Part shown: positions 1 to 64,000 of the stretch, one piece after another | Position numbering within the stretch: position 1 is the stretch's first letter | Layout: every line of letters starts with the position of its first letter | Assembly: GCA_036867785.1 (NCBI GenBank) | Contig: CP145409.1 | Span: forward strand, 1,054,001 to 1,118,000 | Source of the DNA: Plasmodiophora brassicae | Taxonomy: Eukaryota | Length of the DNA: 64,000 nt | Reading direction: 5' to 3' | Program-made: the position numbers and the translations under genes | The notes under the pieces: model-generated | Database searches by the model: none | Told to the model about the DNA's origin: nothing | Seen by the model: only the letters and a program-made list of their open reading frames with translations

Positions 1-1742
1 CCTGTGACACACGTCAGCAATCACGGCGTTGCTCGTCGTAACGCAGCCCTACCATTGATAGAAAAGCGACCGAAACCATTTGGACCCCGAGCTCCAGCAT
101 TCGCTGCATAACATCGATGCATCTCGCGAACCAGATGTCGGCGTGGAACGAGGCCAGCGCGTTCTCCTTCTGGGCTCGGGTTATGTAGGCTGACATGCTG
201 AAATTGCTCTCGAAGACAAACGAATCGCGAATGAAGAGCAAGCGCTGTTCGAGTAGATGTGCATACGCGATCAGTGTCGCGGAGAGCCAAGGTTCCACTT
301 CGTTCTGCTGCGACCGCCATCGTTCAGCGATTGTGAGTAGAAACGACCGGTGCTGCAGAGCCAACGAGGTGAGTCGTGGTGGCCCTTCTTGCAGGAGCTT
401 GTGAACGAGCTGTAGCGATTTGTAGGCAACCACGCCATTGACGAACACTGGAGCGCGGAACAAGCATTCGAACATTCCTGGCAATATGAAGGCGTTCCCC
501 GATTCTTGCTGCTCCCACGCCAAGATGACCATACGCCGAACGTACTTCGCTTTGGGAGGTACCATGTAAGGGCTGATGGCCTTCAGCGTCCAGGCGGTAA
601 CATCGGCGGTGATCCTCGCCGTAGCAGCGCTCGGCGACGCGGCAGGTGAGGGCGGGCGGACCGGAGGAGGAGTCGCGCTCCGGTCAATCAGGTTGTGTCC
701 CCATGTGTGTGCCAGAGCGGTGTCCGCCACCACGACGGGAGATGGGCCCACTGATTGCATAGAGGAATAATGATCATAGAGCTCAACGACCGTTCGATGA
801 AGATTTCGGATATCAGGCCGATCGGACGGCGTAATCTGAAGCATGGAATCAAGAAGATCGATGACCGGTTTCTCGTAAGCAGGAGAGCGAGGGACGTCAT
901 ACTGCCCGGCAACAATTGCCGGCTTGTCTTCAAAAGGGAACCTGCCGAAGAGCATAACATAAAGGACAACGCCAAGAGCCCAAATGTCGGCTTGCACGTC
1001 AACGATCCTGGTTTTTCGAATGGCGACGATTTCTGGAGACCGGTACGCCCGAGGCACGTCAATGAGCTGTTCAAACTTCCTCAGTTCGTCCTTTCCGCTG
1101 CATTTGATGGGCGACGAAGCGCTGTATCCCAGATCACCCAGCATCCACGATCCATCGGAATGCAGGAAGATGTTGTCGGTCCGCACACCCAGGTGCACAA
1201 CGGGCGGGTCGCATCCATGAAGGAAGTACAGCACACTGCACATATGACGCATAACACGCATAGCCTCAGGAACAGGCAGCGTCGCTCCCCGTTTCGCCAT
1301 ATGGTGTTTCAGAGACCCGCCAGCACAGTACTCCAGGATGAGAATGCTTTCGGAGTTGCCGTCCTTGTCAGCAAACCGCTTCAATCCGTAACACGTCAGC
1401 AAGTGCTTGTGCTTAGGAAGCTTTTGCTAAAAGACCAGTCGACGCGTTTAGCGACCCGATGGACATAACGCCAAGGAAACCTACATAGAGGTCGGCCTCC
1501 CACTTCGCTCGCGCGAACACGTCTGTTAGGCCCTTCTTGACGATTGTCCGTTTGACAACGAACGTCTGCCCATTGCTGTCTTTCGCCAGATACAAATGCC
1601 TATCTTTTCCTGAGCACAGCCACCGTCAACATATCACCTCAGACAACTGTCTGCAACGACTCGGACCCGATGATTTCAGTTGCACTTGGATGACCAGTTT
1701 GCGAGAACCGACTTCGACGACCTTGCCTTGCACGGCACCCAT
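1..1742 (-). CDS. NAK (AAK1/GAK-type) kinase-like domain fused to a Sla2/HIP1-type ANTH domain; multi-exon, runs off the left edge
   Basis: ATG at 1742 (MGAVQGKVVEVGSRKL). Exons give YLAKD..VVKR, ILILEYCAGGSL, YRSPE, ADIWALGVVLY and RPDI, then a Pro-rich linker and KAISPYMVPPKAKYVRR...VAYKSLQLVHKLLQEGPP (ANTH). The 3' end is not resolved. Confidence 0.8.
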
Positions 1743-2197
1743 CGCCGCAACGCTAACCAGTGCCCTGTCAGATCCTCCTGGCCGCCATCGCCCGCTACGA
1801 CATCACGTTGCGGTGCGAAATTCGTTGTTCGCTGTCACCGCCATCCAAAATGAAGGCCACGGCGTAACGTCAACGTCGGGGAGGACACAGACCAGGCCGC
1901 GGTGTGGCGGAGCTGATCGGGAACGAGATCCCGGGGCAAAAAAAGGGTTACATCACCATGCGGTTCCCCGGTGGTCCCCCTCCCGAGTACTGAACAGGCC
2001 AAACACCATTTGGCTTCGCAATTCGGAATGAGATACGGCACATTCGGTGTTGTATGAACGTAACCGGGAACAGTGTCGCATCCACAAGCCCATGACCGTA
2101 GTGGTCGCCTTATGCGCACTGTGAATGCGCCGGCCATCACCGTGGAGAAACTCATCAAGATGAAATCGATTGCACCTATGCACAAGGACCATGACGC

Positions 2198-2313
2198 GAA
2201 TGTTCTTGATTGTTTATTTCGCTCTGCGCCTGACGATCGAATTCGTGGAATGTTCACTAGTCGTGCGAACTTTCGGAAGAATGTTCTTGGGAATATTCCG
2301 AAGGGTATATAAA
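2198..2313 (+). promoter_or_regulatory. Heat-shock element cluster and TATA box of HSP70
   Basis: Five GAAnnTTC dyads at 2198, 2248, 2267, 2279 and 2291, followed by TATATAAA at 2306-2313, about 60 nt before the ATG. Confidence 0.85.
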
Positions 2314-2375
2314 CGTCAGCAATTAGGCACCTCAGAGCATTGAGGAAATCACAGTACATCAAGTGCACAACCATC

Positions 2376-4355
2376 ATGACGAACAACAAGAGCAACAGCA
2401 ACAACAGCAACAACAGCAACAAGGTTGCTATCGGTATCGACCTGGGAACGACATATTCCTGTGTTGGCGTCTGGAAGAACGGGAGCGTTGAGATCATCGC
2501 CAACGACCAAGGCAACCGCACAACACCGTCCTGGGTGGCGTTCACTGACACCGAACGCCTGATCGGCGACGCCGCCAAGAACCAGGCGGCTCGGAACCCG
2601 ACCAACACGATCTTCGATGCCAAGCGCCTGATCGGTCGCAAGTTCGCCGACCCGACCGTTCAGTCGGATCGGAAGCTGTGGCCGTTCGCCGTTGTCGAAG
2701 GCGATGCTGGGCGCCCAGTCATCAAGGTCGAGCACCAGGGCCAGACGAAGCTGTTCAAGCCGGAGGAGATCTCGTCGATGGTCCTGACCAAGATGAAGGA
2801 GACGGCGGAGGCGTACCTGGGCCAACCCGTCACCGATGCTGTCATCACCTGCCCGGCCTACTTCAACGACGCTCAGCGGCAGGCCACGAAGGACGCCGGT
2901 CGCATTGCTGGCCTGAACGTCCTTCGTATCATCAACGAGCCAACGGCAGCGGCCATCGCCTACGGCCTGGACAAGGGCGGCCCCGGGTCCCGCCAGCCCG
3001 GCGAGCACAACGTCCTAATCTTCGACCTGGGTGGCGGCACCTTCGACGTGTCGTTGCTGACGATGGACGGCGGCGTCTTCGAGGTGAAGGCCACGGCCGG
3101 CAACACGCACCTGGGCGGCGAGGACTTCGACGACCGCCTCGTGCAGCACTTCGTGGACGAATTCAAACGCAAGAACCGCGGCGCCGACCTGACCGGCAAC
3201 CAGCGCGCTCTTCGTCGCCTGCGAACGCAATGTGAGAAGGCGAAACGCGCTCTGTCGTCGTCGACGCAGGCCACGATCGAAGTCGATTCGTTGCACGACG
3301 GCGCCGACTTCAGCTCGACGATCACTCGGGCGCGATTCGAGGCGCTGTGCCAGGACCTGTTCGACAAGTGCCTGGGCCCGGTGGACCAGGTGCTGAAGGA
3401 CTCGGGCATCAGCAAGTCGCAGGTCGACGAGGTGGTCCTGGTCGGCGGGTCGACGCGGATCCCCAAGATCCAGGCCATGCTGTCGTCGTACTTTGGCGGG
3501 AAGACGTTGTGCCAGTCGATCAACCCGGACGAGGCGGTGGCATTCGGGGCGGCCGTCCAGGCGGCCATCCTGACGGGAACGGCAACGGGTCAGGCGAACG
3601 ACCTGCTCTTGCTGGACGTGGCGCCGCTGTCGCTGGGCATTGAGACGGCCGGCGGCGTCATGACGACGCTGATCCCGAGGAACACCACCGTCCCGTGCAA
3701 GAAGACGCAGACCTTCTCAACGTACGCTGACAATCAGCCCGCGGTCGACATTCAGGTCTTCGAAGGGGAGCGATCGCGGACGAGGGACAACAATCTGCTG
3801 GGCAAGTTCCAGCTGACGGGCATCCCGCCGAAGCCACGTGGTGTGCCCCAGATCGAGGTCACGTTCGACCTCGACGCCAACGGCATCCTGAATGTCAGCG
3901 CCGAGGACAAGTCGACCGGCAAGTCGCACAAGATCACCATCACCAACGATAAGTCGCGCCTGTCCAACGCCGACATCGAGAAGATGGTTCGGGAGGCCGA
4001 GAAGTACAAGGCTGACGACGACGCCCACAGGGCGCGTGTCGAGGCGAAGAACCACGCCGAGAATTACGTCTACAGCATCCGCAACATGATCGCTGAACAA
4101 GGCGAGTCCATAGCGCAGGTGGATCGTGACCAGCTCGACGGGGCGGTGCGCGAGGCGACCGCCTGGCTCGACCAGCACGGCGAAACGGCCAGTGTTGAAG
4201 AGTTGCAAGCCAAGCAGCACGAGATGGAGCAGTTCTGCAACGGGATCCTCGCCAAGCAACACGCTGGCAACAGCGGCAACGGGCGGTGTGGCCCGACCGG
4301 ATCGATGCCTGGGTCGGCAAGTGGCCGTGGACCTGTTGTCGAAGAAGTCGACTAA
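2376..4355 (+). CDS. HSP70: Cytosolic HSP70, intronless
   Basis: [33 protein letters not shown] and C-terminal GPVVEEVD. First ATG is at 2376. Confidence 0.98.
2391..2422 (+). repeat. Coding 9-mer tandem repeat (AGCAACAAC)x3 giving an Asn/Ser N-terminal extension on HSP70
   Basis: agcaacagcaacaacagcaacaacagcaacaa, encoding [10 protein letters not shown]. Confidence 0.7.
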
Positions 4356-4539
4356 ACGTACGGCGGCGACCTCTAGCCACCAATGTAACTACGTGGCCAA
4401 TACACCCATAATATTTGGTTTCAGCTTTGTGTGCCAGCCTGTGCAGATACGGCACACGCTGACAATAGCGTCGTCGCCAATCCCAGGACTGAACAACGTA
4501 CAATACGGGTTTATCGTGGTATAATAGTTAGAGGTACAA

Positions 4540-6033
4540 TTAGAATGCGATGCTGGTGCTAGTTCGTTTGTCCCCTTGTGGACGTGGTTTAACGAGAATG
4601 GTACTCGTATTGGATGATTCGAACTGAGCAAGGATGGCGTCCTCTTTGACAGTATCGATAAAGCTGTTCCATGCGCCTGGGTTGGCCACGCGGAACCTGC
4701 CCAGCGTATTCGTAAACATCAACGATAAGACAACTGTAGACGCCTTGTCGAACAGGCCTTTCACGAGCATCCCTCGTTGAATCAGGTCGCCTTCGGTGCA
4801 TCCGGGCGTGAAGACATTTCCGAACTGGCAGGTCGGGTCGCCGTCTAGGTTCAACTCGAACGGTGCATATGGTGCTAGGTACTGCCTGAAGATATGACAT
4901 GCCATCGCAGCCGACTTCAACGAGTTTTCGACAAACGTTCGACGGTAATCCTGGACAGCCTTCCAGAACAGCAGATTCTCCAGGGAGAACTCCAGCTCCA
5001 ACTGTTTCCTGTCAAACGGATATAAGCACTTCAACGAGGGTGCCCCGACGTCTCTTGCCTGAACGCTTCGAAGCCTGCTGGCGTAGACAAGAACCTTTCA
5101 AACAAACCGATATCGTCGGTTGCGCCGTCGAGAGCGACAGGGGGCTGCGAATATGAATGCCACAGGGGAATATGAATGGAACTGTTCACCAGACAGCAAA
5201 CGTTTAGATCGTTTCTCGGCAACGACCACAGACGATCCGCGTTACAATGTGAGCAACGCGGTGCAGCAGACGATACCGACGACGGTATTGACGCTGACCA
5301 TGTGTCCAGTGGCACTCGTGATCGGTCGGATTGCGAAGGCGTACATGACGACGCCGACGAGGGAGCACAGACCGATCTGTTTCAGGCACCGTTTGATGCC
5401 GAGAGAATCGGATACAATCCGCATCCGGTACGATAGAATGATGATCAGGACCATGCTAACGCCCATCTTGTACACACCAATGTTCACGAGTGTGGACGCG
5501 GGAGATGTCGGGTCCGCGTACGTGTTGTCGTTCAACGCGGTGAACAGCCCTGGGTATCTTGACGCATACCAGAACTCCACAATGGCGTAGACGATGGCGT
5601 TGACCACGACGTAGGCGATGCGGGGTCGTCGATCGAGCAAGCCGTGCGCAATCGTTAGCTTGGGAGCATCTGTCACAACGCTATCCGCCTTGTCCATTGC
5701 CTGCACAATCTTCAGCTGGCTCTGCGTCCGGTTGAACATCAGCCAGAGCGTCAGCGCCGCGATGGTGAACGTATCGGCAGCGAGCACCATGAAGAACGTT
5801 GGCAGGAAGGCACTCCAGAAAAACGGGACGCGGTCGTAGTACTCGTTCGTGGCATACAGTGAGAGTGCAAAGATCCAGGCGAACAGGCTCCCAGCCAGCA
5901 TCTCCATTGGGAGTCGCTGCCGAATTGGCCATCGGTCCATCCGGAGGCAGAAGAGGACCAGCCCAACCCCACCGTATACGAAAATTGCGACACCCAAGGC
6001 GAACAAGAAGGCCTCCACGCCGACGCTCTTCAT
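4540..6033 (-). CDS. 7TM-RGS protein, family A, copy A1 (3 exons)
   Basis: Seven hydrophobic segments at 6033-5246. Intron 5245-5182 and a second intron at about 5058-5009. RGS box: FERFLSTPAGFEAF, EFSLENLLFW, IFRQYLAPYAPFELNLD, LFDKA...LMFTNTLGRF. Confidence 0.9.
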
Positions 6034-6219
6034 CGCTGAGCCCCCTCCGGGTACCTCGATCTCTTCCTATATAGAACTAATAAAAACGTGTACGGTCGTA
6101 TCGCCTGGGCCGGACTGTTCGAATGAGGCCAAATGCCAATGGTGGCCGTTTGACTGTAGTTACAAAATCGTTCTGGACTGATCCCTTAGCGGTCATATTC
6201 GCACACGAATGCGAACATG

Positions 6220-7347
6220 TCATATCGGCATGGCCGGCGCGTGCATGGCCGGTGGTTCGATCACGATGTGATGTTTGGGCTCAACCGTGTCGTCCTTAAA
6301 GGGTTCGTCGTCGACAGTCCAAAAGACATAGGCAACGTAGATGGTCACCATTACGTCGATGAAGAATGACAGGGAGCGGAAAACCAACTGCATGCCAGGA
6401 GGCGACTCGAAGCCGAGGTGTGGCATACCAGCCAGAAAGAGAAGATAATTCGAGCACGCGTGCAGGACCATCTGCTTCCAGACGCCGGGCAGTGTGACCA
6501 TGAAGCGATGCCGCTGCCGATCGATCATGCGAGATATTGCTTGTCCGGACATGACGGCGCAGGCAACGTGAAACGGGATGCACAGCAGCGTCCTTATCAT
6601 GATCGTGGACAGCGACGTGCCCTCGCACGACATGACACGCCAGTAATAGAGCAGGTTCTCTGCAGTGGCAAACGATAACCCACTGGTGACGGCACACAAG
6701 GTGACCTGCAGGCGAGAGCGCGGTCGACCGAGACGCTTCGCTGCGACAGACGTTAGCCACCACTTGTACAACTCCTCCCAAACGCCCGGAGAGATTGCAA
6801 TCGCTATCAGGTAGAACACGTAGATCCTCCAGGTTCCCTGCTGCAACTCGTCTTTGGCGTCACGCCCGGACAGTACCATTTTCATGGCGACACGAGAGGT
6901 AGTCGTGTTGAGCACGTAGGGGATGAACGTACAGATGAACCCGAGCGCGTAGACCAGTGTCAGATCCGTGGTCGTCATGGGATGGACGCGGTCTCTACGC
7001 TGCTGGCGGAGCGCGTTCCACAGGAACAGGAGAGCAGTCGGGGACAACAGCATCGGGAACAGGTAGAACGACGACTTGTGGAAGCGAACTGTGAAGACGA
7101 CCCAGAGTAACAGGATCAAGCCCCAGAACAAGGCCGTCAACGCGCGGCCAGCGGACGTCGCCATTACAGCGGAACGACACGGCAGCACCTGATGACGACC
7201 TCGGAACGAGTGACGAACCTGCAGAAAACCTATAATTAGGCACACCGACAGGCCGAGTGTACGTAGTGTCGAACTTTGCACTGTGGCTGGCATGCGCTGT
7301 ACGTCCCAGGTGCATTCACCATCGCTATCGCCTTGGAATGCGATCAT
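6220..7347 (-). CDS. PrsW-family (glutamic-type) intramembrane protease
   Basis: Multi-TM protein with the four PrsW motifs: EELYK, GLSFATAENLLY, RTLLCIPFH and LHACSN. True start uncertain; a plausible ATG is at 7164. Confidence 0.85.
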   Translation of the reverse strand: MIAFQGDSDGECTWDVQRMPATVQSSTLRTLGLSVCLIIGFLQVRHSFRGRHQVLPCRSAVMATSAGRALTALFWGLILLLWVVFTVRFHKSSFYLFPMLLSPTALLFLWNALRQQRRDRVHPMTTTDLTLVYALGFICTFIPYVLNTTTSRVAMKMVLSGRDAKDELQQGTWRIYVFYLIAIAISPGVWEELYKWWLTSVAAKRLGRPRSRLQVTLCAVTSGLSFATAENLLYYWRVMSCEGTSLSTIMIRTLLCIPFHVACAVMSGQAISRMIDRQRHRFMVTLPGVWKQMVLHACSNYLLFLAGMPHLGFESPPGMQLVFRSLSFFIDVMVTIYVAYVFWTVDDEPFKDDTVEPKHHIVIEPPAMHAPAMPI

Positions 7348-8112
7348 CTATACCAGCTCTGTATACAGGCCGGCGCTGGTGTCTCTGACAAACCAGTTCG
7401 GTACGTGGTCGCTAATAATAGTTGGATTCTACCTACATACACATAGCTATGCACTGCCTGCACTGCTGTGGGTTGGTATGCCAAGATTTAGTAGCAGGCA
7501 CTAGTCCTCTCAGGGGGTTCATATACGTTCCTTCGACCGTTCAGATCAATGCAAGTCAGGAACCTCCAGAGGGTTCCATGAGGTTGGCGGCTGAAATACG
7601 CATTGTGCTTCAAGACGTCAGGCGCGCCCTTGTCACGGACGTCGGTGACGCTGGCAACCTAGTTGCGATCGCCCTTGCACAATCCTCGGCAAGTGCGCGC
7701 CTGACGTCGTGCAGCACGTGCTGGCGCGCTCGGGGATAAGTAAAACGTAATCTTGCGAAAAGAAATTATGATGCCACCTTTGATTGCCTGCCGAACCTTG
7801 CGGTTGCCATTGCTGCCTGCGCGCAAGCCCGGGTCGTTTCGATATCGGGCGTTGTAGAATGGTGCTCGAATACGGTCATTGCATCGTATACGTAGTTGAG
7901 CGCCAATATAATATTCACGGAATTGTTAGGGCGTCTCGATGCATTCGAGTGCATTAACCTCACCCATAGGTGTAGACATTTCGTCGCTCTCAGGGACATA
8001 TTCCGGGCATCCTCATGCGTTGTGCAACGCAACGATATGGTTTCTTCCACGCAATGATGTGTTTGTTTACCACACAGAGACAATGCTTGAGGTCCGGGAA
8101 CGCTATACGTTG

Positions 8113-9610
8113 CTAGAGAGGATTCGTCGGTCGAGGGGGTACAGGACAGCTTTCAGCCCAGGTGGGTTCGACGATAACGCCCGTCGTATGGGTCTCGAGC
8201 TCTGCCAGAATGGCATCTTCTCGGGCGCCATCCATAAAGTTCTGCCAGGAGTCTGGACGTGCCTTCCGAAACCTGACAAACGAGTTCGTGTACATCAACC
8301 TTAGAACAACCGCACGCGCTTCGTCGAACAAGTCTTTGGTCAGCTGGCCTCGCTGAGCAAGGTCGCCTCCGTTGCAGTCAGGCGTGAAGATGACCTGGAA
8401 TCGGTGGAGCTGGTCACCGTCCAGGTTCACCTCGAAGGGTGCATTTCGTGCCAGGTACCGCCTGTAGATGCGTAGCGCCATTTCCGCTGACCTTGGGCTG
8501 TTCGTGAAGGTTCGCCGGTACTCCTGGACGTCCTCCCAGAACAATAAATTCTCCAGCGCCAACTCCAACTCCAGCTGTTTCCTGAAGAGCGCTGTCAGAT
8601 TCGCGGCAAACTCAAGATGGTCAGGTCTTCCTGACTTGAAGGTTTCGAATCCTTCAGACGAGCATAAAAACGATTCGAACAGGCCCAGGTTGCCCATGGT
8701 CTGGTCGACGGGGTCCGGCTGCTGCGAGTACGAATCCCTTACCGGAATGTGAATGGATCTGTCCAGCGCCAAAGCAGGTCATTACGATTTTCTGTATATT
8801 CGAGCAGCAAGCGTCGCGTTACAATGTGAGCAGCACGGCGCAGACGACAATGGCCACGACGGAGTTGACGTCGACGACGTTTCCCGTGGCACTACGAATC
8901 GGCTGGGCAATGAACGCGTAAATGACGACGCCGACTATGGAGCACACGCCGATCCGTTTCAGGCTGCGTTTGATGCCGAGCGCATCCGACACGATGCGCA
9001 TGCGGATGGACAGGATGATGACAAGAGTCATGCTGACCCCCATCTTGTAGACGCCAATGCTCTCCAGAGTGGTAGTCGGCGACGTCGGATCCGAGAACGA
9101 GTCCGCATCGGCGGACGTGAACAGGTCTGGGTGCCTCAACGTGTACCCGACCGCAATGGCCGTGTAGACGATGGCATTGCCGACGACGTATGCAATGCGA
9201 GCGCGTCGACGAAGCAGGCCCTTTGTGATGGCCAGGCTGCGGACGGTTTGCGCGACGTTCTCAGCATCGGTTGCGCGTCGGGCGATCTTCAACTGGCCCT
9301 GCGTTCGGCTAAACATCAGCCAGAGCGTCCATGCCACGATGGTGAACGTGTCCGCAGCCAGCTGCATGAAGATCGCATTGGAGTACACGACCCAGAACGG
9401 CGGCATATAGTCGACGAGCGCGTTTGTGATTGAGCACGACAGCGAGAACAACCACGCGAACACGCTTCCCGCCAGCATCTCCATGGGCAAGCGCCTCCGA
9501 ATCGGCCACCGATCTAGTCGGGCACAGTACAGGACGAGCCCTGTCCCGCCATACGTGAAGGTCGCCACGCCCAGCACGGCCCAGAACACGACAACGCCAA
9601 TACTGTTCAT
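8113..9610 (-). CDS. 7TM-RGS protein, family A, copy A2
   Basis: Paralog of A1 (DRWPIRRRLPMEML, AADTFTI, IGVYKMG, DALGIKR) with the same intron positions. RGS ELALENLLFW...APFEVNLD...LMYTNSFVRF. Alternative in-frame ATG at 9634. Confidence 0.9.
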
Positions 9611-9759
9611 TGGGGAGGGCAATGGTCGTACCATCGATCGCTCGATTCATACGACGTGTATTGTGAAATCGACATGAGCTGGCGAGGCCCTTGTTGATCC
9701 ACCGCCAGACACGGCATCAAGAAATACGTCATCTTGTATGGGGCAGGGTCCCTCACACA

Positions 9760-10864
9760 TCAGATCCTTGTAGCGGTCGTCGGGGAGACAGTATGAACGG
9801 CTGCCGTCGTTTCAGAGAGTGCCACCTGATGTCGGCTGGCCGGGAACGGTTGCCGTCCGACCTGGCCCAGGACAGCACCGTCGTGCACGCGAGCGATGAA
9901 GTCGCACCAAATGTCAGGGTGCGCTACACGAAACCTGCCCAGGGAATTCGAGTGCATCAGTAGCAGGACCGCCCCAGATGCCTTGTCGAATACGCCTTTT
10001 GGGAACATGAATGGAACTGACAGCACATGAAACGAGGACAGCGCGACGTCTCCGAAGCGAAGCGCATCACGTTACAAGGTCAGCATCACGGCGGAGGTGG
10101 CCATGGCGACGACGGAGTTGACGCTGACGACGCCCCCGGTGGCATTCGTAATCGGCCCAGCAATGAACGCGTAAATGGTGACGCCGACCAACGAGCAGGC
10201 ACCAATCTGCCTCAGGGCGCGGTTGATCCCGAACGCGTCCGGCACGATGCGCATCCGGGACGACAGGATGCTGACGGCAACCATGCTAACGCCCATCTTG
10301 TAGACGCCGATGCTCTCGAGGAACTTGGCGGGCGATGCCTGACCCCAGAAGGGTTGCTTCTGTACTAAGGCAAACAGTTCAGGCTGCACGACCATGGTTT
10401 ATCCGATCGTTACGATCGTGTACAGAATAACGTTGACGGCGACGTACAAGATACGGGGCCTGGGATCAAGTAGGACCTGGCTGACGGCCAGACTACGGAC
10501 GGCGGCTGCGATGCGGCTCGTATCACTTGCGTGGGCGATGCTCCTGGTCTTGCGTCCGGTTGCACATCAACGAGAGCGTTAGTGCCGCAATGGAGAACGT
10601 GTCCGCTGCCAGCAGCATGAAGGTCGCAGGCAGGTACACCGACCAGAACAGGGGCAGGAGGCCACGAGTGCGTTCGTGACGGAGACGGACAGCGCAAGGA
10701 TCCAGACGCACAAGCTCCCAGACAGGATCTCCACTGGTAGGCGCTGGTGAATGAATGGGCTATCGGCCCATCTGAATGTAAAACAGAACGAGCCCGGCCC
10801 CTCCGTAGGCGAACATTGCTAAACCCAGTGCGACCCACAGGGCATCTACGCCGACGTCGTCCAT
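9760..10864 (-). pseudogene. 7TM-RGS family A pseudogene (A3)
   Basis: Starts MDDVGVDALW at 10864. Lesions: TGG>TAG stop at 10762-10760, an ATTC duplication frameshift, small deletions, TAA at 10401-10399, and a large deletion joining SIHVP directly to KGVFDKA at about 10000, which removes most of the RGS box. Confidence 0.85.
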
Positions 10865-10984
10865 CGTTGAGCCGCCTCCTCGGTACCTCGATCGCCTATG
10901 CACTGCGGAAACCAGCCATCGGTCGTTGGGCTTGTACCTATATGTATCATGCGTAGATTGCCTAGGCGCGACGCCACGCTCCTC

Positions 10985-12479
10985 TCAAAAGTCGTTACCT
11001 CGACTTGTCCCAGACCGACCAGGCTTGACGGCAATGATCGTGGTATGCGGTGTCCCGATCTGTGCCAGAATTGCATTCTCGTGCGCCAAATCCATAAAGT
11101 TCTTCCAGACGTCGGGATGGGCCTCGCGGAACCTGCCCAGCGAATTCCAGTACATCAACGACAGCACCGTCGTCGACGCTTTGTTGAAGCAGTCGCTCGT
11201 TAGGATCCCTCGTTGGATCAAGTCGCCCTCGGAGCACCCGGACGGGAATTTGGCCCTGAAGAGGCGCAGCAGGGCGCCGTCCAGATTTACTTCGAATGGT
11301 GCGCTGGGTGCCAGGTACTGTGCGAATATGTCAAGCGCCATACGGGCGGTCCTCGTACTTGAGCTCTCGGTGAACGACCGTCGGTAATCCTGGACGGCCT
11401 TCCAGAACAGCAAATTCTCCAGAGCGAATTCCGATTCAAGCTGCTTCCTGTTAACGTACAAGTATCAGCACGAGCGCAAGCTCAGCAGTGGCGCCACCGA
11501 TTTCTGACTTGAACGTTGCGAAGCCTTCAGGCGTCGATAGGAACACTTCGAACAGGTCCACATCGTAGACGGCCTGGTCGAGAGCGCCCAACTGTTGTGA
11601 ATACGAGTGCCACACCGGAACATGAATAGCTCTGTCCACCGATAAGACTCCTCACATGGGCCAGCTACAGGTGCGGCCCCATTACAGTGTGAGCAGAACG
11701 ACAGAGACGAGTATGGCGACGACTGCGTTGACGCTGAGGATGTGCCCAGTGACGTCCATAAGCGATGGGGACGCGAACACATAGACGATGAGGCCGACCA
11801 GGGAGCAACAGCCCATCCGTTTCAAGCTCCGTTTGATGCCGAGCGCGTCCGACACGATCCGCAGCCGGAATGACAGGGTGATGATAAGGACCATGGATAT
11901 GCCCATCTTGTAGACGCCAATGTCCTCGAGGATGCGCGCGGGTGACGATGAGCTCCACGTTGTATCCATCTCGATCACAGTGAACAGAAATGGGTACCTG
12001 CACGTGTAGGCCACGGCGACGATCGTGTACACGATGGCATTGGCGACGACGTATGCGATACGTGGTCGACGGCCGAGCAGACCCTTTACAACAGCCAGCT
12101 GGCGAACGGCGCTTCTCATTTGGCCGGCGTCGTCTACGGATTGGGCAACCTTCAGTTGGTCCTGGGTCCTGTTGAACATCAGCCAGAGCGTCAGCGTGAC
12201 GATGGTGAACGTGTCAGTCGCGAGTAGCATGAAGGTCGCAGGGATAAACAGCATCCAGAACGTCGGCGTGTAGTCGATCAGGGCGTTCAGGACGGACAGC
12301 GACAGGGCGAAGATCCAAACGAAGACGCTGCCGGCCAGCATCTCCATGGGCAGGCGCTGCCGAATCGGCCACCGATCCATTCGAAAGTAAAACATGGCCA
12401 GCCCAATGCCACCATACGTAAACGTGGCTACACTCAGCACGATCCAGAAGATGCCCACGCCGTCGTCGTCATTGGCCAT
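10985..12479 (-). CDS. 7TM-RGS protein, family A, copy A4
   Basis: 7TM exon 12479-about 11686, short middle exon (AIHVPVWHSY...FATFK), RGS exon EFALENLLFW...APFEVNLD...LMYWNSLGRF. Confidence 0.9.
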
Positions 12480-12849
12480 TGAGGGATCCTCTTTAGTCGT
12501 TGAGTGGTACCCCGGGGATCACGATAAATAACACAGGGCAGGTATTGTGGTATTGGTTGCAATCAGGGTGGCATATCGTTGAAGATATAGATCGGCAGGC
12601 GCTACCGAGTCGGCTACCGGCCCCTCCGCCCGTAGAGTAGGGCCTGTCGTCCACGTCGATCACGTTGCAATCGGCGACCTTCTCCTACAAAGGTGGAAAG
12701 ATGGTGCCCCGGCGACCCATCCAGACGCCATGCCTGGTTCCACGATCCCGACACCGGACCTAGGCCCCATATTACCAGATGGCAAGGTGCCATGCTCCTC
12801 GGCACACACGTATATTGCCAGCTTTACGGGAGCGCCATTACACTCAGCT

Positions 12850-14365
12850 TCATTCCTCGCCGGCTTGCTGCGTGTCCAGCGACTTGTTGGTTTCCGTCCC
12901 GCGCGGCTTCACAACGATCGTCATCGTATGCTGTGTCTCGAACTGGGCCAGGATTGCGTCCTCCTGGGCGCCGTGCATGAACTTCTCCCAGACGTCGGGT
13001 TGGGCCTCGCGAAACCTGCCCAGCGAATTCCAGTACATCAACGCCAGCACCGTCGTCGACGCTTTGCTGAACAGATCTCTCGTCAGGACGCCTCGTTGGA
13101 CGAGATCGCCCGCGCCGCATCCGGGCGCGAAGTTGGTCCTGAACAGGCGCAGCAGGTCCCCGTCCAGGTTCACCTCGAATGGGGCATTCGGCGCCAGGTA
13201 CTGCTGGAATATGTCCAGCGCCAACCGCGCTGACCGGGACGAGCTCTCGGCGAACGTTCGTCGGTAGTCCTGGGCGGCCTTCCAGAACAGCAGATTCTCC
13301 AGGGCAAACTCCAACTCCAGATGCCTCCTACGTGATCAACAAGGGATCAGCGAGACGTGCCGGGAGGGCGCGCGGCTGACACGTTTCCCGACTTGAACGC
13401 TGTGAACCCTGGGGTCGTACACAGGAACACCTCGAACTGGCCTATATTGCAGACGGCCTGGTCCAGCGCGCCCGGCCGATGCGAGTACGAATGCCGGACG
13501 GGGACATGGACCGATCTAATATACAACGGGTCACGATTGTCGATCGAGCGGGATGAATTGGAACGGCCGTTCCCTACAAGGTGATGACGATGACGCAGTT
13601 GATGACGGCGACGATGGAATTCACGCTGACGACGCCGCCGGTGAGCCCCGTTATGGGCCCGGTCACGAACACATAGATGACGACGCCGACCAACGAGGAA
13701 ATGCCAACCTGCTTCAGGCCGCGTTTGATGCCGAGCGAATCGGACACGATCCGCAGCCGGTACGACAGGAAGATGATCAGGAGCATGCAGACGCCCATCT
13801 TGTACACGCCAATGTTCTCCAGGATGGTGGCAGGTGACGTGGCATCCCAGGACAGGTCGCTCTCGACGAGCGTGAACAGCTCCGGGTACCCAGACGCGTA
13901 CCAGACCGCCACGACCGTGTACCCGACAGCGTTGACGACGACGTAGGCAATGCGCGGTCGCCGATTCAGCAACGCCTGAATGATCGTCAGCTGTCGAACG
14001 GCGCCGCGCAACCGGTCGGCGTCGTCGACGGACTGGACGATCTTCAGCTGGTCCTGCGTCCGGTTGAACATGAGCCACAGGGTCAGCGCCACGATCGTGA
14101 ACGTGTCCGCTGCCAGCAGCATGAACAGCTGCGAGATATACACCATCCAGAACGCGGGCGCGTAGTCCACGACGACGTTCATCGTCGCCAGCGACACGCC
14201 GCACAGCCAGGTGAACAGGGCGCCAGCCAGCACCTCCATCGGCAGGCGCTGACGAATCGGCCACAGGTCCATGCGGATCCAGAACAGGGCCAGCCCGACG
14301 CCACCGTACGCGAGCACGGCCACATCGGTCACGATCCAGAAGATGACCACGGCCGCGCCAGTCAT
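12850..14365 (-). CDS. 7TM-RGS protein, family A, copy A5
   Basis: Same three-exon structure and motifs. The start lies only about 90 nt downstream of the alpha-actinin stop. Confidence 0.9.
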
Positions 14366-14454
14366 TGTCCTCCCCCAAGGGGATCGGTACGCCCGACCAC
14401 GATCGTCTTAATAGGAAACTGTATTGCAACATCAGCAGCAGCAGCGGCCGCTGC

Positions 14455-16065
14455 TCAAAGCGCTTTGAAGGTCTGGGCGACGAACGCGCGATAGTCGAGG
14501 AGGTCGTCATTGTCAACAGCGCGGGGGATCGACGCCACCAGGTAGTCGTGGACCTCCTTCGGGAGCGCGCACGACGTCAGCTGATGGGTCGACAGGAACG
14601 CGCCGTTGTCGGCCAGCTGGGCGAACGACTCGGTGACTTCCTCGGGCGTGTCCCGGTCGGCGTACAGGTCCCCGAGGAACTTGTGGAACGCGTCCTTCGG
14701 CACGCCGCTGTCGGTCGTGATGCGGTCGACGAGCGCCTCGAACGCAGCCTCGGTCTTGAACGGGACGCCCAGCGAGTTGCACGCCGCCTTGAATTCGGGC
14801 TTCGACAGCAGGCCGTTCCTGTCGGCGTCGAAATGGGCGAACGTCGCCTCGAAGTCGGCGAGCTTGTCGGCGTGCGTCGAGTCGCGCTCCGCCTTCTTCA
14901 CGAACGTCAGGCGGTGCTGGCGCACCATGTCGGCGTACGACCGCTGGGCACCGTTCAGCCTGTCGAACGCCGCCTGGATCGCGTCCGACGACAGGTCGGT
15001 GGCGAACGGGGCGCGCCCGTTCACCCGGAGCTCGGTCTGGATCTCGGCCATGATGGCCTCCAGGTCCATCATCTCGGCGACCTTGCCCGGCTTCTCCGAC
15101 ACGACGAACTGGCGCAGGTCGCTGAGCAGGGCGAGGGTCCTCTCGACGGTGTCGACCTCGAGCTCGCGAAGCGTGACGCTGAACTTGCCGGCGGCCGAGT
15201 CGACCCAGGCGAGCAGGTCGCGCGCGCGACGCTCGTACTCGTCGCACCGGGCCGACATGGTCCTGGAGAACTTGGCGAACGCGGCGACGCGGTCGATGGC
15301 CAGGCGCCGGTGCTCCTCGGAGGCGAACCGGTGGAAGAACTCGGCGACGTACGTCATGACGGAGCGCTCGTCCGGGCGAGGCACGGCGACGATGTCGTCC
15401 ACGTCGAGCAGGCGGGGGATGTCCAGGTGCTTCTCGGCGACGGAGAAGGCGAGTTCGAGGTTGGCGGCCGCGTCGTTGCTGGCCAGGGCGTCGTCGTAGG
15501 ACAGGAGGTCGGGGCGATGGCGGTGGATCAGGGCGCAGAACGCCAGGCCGGATTTCCAGTCGCTGGAGAAGTTCTGCAGGTCCATGAGGTCGGCCTGGTT
15601 GACCTTGTACCCCTTGGTCTGCTTGCGGCACCATTGCAGGAGGCCTTCGCGGGCCGTCATGTCGTCGACCGAGATGCCCTTGATGGCGTACTCGAGGATG
15701 AACGCCCAGAGCATGCCGAGGACCATCTTCTTGTCGTGCTCGATCAGGTGGTGCGTCTTGAGGAAGTTCGTCTTCACGTTCGCGTCGTCGATCATCTTGA
15801 ACGCCAGCGTGATGTTGTCGATCCGGACGATGTCGGACGGGGCCGGCGTCGTCATCTTCGGGATCGACACGCCGAACAGGGCGTTGAGCAGGCGCGCCAG
15901 TACGATCCCGTCGTCGAACGCGCCGGCGACCTGGTCCTCGGGGATCGTGGCGAACCCGCGTCGACGCAGGTGGTTGTTCGCCCAACGCGTGAACGTCGTC
16001 GCCTGCATGCGCTCACGCTCGTCACGAAGCGCCTCCACGTTGCTGGGGCTGGACGGGGCTGACAT
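14455..16065 (-). CDS. ACTN: Alpha-actinin-like actin cross-linker (CH-CH, short rod, EF-hands), intronless
   Basis: QATTFTRWANNHL, LGMLWAFIL, LLQWCRKQT..DWKSGLAFCALIH, PDERSVMTYVAEFFH, EF-hand FDADRNGLLSKPEF and terminal LDYRAFV. ATG at 16065. Confidence 0.93.
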   Translation of the reverse strand: MSAPSSPSNVEALRDERERMQATTFTRWANNHLRRRGFATIPEDQVAGAFDDGIVLARLLNALFGVSIPKMTTPAPSDIVRIDNITLAFKMIDDANVKTNFLKTHHLIEHDKKMVLGMLWAFILEYAIKGISVDDMTAREGLLQWCRKQTKGYKVNQADLMDLQNFSSDWKSGLAFCALIHRHRPDLLSYDDALASNDAAANLELAFSVAEKHLDIPRLLDVDDIVAVPRPDERSVMTYVAEFFHRFASEEHRRLAIDRVAAFAKFSRTMSARCDEYERRARDLLAWVDSAAGKFSVTLRELEVDTVERTLALLSDLRQFVVSEKPGKVAEMMDLEAIMAEIQTELRVNGRAPFATDLSSDAIQAAFDRLNGAQRSYADMVRQHRLTFVKKAERDSTHADKLADFEATFAHFDADRNGLLSKPEFKAACNSLGVPFKTEAAFEALVDRITTDSGVPKDAFHKFLGDLYADRDTPEEVTESFAQLADNGAFLSTHQLTSCALPKEVHDYLVASIPRAVDNDDLLDYRAFVAQTFKAL

Positions 16066-16380
16066 GGCTTGTGGCACTGGACAGGGGGTTGAGTCGTCGG
16101 GGAAACTCGGTCGCTAGCGAAATGATGACCGTTGCCGGCAAACACCACACGCCGCGGGGGTGACCAGACCGGAATTAGCCACGCCAGGCCCAGCCGAATC
16201 TGCTTTTAGACCGAGGCGGCTGGCGGCCAGATCCCCGAATTAGGCACGCAGCGCTGGATGTACACGATAGGCGTCACGCCCGCTTCCGACAGCAACAACT
16301 ATACAGGGCCTGCTTAGCGGATTGCTATTCGTCCGAATCACGTGCGGGACAATGCTCTGTTGTGGACTGGACTTGCCACT

Positions 16381-17338
16381 TTAATGGGGCGTCGGGATGA
16401 TGGATGCGCCATGCTGCCGGGCATGGCGAACGCAGGCGCGAACCTCCTTGGGCATCCATCGATAGCTACAGACGCAGAGCGCCAGGATGTTGACGACCAT
16501 GTCGACCACGCCGCATAGGTCGCCGATCACGGCCAGGGGCGTCGGTTCGCCGCCGTACAGGAAATCGACCATCATGAAGAAGATCCCGGTCGACAGCGTA
16601 CAGGCCATGGCGATGGACGAACAGACGACGTTCTTGACGGCGACCTGGTACATATTCTGGCCCTCGCAGGCGATGTCGGTGCCGTTGTCGGGGCCAGCGG
16701 CGCCGGCGCGGGCACGGCTGTGCACGACGAGCGCTGTGTAGAACTTGTAGACCAGCGACGCGCCGAACGCGGCGACCGCAACGACGACAAGGACGGTGAT
16801 CACTGTCGGGTAGTACGGCAGGCAGAAGCCGGTGCTTGCCATGATTCTCCCCTCCGACAGGATCGCCGTCACGGTTGCAAACGGGACGATAGCGTATATG
16901 CCCAGTTGCAGGGCTCTCATCAACGGGGTCCCTGCGTCGCCCGGTGTCGCCAGCAGGACGCGCGCGTGCAAGAATTGCAGCGCGAACGCCATCTCCATGA
17001 AATCTGTGCTCGCCAATCAGTCCAGCGGAGGGGCGGGCGCGCCCCGGGCGCCATGCCTTACAGAGCACGCCGGACCATCGTGGCAGGAAGCCGCACGCGA
17101 TAGCATCGGCCTCTGGATCCCATCGCCTAGAGTACTGGGCGACGACGCCCGCGATCGACAGCGTCCCGCATACGACGGCGCCGTATTGGCAGGTGAGGAT
17201 CAGCGAGGCGTTGCGCCCGCCGCGATAGACGGTCACCGACGTGCAGGCCGCGATGCCCGCCAGAATCGCGACGGCGGCGGAGGCGACGATGACGACGGCC
17301 GTTCCAGTGGCTTCGTAATCCAACGCGACCGGCACCAT
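16381..17338 (-). CDS. Orphan GPCR-like 7TM protein (2 exons)
   Basis: Intron 17061-17004 (GTAAGG...CAG) joins two ORFs in frame (GVLYFMEMAF). Seven hydrophobic helices, Cys at the top of TM3 and in the TM4-TM5 loop, and DMVVN in TM7. Confidence 0.7.
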
Positions 17339-17544
17339 ATAGCGCGACTGGGTCAGCGCGCGTACCCGGTGTACGTACCCCACTGGGGATCGTGTGTGCC
17401 ACCATCCGAACCTATCCAGTGGTCCTGTCGGCCCAGAGGTCGACCGGTCCGGGCCCTGCCAGTGGATTCCCGACTCCAGCGCCTGGGGGTTCGAAATGCA
17501 TTGTTCATTGGGATAGTAAGGGAGAGCGCAGGAGGCAGACCAGC

Positions 17545-18126
17545 TTAGGCCTGTGGCTCGGAGGCCTGGTCGACGCTGACGAGGACGTTTCCGGGGGCGA
17601 CGACGGGCGCAACAGCTGGTTTCTGGTCGGGAACATCCACGATCGGCTTCGTGTCAGGAATGTCGGCGGCAGACGGGTCCACGCCGTGTTCGTCCTCGTC
17701 GTGGCTGGCTTCCTCGTCGGGGTAATAGCATCCGATATCGTCGCAGATGACGTCCTCCTCGTCCTCGTACAGTGCCCCTCCGTCGCCCTCTCCTTCGACA
17801 TAGTCGTCGTCGTATTCATATTCGCCTTCTTCTTCGTCGAAGAACACGTCGTCATCGTTGTCATCGTACAGCTCCTCGTCTTGGTAGTCGTAGTCTTCGT
17901 CGCCGAGTTCGTCATTGACGGCCGCTTGGACTTGCTCGAGGTTCGGGTCTCCATCGTGCGACGGTGCGACCAGGTCCTCCTTCAACGACGACGAACTGTC
18001 GTGGCCGGCGGCGCCACTCGAGCCGATGTCATCCGCCACGACGGCCGCCTTGTCCGACGAATGGACGAAGGTGATGGCGAGCAGCGGGACGAGCGCGCAG
18101 ACGACGAGGAAGCGAGCGTTGATCAT
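17545..18126 (-). CDS. Secreted acidic (Asp/Glu/Tyr-rich) low-complexity protein
   Basis: Signal-like MINARFLVVCALVPLLAITFVHS, then DEDYDYQDEELYDDNDDDVFFDEEEGEYEYDDDY. Upstream in-frame ATG at 18150. Confidence 0.7.
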   Translation of the reverse strand: MINARFLVVCALVPLLAITFVHSSDKAAVVADDIGSSGAAGHDSSSSLKEDLVAPSHDGDPNLEQVQAAVNDELGDEDYDYQDEELYDDNDDDVFFDEEEGEYEYDDDYVEGEGDGGALYEDEEDVICDDIGCYYPDEEASHDEDEHGVDPSAADIPDTKPIVDVPDQKPAVAPVVAPGNVLVSVDQASEPQA

Positions 18127-18321
18127 GGCGGCAAAGGCAATTATGACCATATACAGCTAGACCGTACCCCATGGAGGTGGCACTCTCGGCGACCGTACTA
18201 CATAGTAAGCGCCAATGCTATAATGGCAGAGCAACCGCCGCCAGGTACCACCGTTGGCCGGAGGGGGACGCGCCGCCCCACAAATTGTCACACGTTGAGT
18301 GGCGTCGGCGCCGTCGCAGAC

Positions 18322-18420
18322 ATGAAGGTCGACACCGTCGTCGCCGTGATCAGCTTCGTCCTGGTCGTGTCAAGCGCCTACCAGGTGCTACAGGCCGCCA
18401 TCCAGACGTCGTCCGCATAG
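18322..18420 (+). CDS. Candidate 32-aa single-TM micropeptide
   Basis: MKVDTVVAVISFVLVVSSAYQVLQAAIQTSSA*, with strongly GC3-biased codons; divergent from the acidic-protein gene. Confidence 0.4.
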   Translation: MKVDTVVAVISFVLVVSSAYQVLQAAIQTSSA

Positions 18421-18565
18421 CCGTCCGGGTCCCCAATGATGAACCATTATTGCCAGCACTGCGTCACAACCTATCATGGCATGTTCATTGTAGACTTTGG
18501 CCAGTAACCACCACCGACCGTCCACTGCATGCCAGGTGCACGAATGGACGCGGGCACGCTGCGTA

Positions 18566-19682
18566 TCAGGGCCTCAGGCACAGCTTCCGTAGCCAGCCGG
18601 ACAACGCCTTCTTCACACGACGCGTGGTACTGGCGGGCCGACGGGCATCCCGAAGCAATCGGATGATGTCATCATGTCCGAACCTGGTTGTCAGGCGCAG
18701 CGGTGTCTCCCGTTTGTCATCGCGGGCGTCGATGTCGATCCCGGGGGCGTTCAGCAGCAATTCGACGATGGCGGTCTGCCCGGTCGTCACAGCATAGTGC
18801 AACGGCGACAGCAGCGAGACGTCCCGAGCGTTGACGTCGACCCCGGGCGCTTTGAGCAGCAACTTGACAATTGTACTGTGGCCCATCACTGCCGCCAAGT
18901 GCAGTGGTGTCTCTGAGAAGATGTGTCCGCGTGCGTTGACATCGATGCCATGTACTTTCAGGAGTAGCTCGACAACCGTTTCCTCGTTCTTCACAACGGC
19001 CCAGTGCAACAGATTCAAGTGGGGGGACCATTCAGCGCGATTGACGACAGTGGCGTTGCCCGGATGCACGAGAAGACCAAGAACCTGCCTGGCAATTGCT
19101 TTCTGCTCATTCGTATCGGCCATCTCATTAAGCCTGGACGTGCTCTGGGCTTTGTACAAAAGCAACCAAAAGCAATTCGTCGGTAGAAACTCACGCATCG
19201 CCCGGATATCGGCCCAGGAGCGCCCCGCAGCGATCACGTGAATGAGCGATTGCACGATAAGGTAATCTGCGGCTTCCAAGAGTCGACACTGGTCTTCCAG
19301 CGCCATCGCGCCGATGCTATCTCGGGCCAACTCGGTGGCGCGGCCGGTCTGATATGGTCCAGTCAGCGATTGTCGCTGAAGATCAGCAAACAATGGTATA
19401 TCGTACCTTATCGTCCGTGACGTTGTTCATGTACTCCACAATCGGTTCCAGCTCGACATTGGCAACATTGGGGACAGGAACGGGGTCATCGCTTTCGCCA
19501 ACATCACTGATCAGGTGATGCAGCACCTGGGACTGAGCAACGGCGGTCGACGTGTTGATGCGATGCAGAACGCCATCACTGGAGCGGAGCACGACAGAAT
19601 CAATACCATTGCAGAGAAGGCCGATGATGATGACGATGGACGCCAGTACGGGACAGACGCCTGTGCGATTGCTGATGGGCAT
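18566..19682 (-). CDS. Secreted Skp1/BTB-like plus ankyrin-repeat protein (effector candidate)
   Basis: N-terminal hydrophobic signal. Skp1-POZ-like VVLRSSDG...SQVLHHLISD..PVPVPNV..LEPIVEYM, then intron 19406-19349, LLEAADYL, and four ankyrin repeats (LLHWAV, TPLHLAA, SPLHYAV, TPLRLT). Confidence 0.85.
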
Positions 19683-20424
19683 GGCGGCGTGTAGACCACC
19701 AGCTCGTGTTGGCGAGTCAAATACAATTTGAGGAGCAATGGCTTGCAGGCGGACTCCGCGGTTTCAGGGACCACGCGGCCACGCCCCACGGACTTTGGCC
19801 GGGTTCCGCCACTGGGGCTCTGCTATTTATGTTTTGCAACCTCCCTGGGCACCACGGGGTATGTTGGTACCTGCAGGCATCCTTCCGTTTGCTACATACA
19901 ATTTGCCAAATCGAAATAGCTGGCAGTTGGCAGTTGCCAGGGTTCAAGATCCCCGCGTACGACTTTCGTTATGGAACTCCCTGTACGGGGATTCTTGAAC
20001 CAGCTGGATCAGGAATGGGCAGGCGTGCTTCAACCCGGCGCTGTCAGGCTGTCTCCTTCCGAACCCGGTGACGTCACCGGTCCGAAGGCATGAAACTCGC
20101 ATACTGATAGCACGGCATGCTTGTTGGGGACACAGATCTTGTCTTTCGGTCTCCCACCGGGTAAGAAGGCGCGGTACCATCTCTTCAGAACATGTGTGAG
20201 CTGCTGTGGCAGTCTGCCAATGGTTCACAGGTCTGCCGTAGATGATGGGGGCAACTTGTTCATTTACTAGCAGTCAAAGCAGAACGAACGTGTACGTACC
20301 TTTACAGCGTCCCGACGTCTTCGCGTTCAAGACTGGCTAAGCGATATACAGAGACAGGTAGCGACCCAACCGCATCACCGTCTGATCATTGAACCAGTAA
20401 ACTATATTACGGCGCTGATGTGCA

Positions 20425-21609
20425 CTATCCGGATTTCGGAGGCGAAGGTTCACCAATCCTGTCGGTACGCGCGTTAACGTCGATTGCGAGCGTAGTACCA
20501 GGTGTGTCAATTGGATCGCGGGTAAGGGACGCCACGTTCGCAAGATACAACTTGAACTTGTCGATGATTTCACGTCCTTTCTTCGCGAATATGTTCCCGA
20601 TGAGGACTTGCAGCGGACCGCGAATTATTCCGACCCGTTCGTGCACGAAGAAACAGCCGCGCCTTGTGATTACGGTATGGTCCAGGCGAGTCGGACTCTG
20701 CCTGATTTCGCACAGCTCCATAACGCATACGTACTCTCTGGACGACACGTTCCTCGAGTAGACACACAGACTAGCATCCGCCGGGTTCCACACCGACCGC
20801 TCATCCGCAATCACATCGGCCACATCCGCCAGCAACGACTTCATCATGTACGGCGGATTCACAGGGAACCGAATCATCCGTCGTATCAGCTGCTCGCCCG
20901 CCTCCGTCGACCCCGAACTGACCAACTCGGCCTGCACGGCAGGCATCTGTGCGCTGCCATAGAACGTCCAGAAGTGCCGGACGACATGCGCCAGCGAATA
21001 GGACATCTCGACGGACAGCGGGTCGAGCCAAGAGAACTCGCTACCGATAGGAGGCGGATGCCCTAGGAACACCAGGGATTGCTTGCTGTTCGGATCCCCG
21101 TCAATCCGATCGAAGACGCTGGGAACGGGGTTTGACGGCGCAGACGGCACCGGTGACGTGGGCACAGGACCCGCTTGCCCTGGAGAATGGACCAACGCGG
21201 GAGTCGACGGTTCGTCAGCGTTATCATCGGCATCGTCGATGACGGACTGTGGAGGCGCGACACCAACAACACGCAGGGCGGTCCAAATAAGGACCGTATG
21301 CAGGATCATGTTGTGCTGGTCACCGGACAGAACCCACGCTAGACACATGGCGATTATGAACAGCAGCAGCTCGAAGATCATGCGAAGGAACGGGACGGAC
21401 GCGCGGATCCGGACGACGGGGCGCGACGGCCGGGCAGCAGGAGCGACGGCAGCGCCGGCTCGCTCCGTCTGCTGCGACGCATCGGCCGATGCGGCCTGCG
21501 GCGTGCGGTGGCGCTGGCGACGACGGCGCCGTTGGTACAGTGCGAACAGGCCGATGGCCGCAGATCCAATGGCGGCCGTCCCGAAGAGCATGGCCCATGA
21601 CCAGCGCAT
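20425..21609 (-). CDS. Membrane-anchored PRELI/MSF1 (Ups-like lipid-transfer) domain protein
   Basis: N-terminal TM followed by RRRRR, two more hydrophobic segments, then a C-terminal domain resembling PRELI (ERSVWNP...VYSRNVS...VMELCEIRQSP...TVIT). Confidence 0.6.
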   Translation of the reverse strand: MRWSWAMLFGTAAIGSAAIGLFALYQRRRRRQRHRTPQAASADASQQTERAGAAVAPAARPSRPVVRIRASVPFLRMIFELLLFIIAMCLAWVLSGDQHNMILHTVLIWTALRVVGVAPPQSVIDDADDNADEPSTPALVHSPGQAGPVPTSPVPSAPSNPVPSVFDRIDGDPNSKQSLVFLGHPPPIGSEFSWLDPLSVEMSYSLAHVVRHFWTFYGSAQMPAVQAELVSSGSTEAGEQLIRRMIRFPVNPPYMMKSLLADVADVIADERSVWNPADASLCVYSRNVSSREYVCVMELCEIRQSPTRLDHTVITRRGCFFVHERVGIIRGPLQVLIGNIFAKKGREIIDKFKLYLANVASLTRDPIDTPGTTLAIDVNARTDRIGEPSPPKSG

Positions 21610-22091
21610 CGTCCCGAACCTGCAATTGCAGTGGACGGCGCGCGGTCCGGCGGTCGGCACGGACTCTGCGGACTGCAGACGACTCGGTTGCTGCTGCTGC
21701 CTGCAGCTCTCACAGTCTGGTCGGTCTCTTCGAACTAGGCTTCATTGGATCGTTTTGCTAGTCGGCGGTCGTCAACAACCCGTCTCCCGTCAGGTTTCGA
21801 TAAGCGCCTTCGGATGGTTTCTGATGGCAATCGATGGAGTCTTAGCACGACGCTGCCCAGATTGCGTCGAAGAGCGGAACCTCCATCGCTGGCGACTTCA
21901 AACCCCTAAGCTTCTTACCTGGAGCAGTGGCCAGACACCGCCAGACGTAGGATGAGAATGCGCACGGATACAGCCTGCCGATCAAGTCGAATGGCGGTGG
22001 GGGATGGTCCGTCCGGCGACGGGTCAAGGAAATCTCCGCGGTACCACCGCATCGGCACACCTCTCGACGCCGGCCGTGCAATTCAACTCTG

Positions 22092-22624
22092 ATGTCGATG
22101 CTGCAGCTCCACGAGCAATGGTCCGTCTCCATGCTAATGGGCGTCGTCGTCCTTCTTGGGGCGTGCATGTCCACTCCTGACTTGAACGAGGTAAGTAAAA
22201 CGAGGAATATCCCGTTGTACAGTGACGACGGTTGGTAACGGCTTCAATGCGAATAGACGAAGGCGGCCAGTGACGAGCCGACCAACCCGTATCTAGTGCG
22301 AGCCTCCCTCGACAGTTTGCGTGTTGTTCAGGATACGCTTGATGGTTTGCCAACACGGAAGAACCCACCCGGGTCGTTGGACAGCTTGCTGATTGATGAT
22401 GCCGTGTGGGTCAGCGTCGACAGGTGGTTCGACTTGGTAGGTTACCATGTTCGACTGTTTGATCCACCGCCCGACTGACTTTGCTATGTATGTACAAGGT
22501 TGGCCAACGTGAGAATCTCGAGCAGCTAATTGCCGATCATTCGTGCACTGACGAGGACCGGGCGAAGTACGGCGACCAGCTCGCGAAAGTGCAGGAGCAG
22601 CTCGACATCATCTTTGATGAATGA
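22092..22624 (+). CDS. Possible small secreted protein (multi-exon)
   Basis: Signal-like MLMGVVVLLGACMS followed by a perfect GAG|GTAAGT donor at about 22191. Last exon VGQRENLEQLIADH...DIIFDE*. Middle exons are ambiguous. Confidence 0.35.
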
Positions 22625-22900
22625 CGGTCCATCAAGACGTCGTTATATGCGACCCTAATGAAGTTCAAATGCTTTCCATATCTTGATCTCAGGCTAAACA
22701 GCAATGATCACTGTGGCGATTCACATCGATCGCCGGTGCTGCGAAGGTAACGAACGGAATGCTGTCGTCGACGACACTAGACGGCTACGTGGGTTTAATG
22801 TTTGACGAGGTGGACCTGACTTCGTACTTTTGCTAATTGGGATCGCACAGTACCATGCTGCGAATATCTCACAAGGTTGTACGCAGATCACTATGCTGTG

Positions 22901-25447
22901 ATGAGGAGAGCTGACGCCGGGGCGCTGTCCGCTGCTGTTATATCTACGCTGGTTCTTTCAACCTGGGCTCTGCCGACCCCCTTCGTCCTAGTTGGTCCCG
23001 CGACATCAGCGACCGCAGGTGCAACTGTCGACATCAGTGGCCTTCCTACAGGCATACCTTGGCAGTACACGGGTGTGATATACCGCACATACCTGTAACT
23101 TCGATATATGGACGTCCTGATCCGCCCTACTTAGAGTACACATATTGTTTCTACCTTCGCATCGATGGCCTTCCGAGTTCATGGTCCAGCGTCTGGGGCT
23201 GGCAGCGCACCACAGCTCGTAGCGTCGTTCATGTTTGCGCACATCAGCACATCCTTATCTAGGCGTTCCACAGTGCCTGGAGAGCAGTACAACGCTATGC
23301 CCGCGGTCTGGGTCTACGCCGACGGCAGGCTTTCGTTCGCGGTGTCGACCTCCTCCAATCCGAACGTCTGGACGTATTCGCAAACGTCGCTGTCAGTAGG
23401 ACAATGGTACTTCGTTGCGATCACTGTCTCCCAATCGCAATCGACAGCGGAAATACGGGTCAAAACCGTTGACCTGTCGGTACAGACGCTTGCGTGTATG
23501 TACTGGACATCGGGGGCCACGCTGACCACCGATTCGAGTTCCGCTCTGTACATTTCCGAACGGACGTCAGGGACGGCGTACGTGCTGGTCCGGCCAGCGT
23601 TCGTTGGACAAGTTCGCCAGCTGACGTTCTTCACGAGCGTCCTGACTGACACCGACATTGTCACATATCTGAACCTATGCAACTCGATGGCATTCCCACC
23701 GCCGTCGCCAGGAACGCAAAGTCAGGCGCACGTCCTCGTTGACGGCCCAATTTCAGCCGGTGCAGGAAGGGTCGTTTCTTTATCCAGCCAACCTGCTGGT
23801 ATTCCCTGGCTGTCCACAGGTACATGCTGCGTCAGCTGCTGTACAGCAGCGACACTGACGACGTGTTGAAACGCAGAGTATACGTACTGCTTCCTGATTC
23901 GGATTGATTCCCTGCCAGCGGACTGGCACAGCGTGTGGGGGTGGCAACGAATTACTGCCGGTAACACGAGTCAGTTCCGAGTGCGATGGTCGCTGTCTCA
24001 CAGAGGATACAGTATCTGGCGAACAGTATAATGCGATGCCGGCAGTTTGGGTCTATTCGGACGGGCGATTGTCCTTCTCTGTATCAACGACAACGTCGTC
24101 GAACTGGTGGACGTATTCCCAAACGCCTGTCCCGTTGGGTGCCTGGACGTTCATCGCTTTGACCGTGTCCCAGTCGCAATCGCAAGCATCGATCACGGTC
24201 ACGTCCCCGAACGCATTAACCAGCTCGACTGCTTACATTGCTGGGTTCTCCGGCACATTGGTCACCGATTCCAGTGCGGCGCTTTACGTGTCGGAGCGCA
24301 CGTCGGGCACGGGTTACGTTACGGCCCCACCACCATTCGTGGGCCAGATCCGCAAGCTGACCTACTTTGACACTGTGCTGTCCAACGCTGAGATCATGTC
24401 CTACATGGCCTCTTGTACCACACCGGCACCGACGCCACCACTGCCGGTACCGTCTCCAGCAGCGGCACCGACGCCGGCGCCCACCCTAGCACCAACTCCA
24501 GTGCGCTCACCGGCACCGACTCCCTCGCCGACCTTGGCGACAGCTCCAGTCCCGATCACAGCACCCACTTTGGCACCAACACCAACCGCAGCACCAGCTT
24601 TTGCACCAACTCCACCACCGACTCCTGGACCAAACGCAGCACCGAGTCATGTTGCGACTGGAAAGCGCCACGTGTCATCTTCGGCGCGGGCCTCGCCTGG
24701 CTTTCGTAAGACGGTCGTGGTCTCTGTCCGCGCTGTGAACCAATCCTCCACAGGGTCAAGCGTTCCCCGTGTCGGTATCGGTCAAACCGGATCGTCAGTC
24801 GCTCTACCGTCGTCCAAATTTCGCAAGACAGGGCCCGCGAAGTCGTCGACCAGGGTACCACGTGTTGGTTCGTGCTTGTCACCGTCACTCGCTGACATGC
24901 CTTGTGCAGGCGGTATCGTCCATCAGAGCTGTGGCATCTCGACGAACAAACCCGCCGATGGATCTTGTGCACCTGACCGTCCGACGGAAGGCGGTCGTCC
25001 AGCAGCAGCCCTGGCAATGGACCGGCAAGCCCCGCGACGACGACACTGGCCATCTTGACGGTAGCCACCCTAGGAGTCATCGTGATGGCTGCTTGCCTGT
25101 CCGTCTTCCTACTCTATCGCCGGCAGCGTCTGGAAATCTGGAGGCGGTATGCCACGTCCATGGGCGGACCACCGCAAACGAGATACGGTTCGGACACGAC
25201 TGTGCACGCCAGCAGAGCACCCATTAACGATGCCGACCCGGCGGACGCACGCCAAGGCGCCGCAATGTCGTTCTTCTTCCCGAATAATGCATCGTCGCCG
25301 CCAATAGCATCGGCCAGGTCGGTTTCGACGGGATCGTCCGGCTACAACCGCAGCCACACTGATCACCGGCGCCTGCACGGGCGGGCGCTGCGTTCGGCAC
25401 CGCCCGCGCCCGACAGCGATGCCGCCACAACCTGGCCCGCCCCATAG
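22901..25447 (+). CDS. Type I membrane protein with two LamG/ConA-like domains, Pro/Thr stalk, TM and cytoplasmic tail
   Basis: Signal peptide. Duplicated module EYTYCF..RID..GEQYNAMPAVWVY.DGRLSF.VST...W.F.A.TVSQSQS...LY.SERTSGT...FVGQ.R.LT.F. PTPAPT repeats, then TM VATLGVIVMAACLSVFLLY-RR. Confidence 0.75.
24418..24645 (+). repeat. Degenerate coding repeat (APTP) forming a mucin-like stalk
   Basis: Recurrent gcaccgac/gcaccaac units encoding TPAPTPP..APTPAPTLAPTP..APTPSPT..APTLAPTPT. Confidence 0.7.
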
Positions 25448-25601
25448 CACACAATGAACGATCTGTACGGGGACGACTGAAACCCCTATACGCGACGCGG
25501 CAGCGACGTGTGTCGCGACGCCGCCGCCGGGCGACACAACACGATCGTTTGTGAACGTTGGGGATTCTAGAGCAGGTTCATTCGCAGTGGTGTCGCGTGT
25601 G

Positions 25602-28395
25602 TCATGTCAGCTGGATGTGGTCGATGTCGTCGTCGAGGTCGAAGGCGGCAGTCGGGATGAAGTGGGTCGGCGTCTTGGTGTCGGACAGGCTGAGCGAGCG
25701 GCGCTTGGCGACGGGCCCGGCGATGTCGTCGCCGTCGCCTGTCGCCGGGATCGTCACGCCCGGGTTCGACATGCGGCGAGTGTCGCGCGTGGATTCGGCC
25801 TTCGCGAATGGGCGAACGGCGTCTGCGCGCGGCGACCCGGATGGCGATGCGTTCTCGTCCGTCTGCTGGCGCTGGGCGACGACCGCTGCGGCTTGTTCCG
25901 CCAGCGTTTTCTGCACGTCCTTCGAATACGAAACGTCGGACGACCTGGACATCATCCGCTCGCTCTCCTCGAACCGGGGGCTGTTGGTCAACGACGTCGC
26001 GTTGTGTTCTTTGGAGAGGTTGTCGACGGTTGGCGCTGGGGTGGTCGGCCCTGGCGGAACGTAATGCCTGGACATGAGATCTTCGACGCGCTGCAGCGTC
26101 TGGATCGGGTCGTAGCCTGCCTCGATGATGAACGATTCCATGATGGCGTAGTCACGCTCCGTGCACGACTCGGCGATGTCTTCGAGCTTCGCCATCTCGG
26201 CGGCCAGGTAGTCGGGCGCATGTGCCACCCGGCTTCGCACGAACCTGTACGGCTCCTCCTTGAACACCTCGTACATCACGACGTCAGCGGGGCCCGGCTG
26301 CTCTGGCCCCTGTCCTGCTGTCGTACTGGATTGCGATCCCATTGGCCGAGCCTGTTCTGTCTCTGCTGGCACATCGGCTTGTGTCGACTGCGCCGATCCT
26401 TGGTCGGACTCGACGGGTTGCTGCGCTTCAGATGACGGTGCTGCTTGATTATGTGCAACGGCCACTGCAGACGGGTCGTCTTGAAGAGGTTGAGGGGTCC
26501 CCGGGTTCCTCATCGGCAGATCTGACATGGGTTCGTCTTTGGCAGGTTCCGCGGGACGCGTATGGGTCGTGGTGACTTCGGGGGCCGAAAGCGTTGATGC
26601 GGTCATGTCAATTGACATTATGGTCGGAACCGACGTCAATATCGAGAATTCCGTTCCCTCAGACGACGGCGCTCGTGTCGACGTACTTGGCGATGACGGC
26701 GTCAGCGAGACGTCCTCCAGTTGACAACTAACAGCAACTGGTTCGACAAGGCTCAGGGCAGGTTCGGCGCTGGCGGTTATCGGCGCATCAGGTTCCGGTC
26801 TTCGTGACTCGATTGCATCAGGCACCTCTGGAGTCTCCGGTGACGGAGCCGGTTCAGCACCAGGTGGCGATGAGCGCACGGTCTCGTCTATAGGACGCAA
26901 GATCGGATGAACAGCGGGTTCAAGCTGCTGTTCTCGTTCTTGTACCAGAACGCTGACGCTGTCTTTCGGGATATCATTGTCCGGAGTCCTTACCATCTCA
27001 GTCATGGCCGAAACGGGGGCCGGGTGAAGTCGTTCGTCTTGACCTTGCACTGGGGCGCTGTCTTTCTGCGTGTCGCCTTCGCGAGTCCTTCTGACCTCGT
27101 CCAGCAGTCCGCGTTTAAGATCATTGATGGATTGTTTCAGAGCCTCCTGGACCTCGGCAGCCAGAGTTGCCGCAGCCGGTGGCATTCCATAGTTTACAGC
27201 GTCGTGGTCGTCGTCGTCGATCGGTTCCAATGGTCCTGCATTGCGATGACGAGGCGGTCGACGGGGAGATGGGCTCCGTTGCTGTTGCTGGTCGTTGACC
27301 GTCATGGCGACTTCCTGCTGAATGCTGCGGTGGACGATCTCGCTCTGCATCATGGCCTTGATGCTATCGAGCTTGCTCTCGAGGAACGTTATCCGTTGCG
27401 ACATTTCGCGTGTCTCATGAGACGCCAGTGCCCGTTCGATAGCGGATTCGACGTCAACCACTGGAGGCCGTTGAGCAGCAAGCTCTGGCTGTGGAACCGC
27501 CTCCTTCAACAGCTGTTGCGCGCTCTGCATCCACTGTTGCACAGCACTGGAAACCTTGTCGCCGACAATTCGCTCAATGTCGACAGCGGTGGCGGGAGGA
27601 GGAGGCGGCGGGCCTGGCTCCTGTCGTTTCAGTGTCTCCGGATGACGTCTGGCAATGTGCCCATCCAAGTGCTTCTCCGATATGAACATCGATTTACAGT
27701 GTGGACAGGCCTGCACATACGAACCCTGTAAGCGATCGCTAGGCGGAGATCACGAACCGCCTTACACAAGCGTTGGGGAATACGGCGTCGGGCTCGTCGG
27801 CGACTGTTTGCTTGCTTGCCAGCGGGCCGACGAGTCGTTCGTACGCGTGGACGATCTTGCGAGCGTATTTGAACTCTTTGCGGACGAGTCGCAGCTCTTC
27901 GTCCTTCTTGGCAAGCGCTTCTTGCATGTCCCCGATTTGCTTCCCCAGCGCCTCCCGTTGCCGTTCATGGCCAGCAGCGGACTGCATGAGATAGTCTTGG
28001 ACGTACAGCAGGTATTCAATTGTCAGCTGTGCCATGCGGAATAACTTGAGGAACGTCGCGTCGGTGAAGTAACGGAGGTCTGCGAGAGAGGGTCGCAACG
28101 ATCATTGGACTAGGCGCTGTAGTGGATCCCCCCAATACGGTGTCGCACCTTCTTCGCCGACGTCGGCGAACGTTATATGGTCAACATTTTCCTGAAGCGT
28201 GTCGACGTCGCAATCGGCGACAACGGCGTCCAGGTCGATACGGTCGAGTTTGCGCCAGTCGATTCGACCACGGCGACGTTTGAAGTAGAACGCGGGCATT
28301 TCCCCGGTAGGTTCGCCGGCCCCGTCATACGCTGACGTCAGTGGGCGTGCTTCCTGGCATGGGTGCGACGCGGGAACTCCATCGTGAACGGCCAT
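25602..28395 (-). CDS. DZIP1: DZIP1/Iguana-family ciliary protein (Dzip-like N domain, coiled coil, C2H2 finger)
   Basis: FYFKRRRGRIDWRKLDRIDLD...TLQENVDHITFAD, FLKLFRMAQLTIEYLLYVQDYL and CPHCKSMFISEKHLDGHIARRH across three exons. Confidence 0.88.
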
Positions 28396-28609
28396 GCCAA
28401 CCGGCGCACCTTGAGACCACCTGATGTCACCAATTCCCGAATCAGTTCACGCTGCGCGTCACTCACTATGCTTCAGCGTGCACCGATCGAAACGGCGATG
28501 ACAGCATGGACTTGGCGGCGCGTTGCGACACGACAGCGACTCTCCCGCAGGGTTGGCAAATAAATACCCTTTGATTGATTTACTGACATTCCGTCGTCGT
28601 TCCCGCTGG

Positions 28610-30291
28610 TTAACTTCTCTTCTTTGCCCTCGCGGCGGGACGCCTTCGACATCGGACACAACAGCAACAGCAATACGCCATCATCTGGCACAGGAAAACG
28701 ACCGCGCTGCTGATCGGAATCCCGATTAGCTCTAACGCAGCAAAGATCTGAATTACCAGAAAGGCAACGCAGTAGAGCAGGCTGGAGAATTGCTGCATAG
28801 TCACACGTCAGGTTGTCGTTACAGACGGACGAACGCGCGACCGACCTCCATTTCAGGGAGCACAGCTTCAATGTCAATCTGGGTGAGGCCGAGTAGAGAC
28901 GTAGCCTCAGGAAGCGTTGAGCACATCAGGAGCAGGAACGTGTTCCTTGCCAGCATCTCCTGCGTAACGGATCGAGAATGCCCAACCAGACCAGCCGCCC
29001 ACTTGAACGACCAGCTGTCCAGTGCAGCCGCTGCAATCACAATAAACAGGTACGCTGCCAGGCAAAGATCGATGGCGAGCGCAACAGGTGGCGCAGGGCG
29101 GAAGGCGTCCCATATTCGTTGAAGGACGCTCTCAGTCACGACGTACTCATACCCGAAAAGGCGGTAGAATGCCGACGAGAACAACGCCTGACACTTCGTT
29201 GCTGCACGAATCGATATGACACATGGCATCCAGATGGCGATCACGACGACAAGGCCAGCGGAAACGTTGCGGAACACTGCTTGGACAAAGCTGCTTCGCT
29301 GCAGTGCTTCGGTCTGGAGGGATTGAAGCTCGTGCAATCGCTGTTCGAGAAGTTCGCCCGACTTCTCATCGTCTCTACTGCGAAACGCAAAGCGATCCGA
29401 AGCATGATCGATAACGTCCGCATGTTGGTGAGAGGAACGCAAGCTCTCAATCTGGACGAGAAGATCCTCCAGCTCGAACTCGTACGATGCCAGCAGTTCG
29501 CGATCGAACCGCGTTGGCCAAGAGACGAACATGCTGAACGCGGCACGAACGAAACGCTGAAACCCATTACGATAGAAGGCAAGGTAGACGAACAACCCGG
29601 GTAGATGAAACGCGTAGCCGTTGGTGAAGAACCCAAGGTCCAGGGCCTGGCCCGTCAGAAGATATTGAAGCAGAGACAGCGACCCATGGAACAGGATGGC
29701 GAAGAGAACCTGAACGCAAACCGTTTCCAAGACTCGTGACAGGAATCCACGTTGCTGCGTGAACCCCTCCGCCTCTTCATAAAGAAAGGCGAACGGAAAT
29801 ATGACAAAGAACGAGACGGTCGACGACCAAGAGATCGCGGTCCACGAATAGCGGATGAAATCCCGCTCGATCCAGAAGAAGATCCAGTGCACGTGAAGGA
29901 ATGGCGTCGAGTGGGCTGCAGCTGAGGCAAACAGAAACACCCAGAGACCGGCCAGGCCCAGCACCAGAGCACATAAATGAAACCTGCATATGAGAACGGT
30001 TAGAGATGCGAGCACACATACGGAACGGAGGTCCCCCACGGACGGCAGCGATGTTTCGTTGCCAGGCGCCCCAGTAGCGATTCTGCCACGAGAATCAAGC
30101 CACTGGTACGTAACGGCGGCGGCATACGCTACAATCATAAACAGGAACGTTGCCTACGGCGCGCGCGCGGTGTCAGCACACCCATCAACGTGCTGACGCA
30201 GGCCCCAACCGACGATCGTATCGCGGAGCTGGGCCGAGAAGAACAGGTGGTGCGCCGACACATCGCCGGCATCGACGGCCGCCAACATCAT
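28610..30291 (-). CDS. LMBR1/LMBR1L-like multi-pass membrane protein
   Basis: FSAQLRDTIV N-terminus, SFFVIFPFAFLYEEAEGF...GFLSRVLET, central cytosolic coiled coil, LMCSTLPEATSLLGLT. Termini approximate. Confidence 0.75.
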
Positions 30292-30524
30292 CGACACGCT
30301 CCGCGCCCACTCCGCATTACTCCTCTGCGGGGCGGCGCGTGGCCCCGACTTGTTCCCCTGTCCGGTCAGATTGCGCGCGCGCCCCACCATTGCAAAAGAC
30401 GAAGCTATACGTTCGATCGGGGAGGCATTGACGCATTACATTAGGCGAAGACCGAGGGCATTTATGTGAATCTGTGCAGCAGCGTACAGGCAGAACCAGG
30501 GTTGATAGGTATCACAACGGGATG

Positions 30525-32803
<2,279 letters not shown>

Positions 32804-33291
32804 TTACCGACGGTGTCACATCCCGCCAGACGCCAACGTTCGAATCTTTGGTTGTCCGCTATTAGCCCTCGTTGTCAACGCGCCTGCTGAAAAGACGACC
32901 ACGATTTTTGTGGTACTTGTGTTCGACAGCGTCGCAGCCACGAGCGTCCAGGTTCCAGGATGACAGAATATTCAGGCACACCGGGAGTCCCTGATGCGGA
33001 CAGTCTTCACGACTTACATGCAGTTTGCAGTAAAACCCCATGTGGAACAACAGGAGCTCAGCAGTCCAACGTGGACATGTCTCACACACGCGACATGCAC
33101 GAAGCCGGTTGGAGTAGTTGCTATGTGTTTGTTTCGTCGGTCGATGGCCCCGGATTGCGGCGCCATCAGGCCAGCACAGGCCCAGTCCTCAGGATCCCGC
33201 GATCCATCATTCATGTCCGATCGCGGGTTTCTGGCTCAAATCTAAATTTGCTCCACGGGGCTGTGGTCACAATTAGCAGTCGAACGACCTG

Positions 33292-34914
33292 ATGACGTCC
33301 TTGTCGATTGGCGCCGTCATCCTTCTGTGTCTAGGTCGCATTGTGAATCGGACGACGGCATCACGTGACACGCTGACGTTGATAGTTTGCAGGGCCAGTG
33401 TCGACGTTTGGAAACGTCGTCTTTCCCTTTAGTCGAGGTGCTGCACAGAACCTGTCAATCTACAGTCCGGCAGTGTCCCGGTTCCTAGGTCCACAGGTCG
33501 ACGACAGACTTGCCCCTGTCGTGCTTCCCGTGTACGTCTTCCGCGGGGACACCTGTAATCCCGACAATATTGATGAGGACGTCGTTCGCGATCGTGCCAT
33601 CGTTATCGCCGGCAACCGAGCTTGTAGCTACACGCGACGTTTCGTCAGTTTAGCCACAAAGGGTGCTGCCGCCATCCTAGGTACGTGCCTGTGTTCCGTT
33701 TAATGGTGTTTGAGTACAGTCGCAGAAACGCTGAGCTGGTGCCCTCGTTAGACACACCTGCATCCGATGCCCAGCCGGGCCGGTACGTTCACTTCCGCGA
33801 TGGGTCTGAATCCGAATGGCATCGTCGGCATCCGATGCTCCTTGTCGAGCTCGACTGTGGCTTGCGCGCTGTCGATGTCATCATGAAGGAAGCGGATTCG
33901 CCGGCTGGGTTGACCGTCCGGATCACGATCGACAGCAACGAGTGGATCGGGACTTTCGCGGCGTGGCCATACCAGGTCTTCGTACGATGGGTCCCATCGA
34001 TAATATTTGGTATCGCCGGTGTCGCGGGCGCCTACTTCCTCGCTGTCCACTTTCTACTGATCAACGACCGGTTCGTGGCGAGCACAGTCGAAAAGCGGCG
34101 AACATGGCGCCGGCGCATTGCCTCCGTCGTGAACGGTTTCGTCAGCGGGCACTTAATCGCGCTTGCGTTTGACACGGTCGCCTCCGCTACAATGTCGGTT
34201 GTCATCGGCGTCACCGGGTTCTATTCAACGTCGAACGCGCCGGCATGGGTGACGCTCTTCTTCACAATGCAAATGTCCGGGTGGGCCTTCGTCGCCACGT
34301 TTGTGTCCTCGATTGTCTGGGTGCAGCGCCTCGAGCGGATCATTCCCCGGTCCAGGCGCCGTTACTGCTGGCGTCTAATCAGTTTGCTCCATGGGGATCA
34401 CCCGCGGGTCACCATCGTCGCCTGCCTCGTCTTCTTCCTGCTCGAAGTTGCGATCGACATCTGGTACGCTACGTGGCAGAACTGGAGATCGAGATGGTTC
34501 CCCTTCGCGCCGCTGGTCGCGGGCATCTTTGCCCTGCTCGAGCTGATCCTGGGCGCGAATTTCCTCGTCGGCACTGGACGATATCTGTACGAGGTCTCTA
34601 AGACGACCATCGACCAACGCGACACGGCCGTACATCGTGTCCTACGCCGTATCTGGTGGTGCGCCTTGCTGATCGGCCTGTCCATGATGCTCTACGTAGT
34701 CTGTGGCGTCGCCATGATCGCCTTCTACAAGTGGGCCTTCCGTCCAACCGGATGGACCGTTGTTTGGGGCACCGGCTCTATTGCCAGAGCAACTGGCTGT
34801 CTGGCCCGTGTGTTCGTGTTCCAGCCCCGGCCGCGGCGACGCGCGCGACAGCAACACCTGACTATTCAAGGCAAATCTGACTCACTGCGGATGAGGTCCA
34901 CATCCGAAGCATAG
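33292..34914 (+). CDS. Signal peptide, PA (protease-associated)-like ectodomain and 7TM receptor-like protein
   Basis: MTSLSIGAVILLCL, intron, then TCNP...RAIVIAGNRACSYTRRFVSLATKGAAAIL (PA motif), intron, then about seven hydrophobic helices with basic intracellular loops. Confidence 0.65.
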
Positions 34915-35462
34915 AAAGCGGGGGCACATCCTTGTGCAGGAGTAATGCATTCGTCAGAGTGGCCTCCAGTCGCAAGGCTGTTCTTGGTACAGATCGACTA
35001 TTGTAGCGCTCCTGCTCGACTCTGAGCATGAGGCAATGGTCACGTAAACTACATAATGCCTTTGTCAAAACGGGCAGCGACATCCTCTTGGACCCGTACG
35101 ATCATGAGGAGGTCGACTAATGAAGCGGCGCGGTACCGGAGTTGCCCTTCTCACACCGTTCTTGCGGCTGCTATGTCCTAGCTCCATTTTCCCAACAGCA
35201 TATTCGAAGATAGGACGTAGGAAACAGCTGCAATAATGGTACCTCAACACGTCCTATCGAGTCCCGGCCGTTGTGCCGGCGTCCACGGTCCAATGTGGCC
35301 TCCCGTGCCCTACGTTACACATGCCTGCATGCTGGCTCAGTACACTAGTACCGTCCTGCTCACAACGTTACCGGAAAGGTCCCGCCGGTGGTGCCCGTCC
35401 GTCCTGGCCAGTGAAGTTTCCGGGGTCAGACGTCACAAACGAAAGGAGCTGTTCGGGCGCGT

Positions 35463-35948
35463 ATGACACGGTTGCGTAAGGTCATTGGGATCGTCAAGCT
35501 AGTCGCGTCGCCCAGGCGCGCGTCCAAAGCGCCCGCTAGCCTGGACGCCGTGTTTGAGGTGCAGATTGTCCAGTTCAGGCGGTTGTTCGAAGTGATCAAG
35601 CGGCTTCCCGCGAGGTTTATGCGTCGGCAACGTCTCCTCGAGCTCCTGGACGCGATCGACAGAGCGGAAACGAAGGCTGTCCCAGGGTTGGATTCGGCGC
35701 GACAACTGAGGGTCGACATCAGCGATGCGCTGCGCGAGGGCCTGGCGCCGTCCAACCTCCACCTGGAGCGTAAGCCAGCGGGCGGAATCGTCGTCGTGCG
35801 CGAGACGCCCGGCAACCCAGGTGCCAACGCCAGGATGCCGACTGCCGATATCAGTAAGTGTTCAGGCGATGACCCGTCTCGTGATGCTATCCAACCCGAG
35901 AACGGCGAAGCAGGGTCTCTCCGTATCCCGTTACTGGTGCCTCTTTGA
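35463..35948 (+). CDS. Hypothetical protein
   Basis: 161-aa ATG-initiated ORF with helical, protein-like composition, convergent with MAP2K. No family recognised. Confidence 0.4.
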   Translation: MTRLRKVIGIVKLVASPRRASKAPASLDAVFEVQIVQFRRLFEVIKRLPARFMRRQRLLELLDAIDRAETKAVPGLDSARQLRVDISDALREGLAPSNLHLERKPAGGIVVVRETPGNPGANARMPTADISKCSGDDPSRDAIQPENGEAGSLRIPLLVPL

Positions 35949-35999
35949 TAAAGTTTAACGCCTTTGGACACGTTCTATCGCCACAGTCAGCATCCAGTT

Positions 36000-37346
36000 C
36001 TAGCGCATGTATTGGTCGAGTTTGCGTTGGACGATATGGACTGGGAGGTTCAGCGATGCAGCGAGTCGCTCCAGACGGTCGGGCACGATAGGAAGCGGCT
36101 CGTGCTGTTCGCGAAGAATACGCGCGACGGTGCTAAGGTCATCTTCGTCGCTGGGGGACAACTCGGAACCGGTCGTGTCCCACGGCCACCGCATTCTGCA
36201 GGCTGACGTCAATATCTGCCATCACGTTCGGCATCGTCACGACTTACGGCTCGGTGACGTCGACATCTGCGATCCATGGATGTGACAGTAGACGTTCTGC
36301 GCTCCAGCGCTTCGCAGGATCCTTGACCAGGCACTTGGAAATGAAGTTCCTCAGGCCAACCGAGAACCGGCTTCTGGGCAGGGTCGGGGGCGGTCCGCGT
36401 GTCATACTTTCGTAGAAAGGCAGGAAACCGTTCGCGCCCGGATACGGGAACCTGCCTGTGGCGCACGTTGCCAGCGACAACCCGAAGCTCCAGATATCAG
36501 CCGGGCATCCGTATGGTTCCGAGTGGATGCGCTCAGGGGACATGTACAGCTGGGTGCCCACGTACGTTTGCGCCGCCATGTTGCCGAGGTCGAGCTCTTT
36601 GGCGATGCCTAGCAGGAGGGCATCAGCACCTGCATCTGGGGTTGCGCGGATTATGAACCTGTGCATACCGAAATCTGCAACCTTGGCGACTCCTGCTGAA
36701 TTGAGCAAGATGTTGCCCGGCTTGATGTCGCGGTGGACCTTGCGGAGCGAGTGAATGTGCCTTAAACCCAGGACGACCTGCTTAGCGATTCGCTGAAGGA
36801 CATGTTCGGGAAGTGGGCCGACGTTGTTTACGGCGTCCTGCAAAGATCCCCTGCGAATCGACGTTAGCCGCAATGCCGAACTCTATGGCCTGGCCGGACG
36901 TCGTGCCTGTTCATGTACTCCAAGACTATGACAGTAGTGCCATCGCAATAGTAAGCGCCATGGAACTTGGCAATGAAGTTGCAGGCAACGGAGTTGTAGG
37001 CGTCGAGTTCCTTAACAAGTTGGTGACGTTGCGATTTGACGTGAACGGCAACGGACTTCAGGGCGAACATCTCGCATGTGTCCACCCTGAACGCCTTCGA
37101 CACCGAACTGGTGGATCCCTTGCCCAACGTGCCGATCCGCACGAACATAGAACTCGACAGGGCTCCACCGTCATCGGCGGGCCTGTCGGTTTGGACAGAC
37201 AGGGGCGGGCGCAACGAAATCCCGTTAACGCCAATCTCGTAGCCGTGCGTCCTCAGCGCCGTCGTCGTCATCTCGTACGAATGGTCGACGGGCTTGTCCT
37301 CAACGTCCAGTTCCAGCCGCGGCTTCGGATCCCGCCTGCTACCCAT
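36000..37346 (-). CDS. MAP kinase kinase (STE7/MEK family), 4 exons
   Basis: N-terminal D-site RRDPKPRLEL, GKGSTSSV, ALK, LEYMN|RGSL, HRDIKPGN, DFG, TYVGTQLYMSPERI, DIWSFGLSL. Confidence 0.92.
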
Positions 37347-37672
37347 ACCCGACGTCCACCTTCGTGCCTACCTAGCTGTCGTAGTCAGCGCCTGGGGGGT
37401 TGCGCCCTCATCGCAACAGTGCGTGCACCCGCTCCGCTGCGTACTCGTAACCGCAATTGGCAGGCTTGAAACGGCCCAACCGAATATACATCCTGCGTTG
37501 CGACTGCTGCTGCTATAAGCGACTGCATCAAACGGCATCGGCGTGTGGCGAGGCGTGCGCCGGCTGCAGAGCGTTCATCGTCGCACCACCGCGAGCGCCG
37601 GCGGCCAGCTGGTATCCGATGCGGTGCAAGTGGCGCAGCAGGCCGAGAGGGACGTCGGACGACTGCGGAAAA

Positions 37673-39322
37673 ATGGCCGCCGTCGTGGCTGACGCAGATC
37701 CGTGCGCGGTCCGCTGCGGACCTCGTCTGGCGACGATGGCTCTGTCACCGTTGCTGCCGCCGCCTGCCGACGTCGACACGTCGCGGCAGGTGTCCGGGTC
37801 CGACGCGACGTTCCTCCGCAAGGAGATCGCCAAGGTCAAGGGCGAGCTGGCGGCGGTCAACGAGGCGTTGAGCGTGGTCGACCCGTCGCCGTTCGTGCCG
37901 ACGCTGCCGCTGTCCCAGCTGGTCATTCGGAATGCGTCCGAGATCGGGCTCATGTCCGAAGGCGATCTCCTGCAGGAAATGGCGAACGTCAGCGCCGGTA
38001 TTATCGAGTGCCATCGCCGCCTGGATGAACCGCTGCCCGCGTCGTCGCTGCAGGCGGCCATCATTTCGGTCGCCAACGAACTCGAGCGCATTTCCGATCG
38101 CGATCGCCAGCAGGACGGCGAAACCCTCTACTGCCTGTGCCGTCTACCATATTCGTCGAACCGGTCCATGATCCAGTGTGACGTTTGTGATGAGTGGTAC
38201 CATTTGACGTGCGTGGGTCTGTCGCTTCTGGCTGCACCTCCAGCGTCGTACCAGTGTCCGCTGTGCTCTTCGCCTGTCTCGACTGACCGACTGCTCGATG
38301 CCGACGATATCCCCGAGGACGTCACGCAGGCGGAGGTCGACCCGTCGCTGTGTGCCAAAGGGGTCGCCTGGTTGACATCGGAGATCGCCGCGACTGAATC
38401 TGAACTCGGTGACGTGACTGTCGAGGTCGACCTAATCTCTGCCGAGCTCCATGAGATCCACCGTCTGGAAGATGAACGCGCCGCTCGTCTTGCTCGGAAG
38501 CTGGCGAAGGAGGAACGGGTGGCCGCCGGCCTCGAGAAGCCACACAGTAAGAAGCGCAAGAAGAAACGAAGGTTGACCACGGATTCGAGAGCGCCCTTGT
38601 CGCCCGTCGCCGAAGAGCACCAATATGCTCGTCCTGTTGTGCATCACGGTGACCTGGGTACGTACGAGGTCGATCCTGAATGCGTGGTTCCAGATGAGGT
38701 GTCGGGCGAGGAACTAAGCGCGTTGGTCCTGTCGGCGCTGAGCGAGTTTGGGTTCACACAGGCGGCCGTTGCCGCTGAGATCCGTCTGCCGGGAGGTGCG
38801 TCTGCGTTCTCAACTCTTCTGAGAGGGCATCCGGTGCCGACCCGAGAGACAAAGGAAGCGATCCTGAGGAAATGGCTTGCTGTTATTCGCACCAAGGAGC
38901 GGCGTGGCGAACTTCATCGTCTGGAGGCGCCACCGAGCGCTTTGTTCGCCGTGGGGGACATGGTCGAGGCGATGGATGCGACTGGTACCTGGCGACAAGT
39001 GCACGTCATCAAGACGAGCGCGAAGCGCGTCAAGGTGCTGTGGAGTGACGGCGAAGGGAAATCATGGGTTCCGGTTGCCCATGTAGCGCTTCTCGGGACG
39101 CATACCCAGGCGGGTACCAACGGGGCCTCTGACGGTGGAGCCGAACATGCCGCCGACCCGGACAGCAGCGTCCTGTCAAGCTCAGATCACGTTGTTGTTG
39201 ACGCGCCGGCGAACACTATATCCAATTCGCCGGACGGTCCGCTCGATGGCAACGATGGTGGCGACCGGAAACGGCAGCGGCGAGACGATGGCGCATCAAG
39301 GAATACCAGTCGAAGAAGATGA
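37673..39322 (+). CDS. PHD finger, HTH-like and Tudor/Agenet-like chromatin protein
   Basis: YCLCRLPY...MIQCDVCDEWYHLTCV...YQCPLC, NLS KKRKKKRR, TQAAVAAEI..ASAFSTLLRG, FAVGDMVEAMD..W...VKVLWSDG..SWV. Confidence 0.8.
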   Translation: MAAVVADADPCAVRCGPRLATMALSPLLPPPADVDTSRQVSGSDATFLRKEIAKVKGELAAVNEALSVVDPSPFVPTLPLSQLVIRNASEIGLMSEGDLLQEMANVSAGIIECHRRLDEPLPASSLQAAIISVANELERISDRDRQQDGETLYCLCRLPYSSNRSMIQCDVCDEWYHLTCVGLSLLAAPPASYQCPLCSSPVSTDRLLDADDIPEDVTQAEVDPSLCAKGVAWLTSEIAATESELGDVTVEVDLISAELHEIHRLEDERAARLARKLAKEERVAAGLEKPHSKKRKKKRRLTTDSRAPLSPVAEEHQYARPVVHHGDLGTYEVDPECVVPDEVSGEELSALVLSALSEFGFTQAAVAAEIRLPGGASAFSTLLRGHPVPTRETKEAILRKWLAVIRTKERRGELHRLEAPPSALFAVGDMVEAMDATGTWRQVHVIKTSAKRVKVLWSDGEGKSWVPVAHVALLGTHTQAGTNGASDGGAEHAADPDSSVLSSSDHVVVDAPANTISNSPDGPLDGNDGGDRKRQRRDDGASRNTSRRR

Positions 39323-39776
39323 TATTATTGCTAGGGGGCATTAAAACGTGTCATGCCAATTCTGCCAGGCGATCCCGTCGTCACGATGCGTAGTCCGACA
39401 TTGCTCGGGATGAGCCGCCAAGGCTTACCGTGTTGATTGCCATCAGCAGGTTGCGTCTACCGCCGAGAGCAGCAGCAGCAGCTGTGTGCAGGTGAGATCA
39501 CTTCTCTCACGGGAATCTCGATGACGAGGAACGCCCCACGTGAGAATCACGTTGATACGACCCCCAGAGGAACCGTATGCACTGGAGCAGAGCACGTTCT
39601 GTCTTTTCGGTAATGATGCGGACAAGGCGACCCATACGAACACACGTGGAACGTCTATATATTATTTACAAGCGAGCGTTGTTTCTTGGCGGGTGGTGAG
39701 GCGGGAACAGACCTATTGGGCACCAATCAAATCCATCAGTTGCGCAGAGAGGAAACTGGGTCGCCCTCGTGTCAAC

Positions 39777-40139
39777 CTACAGATAGTCGTCAAACACGAG
39801 CCGTGTGCTGAACGTTCGCTTCGTGAAAGACTTGGACAGCGGCCCCCGGGTCAGGACGCCATTCGCAATACGGAAGTCGGCCTGTTCGCTGACGGTCTCC
39901 ATCACGTGTCGGGGCTCGACGCTTGGCGAATCGGCCAGGAAGCAGTGGACAGGTGTCGGCGCGGAGCACAGCACATCAGCGAACCCTCGCTCAAACGGCA
40001 TCGTCATCGGTTCATGGAACGGATCGGTCGAGAAGATCGGGGAAGGCAGCTGCATGATACCCGACGGCGAATCAGGCATTGCAGGCCAATCGCCCGTTGC
40101 TCCCCATGACGACGTGGACGCCTGATCGCCACCAAACAT
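39777..40139 (-). CDS. Hypothetical 120-aa protein
   Basis: ATG ORF downstream of a GC-rich promoter-like tract, with an AT-rich 3' signal near 39660. No family recognised. Confidence 0.35.
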   Translation of the reverse strand: MFGGDQASTSSWGATGDWPAMPDSPSGIMQLPSPIFSTDPFHEPMTMPFERGFADVLCSAPTPVHCFLADSPSVEPRHVMETVSEQADFRIANGVLTRGPLSKSFTKRTFSTRLVFDDYL

Positions 40140-40757
40140 CGTCGTGGGACAAACCGGACGGGTTCTGGACGACGAAGGTCACCTGTGGGCGGAAATATGC
40201 ACGTTACACGACGCTGCCACACACATGTCGAACGTCCCAGACACCTGTTACACGCCGCCGCCCGCACCACAGTCGCGGGTCCTTGCCGACGACAGCGCCG
40301 AGCGTCGGGATCCGATCGCGACTGATTCGCGAGGGGCGGTGCGCGGTTTTCCTGGACGAGGACGCCGCCGCCGGCTCTGGATCTTCCCCCTCGGGTGAAA
40401 TCGTCAGCGCGCGCCTCGCGGGGGGTCCCCCGCCCGCGCGCGATGCTGTTTTGGCGCGCGCGCGCGGCACGCTCGTCGCCCGTCCCGCCGCCCGCGCTCC
40501 GGCCCGCCCCCGGCATTGTTGCACTCGCAGCAATTACGGCCCCCCGAATGTTTATGCCCGAATGGGGCTGCCCGCCCTTCCGGTTTTGTGCAGCATTCGT
40601 CATCCATCCGTGACACTGTCCATTTGCTGCACACACCGGGTGCCAATTTCAGCGACTGCGCGGGGGGTTGGGTTTTTTATGCCTCCGAGGCGGCGCCCTC
40701 CAGCGGTTAACTGCTGTACATGGGTCGTCTGCTTCCCGCACACCCAACGTGGCTCGC

Positions 40758-41756
40758 TTATATTCGAATGATATCGCCTGCTTCGAGGTGATGAAAGGGC
40801 CTTCGGAAGGGCTCCGATTGGGCAGGAGCACGGCCGCGCTTCTTGAAGCAGAACGCGATGTACAGGCCGGCGACCTCAAACTGCTGTTCGGGGATGCGCC
40901 GGCGAGCGTCCAGGACGCGCATGCTCCGCAGCAGATCGGCGAAATCGGGGTGCTTGCTAGCGCTAGAATACGTTGTGAAGAACTGGTGCAGGTTCATGAT
41001 TGAGACGACGTCGAGACCGGCGCTGTCGGCCAACGAGATCAGCGTCCGGACGGGGACGAGCCACTCTCCGCACGAATTGATTGCATCGGTGAGATCGAAG
41101 ACGTACCGATGGCCAAACGGTCCTTGCGACTTCTTCAGCTGGCCGTAGTCAAAGGCCCCGGGGCGGCCGACCGTTACCTGGAAGTAATCATTGCCGAATG
41201 ATGTCGCGGAAGGATCATCGCGATACGCAGCTCGCATGCGATCGACGATGACGTTTGCGTCTGGACAGGTGCCGTAGAAGTGCCCGCCTGGTTTCAGGCG
41301 CCGCGACACGTTCTCTATCATGCGTCGGGCCCGTGCCTCGGTCTCGAACGAATAATGAAGAGAAAACTGGCAGGACACTGCGTCAAACTGGATTGCCTCT
41401 GGGAGAACATCGTCGAGATTTGTCGCGAAGCAGTCCGTTACGACCAGGGTGGCACCAAATCCAGGAGTCGACTGGTTGTACCGTTCAATGGCTTCTTTGG
41501 CAGACGCCAGCGATACATCGCACCCGACGTAATAGCCGATGCGGCGTTTCAGGTATTTGCCCAGGTCGCCGCCCTTGCCGCTGCACAGGTCGAGGACGCA
41601 GTCGCCCTCCGACACGAACATGTTGATCTGGACCGTCTTGATCCAGTTGTTCAGCCGGCGGAGCTGAACGGCATCCGACGCGGACCGCATGTGACGGCCG
41701 TGCTTGGCCAGCGCCGCCGCATCGTAATGGTTGGCGATGTCTTGCGCAGACGACAT
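40758..41756 (-). CDS. RNMT: mRNA cap guanine-N7 methyltransferase
   Basis: IANHYD, LRRLNNWIK, VLDLCSGKGGDLGKY, FDAVSCQFSLHYSFE, LKPGGHFYGT, LYIAFCFKK. Start may extend upstream. Confidence 0.95.
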   Translation of the reverse strand: MSSAQDIANHYDAAALAKHGRHMRSASDAVQLRRLNNWIKTVQINMFVSEGDCVLDLCSGKGGDLGKYLKRRIGYYVGCDVSLASAKEAIERYNQSTPGFGATLVVTDCFATNLDDVLPEAIQFDAVSCQFSLHYSFETEARARRMIENVSRRLKPGGHFYGTCPDANVIVDRMRAAYRDDPSATSFGNDYFQVTVGRPGAFDYGQLKKSQGPFGHRYVFDLTDAINSCGEWLVPVRTLISLADSAGLDVVSIMNLHQFFTTYSSASKHPDFADLLRSMRVLDARRRIPEQQFEVAGLYIAFCFKKRGRAPAQSEPFRRPFHHLEAGDIIRI

Positions 41757-41979
41757 CGACGACTGCACCTGATTGGAAAAAGTCCGACCTGCCCAAACGG
41801 CCATCAGGACAACTGGACACGACCACGTTCTGCCGACGCGTTCGAAAACCTTACGCTGTAGATCATCCACCGGGTTTCGTTCGACTGGGGTAGGTGGCCG
41901 GGGAGATTGGTTCCGTTAATCTGGGCCCGACAAGGGTTGCGCGTGCAATCTGCGGCGCCGTCAGGTCAGATGGCGTCCG

Positions 41980-42403
41980 ATGGGTAATTCCGGCTCGTCG
42001 TCCGCGGCTGACGCTCTGCCGGGCAGGCAGGAATCGGGAACGTTGGATGGCGTCGGGAAGAGTATCGCATCAGGGTTCAACCGGATCGCATCGGCGATCT
42101 CCGGTACGCTGGCCGGGGAACCGACCCCGTCTTCGCCCCGAGGGTTCGGTGCCATCGACATGCGTGCGTGTTGCGCTTCAACTGATTCGCGCGTTGGTTG
42201 CTAGGCATCGGAAGCGAAAACGTCGAAAGCAGAAATTCGTGGACAAGGTCATGCAGGATGATCCACTGAAGCAGAGCAAGAACCAAGGCATCCCCGACAC
42301 ACACGTCATGGACAGCGACGGCGACATGGCGGACGAGTTCTATATGGTCGACCCAGTCGACAACAAATGCAGGCGCAAGAACCTCAGAAGGACCATACGA
42401 TAA
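41980..42403 (+). CDS. TUSC2/FUS1-like small myristoylated protein (120 aa, 2 exons)
   Basis: MGNSGSS N-terminus. Intron 42144-42204 (GTTCGG...TAG) joins in frame. DSDGDMADEFY...LRR resembles TUSC2 DEDGDLAHEFY. Confidence 0.65.
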
Positions 42404-42425
42404 TCAATACATCATCGCTTCAATG

Positions 42426-44484
42426 CTATCTCTTTATCTTTGAGGCAATACTTTGGACCCATGAACCCATGCGCGGGTTCTGGTACCGCTCCGCTTGGAC
42501 GGCCAGTAAGCGCAGGCATCGATCAACTTCGGGAGACGACTTTCTGAGCTCATTGGCGATACCGTCCATCTATACCGGGCAGACGGGCGATTAGTTCGTT
42601 CTAGCGTTAACATACGACATTGACAATGCGCACCTTCGTCTTGTAGTCTGGATCGCACTCCGACATTGTTAACAGCGTCGTGAACGACCAGAACACGTCG
42701 CTCATCTCCCAGTACCCCTTCATATCTTGCACGACCGAAGGCGTCCGTTTTGTCTTCGCCGGAGACGGAGGCATGACTCGAATGACAACAGTCTCCCGTT
42801 GACGGTTGGTCACGAACGCCTCTTCAGACACGTCGGCTTCGTCGACGGAAAATTCAGCAAACCTGTTCGCCCGTGGGGCCCGCTTGAAGCGATTCCCGAA
42901 ATTGACAACCCGGGTGCTGCTTTCATCGTCGGACAGGGGATCGCGAGGAATCGGCTTTGACAGGAGCGCCTGCTGGTAATTCCCCATCTGGGATAGCGGG
43001 ACGCACGGGCCCTCTGCAGTGGCGAACTTTGACTTTGTCTGTTTCTTCGGCAGCGGAAGGATGCCATCGGCTTTCAGCGGCCGCCCGCCAGAATCAACCG
43101 TTGTAATGGCTCGCGACTCGTCCGATTGCGACCACTGAGCTAGCCGCATGATCTGCGACCGGACGGCCTGCGACAGCGCCCCCGACGCATCGCCAATGAG
43201 CTCATTCATAACCTGGGCCAGGTCCGTCCTCGCGAAGGCGCTCCGCAACGCTGGCAGGTAGTAGAACGGCAGCTTGCCGATTTGAATTCGCCATGTATCG
43301 AGCTACGGGCCACAATCAGAGTGGCACGGTCGAGAAGAGGCATGAACAGACACAAACCTGCTGAAGCGTCAACGACGAAATGTGGGCGGAATCTTGCACA
43401 AGGCGAACGAGACGGGGGAAATTGTACGGCAGGACGACAAGCGCGCTGAATGTGACCAGTCCAAACGGCTGAGGACCGCGATTAGCACTGCTCGATCCGG
43501 TCGGCACGATACGTGACTGACCCTGCCGTCGGAACCATTGCCAAGACTGTTGACGGCATGCAGGACCGACTGTGACGCATCTCCTTCGGGGACCACGGCA
43601 GGTGGCAGCTGTCCGCCTTCCACGTCGTACTTGTCGTATGGGACGCCAATCGTCGCCAGGTCCACCGGGGACGACAACGGCTTGTAGGTGAACACCGGGA
43701 TCGCGTTCGTCGTCGGTATCTCGGCCATGTCCGCCTCGGGAAGATACGATAATGGTATCGGCCAGTTGCCCTTGTCCTGAACGATGGCGAGCGCGACAGC
43801 AGCGGATCGCTTCGGGTCCGCTGCCGACGTCAACCTGACGACGACGCTCGGGGCGATCCGCGCCGCCAGGCCTTCCATCACCTGGATGGCGCTGCGAACG
43901 GTCGACGCTGGTTTGAACGACCCGCACGTCTGCGAGCAGAGATCCACCAAGGCTTGTGGTGGTTGCGATAGACGCGACGATAGATGCACGACGTGGACGC
44001 GGTGGTCCCAGCGGTACATCTCGTTGACAAGAGCAGCGGATGGCGGTGGAGGTGGTCGTCGAAGCTTTGCGAATGTGTCTGGGATATCGCGACCGCCGTC
44101 GGTCAGCATGATGAAGGCTGAAGGGTCGATGAACCAGGGGACGCGTCCTTGGCAGTAATTCTCGATCTGCACGGGGCGCTGCCGGTTGACGATGTCGAAG
44201 GCAGCGGCGACGGCGGCGCTGAAGTCGGCAATGCTACCGACGCGTGTCATCTTGAGTGCCTCGAGGAACGCGGCTGAATCCGATCCCGCATGGCCGGCCT
44301 GAACGCCCTGGCAGGTGACGAGAATGTAGTGGTCGTTGCGGGCGGCCGGGATGCGCGACCGTACCGACACGAACTGCTCGACCGCGTTCTTGGCGGCGTC
44401 CAGCAGCGTCATCGACCCGCCCGTCGACGGCCCGATCGGGCACAGCATCGACGCCGACGTGTCCAGGACGATGCAGATGCGCAT
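42426..44484 (-). CDS. INTS6: Integrator subunit 6-like VWA protein (multi-exon)
   Basis: IVLDTSASM, LLDAAKNAVEQF, ENYCQGRVPWFIDPS..LTDG, YRWDHR, GNWPIP, PLSQMGNYQ, FGNRFK, VDEAD. Confidence 0.88.
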
Positions 44485-45010
44485 CGCGACACAACGCGCC
44501 GCGCGCTGCAGCCGCGGGACTCCGCGCGCTCAGTCCCCCCGCTATCGCCCCCCCAGCTCATGACGGTTCATAGGTAGTAGAATTGTGTTCATTTTACGAG
44601 TACTACAACTGCTACTACTTGTACTACCCGTGTAGACCGGTCAGCGGGACCCTGCCAGCATGCTTCACGGTAGGTGCTGCTAAATGCGTTTCCGCGCCTG
44701 TGTTGGTAGGTAACTGCCGGAACGCGAGAGCTGCACTGGTCGAAGGAAATCGCAAGGTCCACCAAAGTTAACGTGGACCATGCGATGGTCATCCATTCCG
44801 ACAGCCAGGGTGGCATCTCAAATCTCAATGGCAACACCAAGCGCCGACTTGCGTGGGCGGTCCAAAGATGGGGCCCAAATACGGACCCGTTGTTGAACCG
44901 CGAACCGCCCCGACTCGCACGGACAAGGGGCACCTCGTCGACCCCGTGCCTCTCTGTTTGTACGGTTGCATTCAGGCGCGCCCGATCGGCCGATATCTAG
45001 CGGGACGCTG

Positions 45011-46253
45011 ATGACGTTGCCATCCATGCAGACAGCGGTGGTGGGTTCTTCGCGAAGCCCAGTCACAATCGCGTACAATGTCGTCGGGGACGACAACGAC
45101 GCGACCAAGGCCAGAGTGTTGCTGATCATGGGGCTGGGCACACCGGGCGTCATGTGGCAGACCACTGCCGAACACCTTGCTGCCAATGGGTTCTGCTGCG
45201 TATTCTACGACAACCGCGGTCCGTCTCGATTTCGTAACCGTTCGCTGACACGCTCTAATCGGAGGTCTGTCCAGGAGTCGGTCATTCGTCATGCCCGATG
45301 TTAGGATACAGTATCAGGGCGATGGCTGAGGATGCGCTGGGCCTTGTGCGCCACCTGAAATGGGACGATGGCAAGGTGCCGCTTGTGGCCGCCGGGATCA
45401 GCATGGGTACGTTGCGTGTCACAACCGCACGCTGGCCGACTCTGGGTGACGACTGTCTTCCGTGCAGGCGGGATGATTCTTCAGGAACTTCTGCTGCTTG
45501 CGCCGCCCTCCACATTTGCTGCTGCTGCATTCGTCAGCACTCATGCAGGGATGACGGTGCCACCGGTCGGTTTCAGTATCGTTCCGGTTGCTGCATCACG
45601 AATAACGTCGCCTGTGATACAGGTCACCACTGTGTATAAAGTCCTGCAGTTGGTCATGCGGCGACGACCAATATCTCCCGAAGAGCACACCGCCGGTTTC
45701 ATGTCTTTGCTGTTCACCCAGGAATGGCTGCAATCACCTTCCAGACACGACTCGACCATAACCAATCTGGAGTTTACGACTCCGATCTTTACGGAGATGA
45801 TCGCGTCGAGGCCCCCGCAGGCGCTCGCAGGTGCAATGGGACACATCACGGCCGTCACAACACATTTCTTCCCATGGTACAAGCTGCAGAAGCTCAAGGC
45901 TCTTGATATCCCGTACCTCGTGATGACTGGGTCACATGACACCGTAAGTTGCTTGCAGAGTCGAATCGAACAGCTGTGTTCAGTTAACCATTTTCCATCG
46001 CCGGCAGTTGGTGCGACCTTCAAACTCGCATTACATAGCGAAGCACCTGGGCGCTCCACTGGAAGTGTTCGATCAGGTTATTGTATCCCAGTTCCGCTTC
46101 TGCTGCGCGTTTCTCACTTCTGATCAGGCTGGACACTCGATTGAGGTCGAAGACCCGGAACGATACTACTCCCTGTTGGTCGACTTGTTTTCAAGAGGTT
46201 TTGAGCGATGGAAATCGTTTGAATGTGCCGACGATCCCGCACATAGTGCATAA
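45011..46253 (+). CDS. Alpha/beta hydrolase (multi-exon)
   Basis: LLIMGLG, FYDNRG, nucleophile elbow GISMG|GMI, VMTGSHD, AGHSI. Confidence 0.85.
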
Positions 46254-46304
46254 TGCTGTATTTCAGGCAAAGAGTGATAAACTGATAATCAGTCGACCCG
46301 CAGT

Positions 46305-47869
46305 TTATAACACCAACAGGACAGCGGTGACGACCAGGATGAGTGCGCCAGTGACGATGATGGTTTCGGCGGGCGCTTCGCTGACTACGGGGCCGAACAG
46401 GCAGTTCAGGACGTCAGTGCAGACTGGGTCCGGTGCTACAACAGGCCCGAGGCGATTACTATGACGCTCGCTAATCCGACACGGTCGCCATTCTACCTTT
46501 CGTCGGTGGCGGACGCTTAGAGACGACGGCTGGTGGGCCGTTCTTTGCAGCACTGTGACACAGTACACGCGCTCAGAGATGGCATACGTGCACCAGCTAG
46601 GTCCTATTCACCATGACACAGACATATCGCTGAACACGACGAATGGAGGCTCTTCGGGGTCCCATGCGGAGTAATTCGTGAAGCCGGCCCAGTCCCTGTC
46701 CAGGTCTGTCAGTTCACGCATGAAGCAACATCTCGTGGACCGTCGCGATACAACATACGATGCAAGAGGCGTCTGCCAGATGCCGAACGATATGCGCGAC
46801 GGATCAGACGGGAAGTTCCCATCGCCCGGATTGTGAACACGGTAGTACTCGACACCATTGACCAGCCAAATGATCCGGTCTTCGTTCCAGTCGATCTGCG
46901 GGTATCGTCAGCGTATTCGCAAACGGTGAAGCATCGTATACCGTGTGTGTGAGGAGATTCAGTGCCGTATCGTAAGGGACTGTGACCAGGCGACCGTGCG
47001 CTGACGCTCCTGTACGATACACACGAATCGATCAGCGACCAGCGATCCATTGGGCCCAGAGGTCAAACATCCAACCGTCTCTATTCTTGACGAGCATGGC
47101 ATGCCAATACCTGTTGGACAATCAGCCGGCGTGCAACGGCAATAGGCGTGCGAGCACCGACCAGTTGTACTGAATATTGTAACGATCAGCGCCCACGATT
47201 TCAATGTCAATCTCGTCTTCCGTGTTGCTCATTGTTATGAAACTGGTCACCACTCCGTCGACTCCCGACTGATTGAACGTGGCGCTGACAACGCCCTGTA
47301 CACCACGTCGCATAAGGCAGTGACGTCAGCGTAGCAGGGCGCGCACACGTACGTAATGGAGGAATCGCGCCGTCGAAACAACCGTCCCCGTGGAAGCCTC
47401 CTCGAGATTCTTAGGGTACTTCATCTACGATAACCGGCGAGATCACAACGCGAACATCGTATCGCCGGATATGTGCTTACGGGAATCTTCAACTGCCCAT
47501 CGACAATAGTCGGGTCACCGCCCTCGATGACGAACTGGGCTGACGCAGATGGCACCGGTTTCTCAGCGTAATCGTGGAACCAGACCGCCTATGGCGCAGC
47601 ACGGGTCAACAGACGCATCGGTGAACCGAAGCACAGGCGTCGACCTCGTTGTCGAAATTGACGAAGTCGGTGGCCCAGTTGCAGAACTCGCCGTCAAACA
47701 GGCACTTTGACGGATCCTTGTTATCGGGCGCTGTACAAAGGCAGCACAGCACGTCAGCGGCGGCGGGAGGCGAGAGACATTCCCACTGACTCTGGCAAGG
47801 GATCCAGGGCAACTGCGCACGGGTGACCTCGACCACGACCGCGAAGCACACCAGCAATCGGACGCACAT
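46305..47869 (-). CDS. GH16 glycosidase/transglycosylase, Crh/Utr2-like, secreted with a hydrophobic C-terminus (GPI/TM)
   Basis: Signal MCVRLLVCFAVVVEVTRA, Cys-rich N-terminal segment, GVVTSFITMSNTEDEIDIEIVG (EIDIE motif), terminal IIVTGALILVVTAVLLVL*. Many small exons. Confidence 0.78.
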
Positions 47870-48542
47870 AGGTGATGAAATGATCGCAGCCTTGCTCGGA
47901 CGTTGAGGTGACCCCTTTGAATTAACCACATATTCAGTCATAGTGGCCGAAATACAGAGGGCACCGATACGTCGAAGTGCTGTAAAGGGAGACACACGCA
48001 CGACGTCGGATGCGATACGCCATCGTGCATCGACGGTAGGGCAGCATACGTCAGCGAACGACTGAAATGCAGTGCTACAAGACTGGTCACAACCCGACTA
48101 TGATCTTGAACAGGTACAGAAGGTCGAGCAAAGGACAACAGGGAAATCGGGAGCCTAACATTCCTGATATCGTTCGACATTTTCGACCACCACTACGCTT
48201 TGCAATGAGGGGGCCACGATGACAATATCACAGGGACGCGATTTGAACAGCAGGGCACAGTTGAAAATGGAAGATGTTTAGCATGTGGGTCTACAGAACT
48301 CATATGGGACGCGTATACAATGTTTCGAAACAATAACGGCGTCGCAACGTGATTACTCAAGCAATGGCTTTTCTACGATTGCTCGTTAATTGGACATGGG
48401 TGGTGAACGGGAATGGTGGTACCATATAAAGTGAGTCTTCGTCGCGAAAGAAGGAAAGGACGCGGTGCTAACACAGATCAGTCAGTTTTGTGATCACTCT
48501 TAAAGGCGAACAGGAAACTGACCAGGTCGGAAGGCATGCGTC

Positions 48543-49860
48543 CTAACGACCTTTGGTAGCTGGTACATCCCCATCAGGCAAACTGCGTCTCGCGTTGGCA
48601 ACAACTGCCTCACGATCGCCCATCCTGCGAGGAAAGTTACACCCACCCAGAGCATGTCAGAAAATGCACCTACTTGAGAGCTTCCACAGCTATTTCTCGA
48701 CGCCGAACCGCCTTGACGTTCCCCGGTCGATGGTGCAAGACTGTGTCAAGTATGCCAATGGCCTAACACTAGACGTTAGATTCAACCCTTGTAGTGCGAT
48801 GGTGCAATATGACCTCCTGATACCGGCCGATTCGTGTCCATGCCAGAGCTTGATTCAACCAGCAGGTAACACGTGCGTCCATAAGCAGTTCCTCTTCTTC
48901 AGGCGTTGCCAGGAGGTCTTCCTCCAGGTACTTCAGCGCCTTGTCATACTTCCGCAAACTCAATTCGAACTCCCCTTTCCAGAACAGGTCATTGCCAAGT
49001 TGACGAACGGCATGCGAAATCTCCATTTTATCACTGATCTGAACGTGAAGCAAATTAGAGCAGAAAGTCACACAATTGTAATTCCAAGCTTTCGGTGGCG
49101 TACTTCAAGCACTTCTGGATGGTCTTCAGGGAACCCAGGATACGGGTCAAGCGGGTCTACTGGCGCTGACCAATCAACCTTGCACTGGCCACAATGGGCA
49201 ATGCGAACTTCGTAGATTGGGCGCTCGTTCGGCAGCGTTTCCATACGTTCAATCACCCGCAGTACATCCTGAAGCGAATCAGATCACATGAATTTGCAAC
49301 GTCGTTCGCGTATAAGGATAACTGTTCACCATTCCGTGTGCAACCCGTCCGAATACAATTGTCTGGCTGGTCAAATGGCTAGCAGCAACGAGTGTGTCAG
49401 CGCATCATATCCAAGGGGCAGTGTTCGCCATCGGTTACGCTGCTGGTGCCATGGAGATGAAGAACTGGCAAGTGTTCGTGTTCGGTTTCCCAAGCGTCGC
49501 CGTACATAACAAGCCGGCACGATCGACCTCGATCCGTTCCGGGTCATCATCGAAAATGTCAGTACCATAAATGGACCATGCCCCGCGCCCATCGCCATTG
49601 ACAATGTCGCCACCGCCTATCAACAGTCCTCTAACAACGCGGTGCAGGCGCGTCCCGCGGTACGACTGTTCGCCGTCGTCAACACACAGTCGTCGGAAAT
49701 TCTACATTCCAATGAGCAATGTTTGTTCTTCGTTTCAATCCGCGCGAGCACGCACCTCGCTAGCGAGCGGCGTACGGTCCGTGAACAGCTCGAACACGAC
49801 GCGGCCAAGCGACGCGCCGGGCAGGTCGCTGGCGAGCTCGACGAAGACGTGCGTCGACAT
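48543..49860 (-). CDS. Cyclophilin-TPR protein (CyP40/PPID-like)
   Basis: GRVVFELFTDRTPLASE|NFRRLC, GGDIVNGDGRGAWSIYG, NTNTCQFFIS, then TPR RQLGNDLFWKGEF..KYDKALKYL and CWLNQALAW. Confidence 0.82.
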
Positions 49861-50173
49861 CCGCGGGCGCAGAGTTCTTCGCCGACTCTGCGCAGTTCTG
49901 CAACCCGGTGCAGTTCGCTGCGCCTCTGCCACTGCGGTACATCCATGATGTTCCTCCCGAGCCAGTCAGACCCAAAAGTAGAGCCACGAACGCCATCATT
50001 CGTCGTCGTTCATGCTTGCAGTTCCCCACTGTGGCGACAGGTGGAAACTGCGACGGCGGTGTGCAGCTTCCCACTAGGTACTCGCAGCAGCGCAGGTGAC
50101 GTGCGACGTGGTAATTGGCATCCCTCTCAAGTCCGTGGTGGCTGTTTGGGTGCCATCGTCGTGTGCGTCCGGG

Positions 50174-51064
50174 ATGATGATGTGGTGTCGCCGCGCGCTG
50201 TCGACGTCGGCAGTGCCGGTGGACCTGGTGCGATCGCTGCGTGCGAAAACGGGTGCGCCAATTGTCGATTGTCAAAAGGCATTGCTGGAGGCGAAGCTGG
50301 ATATGGATGGTGCCATGCGTCACCTACGGACGACGGGTCTGGCCCGCGCGAGCAAGTATGAAATGCGACCGACGAACCAGGGCGTGATCGCGTTGGCGTC
50401 TGGCCCCGAGGGAGCCGTCCTTATTGAGCTCCAGAGCGAAACGGATTTCGTGGCTCAGAACGAGATCTTCTTGAAGCTGGCGCAGTCGGCGGCTGCCTCC
50501 GCTCTGAAACAATGCACAACGAGCGGTGACTGGGCTAAACCCGACGTCGACGCCATCAAGTCGGGGACAGAAGAGGCGTTCACCGATGCGCTGGTTGCGC
50601 TGCGTGAGAATATCGTCCTGTCTCGCGCCGTTGGGATTCCCGTCCCGCCCGGGTCGTTGCTTGCATCCTACGTGCACAACAAGAAGATGCCGGGCGTTGG
50701 ACAGATCGGTGTCATCGCTGCCCTATCCGGCGACAAAGCGGCGGAGATCGGCGACAAGATCGCCATGCATATCGCGGCCACGTCACCGACGTGCATCGAT
50801 GCCAAGGACATGCCCAGCGCAATGGTCGACGCCGAGCGTACCATCCTGCTGGAGCAGGCGCGGTTAGCGATCCCGGACAAGCCGCAGAAGATCCTCGACT
50901 CGATCGTCAACGGGCGCCTGCAGAAATGGATCTCGGAACGTGTCCTGCTCGATCAGGTCTTCGCCCTGGGCGACGCCCAGCGCACCATTCGTGCCATTCT
51001 CAGCGACCACAACGCGACCGTCAACGCGTTCGCCCGCTTGCGCATCGGTGAGCAGCGCTGCTAG
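50174..51064 (+). CDS. TSFM: Mitochondrial elongation factor Ts
   Basis: Short presequence, LRAKTGAPIVDCQKAL, ELQSETDFVA, IAMHIAA, LLDQVF. Confidence 0.95.
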   Translation: MMMWCRRALSTSAVPVDLVRSLRAKTGAPIVDCQKALLEAKLDMDGAMRHLRTTGLARASKYEMRPTNQGVIALASGPEGAVLIELQSETDFVAQNEIFLKLAQSAAASALKQCTTSGDWAKPDVDAIKSGTEEAFTDALVALRENIVLSRAVGIPVPPGSLLASYVHNKKMPGVGQIGVIAALSGDKAAEIGDKIAMHIAATSPTCIDAKDMPSAMVDAERTILLEQARLAIPDKPQKILDSIVNGRLQKWISERVLLDQVFALGDAQRTIRAILSDHNATVNAFARLRIGEQRC

Positions 51065-51125
51065 GCAACGTATTCCGGTACACTGAACTGTTTAGAACGC
51101 AATCCTCCTATTTCGTATCTTATTA

Positions 51126-53066
51126 TCATAACGTCGTTGTACTCGAGACGGCACGGAGCTGCTCCAGCGCCGACTGCTTGAACGGCCCGATCATGCACGG
51201 GCGGTACTGTTTGCTGTAGGCGTGCGTGAATTGCTCAGCGACGTTATGGTCCCCGTCGCTGGCGAATGGTGCATGAAGGTACCGATTCGACAGGTCGGGG
51301 CGTTCCCGTCGCGCGTACGAGAAGTCCACCTTCACCGATTGCTCAAGCTGGTCGACAGCTTCGCGTTCTGGTGGCCTTGTCATCGATGTCGACCGCGACC
51401 GCGTCTCAACCTTGGCAGGGGTGGCATTCCGCTTCTGATACTGCTGCTCGGGAGCTGGTTCGTTGCCGGTTTCAATATGGCCCGTTGTGGGATCGCTGGG
51501 CCAGATGTACCCATCTTCGATCGCCGCGTCTCCGGCGTCTTCATCAGTGTCGTTACCGTCCTCATCATCGCTATCACTGATCACGGCCCGGGCACCACGA
51601 CGGGCGTTGACAGCACGAACGCGATCGTATGGCATTGGGAGCGTTAGTGACCCGTCCAAGGTTCCACCATGGGACGCATGCAGATACGTGCTGTTGAGCC
51701 GGCGTTCAGTATCGGTCATCTGGTGCTGGTTCTGCTTCGCGACAGCGCCGAACTGGCCTTGCAAGTCATTGCGATAGGATTGCTGGCGATGGATTCTGTC
51801 TTCCTGTTGCTGGCGCCGCCGTTCCCTGTCGACGGCTTCCTGTTCTTTGAGGCGCTGCCTCTCCTGCCGATTCGCTTCGCGTGCTTGCTCCATTCGCTGG
51901 GCACGCTCAGCCAGCAGGTGCTCGTTGGCGGACTTGCACTGTTTGATCAGCTCACGACGCTGCTTCTTCTCCTGTTCAACCCGGGCGTCTTGCGCTTGAT
52001 CCCTCATACGCTGGTAATGGAGCACGTACTGCATCTCGCGTTCCTGCTGCTCCTTCTGAATACGCATGGCGTCCTGCCCGACCATCTCCATCTTAGCCTG
52101 CTTCTCGTAACGTTCCCGCTTCTTCTGTTCGTCTCGCATTCGCGCTTCTTGCTCGGCGCGTTCCATGGCCCGCATCCGGGCCACGTCCTCCTCGCGAGCT
52201 CTCGCCTTCAGCGCCTCCTTCGCCCGGTTCATTGCCTCGTTCTGCTTGTACGCGTCGGCGAACTGAGTAAGACGCGCCTCTCGCTCACTCTGCTCCTTCC
52301 TCCGTTCCACTTTATGGAGCTTCTTCAGCTCCTTCAACCTGCGATTGTCTTCATCGATGCGCCCCTGGCGCTCTCGAGCCATCGCATCCATCTTCATCTT
52401 GCGCATCGTCGTCATGACCTCGTAGATCTCCTTCTTCTCCGCCTGTTTCCTAACAGACTCCTCCTGCTGACGTCGACGCTCGTCTTCAGATCGCTGCTGC
52501 ATCTCCTGGAGCTCAGCGGCCTTCATCTGTTCCCGAGCCGCTACCTGCTTGTCGTGCACGCGCATCTGGTCTAGCAGCTCCCTCCCGATCCCCTTCCGCT
52601 TACGCTGCTCTTCCTGCTTCAATAGCTCTGCCTGCATGTTCGCATACCGTTTCTGCAGGTCAATGACCTTTGCCCAGTCGTCGTTATCCATGTTCCGCTT
52701 GCCGGCGAGGTGACCATATCCGGACACCGGGGTTGGACCATTCGTCAGCGATTGCTCCATCTCTGGTTGCTCCTGGTGCTCCGTTCGCTGAGGCAATGCG
52801 GGTGGTGTCGCCGTTGCGACAGCGACGTCAACAAATGTGTTCTGGCGGACGCGATCCGCAACAGCAGAGGCGGCATCATCGGTTGGCATGTGCAGTAGGT
52901 CATCAATGGCGGCGTCGCCGCTCGTCAAGTAGTCCTTGGCAAGAGACACCAGTTCGTGATGATGACCGAATCGTTTTTCCAGACGGTAGATGATCGACTC
53001 GCGTTTCCGCTGCCGGATCAGCTGATCCCGCTGCCTGCCGGCAGCGCCGGGCGCCGCCGTCGCCAT
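51126..53066 (-). CDS. Long E/Q/R/K-rich coiled-coil protein (TPH-domain-like, possibly ciliary)
   Basis: 646-aa ORF; DDWAKV followed by about 300 aa of charged heptads ending YRNDLQGQ...MTDTERRLN. Confidence 0.6.
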   Translation of the reverse strand: MATAAPGAAGRQRDQLIRQRKRESIIYRLEKRFGHHHELVSLAKDYLTSGDAAIDDLLHMPTDDAASAVADRVRQNTFVDVAVATATPPALPQRTEHQEQPEMEQSLTNGPTPVSGYGHLAGKRNMDNDDWAKVIDLQKRYANMQAELLKQEEQRKRKGIGRELLDQMRVHDKQVAAREQMKAAELQEMQQRSEDERRRQQEESVRKQAEKKEIYEVMTTMRKMKMDAMARERQGRIDEDNRRLKELKKLHKVERRKEQSEREARLTQFADAYKQNEAMNRAKEALKARAREEDVARMRAMERAEQEARMRDEQKKRERYEKQAKMEMVGQDAMRIQKEQQEREMQYVLHYQRMRDQAQDARVEQEKKQRRELIKQCKSANEHLLAERAQRMEQAREANRQERQRLKEQEAVDRERRRQQQEDRIHRQQSYRNDLQGQFGAVAKQNQHQMTDTERRLNSTYLHASHGGTLDGSLTLPMPYDRVRAVNARRGARAVISDSDDEDGNDTDEDAGDAAIEDGYIWPSDPTTGHIETGNEPAPEQQYQKRNATPAKVETRSRSTSMTRPPEREAVDQLEQSVKVDFSYARRERPDLSNRYLHAPFASDGDHNVAEQFTHAYSKQYRPCMIGPFKQSALEQLRAVSSTTTL

Positions 53067-53190
53067 TGTCAGGGATTGATCAGTTACCAGGAGGGCGCCC
53101 AGATACGAGCTCGACCCCGGGGGGGCACGAGCCAGCCAGATATTCCGATCTGGTCACGCCAATGCACTGTTCCGAATAAATAACGCATTG

Positions 53191-53907
53191 TTACAGTGTC
53201 GGGTGCGCCGACCCGAGCCGATCCGAGAACGCCTGCAGGGCGTCGTCGCTGATGCGGGCCCGTTTCTGCGCGGTTTCGCTCGTGTGGACGCGCACCCGCG
53301 AGATCAGGTGCCGCATGCTGTTCGGGATGGCTTCGATCGTGGCCGGCTTGCGTTTGAACCCGCGGTGATGGTTGTCGACGATTCGTTTCAGGGTGCGGCG
53401 TGCGTCCGCATCCGAACATCCCGTCACGTTCGACAGCTGCTGAACGGTCTGCTCCAGCATCGACGGCGTATCTGGCTGGAGCGTCATGCTCAGGTATGGG
53501 ATCAGGTGGTCGGCCACAATGAACGTCGGCGTGATCTCGGGGCTCGACAGAATGCAGACGGCGACGAACATCTTCACTTCGTCGTACAGCGTGTCGACGT
53601 CATCGTACCGGGAGCGAATATTGTACAGAACTTGTTTCATCGCGGTGAACAGAAGCTTGGGAGAATCGGGAACAGACGCGGGGGCAGCGGCCGCGATGGC
53701 GGTAGATTCGACGGGGGCTGAAACGAGAACTGGCGGCCGGACAATTCGCGGCCATCGTCCGTCATCGCTCTCCAGTTGCGCATCGAGGAGGTCCGACACC
53801 TTCAAATCAAGCGCGTCGGCCGCTACTGTTACCCGTTGCGCCATGTGCCGCAGTGACGACAACGATTCGAGCAATCGCTCCCGGAAGTCATCCTCGCTGA
53901 GCGCCAT
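53191..53907 (-). CDS. Hypothetical protein
   Basis: 238-aa ATG ORF with globular helical composition. No family recognised. Confidence 0.55.
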   Translation of the reverse strand: MALSEDDFRERLLESLSSLRHMAQRVTVAADALDLKVSDLLDAQLESDDGRWPRIVRPPVLVSAPVESTAIAAAAPASVPDSPKLLFTAMKQVLYNIRSRYDDVDTLYDEVKMFVAVCILSSPEITPTFIVADHLIPYLSMTLQPDTPSMLEQTVQQLSNVTGCSDADARRTLKRIVDNHHRGFKRKPATIEAIPNSMRHLISRVRVHTSETAQKRARISDDALQAFSDRLGSAHPTL

Positions 53908-54025
53908 CGTCGCCTCGCGGCTGTGAGCTGCATCTCGCCACGGAGTTTATTTCGCACGCAATACGGATGGTATCGCCATCTGCTTTTCTGCTGCCGAGTT
54001 CATGGCCTGCTTCAGGGATCCACGT

Positions 54026-55474
54026 TTACTGTGGTATAATGGATGCAGTCCTCCTCTCGCCAACGGTGACGAATATCGGACCGTTCTGAGCCGTATTGCG
54101 TCGGTCTACGGATTGATCGCCTACGCCATGCGACATGAGGACTCCCCGCAGGCGCCGTTCATGTTCGACCTTCTCGGCGAACTGCTCCCAGGCGTCCGAG
54201 TGCTCCAGCTTGAACCTTACAAAGGTATCCGAGTCCATCAGCCTAAGGATTTCCTTCTGGGCGCTCGTGAACATATTCCTGTGCAGGAGCGTGCTATCCT
54301 TGATCTGGTTGTTGCGGAACGCTCGCACAAAACTGGACGACAGGTTCACCTCCTGAGGAGCTCCTGAGGCCAGATACTCGTGATAGATCTGTCGCGCCAT
54401 GCTGAGGTTGTCATCCGAGGTACGCCTCGCGTAGTCGTCCCTGAACGACGCGACCGCGATGAAGAAGTTGAGGTTCTCACTGGCCATCTCTTTGTCGCAG
54501 AACGCCTTGAATTTCGCACAACCTTCTGGGCTCTTGATGAACTTCTCCAGCAATTGCAGGTCGTCATCGGAGTCGGTGTCGGCCATAAAGATTGGGAAAA
54601 CCATGGTCGTGATGACCAGGGTCGCAAAGACATACCCGAAGTTGTGCACTTCAGTGAAGACATCCGTCCAGAACGCATCCCTGGTAAATGCGGCCCTGGT
54701 CAGCGCGTCGATGTTGATCGCACCAAGACCGATGAAGTCGAGGGCCACAAACACGGCCTGCATGATGTTCAACATGATGTAGAATTGCATGCGGTGCTCG
54801 ACGGAAGGCGTCAGCGTCAACTGCTGTAGCAGGTTGCGCATGCGGACGACAATGCTGACCGTCAGGGCAATGATAATGATGCCCTCTGCGTGGTAGACCA
54901 GCTGTGGGTAGACGATGGACATGGAGACAGTCGGGGCCACCGCTTGTGCAATCGGGTACAACGCCAACGATAGAACCGAATACGCCTCGTATGCCAGGAA
55001 CTCCCAAGTACGACCGAACGAAACGCCCAGATGCTTCTTAACCGTAACATGCCAGTAGGCGAGGCCGAGAAAATGTGCACTGCTCTTCAGCGCGAATGAT
55101 ACGTTCAGCAGCTCGTTGCAGATTGGGAGCAGTGTAAACTGATCATAGGCGCTCCACTGGGCGGCCGGCAGTGGTACCACCTGGACAACGTCCTTGTGCG
55201 CCGAGTACTGGGTGACCAGGTATCCCTCCGTATACTTGATCTTGACGTTGATTGATTGATAGATGACCATGAGAATTAAGGAGACGAGGTTCAGGATGGC
55301 CAGGATGCCTTGGATGTTGGGCTGCCGTGTCCTCACGCTGATCGGGCGCAAGACGGCGATCCCCTGCTTGTTCTGTACGATACGTATCACCAGGTATACG
55401 GTCGAGATCGTCATCAGGGCGCACCGCTCAACGTACGACAGCGGTGCCAGATGTGACAACGCCAGCGGCAACAT
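54026..55474 (-). CDS. 7TM-RGS protein, family B, copy B1 (intronless)
   Basis: Seven hydrophobic helices, then RGS: FKAFCDKEMASENLNFF, ARQIYHEYLASGAPQEVNLS, FTSAQKEILRLMDSDTFVRF. Confidence 0.92.
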   Translation of the reverse strand: MLPLALSHLAPLSYVERCALMTISTVYLVIRIVQNKQGIAVLRPISVRTRQPNIQGILAILNLVSLILMVIYQSINVKIKYTEGYLVTQYSAHKDVVQVVPLPAAQWSAYDQFTLLPICNELLNVSFALKSSAHFLGLAYWHVTVKKHLGVSFGRTWEFLAYEAYSVLSLALYPIAQAVAPTVSMSIVYPQLVYHAEGIIIIALTVSIVVRMRNLLQQLTLTPSVEHRMQFYIMLNIMQAVFVALDFIGLGAINIDALTRAAFTRDAFWTDVFTEVHNFGYVFATLVITTMVFPIFMADTDSDDDLQLLEKFIKSPEGCAKFKAFCDKEMASENLNFFIAVASFRDDYARRTSDDNLSMARQIYHEYLASGAPQEVNLSSSFVRAFRNNQIKDSTLLHRNMFTSAQKEILRLMDSDTFVRFKLEHSDAWEQFAEKVEHERRLRGVLMSHGVGDQSVDRRNTAQNGPIFVTVGERRTASIIPQ

Positions 55475-55744
55475 GATGAACCACCGCTCTTGGCAGGCAA
55501 ATGCTGCACACGGATGGTGCGATCGCCCATAGGTACCAGCCCATATATCGTGCGAATCTCCATGACCTTCGATTGGTCAATCTCACAACGAAGGGCGGGA
55601 GGCACTGCTGAATAGCCGTAACTCTTCCCCCAAGCTCGACTTCCAACAGACCGACATTAGGAAGTTGCCATGAGGCACTCAGCATTGGTAAAGAAGGGGA
55701 CTGCGCCGACAACTCCTATTATGAATATACGCTGCGCAGGACCT

Positions 55745-57187
55745 TCATTTGTTGGATCGGCTGTCGAGCGGCATCTTTGTCTCGCCAACGTGGACTTGTA
55801 CACTGCCGTACTGCATGAGCCGGGACTGATCACCGACGCCCTCCGACTGGAGAGCGCCTCGGAGACGTTGCTCCTGCTCGACCTTCTCGGCGAATTGCCT
55901 CCACATGGCAGGGTTCTCGACCTTGAATCGGGCAAACGTGTCCGCGTCCATCAACTTGAAGATTTCTTGCTGCGCGATAGCGAACGTGTTCTCGTGTAGA
56001 AGCGCGCCGTCTATGAACTGGTTGCTGCGAAATGCTCGCACGAAATTGGACGACAGGTTCACTTCCTGAGGGGCGCCAGGCGCCAGATATTCGTGATAGA
56101 TCTGTCTGGCCAAGCAAAGGTTCTCATCCGGTGATCGCTTCGCGTAATCGTTCTTGAACGACACGGCGGCGAGGAAGAAGTTGACGTTCTCGCTGGCCAT
56201 CTCCTTGTCGCAGAACTCCTTGAACTTCGCTCGCCCCTCCGGGGTCAAAATGAATTTCTCCAGCATTCGTACGTTGCCAGCCGACTCTGCCTCGTTCGCG
56301 AATATGGGGAACACCATGGTCGTGATGACAATTGTCGCAAATGCATACCCGATGTTGAACACCTCGGTAAAGATGTCCGTCCAGAAGGCATTCTTTGTGA
56401 AGGCACCTCTCGTGATCGTGTCGATATTGATGGCACCGAGGCCCACGAAATCCATCGCCACAAACACCGCCTGCAGGATGTTCAGCGTGATGTAGAATTG
56501 CATGCGACGTACGGCGGATGGCGGCAAGGACAACAATTTCATCAGATTGCGCATGCGAACAACGATGCTGACTGTCAATGCGACAATAATGATGCCCTCC
56601 ACGTGGTAGATTAGTTGCGGGTACACGATGGACAACGAGACGGTTGGAGCGGCGGATTGTGCAATCGGGTACAACGCCAATGACAGAAACGAATAGGCCT
56701 CATACGCGACAAATTCCCATGTTCGCCCGAAAGACACTCCCAAATGTTTCTTCACCGTCACGTGCCAGTAGGCGAGGCCGAGGAAATGTGCACTGCTCTT
56801 CAGCGCGAACGCCACATTCAGTAACTCATTGCAGACGGGAAGCAGTGTGAACTGATCGTAGCCGTTCCACATGCCCGCCGGCAGAGGTACAGCGTGGACA
56901 ACGTCCTTCTGCGTCATGTACTCGGTGACCAGGTACCCCTCCGTGTATTTGACCTTGACGTTGATGGCGTTGTAAACATCGTAAACGATCAGGGAAATGA
57001 GGTTTAAAACGGCGACGATGCCTTGGATGTTGGGCTGTCGCGTCTTCGTGTTGATCGGGCACAGGACGGCGATTCCCTGCTTGTTCTGTGCAATGCGAAC
57101 CACCAGGTATAAGAGCGATATTGTCAGCAGAGCGCACCGGTCCATGTACGACAACGGCGGTAGATGCGACAACACAATCGGGAACAT
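55745..57187 (-). CDS. 7TM-RGS protein, family B, copy B2
   Basis: Collinear paralog of B1 (KYTEGY, FALKSSAHFLGLAYW, FGRTWEF, SENVNFF, APQEVNLS). Start MFPIVLSHL assigned by homology. Confidence 0.92.
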   Translation of the reverse strand: MFPIVLSHLPPLSYMDRCALLTISLLYLVVRIAQNKQGIAVLCPINTKTRQPNIQGIVAVLNLISLIVYDVYNAINVKVKYTEGYLVTEYMTQKDVVHAVPLPAGMWNGYDQFTLLPVCNELLNVAFALKSSAHFLGLAYWHVTVKKHLGVSFGRTWEFVAYEAYSFLSLALYPIAQSAAPTVSLSIVYPQLIYHVEGIIIVALTVSIVVRMRNLMKLLSLPPSAVRRMQFYITLNILQAVFVAMDFVGLGAINIDTITRGAFTKNAFWTDIFTEVFNIGYAFATIVITTMVFPIFANEAESAGNVRMLEKFILTPEGRAKFKEFCDKEMASENVNFFLAAVSFKNDYAKRSPDENLCLARQIYHEYLAPGAPQEVNLSSNFVRAFRSNQFIDGALLHENTFAIAQQEIFKLMDADTFARFKVENPAMWRQFAEKVEQEQRLRGALQSEGVGDQSRLMQYGSVQVHVGETKMPLDSRSNK

Positions 57188-57999
57188 TGGTGTACGACGG
57201 TCGTTCGGATTGTGCCATACTTGTTGACGCACCGATCCGATCTGCGACCGTCCATGGTACTGAATAATATGGCAAATATCTTCCCGGCGAGTTCCGCAGC
57301 ATCCCTTTGGCCCTGAGAGATTGTCATTTATCGGCGCATGGCCACTGGACGTGTGACAGCGGCAATCGATCGTCGGGTTTCTTCTGCATCAGCTGGACAG
57401 ATTCTACCTGAGAAGAACACGAAGGCATGCTGAGGCGCCAACCTGCTTGGTCCAGAAACTTCGAATGCTCGCCTCGATGCCAAGGACGGGCATGGTCCCA
57501 GGTTTCAGGTGATTGGGCTTCCCGCGAATGCGAAGTGGCAAGCGCACGCGCTCGTGAGGCTTGGAGAAAGCAGACGGGGAGGCTCGCTCTGCATCGCTCG
57601 GCTGATATTCGCTGACGATCGCGGCGGGTTCTTCGACGGAAGGCAGTTCAGGATTTGAACAGATTCCACCCACCTCTTCCATTCACAAACATGCACGCTG
57701 GACTCTACGCCTGTATCGTAATCTCTGCGCCCAACGGCGCCGTTCTAGCCTCAGCATCAGCGATGGGCTGACCCAAGTCAATCAATCCAGCCTGCGGCTC
57801 CCGCACCGGCGCCGTCCACCTGTGCGTGCTGACGTCGATCGTACCGATGGCGTGACCGAGCATCGTCGTGTGGGAATGAACGCTCTCGACCTATTTGCGT
57901 TAACGTACATCGCGGTGTCCACAGAGTTGCCACTGTCCAGGTTTCGAGTTTCGCTGCGTTCTAGATTATCACTGCCACCCACGTGCCGGGCATTCATGT

Positions 58000-59439
58000 T
58001 TATACACGAGCTGCAGAAGTGGTTTGGCTCGTACCGCTAACGTGGATATGGACGCTGCTGGTCGGAATGAAGTGCGACTGGTCGCCGACGCCATTCGACA
58101 GGAGGGCACCTCGGAGACGTCGCTCCTGATCGACTTTCTCGGCGAACTGGTTCCACACTGCTGGGTTCTGGACCTTGAATCGCGCGAACGTTTCCGAATC
58201 CAACAACTTTAGGATCTCCTGCTGCGCGTATGTGAACGTATCTTCGAATAGAAGCGTGTCATCTTTGAACCCATTGGCTCGGAAACCTTCCACGGCATCG
58301 AAGGACAAGTTCACTTCTTGAGGGGCTCCAGGAGCCAGGTATTCGTTGTAGATCTGCTGAGCCAGGAGCAAGTTGTCCTCATGTGTGCGCCTCGCATAGT
58401 CGTCCTTGAACGCTGCGACCTGCAGGACGAAATTGATGTTCTCGCTGGCCATCACCTTCTCGCAGAACGTCTTGAACTTGGATCGTCCTTCTGGGGTCCT
58501 GATGAACTTCACCAACATCCGCACGTTGTCGGCAGCATCCGTTTCTTCCAGGAAAATGGGGAACACCATGGTCGTGATCACTATTGTCGCCAGCGCATAG
58601 CCAATGTTGAATATCGCAGTGAAGATATCTGTCCAAAAGGCGTTCTTCGTGAACGCGCCCGTCGTCATCGCATCGATGTTGATGGTGCCGAGGCCGATAA
58701 ACTCCAGCGCCACAAATACTGCCTGCATGACGTTCAGCGTGATGTAGAATTGCATGCGGCGCACCATCGAAGGAGGCAGCGACAGCTGTTGCAGGAGGCA
58801 GCGCATGCGAACGACGATGCTGATGGTCAGGATGACGACAATCAGGTTCTCAGCGTGGTAGACCAGCTGAGGGTATATGATCGACATGCCCACAGTGGGG
58901 GCGGCGGCTTGTGCAATCGGGTACAGGGCCAGCGATAGCACAGAATACGCTTCGTAGGCGAGGAACTCCCAGGTCCTTCCGAAGGACACGCCCAGCTGCT
59001 TCTTGACGGTCACATGCCAGTACGCCAGCGCCAAGAAGTGTGCGCTGCTCTTCAAGGCGAATGTCACGTTGATCAGCTCATTGCAGACCGGCAGCAATGC
59101 GAACTGGTCATTGGGACTCCACTTGCCGGCGGGCAGAGGGATCGCTTGGACAACGTCCTTCTCCGCCAAGTATTGGGTGACCAGGAATCCCTCCGTGTAC
59201 TTGATCTTGACGTTGATGACGTCATACACCTGGAAAAGGATCAAGGCAACGAGGTTCAGTGTGGCGATGAGGCCTTGGATGTTGGGCTGTCGCGTATTCA
59301 TGTTAACCGGGCGCAGCACGGCGAACCCATGCTTATTCTGGCTTAGGCGCAGTACCAAATAGACGAGCGACACCGACAGCAACACGAATCGTTCGATGTA
59401 GGAGAACGGCGCTAGGTGAGACAACGCCAGCGGGATCAT
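58000..59439 (-). CDS. 7TM-RGS protein, family B, copy B3
   Basis: Collinear paralog with start MIPLALSHL, SENINFV, APQEVNLS and LLDSETFARF. Confidence 0.92.
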   Translation of the reverse strand: MIPLALSHLAPFSYIERFVLLSVSLVYLVLRLSQNKHGFAVLRPVNMNTRQPNIQGLIATLNLVALILFQVYDVINVKIKYTEGFLVTQYLAEKDVVQAIPLPAGKWSPNDQFALLPVCNELINVTFALKSSAHFLALAYWHVTVKKQLGVSFGRTWEFLAYEAYSVLSLALYPIAQAAAPTVGMSIIYPQLVYHAENLIVVILTISIVVRMRCLLQQLSLPPSMVRRMQFYITLNVMQAVFVALEFIGLGTINIDAMTTGAFTKNAFWTDIFTAIFNIGYALATIVITTMVFPIFLEETDAADNVRMLVKFIRTPEGRSKFKTFCEKVMASENINFVLQVAAFKDDYARRTHEDNLLLAQQIYNEYLAPGAPQEVNLSFDAVEGFRANGFKDDTLLFEDTFTYAQQEILKLLDSETFARFKVQNPAVWNQFAEKVDQERRLRGALLSNGVGDQSHFIPTSSVHIHVSGTSQTTSAARV

Positions 59440-60548
59440 CGCGCCCGGCAACGGGATATTGCACACTGGAAAGGGCGCGGGAGATATGCACACGCGGACA
59501 ATATTATGCATCGCATCGGCGACAAAATATCTGCGCGAGCCCACTTTCAAATCTTCGGCTGTATGTACGTCGATGGTCTCGTGCGGTTTGCCGTACCAAG
59601 AAGTGGCCAGGGATCTCCCGGAATATCAATTTGCATTTCGGTTCCTCTACCAATCCGTGTTCATCAAATGTAACGCCGCGGCAGATCGGCTGAAACGGCA
59701 ACGTTCAGACAATGCAGATCGTCGGCATCGGCTATGAAGAGACGTTCGCGCCAGTAGCCAAACTAAATCGTTGACCGGAACCCATTGAGGTTAAGACGCC
59801 CTCGCAGCTGGTGAGCTGGAACAAATTCAGCGAGGTCTCGATCTCTCCCGCCCGCAAGGTCACAACGCTCTGATCGTCGACGACCTCGCACCCGTTCTTT
59901 CCCAAATCGCCTCGTCTGATGAGTGATTACCGAGCTGGCCTGCCTCCTCAACAGCACGTTCAAGACGACTGGACGCCAGACGCCGGAGTGGAACAACACA
60001 GTTTGGGTACCTGTCGCGGAAGTCTCTTCATAGGCGATGCCTCACTTCATACGCGGCCACACTGGTATTGTGTGTGCGGGGCTAGCCTCGATTCTTGCTG
60101 GAGCGTCAGTGAACACGTTCTCGTGTATGCGTTGAATTTGTACCGTTGCCCGGTAATTTGCCAGGTATCGTATAAGGCATTGCCCTGCATGTTTGGATTG
60201 CATTGCCGATACTGCCACCGGAATGGTCAACTTTCAATCCACAAGTCGCAGCTTCGCCCAGCACATTTTGAGACGATATCAGCTGAACCTCAGCACAATT
60301 GGACAGAACCAGACCCTCGACCGAACCAGGAACAGGTGTACTGCTTAAGCATACACGGAAACCGAGACATGTAGGACGCGGCACTGGATATGACGACGAC
60401 AGAAATCCATCGTGCACTGAAAGGCATCGTAAGAGACAGAGCAAGAAGATCAGCGAAAAAGATGATGCGACAGCGCCTACGTCCTCAAGTATGCCGATAA
60501 ACTAGCCAATGGCTGGACGGTGAGAGGTTCATTGGATGAAATCAGTCA

Positions 60549-62201
60549 TTAAAACAAACCGGTTCCGTAAATACGACTATCCGTGTCGTACAGAATCTCC
60601 ACAAGCCGCCCGCCATTGTCAAGGCTTCGTCTACCAGCCTCAAGAATGGCAGTAACCGTTAAGGTAGACTCCAGGGTGGGCAATTCTACAGAAATACCAT
60701 AAGCGTTCAGAGCTTGCGCATGGGCCCACTCTTAGAAATACCGGCGTTGAAATCCTGAGGTGATGAAGAGCCCTCTCGAACCATGTGGACTGCCTCAACG
60801 AACCGCGAGAAGCTCTGGTACCCGTATCCTTGCTGGCCAACGAAGCGCCCTTGATGATCGGGGACGTAACGCATGTAGAGCGGGTTGACGGATGCGAAAC
60901 CCTGGAATAAACCCATCAGCAACTTGGATAACGTTGACAAAGCACAACGCCCTACATCAGCATCTGTGGCAGCGGTGTATCCGCGATGAGCCTGATCCAC
61001 TGAGACCTCTCCCGAAGCGCCTAAATAAAAGAACCGCTGCTGCGAATGCACGTCAGCCTTGGCGGCTGCCCAGGATGCTGTATAGACGGCGGTGCCAGCA
61101 GAATGCGGTGCTGCCAAATTCACCCACTGCACGGTTAACGTTATTGTGTCTTCGACGTTCTGGCGACCCAAAACCTTGTTCGCGATGCCGTTTGATGCGA
61201 CCGCAGACACAAGTGTGGGTCGGGCAATGCCGGTCAGGGCCCAGGCATGGAAATCGATGTGGTGGCTGTTCAAGTAATAACTGCACGACGTCAGCACCAT
61301 CCTGAAAACTCTAATGAGTGGCGAACCTGATGTCGCTGCTGATTCCTGCCCAGCTCTTAAACGTCGCCAACTGACCCTCTGGAACGTTACGCCGTCAACT
61401 GAAAGCAATCGTTGGTGTCGGTACTCATGACTGACTCGGTTGGCTCATGTACGCGTAGAAATAGTTGAAAGGACCCAAGTTGCGAATGCGATTACGTGCA
61501 TCATCGTATACAGGATCGTATCGTTTATGGACCTACGTGACAGTTAACGACGCAGGACTCAGGACGTGATCGGGTTGACAAACCTCAACGACGACGATAA
61601 CATTTTTCTCTCGAGCGCGTTTAACAAGACTAAGGTGCTCGACGACAGTCTTAACAGGGGGTTTGGTTAATATGACATGCATGCCTCGTTCAATGGCTGC
61701 CAATGCGATTGCGTAATGAGTATCATCGGGGGTAAATATCGACACGATGTCGCCAGGGCTGAACTGCATTTGGGCTCAGGAACAGACCAGCGCATAACAT
61801 TACGCTACGACCGTGTACCTTATCGAGTGCTTTCTCGTACGCCTGTGGGTCGCGAGTAACATCGTCCGCAGGGAACGTTTCGCAATGAACACCGATCCCT
61901 TTATAGACGTCGCCGATTGCTCGCTGAAGGTGCGCACGAATCGCAGGGAACTTGATACCCGAAGTTCCACAAAGGCCGACGCGAGGCCCAATCTGCGGAC
62001 GCCATTCAGATCCCGCCAGCAGTTGCCACATGCAACACTACGAACCTGCCCGCGGGCGCGCAGATCGAACATGACCAACGCGACGACGCCGCATCGCTTG
62101 TCGCTCTGCGTCACCTCGCCATCGCGCTGGCCCACGCTGCAGACGTAGCCCGTCGTGTACTCGCCAGTGCCGATACAGAGACAGTTCGGCAACGCCGTCA
62201 T
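60549..62201 (-). CDS. gaaA: GaaA-like D-galacturonate reductase (Gfo/Idh/MocA fold), multi-exon
   Basis: [76 protein letters not shown] match the fungal GaaA motif order. Confidence 0.85.
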
Positions 62202-62386
62202 GTGCCAACCTGCTCGATGCGAAATGGGCAATTTTGGACAATTCCCCTTGTGTCTTGTTGTGTCAAGGTCCTCATCTCCGCGCGACCTTTGAGTCCATTG
62301 GCATGCACTCTGCAAGCCCTCGGTCACATGCCTCGGCACTCAATAAACAACGGTATGTGTTGTATGACAATATATCGGGAGGAGCG

Positions 62387-62873
62387 TCATTTCAATTGAG
62401 AGGCGGAGTTCTGAATCCTTTGCTGGATGGCGTCCAGGACGGCCATGTGGCTGCGAAGAGATTTCGCAGCGCATTCGTCGACGAATTTCTGGGCTTTCGC
62501 GACGGATTCCGGGTCGGTTCGCGTTCCGAGACGGTCCTTCCCCTCGTCGTTGCACGTGAGGAGACCGCGTTGCACACGCTGCTGAAAGTCGTCCATTTCT
62601 TGCTCCACAACATGCTTCATTTTGTCCATGCGATTGGTACACGACTGCATGCACGCCTGGAGCGACTGCCCCTCCAACGCCACGTTGTCAAGGCATTCGG
62701 CCATGCACATATACGCACCCTGGGACAGCGATCAGAAACCCAAGCATGTTACAAATGCCAGGCAGATAACGAACCTTTTGCAGCGGTCGAAGATGCTCCC
62801 GGTCGAGTGTCTTAATCATGCCATCGACAGCTCGCTGGAGCACAGCCTGTTCCTGCTGCGCCTGAGCTGCCAT
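62387..62873 (-). CDS. FAM136A: FAM136A / DUF842 family protein
   Basis: VDGMIKTLDREHLRPLQK|, Cx3C pairs (CMAEC, CMQSC), EMDDFQQRVQRGLLTCND. Confidence 0.85.
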
Positions 62874-63319
62874 TGAAACACTGCGGAGTGCGCTGCGCCA
62901 CCGCCCACCAGCCACAGCTGGCGTCCCGATAAGGGACGCACGTACACCCGGGACGGTACGGTAGCAACGTCGGTCACCACTCATCAGGCCCATCATTCTA
63001 TAGGCCGACACAATTTCTGTGGTAGTCCGTTCTGTACCTGCACCACCCAAACCCAACAACGTATCGATTGGCCGTTTGCCAGTCGCCTTTTACTCAGGTC
63101 TGCCCCGTATCCACAAAAGCGAACGCGTGGCCTGCCCGATAATCCTGCAATCTGCACAAGAGCCGTTTGCGACGTCTACAGCGCCAAAAGAAACGGCTAG
63201 GCTATTGGTGAAACTTGAAACGGCGGCGAAGTCGAGTGAACGTCGCGTCGCGTTTTTGGAGCAGTCCGCTGCGGGATCCCGGCAATCGTCACTGTCGCGG
63301 GTTTGCGGTTGGCACGACA

Positions 63320-64000
63320 ATGTGGTCGGGAGCGCGGCGCCTGCTGCAAAGAATACCGTCGCATGGGCGGTTGTCGTCCACGGCGGCGGTCTTTGTGGAT
63401 AAGAACACAAAGGTCATTGTCCAGGGATTCACCGGCAAGCAGGGAACGTTTCACTCCGAGCAGGCTATCGAGTATGGGACGCAGATGGTTGGCGGCGTCT
63501 CACCTGGCAAAGGCGGTCGAGAACATCTCGGCCTTCCCGTCTTCAATACCGTTGCAGAAGCGAAAGCCGCCACTGATGCTGACGCCACTGCCATCTACGT
63601 TCCTCCGCCATTCGCGGCGGCCGCCATTCTCGAAGCCATTGAGGCTGAAATCCCTCTGATTGTTGCGATCACTGAAGGAATTCCACAACACGACATGGTA
63701 GACCTCAGCTGCGTTACCGACAACTCGGATGTGCTGATTCATGCCATTTGACCATTAGGTGAAAGTGTTGCGCGCATTGAAAAAGAAACCCAATGTTCGA
63801 TTGATCGGCCCAAACTGTCCTGGAATCATTAAGCCAGGCGAGTGCAAGATTGGAATCATGCCAGGATACATTCACACGCCGGGCAAGATCGGTATCGTAT
63901 CAAGGAGTGGTACCCTCACCTACGAAGCTGTGCATCAGACAACGGCTGTCGGGTTAGGGCAGTCGACTTGCGTTGGAATTGGTGGTGATCCTTTCAACGG
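63320..64000 (+). CDS. SUCLG1: Succinyl-CoA ligase alpha subunit, mitochondrial (partial, runs off the right edge)
   Basis: Presequence, [25 protein letters not shown], intron 63698-63758, [29 protein letters not shown]. Confidence 0.97.

Follow-up and report, generated by a model that had tools for sequence, protein, structure and literature searches.

Eight loci joining a seven-transmembrane (7TM) domain to a C-terminal RGS box were identified in the window, a 64,000-nucleotide stretch of Plasmodiophora brassicae DNA. All eight are on the minus strand, and they form two arrays, A and B, within 55 kb (Table 1). Array A (4.5-14.4 kb) has four intact three-exon genes and a fifth copy that is decayed. 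Array B (54.0-59.4 kb) has three genes, all without introns. Position 4540 belongs to the stop codon of A1, and position 59439 to the start codon of B3. The distance between the arrays is 40 kb, and their strand is identical.

Plasmodiophora brassicae, the clubroot parasite, is an important and genetically intractable crop pathogen. RGS boxes are GAPs for G-alpha. Proteins that join such a box to a 7TM domain, such as the fungal GprK of Aspergillus, invert the usual receptor logic, as G-alpha is turned off and not on. No paper describing these genes was found in the literature searched on Plasmodiophora, and none was found there on P. brassicae G proteins. The sole name given to the proteins in public records is "RGS domain-containing protein".

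Table 1. Positions of the 7TM-RGS loci, their RGS matches, and two further ORFs in the window.
Feature	Position	Strand	Details
A1, intact 7TM-RGS, 459 aa	4543..6033	-	exons 6033-5246, 5181-5059, 5008-4543; stop 4540-4542; public model P0178/PBRA_004844, likewise 459 aa
A1 introns	intron 1 5245-5182; intron 2 5058-5009	-	GT..AG (intron 1), GC..AG (intron 2); gene model
A2, intact 7TM-RGS, 467 aa from first Met	8116..9634	-	exons 9634-8823, 8758-8636, 8581-8116; public model P0006/PBRA_004846, 459 aa (467 aa here)
A3, decayed family A copy (pseudogene)	9763..10895, approximate	-	early stop, frame changes
A4, intact 7TM-RGS, 459 aa	10988..12479	-	exons 12479-11686, 11631-11509, 11447-10988; public model P0004/PBRA_004847
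A5, intact 7TM-RGS, 462 aa	12853..14365	-	exons 14365-13578, 13515-13393, 13327-12853; public model P0005
B1, intronless 7TM-RGS, 482 aa	54029..55474	-	single ORF; identical to P0003
B2, intronless 7TM-RGS, 480 aa	55748..57187	-	single ORF; identical to P0002
B3, intronless 7TM-RGS, 479 aa	58003..59439	-	membrane domain residues 1-~297; RGS box from ~300
A1 RGS match	ORF 4543-5097	-	36.5 bits, exon 3
A2 RGS match	ORF 8116-8778	-	57.2 bits
A4 RGS match	ORF 10988-11464	-	47.4 bits
A5 RGS match	ORF 12853-13335	-	46.2 bits
B1 RGS match	ORF 54029-55576	-	67.2 bits, ORF residues 344-456
B2 RGS match	ORF 55748-57388	-	62.2 bits
B3 RGS match	ORF 58003-59625	-	57.2 bits
ORF with about seven hydrophobic helices	33628-34911	+	no family match; hydropathy, Pfam
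LMBR1-like ORF	28822-30153	-	Pfam, hydropathy

In the gene models, each array A gene has two short introns of 50-65 nucleotides, one directly after TM7 and the other within the RGS box. The array B genes are uninterrupted reading frames from Met to stop. The initial annotation had described two tandem arrays of seven intact genes and one pseudogene, with two introns per gene in A and none in B. Pfam and the gene models bear out the arrays and their domain order, and the gene models bear out the difference in structure.

Contigs from public runs cross two of the eight predicted array A introns, with borders exactly as predicted. These runs, examined over array A only, are listed as "RNA?", a type that is a guess. 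A contig from run X4 joins 8823 to 8758 in A2, skipping the 64-nucleotide GT..AG intron 1, with 102 nucleotides on the shorter side. A contig from run X1 skips 50 nucleotides of A1, which fits the GC..AG intron 2 at 5058-5009. The A2 join connects the membrane exon to exon 2, and the A1 join connects the two RGS exons. No contig contains a whole array A gene. Placement of the membrane and RGS parts on one transcript is supported in B by the single ORFs, and in A by the two bridged introns and by public gene models of 459-462 aa that unite both parts.

The dN/dS values are 0.24-0.35 for six A pairs and 0.16-0.19 for three B pairs, with dS of about 0.8-1.2. When the ratio is computed for the membrane and C-terminal parts separately, it stays below 0.45 in each, and the membrane domains range from 0.14 to 0.42. 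Judged by these ratios, both families are under purifying selection.

The RGS boxes were located by scanning 122 stop-to-stop ORFs of at least 140 aa with Pfam PF00615 at a cut-off of 23.9 bits. Seven ORFs exceed the cut-off (36.5-67.2 bits, all on the minus strand), and these correspond to the seven intact genes. All seven boxes contain the E-N pair of "(S/L)EN" and the Asn of "E(V/L)NL", together with the R-F pair in a helix near the C-terminus. The invariant alignment columns (E34, N35, E76, N78, L79, R121, and F122) line up with the same motifs in human RGS2, RGS6, and RGS7. From the RGS4-Gi structure literature, we take these residues to be G-alpha contacts.

The A and B boxes are 26-36% identical to each other, with pair scores of 56-81 bits, and are about 30-32% identical to human RGS2 or RGS6 (hand count on alignments). 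The B boxes score 60-63 bits against an environmental cNMP-binding RGS protein. With the A-B pairs at 56-81 bits against 60-63 for the environmental protein, a common RGS source is possible. An RGS tree of 11 rows does not separate the A and B boxes. Both families also have a "P-x-x-W-x-x-F" stretch C-terminal to the RGS core, and their linkers are similarly short.

The membrane domain of family A shows seven hydrophobic segments in A1, A4, and A5 by hydropathy scan. At the same threshold A2 shows only four, although it aligns with the other A proteins throughout. The AlphaFold model of this domain, built from a 4-sequence alignment, has a pLDDT of 41.7, too low for a structural comparison with B. 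No Pfam match to the class C GPCR family 7tm_3 (PF00003) was found at E≤10. The only class C link is a cluster of language-model look-alikes (score 0.92) with 7tm_3 in 15% of its members, which is a lead only. Fungal clusters (Zoopagomycota) make up the look-alikes of the A domain, and in one of them, scoring 0.81, RGS is present in 34% of the members; these too are leads only. The A membrane domain is most likely an orphan, as judged by sequence comparison, without detectable relation to that of B.

The membrane domain of family B shows only four or five segments at the threshold used for A. The AlphaFold model of B3 has a pLDDT of 91.9 and seven long helices. As modelled, the B domain superposes on solved GPCRs and has the GPCR fold. 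The polar residues K80, Y81, E83, G84, and D256 are invariant in the family and lie in the outer loop hairpin and the outer helix ends.

A profile search with the B membrane domain finds 153 relatives at E≤1e-3, mostly without an RGS box. The top non-self matches, 353-401 aa long, are P. brassicae proteins that lack RGS and are encoded outside the window, elsewhere on the same chromosome. These paralogs are 40-45% identical to B over about 270-315 residues, a span that includes all seven helices. Two of them, PBRA_004749 and PBRA_004751, carry the source name "THH1/TOM1/TOM3 domain-containing", match the B family profile at E 1e-71 to 1e-66, and end about 50-100 residues past helix 7 with no RGS box. 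The members of the THH1/TOM1/TOM3 group are presumably endomembrane proteins. The corresponding Pfam family (PF06454) gave no match at E≤10 in B1-B3 or in five RGS-less paralogs. An Atlas cluster with this family has a language-model score of 0.84 to the B domain and is a lead only. Among 71 relatives scanned with Pfam, one has a weak RGS match of 20.3 bits, below the cut-off, in a tail located about 200 residues past helix 7. A profile of the A and B RGS boxes, run on 158 proteins, finds only this protein and its cluster mate.

By BLASTP, the A and B proteins align only over their RGS boxes (29% identity, E 1e-16), and the membrane parts give no alignment. By hhalign, the membrane domains score probabilities of 0.05% and 0.09%, and cross-HMM searches give E≥0.3. 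No A protein is among the 150 matches listed for the B profile search. At this level of comparison the two membrane domains have no detectable homology, in agreement with the initial annotation, which had found no shared motifs. All GPCR-fold proteins may nevertheless share a very deep ancestry.

The initial annotation had further proposed two separate fusions. This part is favoured by the RGS-less relatives of the B domain and is left without help from the RGS tree. At least two fusion events are favoured on these comparisons, since two are more parsimonious when the B membrane domain has close relatives that lack RGS. We consider it probable that the arrays are two lineage-restricted tandem families of receptor-GAPs, most likely the products of separate fusions, with a predicted GAP role. 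Each protein would have a short outward N-terminus, seven helices, and a cytoplasmic RGS box about 20-30 residues past helix 7. By analogy with AtRGS1, TvRGS, and the Naegleria 7TM RGS proteins, the membrane-held box would speed GTP hydrolysis on G-alpha. The 7TM part would position this activity and might, by the same analogy, gate it on a cue. The B membrane domain would derive from a widespread stand-alone 7TM family. The initial annotation had suggested an expanded sensory system in which ligands regulate GAP and not GEF activity; on the plant model, the G-alpha might then be self-activating. GAP activity and control by a ligand are inferred here, and so are how many fusions occurred and in what order.

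The 7TM part could instead be a mere membrane anchor or sorting device, with the proteins acting as constitutive tethered GAPs or scaffolds that no ligand regulates. The proteins have no ectodomain, with N-termini of about 10 residues, and their relatives have no known ligand. The THH1/TOM1/TOM3 source names of the B relatives, with the endomembrane location presumed for that group, point the same way. However, both membrane domains are under purifying selection, and the invariant polar residues of family B count against an anchor because a plain anchor would not need them. We give this reading a minor though appreciable chance.

Two fusions could also have drawn on one RGS source, the box of one family being captured behind the 7TM gene of the other, for example by local duplication or from a spliced transcript; as far as the RGS part goes, the fusions would then not be independent. 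The arrays are near each other, B is intronless while the RGS box of A is split by an intron, and the C-terminal extension of the box is common to both. The best A-B pair, at 81 bits, also exceeds the scores of B against the environmental protein. Against this, the boxes of A and B are about as far from each other as each is from human RGS2 or RGS6, and the RGS tree neither groups nor separates them. Within-array dS is about 1, and any capture would therefore be old. Such a capture is rather unlikely.

Least probable is one ancient 7TM-RGS fusion, with membrane domains that diverged past recognition and RGS-less B relatives that lost the box: the like part order and short linker, the common "P-x-x-W-x-x-F" stretch, the nearness of the arrays on one strand, and the unseparated RGS tree speak for it, but it would need many independent RGS losses because the relatives of B, from the closely similar paralogs to the 153 profile matches, nearly all lack RGS (the one RGS-like tail being weak and distant from helix 7), no sequence method gives any A/B membrane signal, and the intron patterns are unlike.

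Plants, fungi, and several protists were already known to have 7TM-RGS receptors, and P. brassicae adds two families with unrelated membrane parts. The earlier statement that such proteins usually occur at low copy, with the novelty it implied, was overstated. De Mendoza et al. 2014 (PMC3971589) report 7TM-RGS proteins from many bikonts as well as chytrids, filastereans, and ichthyosporeans, and describe radiations of RGS in rhizarians. Bosch et al. 2022 (PMC9283941) report 28 7TM RGS genes in Naegleria fowleri and propose that this mode of signalling underwent an adaptive radiation. In their study, isolated RGS boxes show GAP activity and a role in sensing outside cues is proposed. Naegleria, like P. 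brassicae, is thus described as a protist in which 7TM proteins carrying a C-terminal RGS box form an expanded family. Many Naegleria members have large ectodomains (GPS, EGF, lectin), whereas the P. brassicae proteins have none. The P. brassicae genes also differ from those of Naegleria in forming two compact arrays, each with a membrane domain unrelated to that of the other.

AtRGS1 of Arabidopsis has the same architecture, a single polypeptide with seven helices followed by a cytoplasmic RGS box, and the plant proteins are proposed to act as membrane GAPs on G-alpha (PMC3865004, PMC3386157). Plants have a single copy of AtRGS1, against 4+1 and 3 copies in the two P. brassicae families. The TvRGS of Trichomonas vaginalis (7TM/5TM) accelerates GTP hydrolysis on a fast-exchanging G-alpha (PMC3865004). 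By description it is likewise a membrane-embedded protist RGS protein, from a different supergroup.

The fungal proteins MoRgs7 and GprK can be likened to those of P. brassicae by architecture. MoRgs7, from the plant pathogen Magnaporthe, has a 7TM domain with an RGS or RGS-like domain and is linked to endocytosis-associated signalling (PMC6405168).

The same architecture on two unrelated membrane scaffolds within 55 kb would make this locus a clear case. The RGS-less parent family of B apparently persists in this genome and can help to date such fusions and to understand how they originate. A bolder proposal, which we regard as improbable, is that Phytomyxea built receptor-GAPs twice on different 7TM scaffolds, one of them TOM1/GPR137-like, and that the seven genes, not GEF-type GPCRs, are the main G-protein input, for example in zoospores or plasmodia sensing host-root or soil cues. 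The known members of the TOM1/GPR137-like family are presumably endomembrane proteins. If true, the proposal would provide a compact natural system for the gating of an attached GAP by a 7TM domain.

Two RGS-less 7TM genes had also been placed between the arrays. The plus-strand ORF stands as a candidate, and the minus-strand ORF is LMBR1-like. A Leu-rich ORF at 51651-52571 (+) was rejected as a gene, as it only shadows a coiled-coil gene on the opposite strand. Cross-HMM searches found no relation of these three ORFs to A or B.

The decayed copy A3 has a stop codon after about 34 codons, in addition to frame changes. Comparison with A4 shows indels of 4, 1, and 2 nucleotides and the loss of about 330 nucleotides from the RGS region. 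By tblastn with the A4 protein, it is 41% identical over the membrane part and 58% identical over the RGS tail. A3 is covered by contigs from public runs X1, X5, and X10.

The window has a GC content of 52–66% and is eukaryotic DNA with short introns. In NCBI and UniRef, exact or near-exact matches to its protein products are named as Plasmodiophora brassicae. A Pfam scan of the 122 stop-to-stop ORFs of at least 140 amino acids placed seven above the curated RGS cut-off (36.5–67.2 bits, cut-off 23.9). They all lie on the minus strand, with four at 4.5–13.4 kb (array A) and three at 54.0–59.6 kb (array B). Each RGS ORF of array A has a 263–271-codon ORF with about seven hydrophobic segments just upstream. 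In array B, a single ORF includes the hydrophobic stretch as well as the RGS box. The architecture is that of the known 7TM-RGS receptor-GAP.

A further copy in array A, A3, contains an early stop and frame changes. Relative to A4 it has non-triplet indels and is missing about 330 nucleotides of the RGS region. It can still be aligned to the A4 protein with 41% identity in the membrane part and 58% in the RGS part. With seven RGS matches and this decayed copy, the initial annotation is correct in counting seven intact genes and one pseudogene. The presence of the two 7TM-RGS arrays is likewise confirmed, and the end points of the interval assigned to them are the stop codon of A1 and the start codon of B3. 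Coordinates of A3 and of other features are listed in the table.

Positions and strands of features within the window
Feature	Position	Strand	Description
Kinase/ANTH ORF	17-1426	-	protein kinase domain (residues 5-210) and ANTH domain (281-420) in one ORF
HSP70 gene	2313-4352	+
NAD-GH ORFs	2352-4388	-	three ORFs matching PF10712
PrsW ORF	6223-7347	-	between A1 and A2
A3 pseudogene	about 9763-10895 (contig-covered stretch 9663-10897)	-	decayed eighth copy
56-nt skip	14207-14264	+	in the first exon of A5
428-codon ORF	33628-34911	+	about seven hydrophobic helices
Coiled-coil ORF	51129-53153	-	675 codons, E/R/K/Q-rich
Leu-rich ORF	51651-52571	+	seven hydrophobic segments, 7TM-like appearance

The four intact array A genes (A1, A2, A4, and A5) share an identical three-exon layout. 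Exon 1 contains the entire membrane domain and ends two bases into the codon directly after helix 7. Exon 2, of 123 nucleotides, covers the linker together with the first RGS helix, and the remainder of the RGS box falls in exon 3. The introns are 50–65 nucleotides in length, with GT..AG ends in seven of eight and GC..AG ends in A1 intron 2. The resulting models of 459–467 amino acids match public models of 459–462 amino acids (PBRA_004844, PBRA_004846, PBRA_004847, and one further record). The gene models bear out the difference in structure between the arrays, with two introns per gene in A and none in B. The A sequences fit a topology with the N-terminus outside and the C-terminus inside. 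The C-terminal RGS box is predicted to be cytoplasmic because the odd-numbered inter-helix loops carry positive charges. Across the four paralogs, conservation is highest in inner loops 1 and 3, where 62% and 73% of columns, respectively, are invariant.

Contigs of four public sequencing runs from four studies (X1, X4, X5, and X10) were aligned to positions 4500–14499. The runs were guessed to be RNA, as is suggested by the spliced joints. One X4 contig joins 8823 to 8758, with 102 nucleotides on the shorter side, and removes exactly A2 intron 1 (GTAACG..GGACAG), which lies between the membrane exon and the other two exons. One X1 contig skips 50 nucleotides that, allowing a 1-nucleotide shift, are exactly A1 intron 2 (GCAAGA..TGACAG). 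Removal was seen for two of the eight predicted introns; gaps in contig coverage of array A carry no evidential weight. Splicing of membrane and RGS exons into one transcript is supported at these two joints, although no contig of the four runs extends across a whole A gene in the aligned region. In the B genes both parts are in one ORF, and no splicing is needed. Contigs of X1, X5, and X10 (three of the four runs) cover A3, and these libraries seem to contain the decayed copy itself or read-through over it. Another X4 contig (depth 3.7, 38 nucleotides on the shorter side) makes the skip within A5 listed in the table, with GT..AG ends on the plus strand; an antisense transcript or an assembly artefact might account for it.

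Pairwise dN/dS is 0.24–0.35 among the A genes (dS 0.77–1.25) and 0.16–0.19 among the B genes (dS 1.0–1.2), and stays below 0.45 for the membrane part and the C-terminal part each taken alone. By these substitution rates, the duplications within both families are old, and the membrane and RGS halves alike are under purifying selection.

The membrane domains of the two arrays had been described as sharing no motifs, and each sequence comparison agrees with this. Between A4 and B3, BLASTP aligns the RGS region alone (29% identity over 168 residues, E 1e-16), with no significant alignment in the membrane part. Profile-profile comparison of the membrane domains gave a probability of 0.05% when the B profile was shallow and 0.09% when it was built from 58 sequences of the B family. 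Cross-searches of A and B with family HMMs gave E values of at least 0.3, and the A proteins are absent among the 150 listed matches of an exhaustive B-profile search.

That B-profile search returned 153 relatives at E≤1e-3, of which 68 are at E≤1e-10. The best non-self matches are P. brassicae proteins of 353–401 amino acids (PBRA_004749, PBRA_004751, and three further records), which the sources name “THH1/TOM1/TOM3 domain-containing”. They share 40–45% identity with B1–B3 over about 270–315 residues and are encoded outside the window. These five RGS-less paralogs share a 2.1-Mb contig with the A genes. They carry consecutive accession numbers, lower by about 105 than those of the A genes; if accession numbers follow gene order, this would place the paralogs in a third cluster some hundred genes away. 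This cluster is likely the parent family of array B. A word-based homolog search with B3 found nothing beyond paralogs from this locus.

Pfam was run on 71 of the 149 listed non-self B relatives, the other 78 being mostly short fragments or lower-ranked matches of membrane-domain length. No RGS domain was found in 70 of the 71. The remaining one, a metagenome protein of 636 amino acids, has an RGS match below the threshold (20.3 bits), located some 200 residues past helix 7. A custom A+B RGS profile run on 158 sequences matched only this protein and its cluster mate. Judged from these sequences, RGS is rare in the membrane-domain family of B.

A model of B3 residues 1–325, built on the 58-sequence alignment, has a pLDDT of 91.9. 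It has seven long helices, and its first outer loop contains a beta-hairpin. Assignment of B to the RSF family of a choanoflagellate GPCR survey (PMC12716839) was rejected because the model lacks an additional helix between TM6 and TM7. The Pfam THH1/TOM1/TOM3 model does not match B or its paralogs even at E≤10, so that family name stays a lead.

For the membrane domain of A, word-based searches with the A4 membrane exon and the A alignment found no relative outside array A. A metagenome scan with the A membrane-domain alignment gave 154 pattern matches, none of which was confirmed. No meaningful Pfam family was found at E≤10 for any of the A and B membrane domains or the five RGS-less paralogs. 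The structure model, built from only four sequences, has a pLDDT of 41.7 and is unusable. In a protein-language-model search, the closest neighbours of the domain were fungal (Zoopagomycota) clusters. The class C GPCR model is carried by 15% of members in the top cluster (score 0.92), and RGS by 34% in a lower-ranked one (score 0.81). These Zoopagomycota and class C GPCR look-alikes are leads only.

The RGS box spans about residues 285–440 in A4 and about 300–445 in B3. The seven RGS boxes align with 23 invariant columns. These include the E-N of “(S/L)EN”, a “YLA..AP.E.NL” stretch, and an R-F near the end, and the invariant motifs align with the same motifs of human RGS2, RGS6, and RGS7. These motif positions are predicted to face G-alpha, as in the RGS4-Gi structure. 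In B, the Trp of the usual “FW” is replaced by Phe, Val, or Leu, and the A boxes contain an 8-residue insert that is absent from B. A “P-x-x-W-x-x-F” stretch after the RGS core is common to both, and might reflect a shared rhizarian RGS lineage or the capture of one family’s box by the other.

A-B pairs of RGS boxes share 26–36% identity (56–81 bits), and B shares 33–36% (60–63 bits) with an environmental cNMP-binding RGS protein. Each box has about 30–32% identity to human RGS2 or RGS6, by hand count on printed alignments. RGS chains were the sole matches of full-length A4 and B3 in a PDB sequence search, with no chain matching the membrane parts of either query. Of 304 pattern matches from a metagenome scan with the A+B RGS alignment, three were confirmed, none of them a close relative. 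Two are cNMP-binding RGS proteins almost identical to each other, and the third, a multi-pass membrane protein, has its RGS box split. In an RGS tree of 11 rows, with long branches flagged, support is confined to the A clade and the L001/L002 pair. Its deep branches are unsupported, and A+B monophyly is neither shown nor denied there.

The separate fusions proposed in the initial annotation are favored by the unlinked membrane domains and the RGS-less family of B, while the RGS tree adds no support at depth. A single ancient 7TM-RGS fusion ancestral to A and B would require many RGS losses in the family of B and total erasure of membrane-domain similarity. Most simply, one member of the otherwise RGS-less B family acquired an RGS box, and family A had a separate origin on a different scaffold. 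Leaving the origin of the RGS box aside, the best-supported reading is that of two receptor-GAP families built separately.

Plant AtRGS1 and the 7TM and 5TM RGS proteins of Trichomonas act on fast-exchanging G-alpha (PMC3865004). One survey reports 7TM-RGS proteins from many bikonts, chytrids, filastereans, and ichthyosporeans, together with a radiation of RGS families in rhizarians (PMC3971589). For Naegleria fowleri, 28 7TM-RGS genes and GAP activity of isolated boxes are reported, and adaptive radiation is proposed (PMC9283941). In the consulted passages of the oomycete “GPCR-bigram” papers, RGS is mentioned just in passing (PMC6033456, PMC5784254). Literature searches covering Plasmodiophora found no description of these P. 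brassicae genes. Ligand-regulated GAP activity of the A and B proteins, as proposed in the initial annotation, and a self-activating G-alpha for them to act on are putative.

Two RGS-less 7TM genes had been placed between the arrays. The 428-codon ORF, whose helices follow an N-terminal part of about 120 residues, is probably one of them; it has no Pfam match, and HMM comparison shows no relation to either A or B (E>1). The Leu-rich ORF was rejected as an RGS-less 7TM gene, being an antisense shadow of the coiled-coil ORF. The three NAD-GH ORFs (E down to 3.5e-52) were also rejected as genes because they are antisense to the HSP70 gene; NAD-GH is a known antisense-of-Hsp70 artefact. The kinase/ANTH ORF is an unusual pairing, and its kinase domain is truncated by the window end or an intron. 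The PrsW ORF matches an intramembrane protease family (PF13367, E 2.3e-16), and its contig depth in the four runs is 22–180, compared with about 2–9 for the A genes. PrsW is a mainly bacterial family, and a eukaryotic copy may merit attention.

Follow-up and report, generated by a model that had tools for sequence, protein, structure and literature searches.

It is known that PA domains can stand in front of proteases, RING ligases, sorting receptors and SPPL2, and GPCR-fold bundles are known behind many types of ectodomain. What, then, would be the business of a protein in which the first is followed by the second? This question is raised by a gene in the 64-kb stretch of DNA that we analysed as a whole (hereafter the window), for which the original prediction had proposed a PA-domain ectodomain fused to a seven-helix (7TM) body, and a role in sensing peptides or proteins. 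With moderate confidence, we favour an orphan receptor with a PA ectodomain and a GPCR fold that would sense a peptide or a protein. We infer this sensing role from the two predicted folds, and it is in the same conditional sense that the type of ligand, the cellular location and the coupling to G proteins are put forward below.

A spliced gene and its relatives

The locus is an intact three-exon gene, spliced and transcribed, and it comes from a plasmodiophorid, either Plasmodiophora brassicae or one of its close relatives. Confirmation of the splicing had been called for at the outset, and indeed both introns are absent from the contigs of four out of four runs (X1, X6, X7 and X16, from four studies), which we guess to be RNA, as no record carries an RNA label. 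The end of exon 1 is set by the 58-nt joint in each of these runs, and the contigs place the acceptor of intron 2 at 33752, the sole choice that keeps the frame; the candidate acceptors at 33720 and 33726 were ruled out. Gaps in the coverage of X6 and X7 between about 33109 and 33240 were left out of the evidence. Translation would start at the ATG at 33292, the first one downstream of an in-frame TAG (33274-33276), and the stop codon TAG occupies 34912-34914, such that the joined coding sequence of 1494 nt is in frame, with a single terminal stop, and encodes 497 aa; the originally stated coordinates, 33292 to 34914, are thus correct to the base. Past the stop the contigs extend to 35081-35300, and the 3' UTR would accordingly measure about 170 nt or more. 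In the encoded protein a signal peptide would come first, then an ectodomain of about 150 aa, and then the seven TM helices (Table 1).

Table 1. Features of the gene and of the encoded protein, in window coordinates and residue numbers.
Feature	Window positions	Strand	Residues	Basis or detail
Three-exon gene	33292-33334, 33393-33680, 33752-34914	+		spliced contigs; four runs, four studies
Exon 1: start codon and predicted hydrophobic signal-peptide segment	33292..33334	+	1-14, and first base of codon 15
Intron 1	33335..33392	+		58 nt, GT..AG (cut +2); one contig each of X1, X6, X7, X16
Exon 2: N-terminal half of PA-like ectodomain	33393..33680	+	15-111
Intron 2	33681..33751	+		71 nt, GT..AG (cut +3); 4/4 runs; reading frame kept
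Exon 3, first part: C-terminal half of PA-like ectodomain	33752..33927	+	111-169
Juxtamembrane motif (P)DxNxW ... (S)WxYQxFVRxxP	33928..33996	+	170-192	alignment column counts
Predicted seven-helix membrane body	33976..34830	+	about 186-470	hydropathy, positive-inside counts, homology
TM1			about 190-214
TM2			about 238-262
TM3			about 277-300
TM4			about 326-348
TM5			about 360-385
TM6			about 413-437
TM7			about 445-468
Predicted cytoplasmic tail (short, basic, Ser/Thr-containing) and TAG stop	34831..34914	+	471-497

This protein does not stand alone. A profile search of 1.84 billion proteins returned 52 representatives at E ≤ 1e-3, with 41 at ≤ 1e-10 and 26 at ≤ 1e-30. The relatives that bear names are P. 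brassicae paralogues and one chytrid protein: the former include PBTT_03943 (P0004), PBRA_000776, P0005, which NCBI calls a 'PA domain-containing protein', and another protein that is annotated as 'Receptor ligand binding region domain-containing protein'; the latter is HK099_008499 (P0035) of Clydaea vesicula. Two word-index homology searches, with 4 and 2 proteins returned, supplied names and were not used to gauge how far the family extends. When the chytrid P0035 was submitted to the ESM Atlas, three clusters were returned at 0.95-0.96, with Endomyxa and Zoopagomycota as their commonest taxa; in the corresponding structure rows, 10/10 had a TM < 0.5. We are dealing with an uncharacterised, multi-paralogue family, present in plasmodiophorids and at least one chytrid fungus. 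Within the 64-kb window, tblastn with the 57 family proteins found only this gene. The same window also holds three RGS-domain genes, with TM-RGS proteins encoded at 54029-59625; G-protein signalling thus exists in this genome, a point in favour of the receptor reading.

The continuity of the protein across its exons is borne out by these relatives. Against an HMM of 17 full-length relatives, the window protein gave a single uninterrupted match over residues 10-485 (E 1.4e-114), and the junction between exons 2 and 3 (residue 111) is seamless, with no indel in the family HMM between residues 88 and 159. In BLASTP, exon 2 matched residues 22-115 of P0005 (39% identity, E 2e-23) and exon 3 matched residues 121-467 (32% identity, E 2e-54), colinear with the exon 2 match; the first part of exon 3 is colinear with residues 121-167 of P0005, which are part of its PA-fold model. 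Exon 2 aligns with the ectodomains of the full-length relatives. At least 120 aa precede the DxNx[WF] motif in 17 of the 56 family proteins, 15 of these 17 having the Cys pair. The analysis also corrects gene models, since in at least one deposited paralogue, PBTT_03943 (P0004), the model takes as its start a Met that lies within the PA domain.

Two folds, predicted on a paralogue

Both folds discussed here were predicted on the paralogue P0005, which is 32-39% identical to the window protein, and not on the window's own joined protein. On the P0005 model, the ectodomain is a PA fold, as the original prediction held: the ectodomain model has a pLDDT of 92.0, and when compared with solved structures (VIA), the matches at ranks 1-18 were all PA-domain proteins, with Z from 11.1 to 7.4 and the first non-PA match at Z 6.7. 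The PA domain of VSR1 (4tjv) came first (Z 11.1, rmsd 2.9 over 135/165 residues), followed by PaAP, ZNRF3, RNF43, GRAIL, SBT3, the TfR apical domain and GCPII. Foldseek ranked RNF43 (4kng, E 6e-4) and PaAP (E 1e-3) as best, and also returned VSR1 and ZNRF3.

At the level of sequence there are hints of a PA domain. The core motif of PA domains comprises a Cys, a buried β-strand, xCxF/Y, a helix that closes with GA(x)A and then a strand, and exon 2 of the window gene carries this pattern, with a conserved, disulfide-type Cys pair (C69/C92), and also one NxS site (N34). Every Pfam family stayed below its threshold; that of PF02225, a gathering score of 23.9 bits, was reached by none of 20 relatives; sub-threshold matches occurred in seven of these, always in the ectodomain (E 4e-4 to 0.12), the best being P0035 (20.9 bits, E 4e-4), P0006 (19.2) and P0008 (18.1). 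Pfam scans of the window exon translations, run separately, gave no PA match; a chance match to ASC (E 0.6) was all that they returned. Sequence searches of the PDB gave 0 matches at E ≤ 10 for exon 2, and nothing significant for profile A1 (best PsbZ, E 0.068) or profile A2 (best the keratinase KP1 PA core, E 0.47); in this last match, which is not significant, the family profile pairs the exon 2 core with that of the PA domain in keratinase KP1/PaAP.

The membrane body was originally described as having about seven helices, and this number holds up. Hydropathy gives an N-terminal, signal-like peak at residues 1-28 followed by six clear TM peaks, and the weaker TM7, which lies under the hydropathy cut-off, was located from its homology with helix 439-463 in the P0005 model, to which DSSP assigns seven long helices. 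The K+R counts of the loops alternate 6 / 0 / 7 / 2 / 6, and after TM6, over residues 434-497 with TM7 included, the count is 12, a pattern that fits a predicted N-out, C-in topology. Just ahead of the membrane, the juxtamembrane motif is among the most strongly conserved stretches in the family (D171 35/36, N173 35/36, W175 33/36, Y184 33/37, R189 34/37, P192 35/37). Conservation continues into the body at D/E251 in TM2 (majority residues in 33/38 sequences), W300, D/E342 in TM4 (30/38), Q/E374 in TM5 (26/37) and R410, and in and around TM7 at PxGW 442-445, R456, R463-V464, F467 and P469. Mean pairwise identity is 24.6% in the PA domain and 27.7% in the 7TM body, pointing to similar rates of divergence; rapid evolution of a ligand-binding domain is therefore not clearly seen, which counts against the sensing reading.

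The fold of this body, on the full-length P0005 model (pLDDT 90.2, pTM 0.86), is that of a GPCR. Among the best 50 VIA rows for its 7TM region (174-470), 49 were GPCRs and the remaining one a designed GPCR-like fold, with Z of 19.4-16.2 for the GPCRs and all 50 at Z ≥ 16.2, where the background for helical bundles is stated as about 13-14; the aligned length was 237-273 residues, with the exception of 8oyy (221). MRGPRD (9dqj) was the best match, at Z 19.4 and an rmsd of 3.9 over 244 residues. All of the Foldseek rows listed were likewise GPCRs, albeit weak, the best having an E of 4.3e-3 and none reaching 1e-3. Neither these rows nor the best 50 from VIA contained a GOST, SPP, transporter or channel structure, an absence that does not in itself point to a difference in fold. 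With GPCRs as the nearest solved folds and no resemblance of the TM part to SPP/presenilin or a transporter, the original suggestion of a receptor-like body stands on the P0005 model.

Receptor, sorting receptor or something else

Which of the known systems is the best guide to function? On the model, the family shares the seven-helix fold and topology of class A GPCRs such as MRGPRD (9dqj), HCAR1 (8z87) and the PAF receptor (8xyd), which the P0005 7TM region matches at Z 19.4 to 17.9, with an rmsd of about 3.9 A over 244-265 residues; the window protein also appears to share with them the N-out, C-in layout and a short basic tail. However, identity to class A receptors is 5-15%, and the family is without a Pfam 7tm match, a DRY at the end of TM3, CWxP or NPxxY, having instead a conserved set of its own: E/D in TM2, D/E in TM4, PxGW before TM7 and RVxxFxP after. 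Indeed, CWxP is found in 0/57 family proteins, NPxx[YF] in 5/57 but not in the window protein, whose sole [DE]R[YFH] is at residue 216, after TM1 and not at the end of TM3, and the 7tm Pfam families gave no match at E ≤ 10 for the window pieces or at E ≤ 1 for 20 relatives. The window protein is accordingly assigned to the GPCR fold only, and not to class A (7tm_1), and as the class A microswitch motifs are missing, canonical G-protein coupling cannot be assumed. Nor do we know of any class A receptor with a PA ectodomain.

These missing activation motifs bring us to the main rival, a GOST- or VSR-like sorting receptor of the endomembrane system, whose luminal PA domain would bind the sorting signals of cargo, with the 7TM body as an anchor or trafficking module that does not couple to G proteins. 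Plant VSR1 and RMR would be the models for its PA domain, and the GOST proteins TMEM87, GPR107/108, GPR180 and Wntless those for its 7TM part. We consider this reading rather unlikely, though several points speak for it. Class A activation motifs are absent, and among solved structures the ectodomain is closest to the VSR1 PA domain (4tjv, Z 11.1; 8r4y, Z 11.0; also 7f2i), at 13% identity and on the P0005 model; in both proteins this domain would bind peptides in a lumen or outside the cell, from an N-terminal position in a membrane protein. The ESM Atlas leads for the 7TM part of the window protein, all below 0.9, include THH1/TOM1/TOM3, PRRT3 and GPR137_N, for which G-protein coupling is not known to be established, and the GPCR fold serves non-signalling trafficking proteins too: in the GOST proteins, which traffic rather than signal, a luminal β-rich domain is joined to a GPCR-like 7TM bundle, an arrangement like that predicted here. 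Proteins of the GOST type are treated in a preprint (10.1101/2020.04.17.047217). However, the outer domain of GOST proteins is a GOLD domain and that of the present family is, on the model, a PA fold, and no GOST or Wntless structure appeared in the best 50 VIA rows (Z ≥ 16.2), which is not proof. As for VSR1, its PA domain is followed by a central domain, by EGF repeats and by one TM helix, and the Arg of its RGxCxF motif holds the C-terminus of the cargo; this Arg is not conserved at the matching position in the family alignment. Sensory receptors, moreover, more typically come as dozens of divergent members than do housekeeping sorting receptors, and this counts against the rival.

A PA ectodomain directly before the membrane is also a feature of the PA-TM-RING ligases (RNF43, ZNRF3, GRAIL/RNF128, plant RMR), and ZNRF3, RNF43 and GRAIL match the P0005 ectodomain at Z 9.8 to 9.0 in VIA. 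In RNF43 and ZNRF3 the PA domain binds a protein ligand, R-spondin (titles of the PDB entries; PMC3905715). In these ligases a single TM helix leads to a cytoplasmic RING, whereas the window protein would have seven helices and a 27-residue tail with no RING; neither RING nor EGF gave a Pfam match in the window pieces or in 20 relatives. Might the seven helices, then, form a channel, a transporter or a scaffold, with a PA domain that does nothing but dock a partner protease or ligase, and with the acidic and polar residues of TM2, TM4 and TM5 forming an ion or substrate site? The conservation of D/E251, D/E342 and Q/E374 within the membrane could be read in this way, as could the fact that PA domains often accompany enzymes and that many of the top VIA matches to the ectodomain are peptidases. 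We nevertheless regard such a non-receptor as quite improbable, since GPCRs too usually have a buried acidic residue in TM2 (D2.50), neither the best 50 VIA rows nor the Foldseek rows listed contain a transporter or channel fold, and the Pfam transporter families gave no match in the window pieces or in 20 relatives.

The reading that can be most nearly set aside is that of a diverged intramembrane aspartyl protease of the SPPL2 type, in which a PA domain is joined to a polytopic GxGD enzyme; this reading is close to refuted. The membrane body of SPPL2 proteases has nine TM helices, and its catalytic motifs are YD, GxGD and PAL. The window protein lacks all three, confirming the earlier observation that YD and GxGD were not to be seen, and where they occur in the 57 family proteins (GxGD in one, YD in 17, PAL in 10) none is a conserved column; its helices are predicted to number seven and not nine, and the nearest folds to the P0005 model are GPCRs. 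What SPPL2a/b/c do offer is the known precedent for a polytopic membrane body behind a PA domain, and the latter contributes to substrate recognition (PMC12043953). One SPPL5-like cluster did appear among the Atlas rows for P0035, at a TM of 0.32 that is below the bar of the tool.

How a PA-ectodomain receptor may work, and what it may mean

Let us return to the preferred reading, a sensing receptor with a PA ectodomain and a GPCR fold, and consider how it might work. The receptor would face the cell surface or the lumen of an organelle, where its PA domain would capture a peptide or protein ligand, in the manner of the PA domains of VSR1, RNF43/ZNRF3, SPPL2 and the transferrin receptor. Ligand occupancy could then be transmitted through a rigid, conserved stalk and the first outer loop, with its conserved GGxxSTxNLP, to the 7TM bundle, which would shift its conformation and signal to a partner in the cytoplasm, most plausibly a heterotrimeric G protein.

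The joining of a PA domain to a GPCR-fold 7TM body was not found in the literature that we searched, within which this combination is an undescribed gene family. We posit, as a tentative possibility that we would not call likely, a previously unrecognised class of GPCRs ('PA-GPCRs') common to plasmodiophorids and zoosporic or early-diverging fungi, in which the PA domain captures peptides or proteins from the host or the environment and thereby drives G-protein signalling. Such receptors could have roles in, for example, zoospore chemotaxis, encystment or intracellular development. Chemical inhibition of the GPCR pathway of P. brassicae is reported to reduce the symptoms of clubroot (Bi et al. 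2019, as related in PMC9180986). If the idea of PA-GPCRs were true, the family would supply candidate upstream receptors of that pathway.

Whichever role prevails, the implications reach beyond this single gene. If the family sorts cargo, it would represent a second, independent recruitment of a GPCR-fold bundle for trafficking, besides that of the GOST proteins. If it signals, it would give the GPCR repertoire a means of ligand capture that is new to it and, in the clubroot lineage, in which to our knowledge little is known of how the parasite perceives its host, it would provide concrete candidates for surface sensors.

Gene model and predicted product

The plus-strand gene at 33292-34914 falls into three successive frame pieces – a short, hydrophobic, ATG-led piece, a second of ~100 codons in a different frame, and a 428-codon frame closed by a TAG stop (34912-34914) – and two candidate introns are readable from the window sequence alone. 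Indeed, the splice confirmation that the original prediction called for came from contigs of all four public sequencing runs compared (X1, X6, X7 and X16, from four studies; that they are RNA is presumed, as a guess), in which both introns are removed: the contigs leave out two stretches, of 58 and 71 nt, each bounded by GT..AG, which fixes the exon bounds. Joining the exons restores the frame over a CDS of 1494 nt with a single, terminal stop. The start ATG at 33292 has an in-frame stop upstream (33274-76), and no other ATG precedes it in the X7 contig, whose 5' end is at 33241. We take the joined form to be the transcript because of its canonical intron ends, its restored frame, the seamless homology over the junctions, and the 5' and 3' untranslated extensions. 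Exon 2 aligns with residues 22-115 of P0005, a full-length P. brassicae paralog (39% identity, E 2e-23), and exon 3 with its residues 121-467 (32% identity, E 2e-54), whilst an HMM of 17 full-length relatives gives one match to the joined protein, over residues 10-485 (E 1.4e-114), indel-free at the exon 2/3 junction; the gene model therefore has support independent of the contigs.

The product of 497 residues opens with a hydrophobic signal segment, followed by an ectodomain of ~150 residues with one NxS site and Cys69, Cys92 and Cys146, the first two corresponding to two near-invariant cysteines of the family. Roughly seven helices had been proposed, and this count holds: six are clear by hydropathy, and a seventh, weaker one (~445-468) is assigned from the homologous helix of the P0005 model. 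As K+R counts in the script-delimited loops alternate 6 / 0 / 7 / 2 / 6, with 12 after TM6, the sequence predicts an outside N-terminus and an inside C-terminus. YD, GxGD and PAL motifs are absent from the protein, as had been claimed for the first two.

Immediately upstream lies a 110-codon ORF, spanned by one deep contig in X1; the contigs of X7, X16 and X6 begin downstream of its start, at 33241, 33289 and 33306, respectively. This ORF is probably upstream of the transcript start, within a 5' or promoter region shared with the divergent DEAD-box helicase gene.

Features of the window discussed in the text
Feature	Position	Strand	Remark
Exon 1	33292-33334	plus	from contig joints
Exon 2	33393-33680	plus	from contig joints
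Exon 3	33752-34914	plus	from contig joints
110-codon ORF	32960-33292	plus	TGA overlaps ATG of candidate receptor gene
DEAD-box helicase gene	31337-32803	minus	divergent from candidate receptor gene
RGS ORFs	54029-55576, 55748-57388, 58003-59625	minus	tandem paralogs, 516-547 aa
PrsW-type ORF	6223-7347	minus	375 aa; PF13367, E 2.3e-16
Kinase and ANTH frame	17-1426	minus	one stop-to-stop frame
Lectin-like ORFs	23135-25055	plus	two adjoining ORFs; may be exons of one gene

Folds of the ectodomain and membrane body

By sequence, a PA identity of the ectodomain is only suggestive: Pfam gave no match on the window's exon pieces, PF02225 appears below threshold in the ectodomain of 7 of 20 relatives (best 20.9 bits, cut-off 23.9), and among PDB sequences the family profile scores best against the keratinase KP1 PA core, with an E of 0.47. 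Fold models were made for P0005 rather than for the window protein, both for the whole paralog (39-row family alignment; pLDDT 90.2, pTM 0.86) and for its ectodomain alone (23-row alignment; pLDDT 92.0). Searched against 48,161 PDB representatives, the ectodomain model retrieves PA-domain proteins throughout ranks 1-18, the next match having a Z (VIA score) of 6.7. The best is the PA domain of VSR1 (Z 11.1, rmsd 2.9 A over 135 residues), and the others include zebrafish N-glycanase, PaAP, ZNRF3, RNF43, bacterial M28 aminopeptidases, subtilase SBT3, the transferrin-receptor apical domain, GRAIL, streptococcal C5a-peptidase-type proteases and GCPII. Foldseek, also suggested as a check, returns RNF43 (E 6e-4), then PaAP, VSR1 and ZNRF3. 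The modelled ectodomain of the paralog is thus clearly a PA fold, in line with the PA-like ectodomain first proposed.

Neither the window's exon pieces nor the 20 relatives matched a 7TM, SPP or transporter family in Pfam. With the whole P0005 model, the Foldseek matches listed are GPCRs throughout, with a best E of only 4.3e-3, and of the top 50 in VIA, which is independent of Foldseek, 49 are GPCRs and the remaining one is a designed GPCR-like fold. These matches cover model residues 174-470, i.e. the whole bundle, aligning 237-273 residues (the designed fold, 221) at rmsd ~4 A, and their Z of 19.4-16.2 exceeds the helical-bundle background of ~13-14 given by the tool. No SPP or transporter structure stands among the best matches listed by either search. 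Among 57 family proteins, the class A microswitch CWxP occurs in none and NPxx[YF] in five, the window protein not being one of them; its sole [DE]R[YFH] is misplaced. The family has instead its own conserved set: (P)DxNxW and WxYQxFVRxxP immediately ahead of TM1, an acidic position in TM2 (majority residue in 33/38), GGxxSTxNLP as the consensus of the first outer loop, a W at the end of TM3 (38/38), an acidic residue in TM4 (30/38), Q/E in TM5, an R where TM6 starts, and PxGW before and RVxxFxP after TM7. Since the microswitches are missing and this set is its own, we would file the window protein, on the paralog's model, as GPCR-fold, outside class A and every named GPCR family.

The family and its members

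A word-index search with exon 3 matched only four clusters, one of them the window's own ORF; the others are P. brassicae PBTT_03943 (50% identity) and two proteins without a name (67% and 49%). The profile of these four, run against 1.84 billion representatives, brought the paralog search to 52 proteins at E<=1e-3, P. brassicae paralogs included (41 at <=1e-10 and 26 at <=1e-30); many are of 460-520 aa, with 150-190 residues preceding the membrane body. The gene at 33292-34914 is the only member inside the 64-kb window. P. brassicae members carry names such as 'PA domain-containing protein', PBRA_000776 and 'Receptor ligand binding region domain-containing protein', and a chytrid member is a hypothetical protein of Clydaea vesicula, for which ESM Atlas leads (0.95-0.96) point to clusters in which Endomyxa and Zoopagomycota are the commonest taxa; the taxonomic range is thus drawn from a handful of named proteins plus Atlas leads. 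The deposited model of PBTT_03943 (P0004) and six further family ORFs (P0002, P0003, P0009, P0012-P0014) all start at one Met that aligns with window residue 138 and lies in the C-terminal half of the PA domain. The 5' exons are probably missing from these database models, and the family may share a conserved intron upstream of residue 138.

A putative receptor and its surroundings

In VSR1, RNF43/ZNRF3, SPPL2 and the transferrin receptor, PA domains serve to bind proteins or peptides, and GPCR-fold bundles transmit conformational changes through membranes. Because the two modules point the same way, we lean slightly towards a receptor, in which the PA domain would bind a putative peptide or protein ligand and the bundle would pass the signal inward, probably to a G protein; this role is read from the two folds. 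The juxtamembrane stalk is among the family's most strongly conserved stretches; this and the conservation of the first outer loop suggest that PA domain and bundle are mechanically linked in a fixed way, and the high pTM of the full P0005 model fits such a defined arrangement. The main rival, if an unlikely one, is an endomembrane cargo receptor akin to VSR or GOST proteins, favoured by VSR1 as the best match of the modelled ectodomain and by the missing activation motifs. We consider a channel, transporter or scaffold improbable, and an SPPL-like protease scarcely credible, as motifs, helix number and fold are all at odds with one.

The window is eukaryotic, with a GC of 52-66% per 2-kb segment (mostly 55-61%) and ORFs including Hsp70, a DEAD-box helicase, protein kinases, EF-Ts and an mRNA cap methyltransferase. 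An ORF with ~four hydrophobic segments matches the PrsW intramembrane metalloproteases, a mostly bacterial family, and may be noteworthy in a eukaryotic contig. Elsewhere, a protein kinase domain (E 1.8e-26) and an ANTH domain (E 2.8e-15) follow one another in a single frame, which carries the C-terminal two thirds of the kinase domain but not the 5' end of the kinase part: it is either an unusual fusion or two genes in one frame. Two ORFs each show a borderline Laminin_G_3 / concanavalin-A-like lectin match (E ~5e-6, just below the Pfam cut-off), and the gene that they may form would be a secreted, lectin-like one.

In the full texts searched, which take in a minority of subscription journals, we found no description of a PA ectodomain joined to a GPCR-type body, or of this family; as far as could be checked, neither the GPCR-fold body nor the family or its range has been described. 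One P. brassicae paralog is automatically annotated 'PA domain-containing', so the PA part had not gone unseen. GPCR signalling in P. brassicae is reportedly the subject of one paper, Bi et al. 2019. Membrane-anchored RGS proteins are also encoded in tandem in the window, each with 4-5 strongly hydrophobic segments before a C-terminal RGS domain (E 2e-18, 8e-17 and 3e-15), an arrangement that recalls plant 7TM-RGS1; with three RGS genes, heterotrimeric G-protein signalling is therefore present in this genome. On the models of its paralog, we rate the window protein as a putative receptor of GPCR fold whose ectodomain represents a new class.
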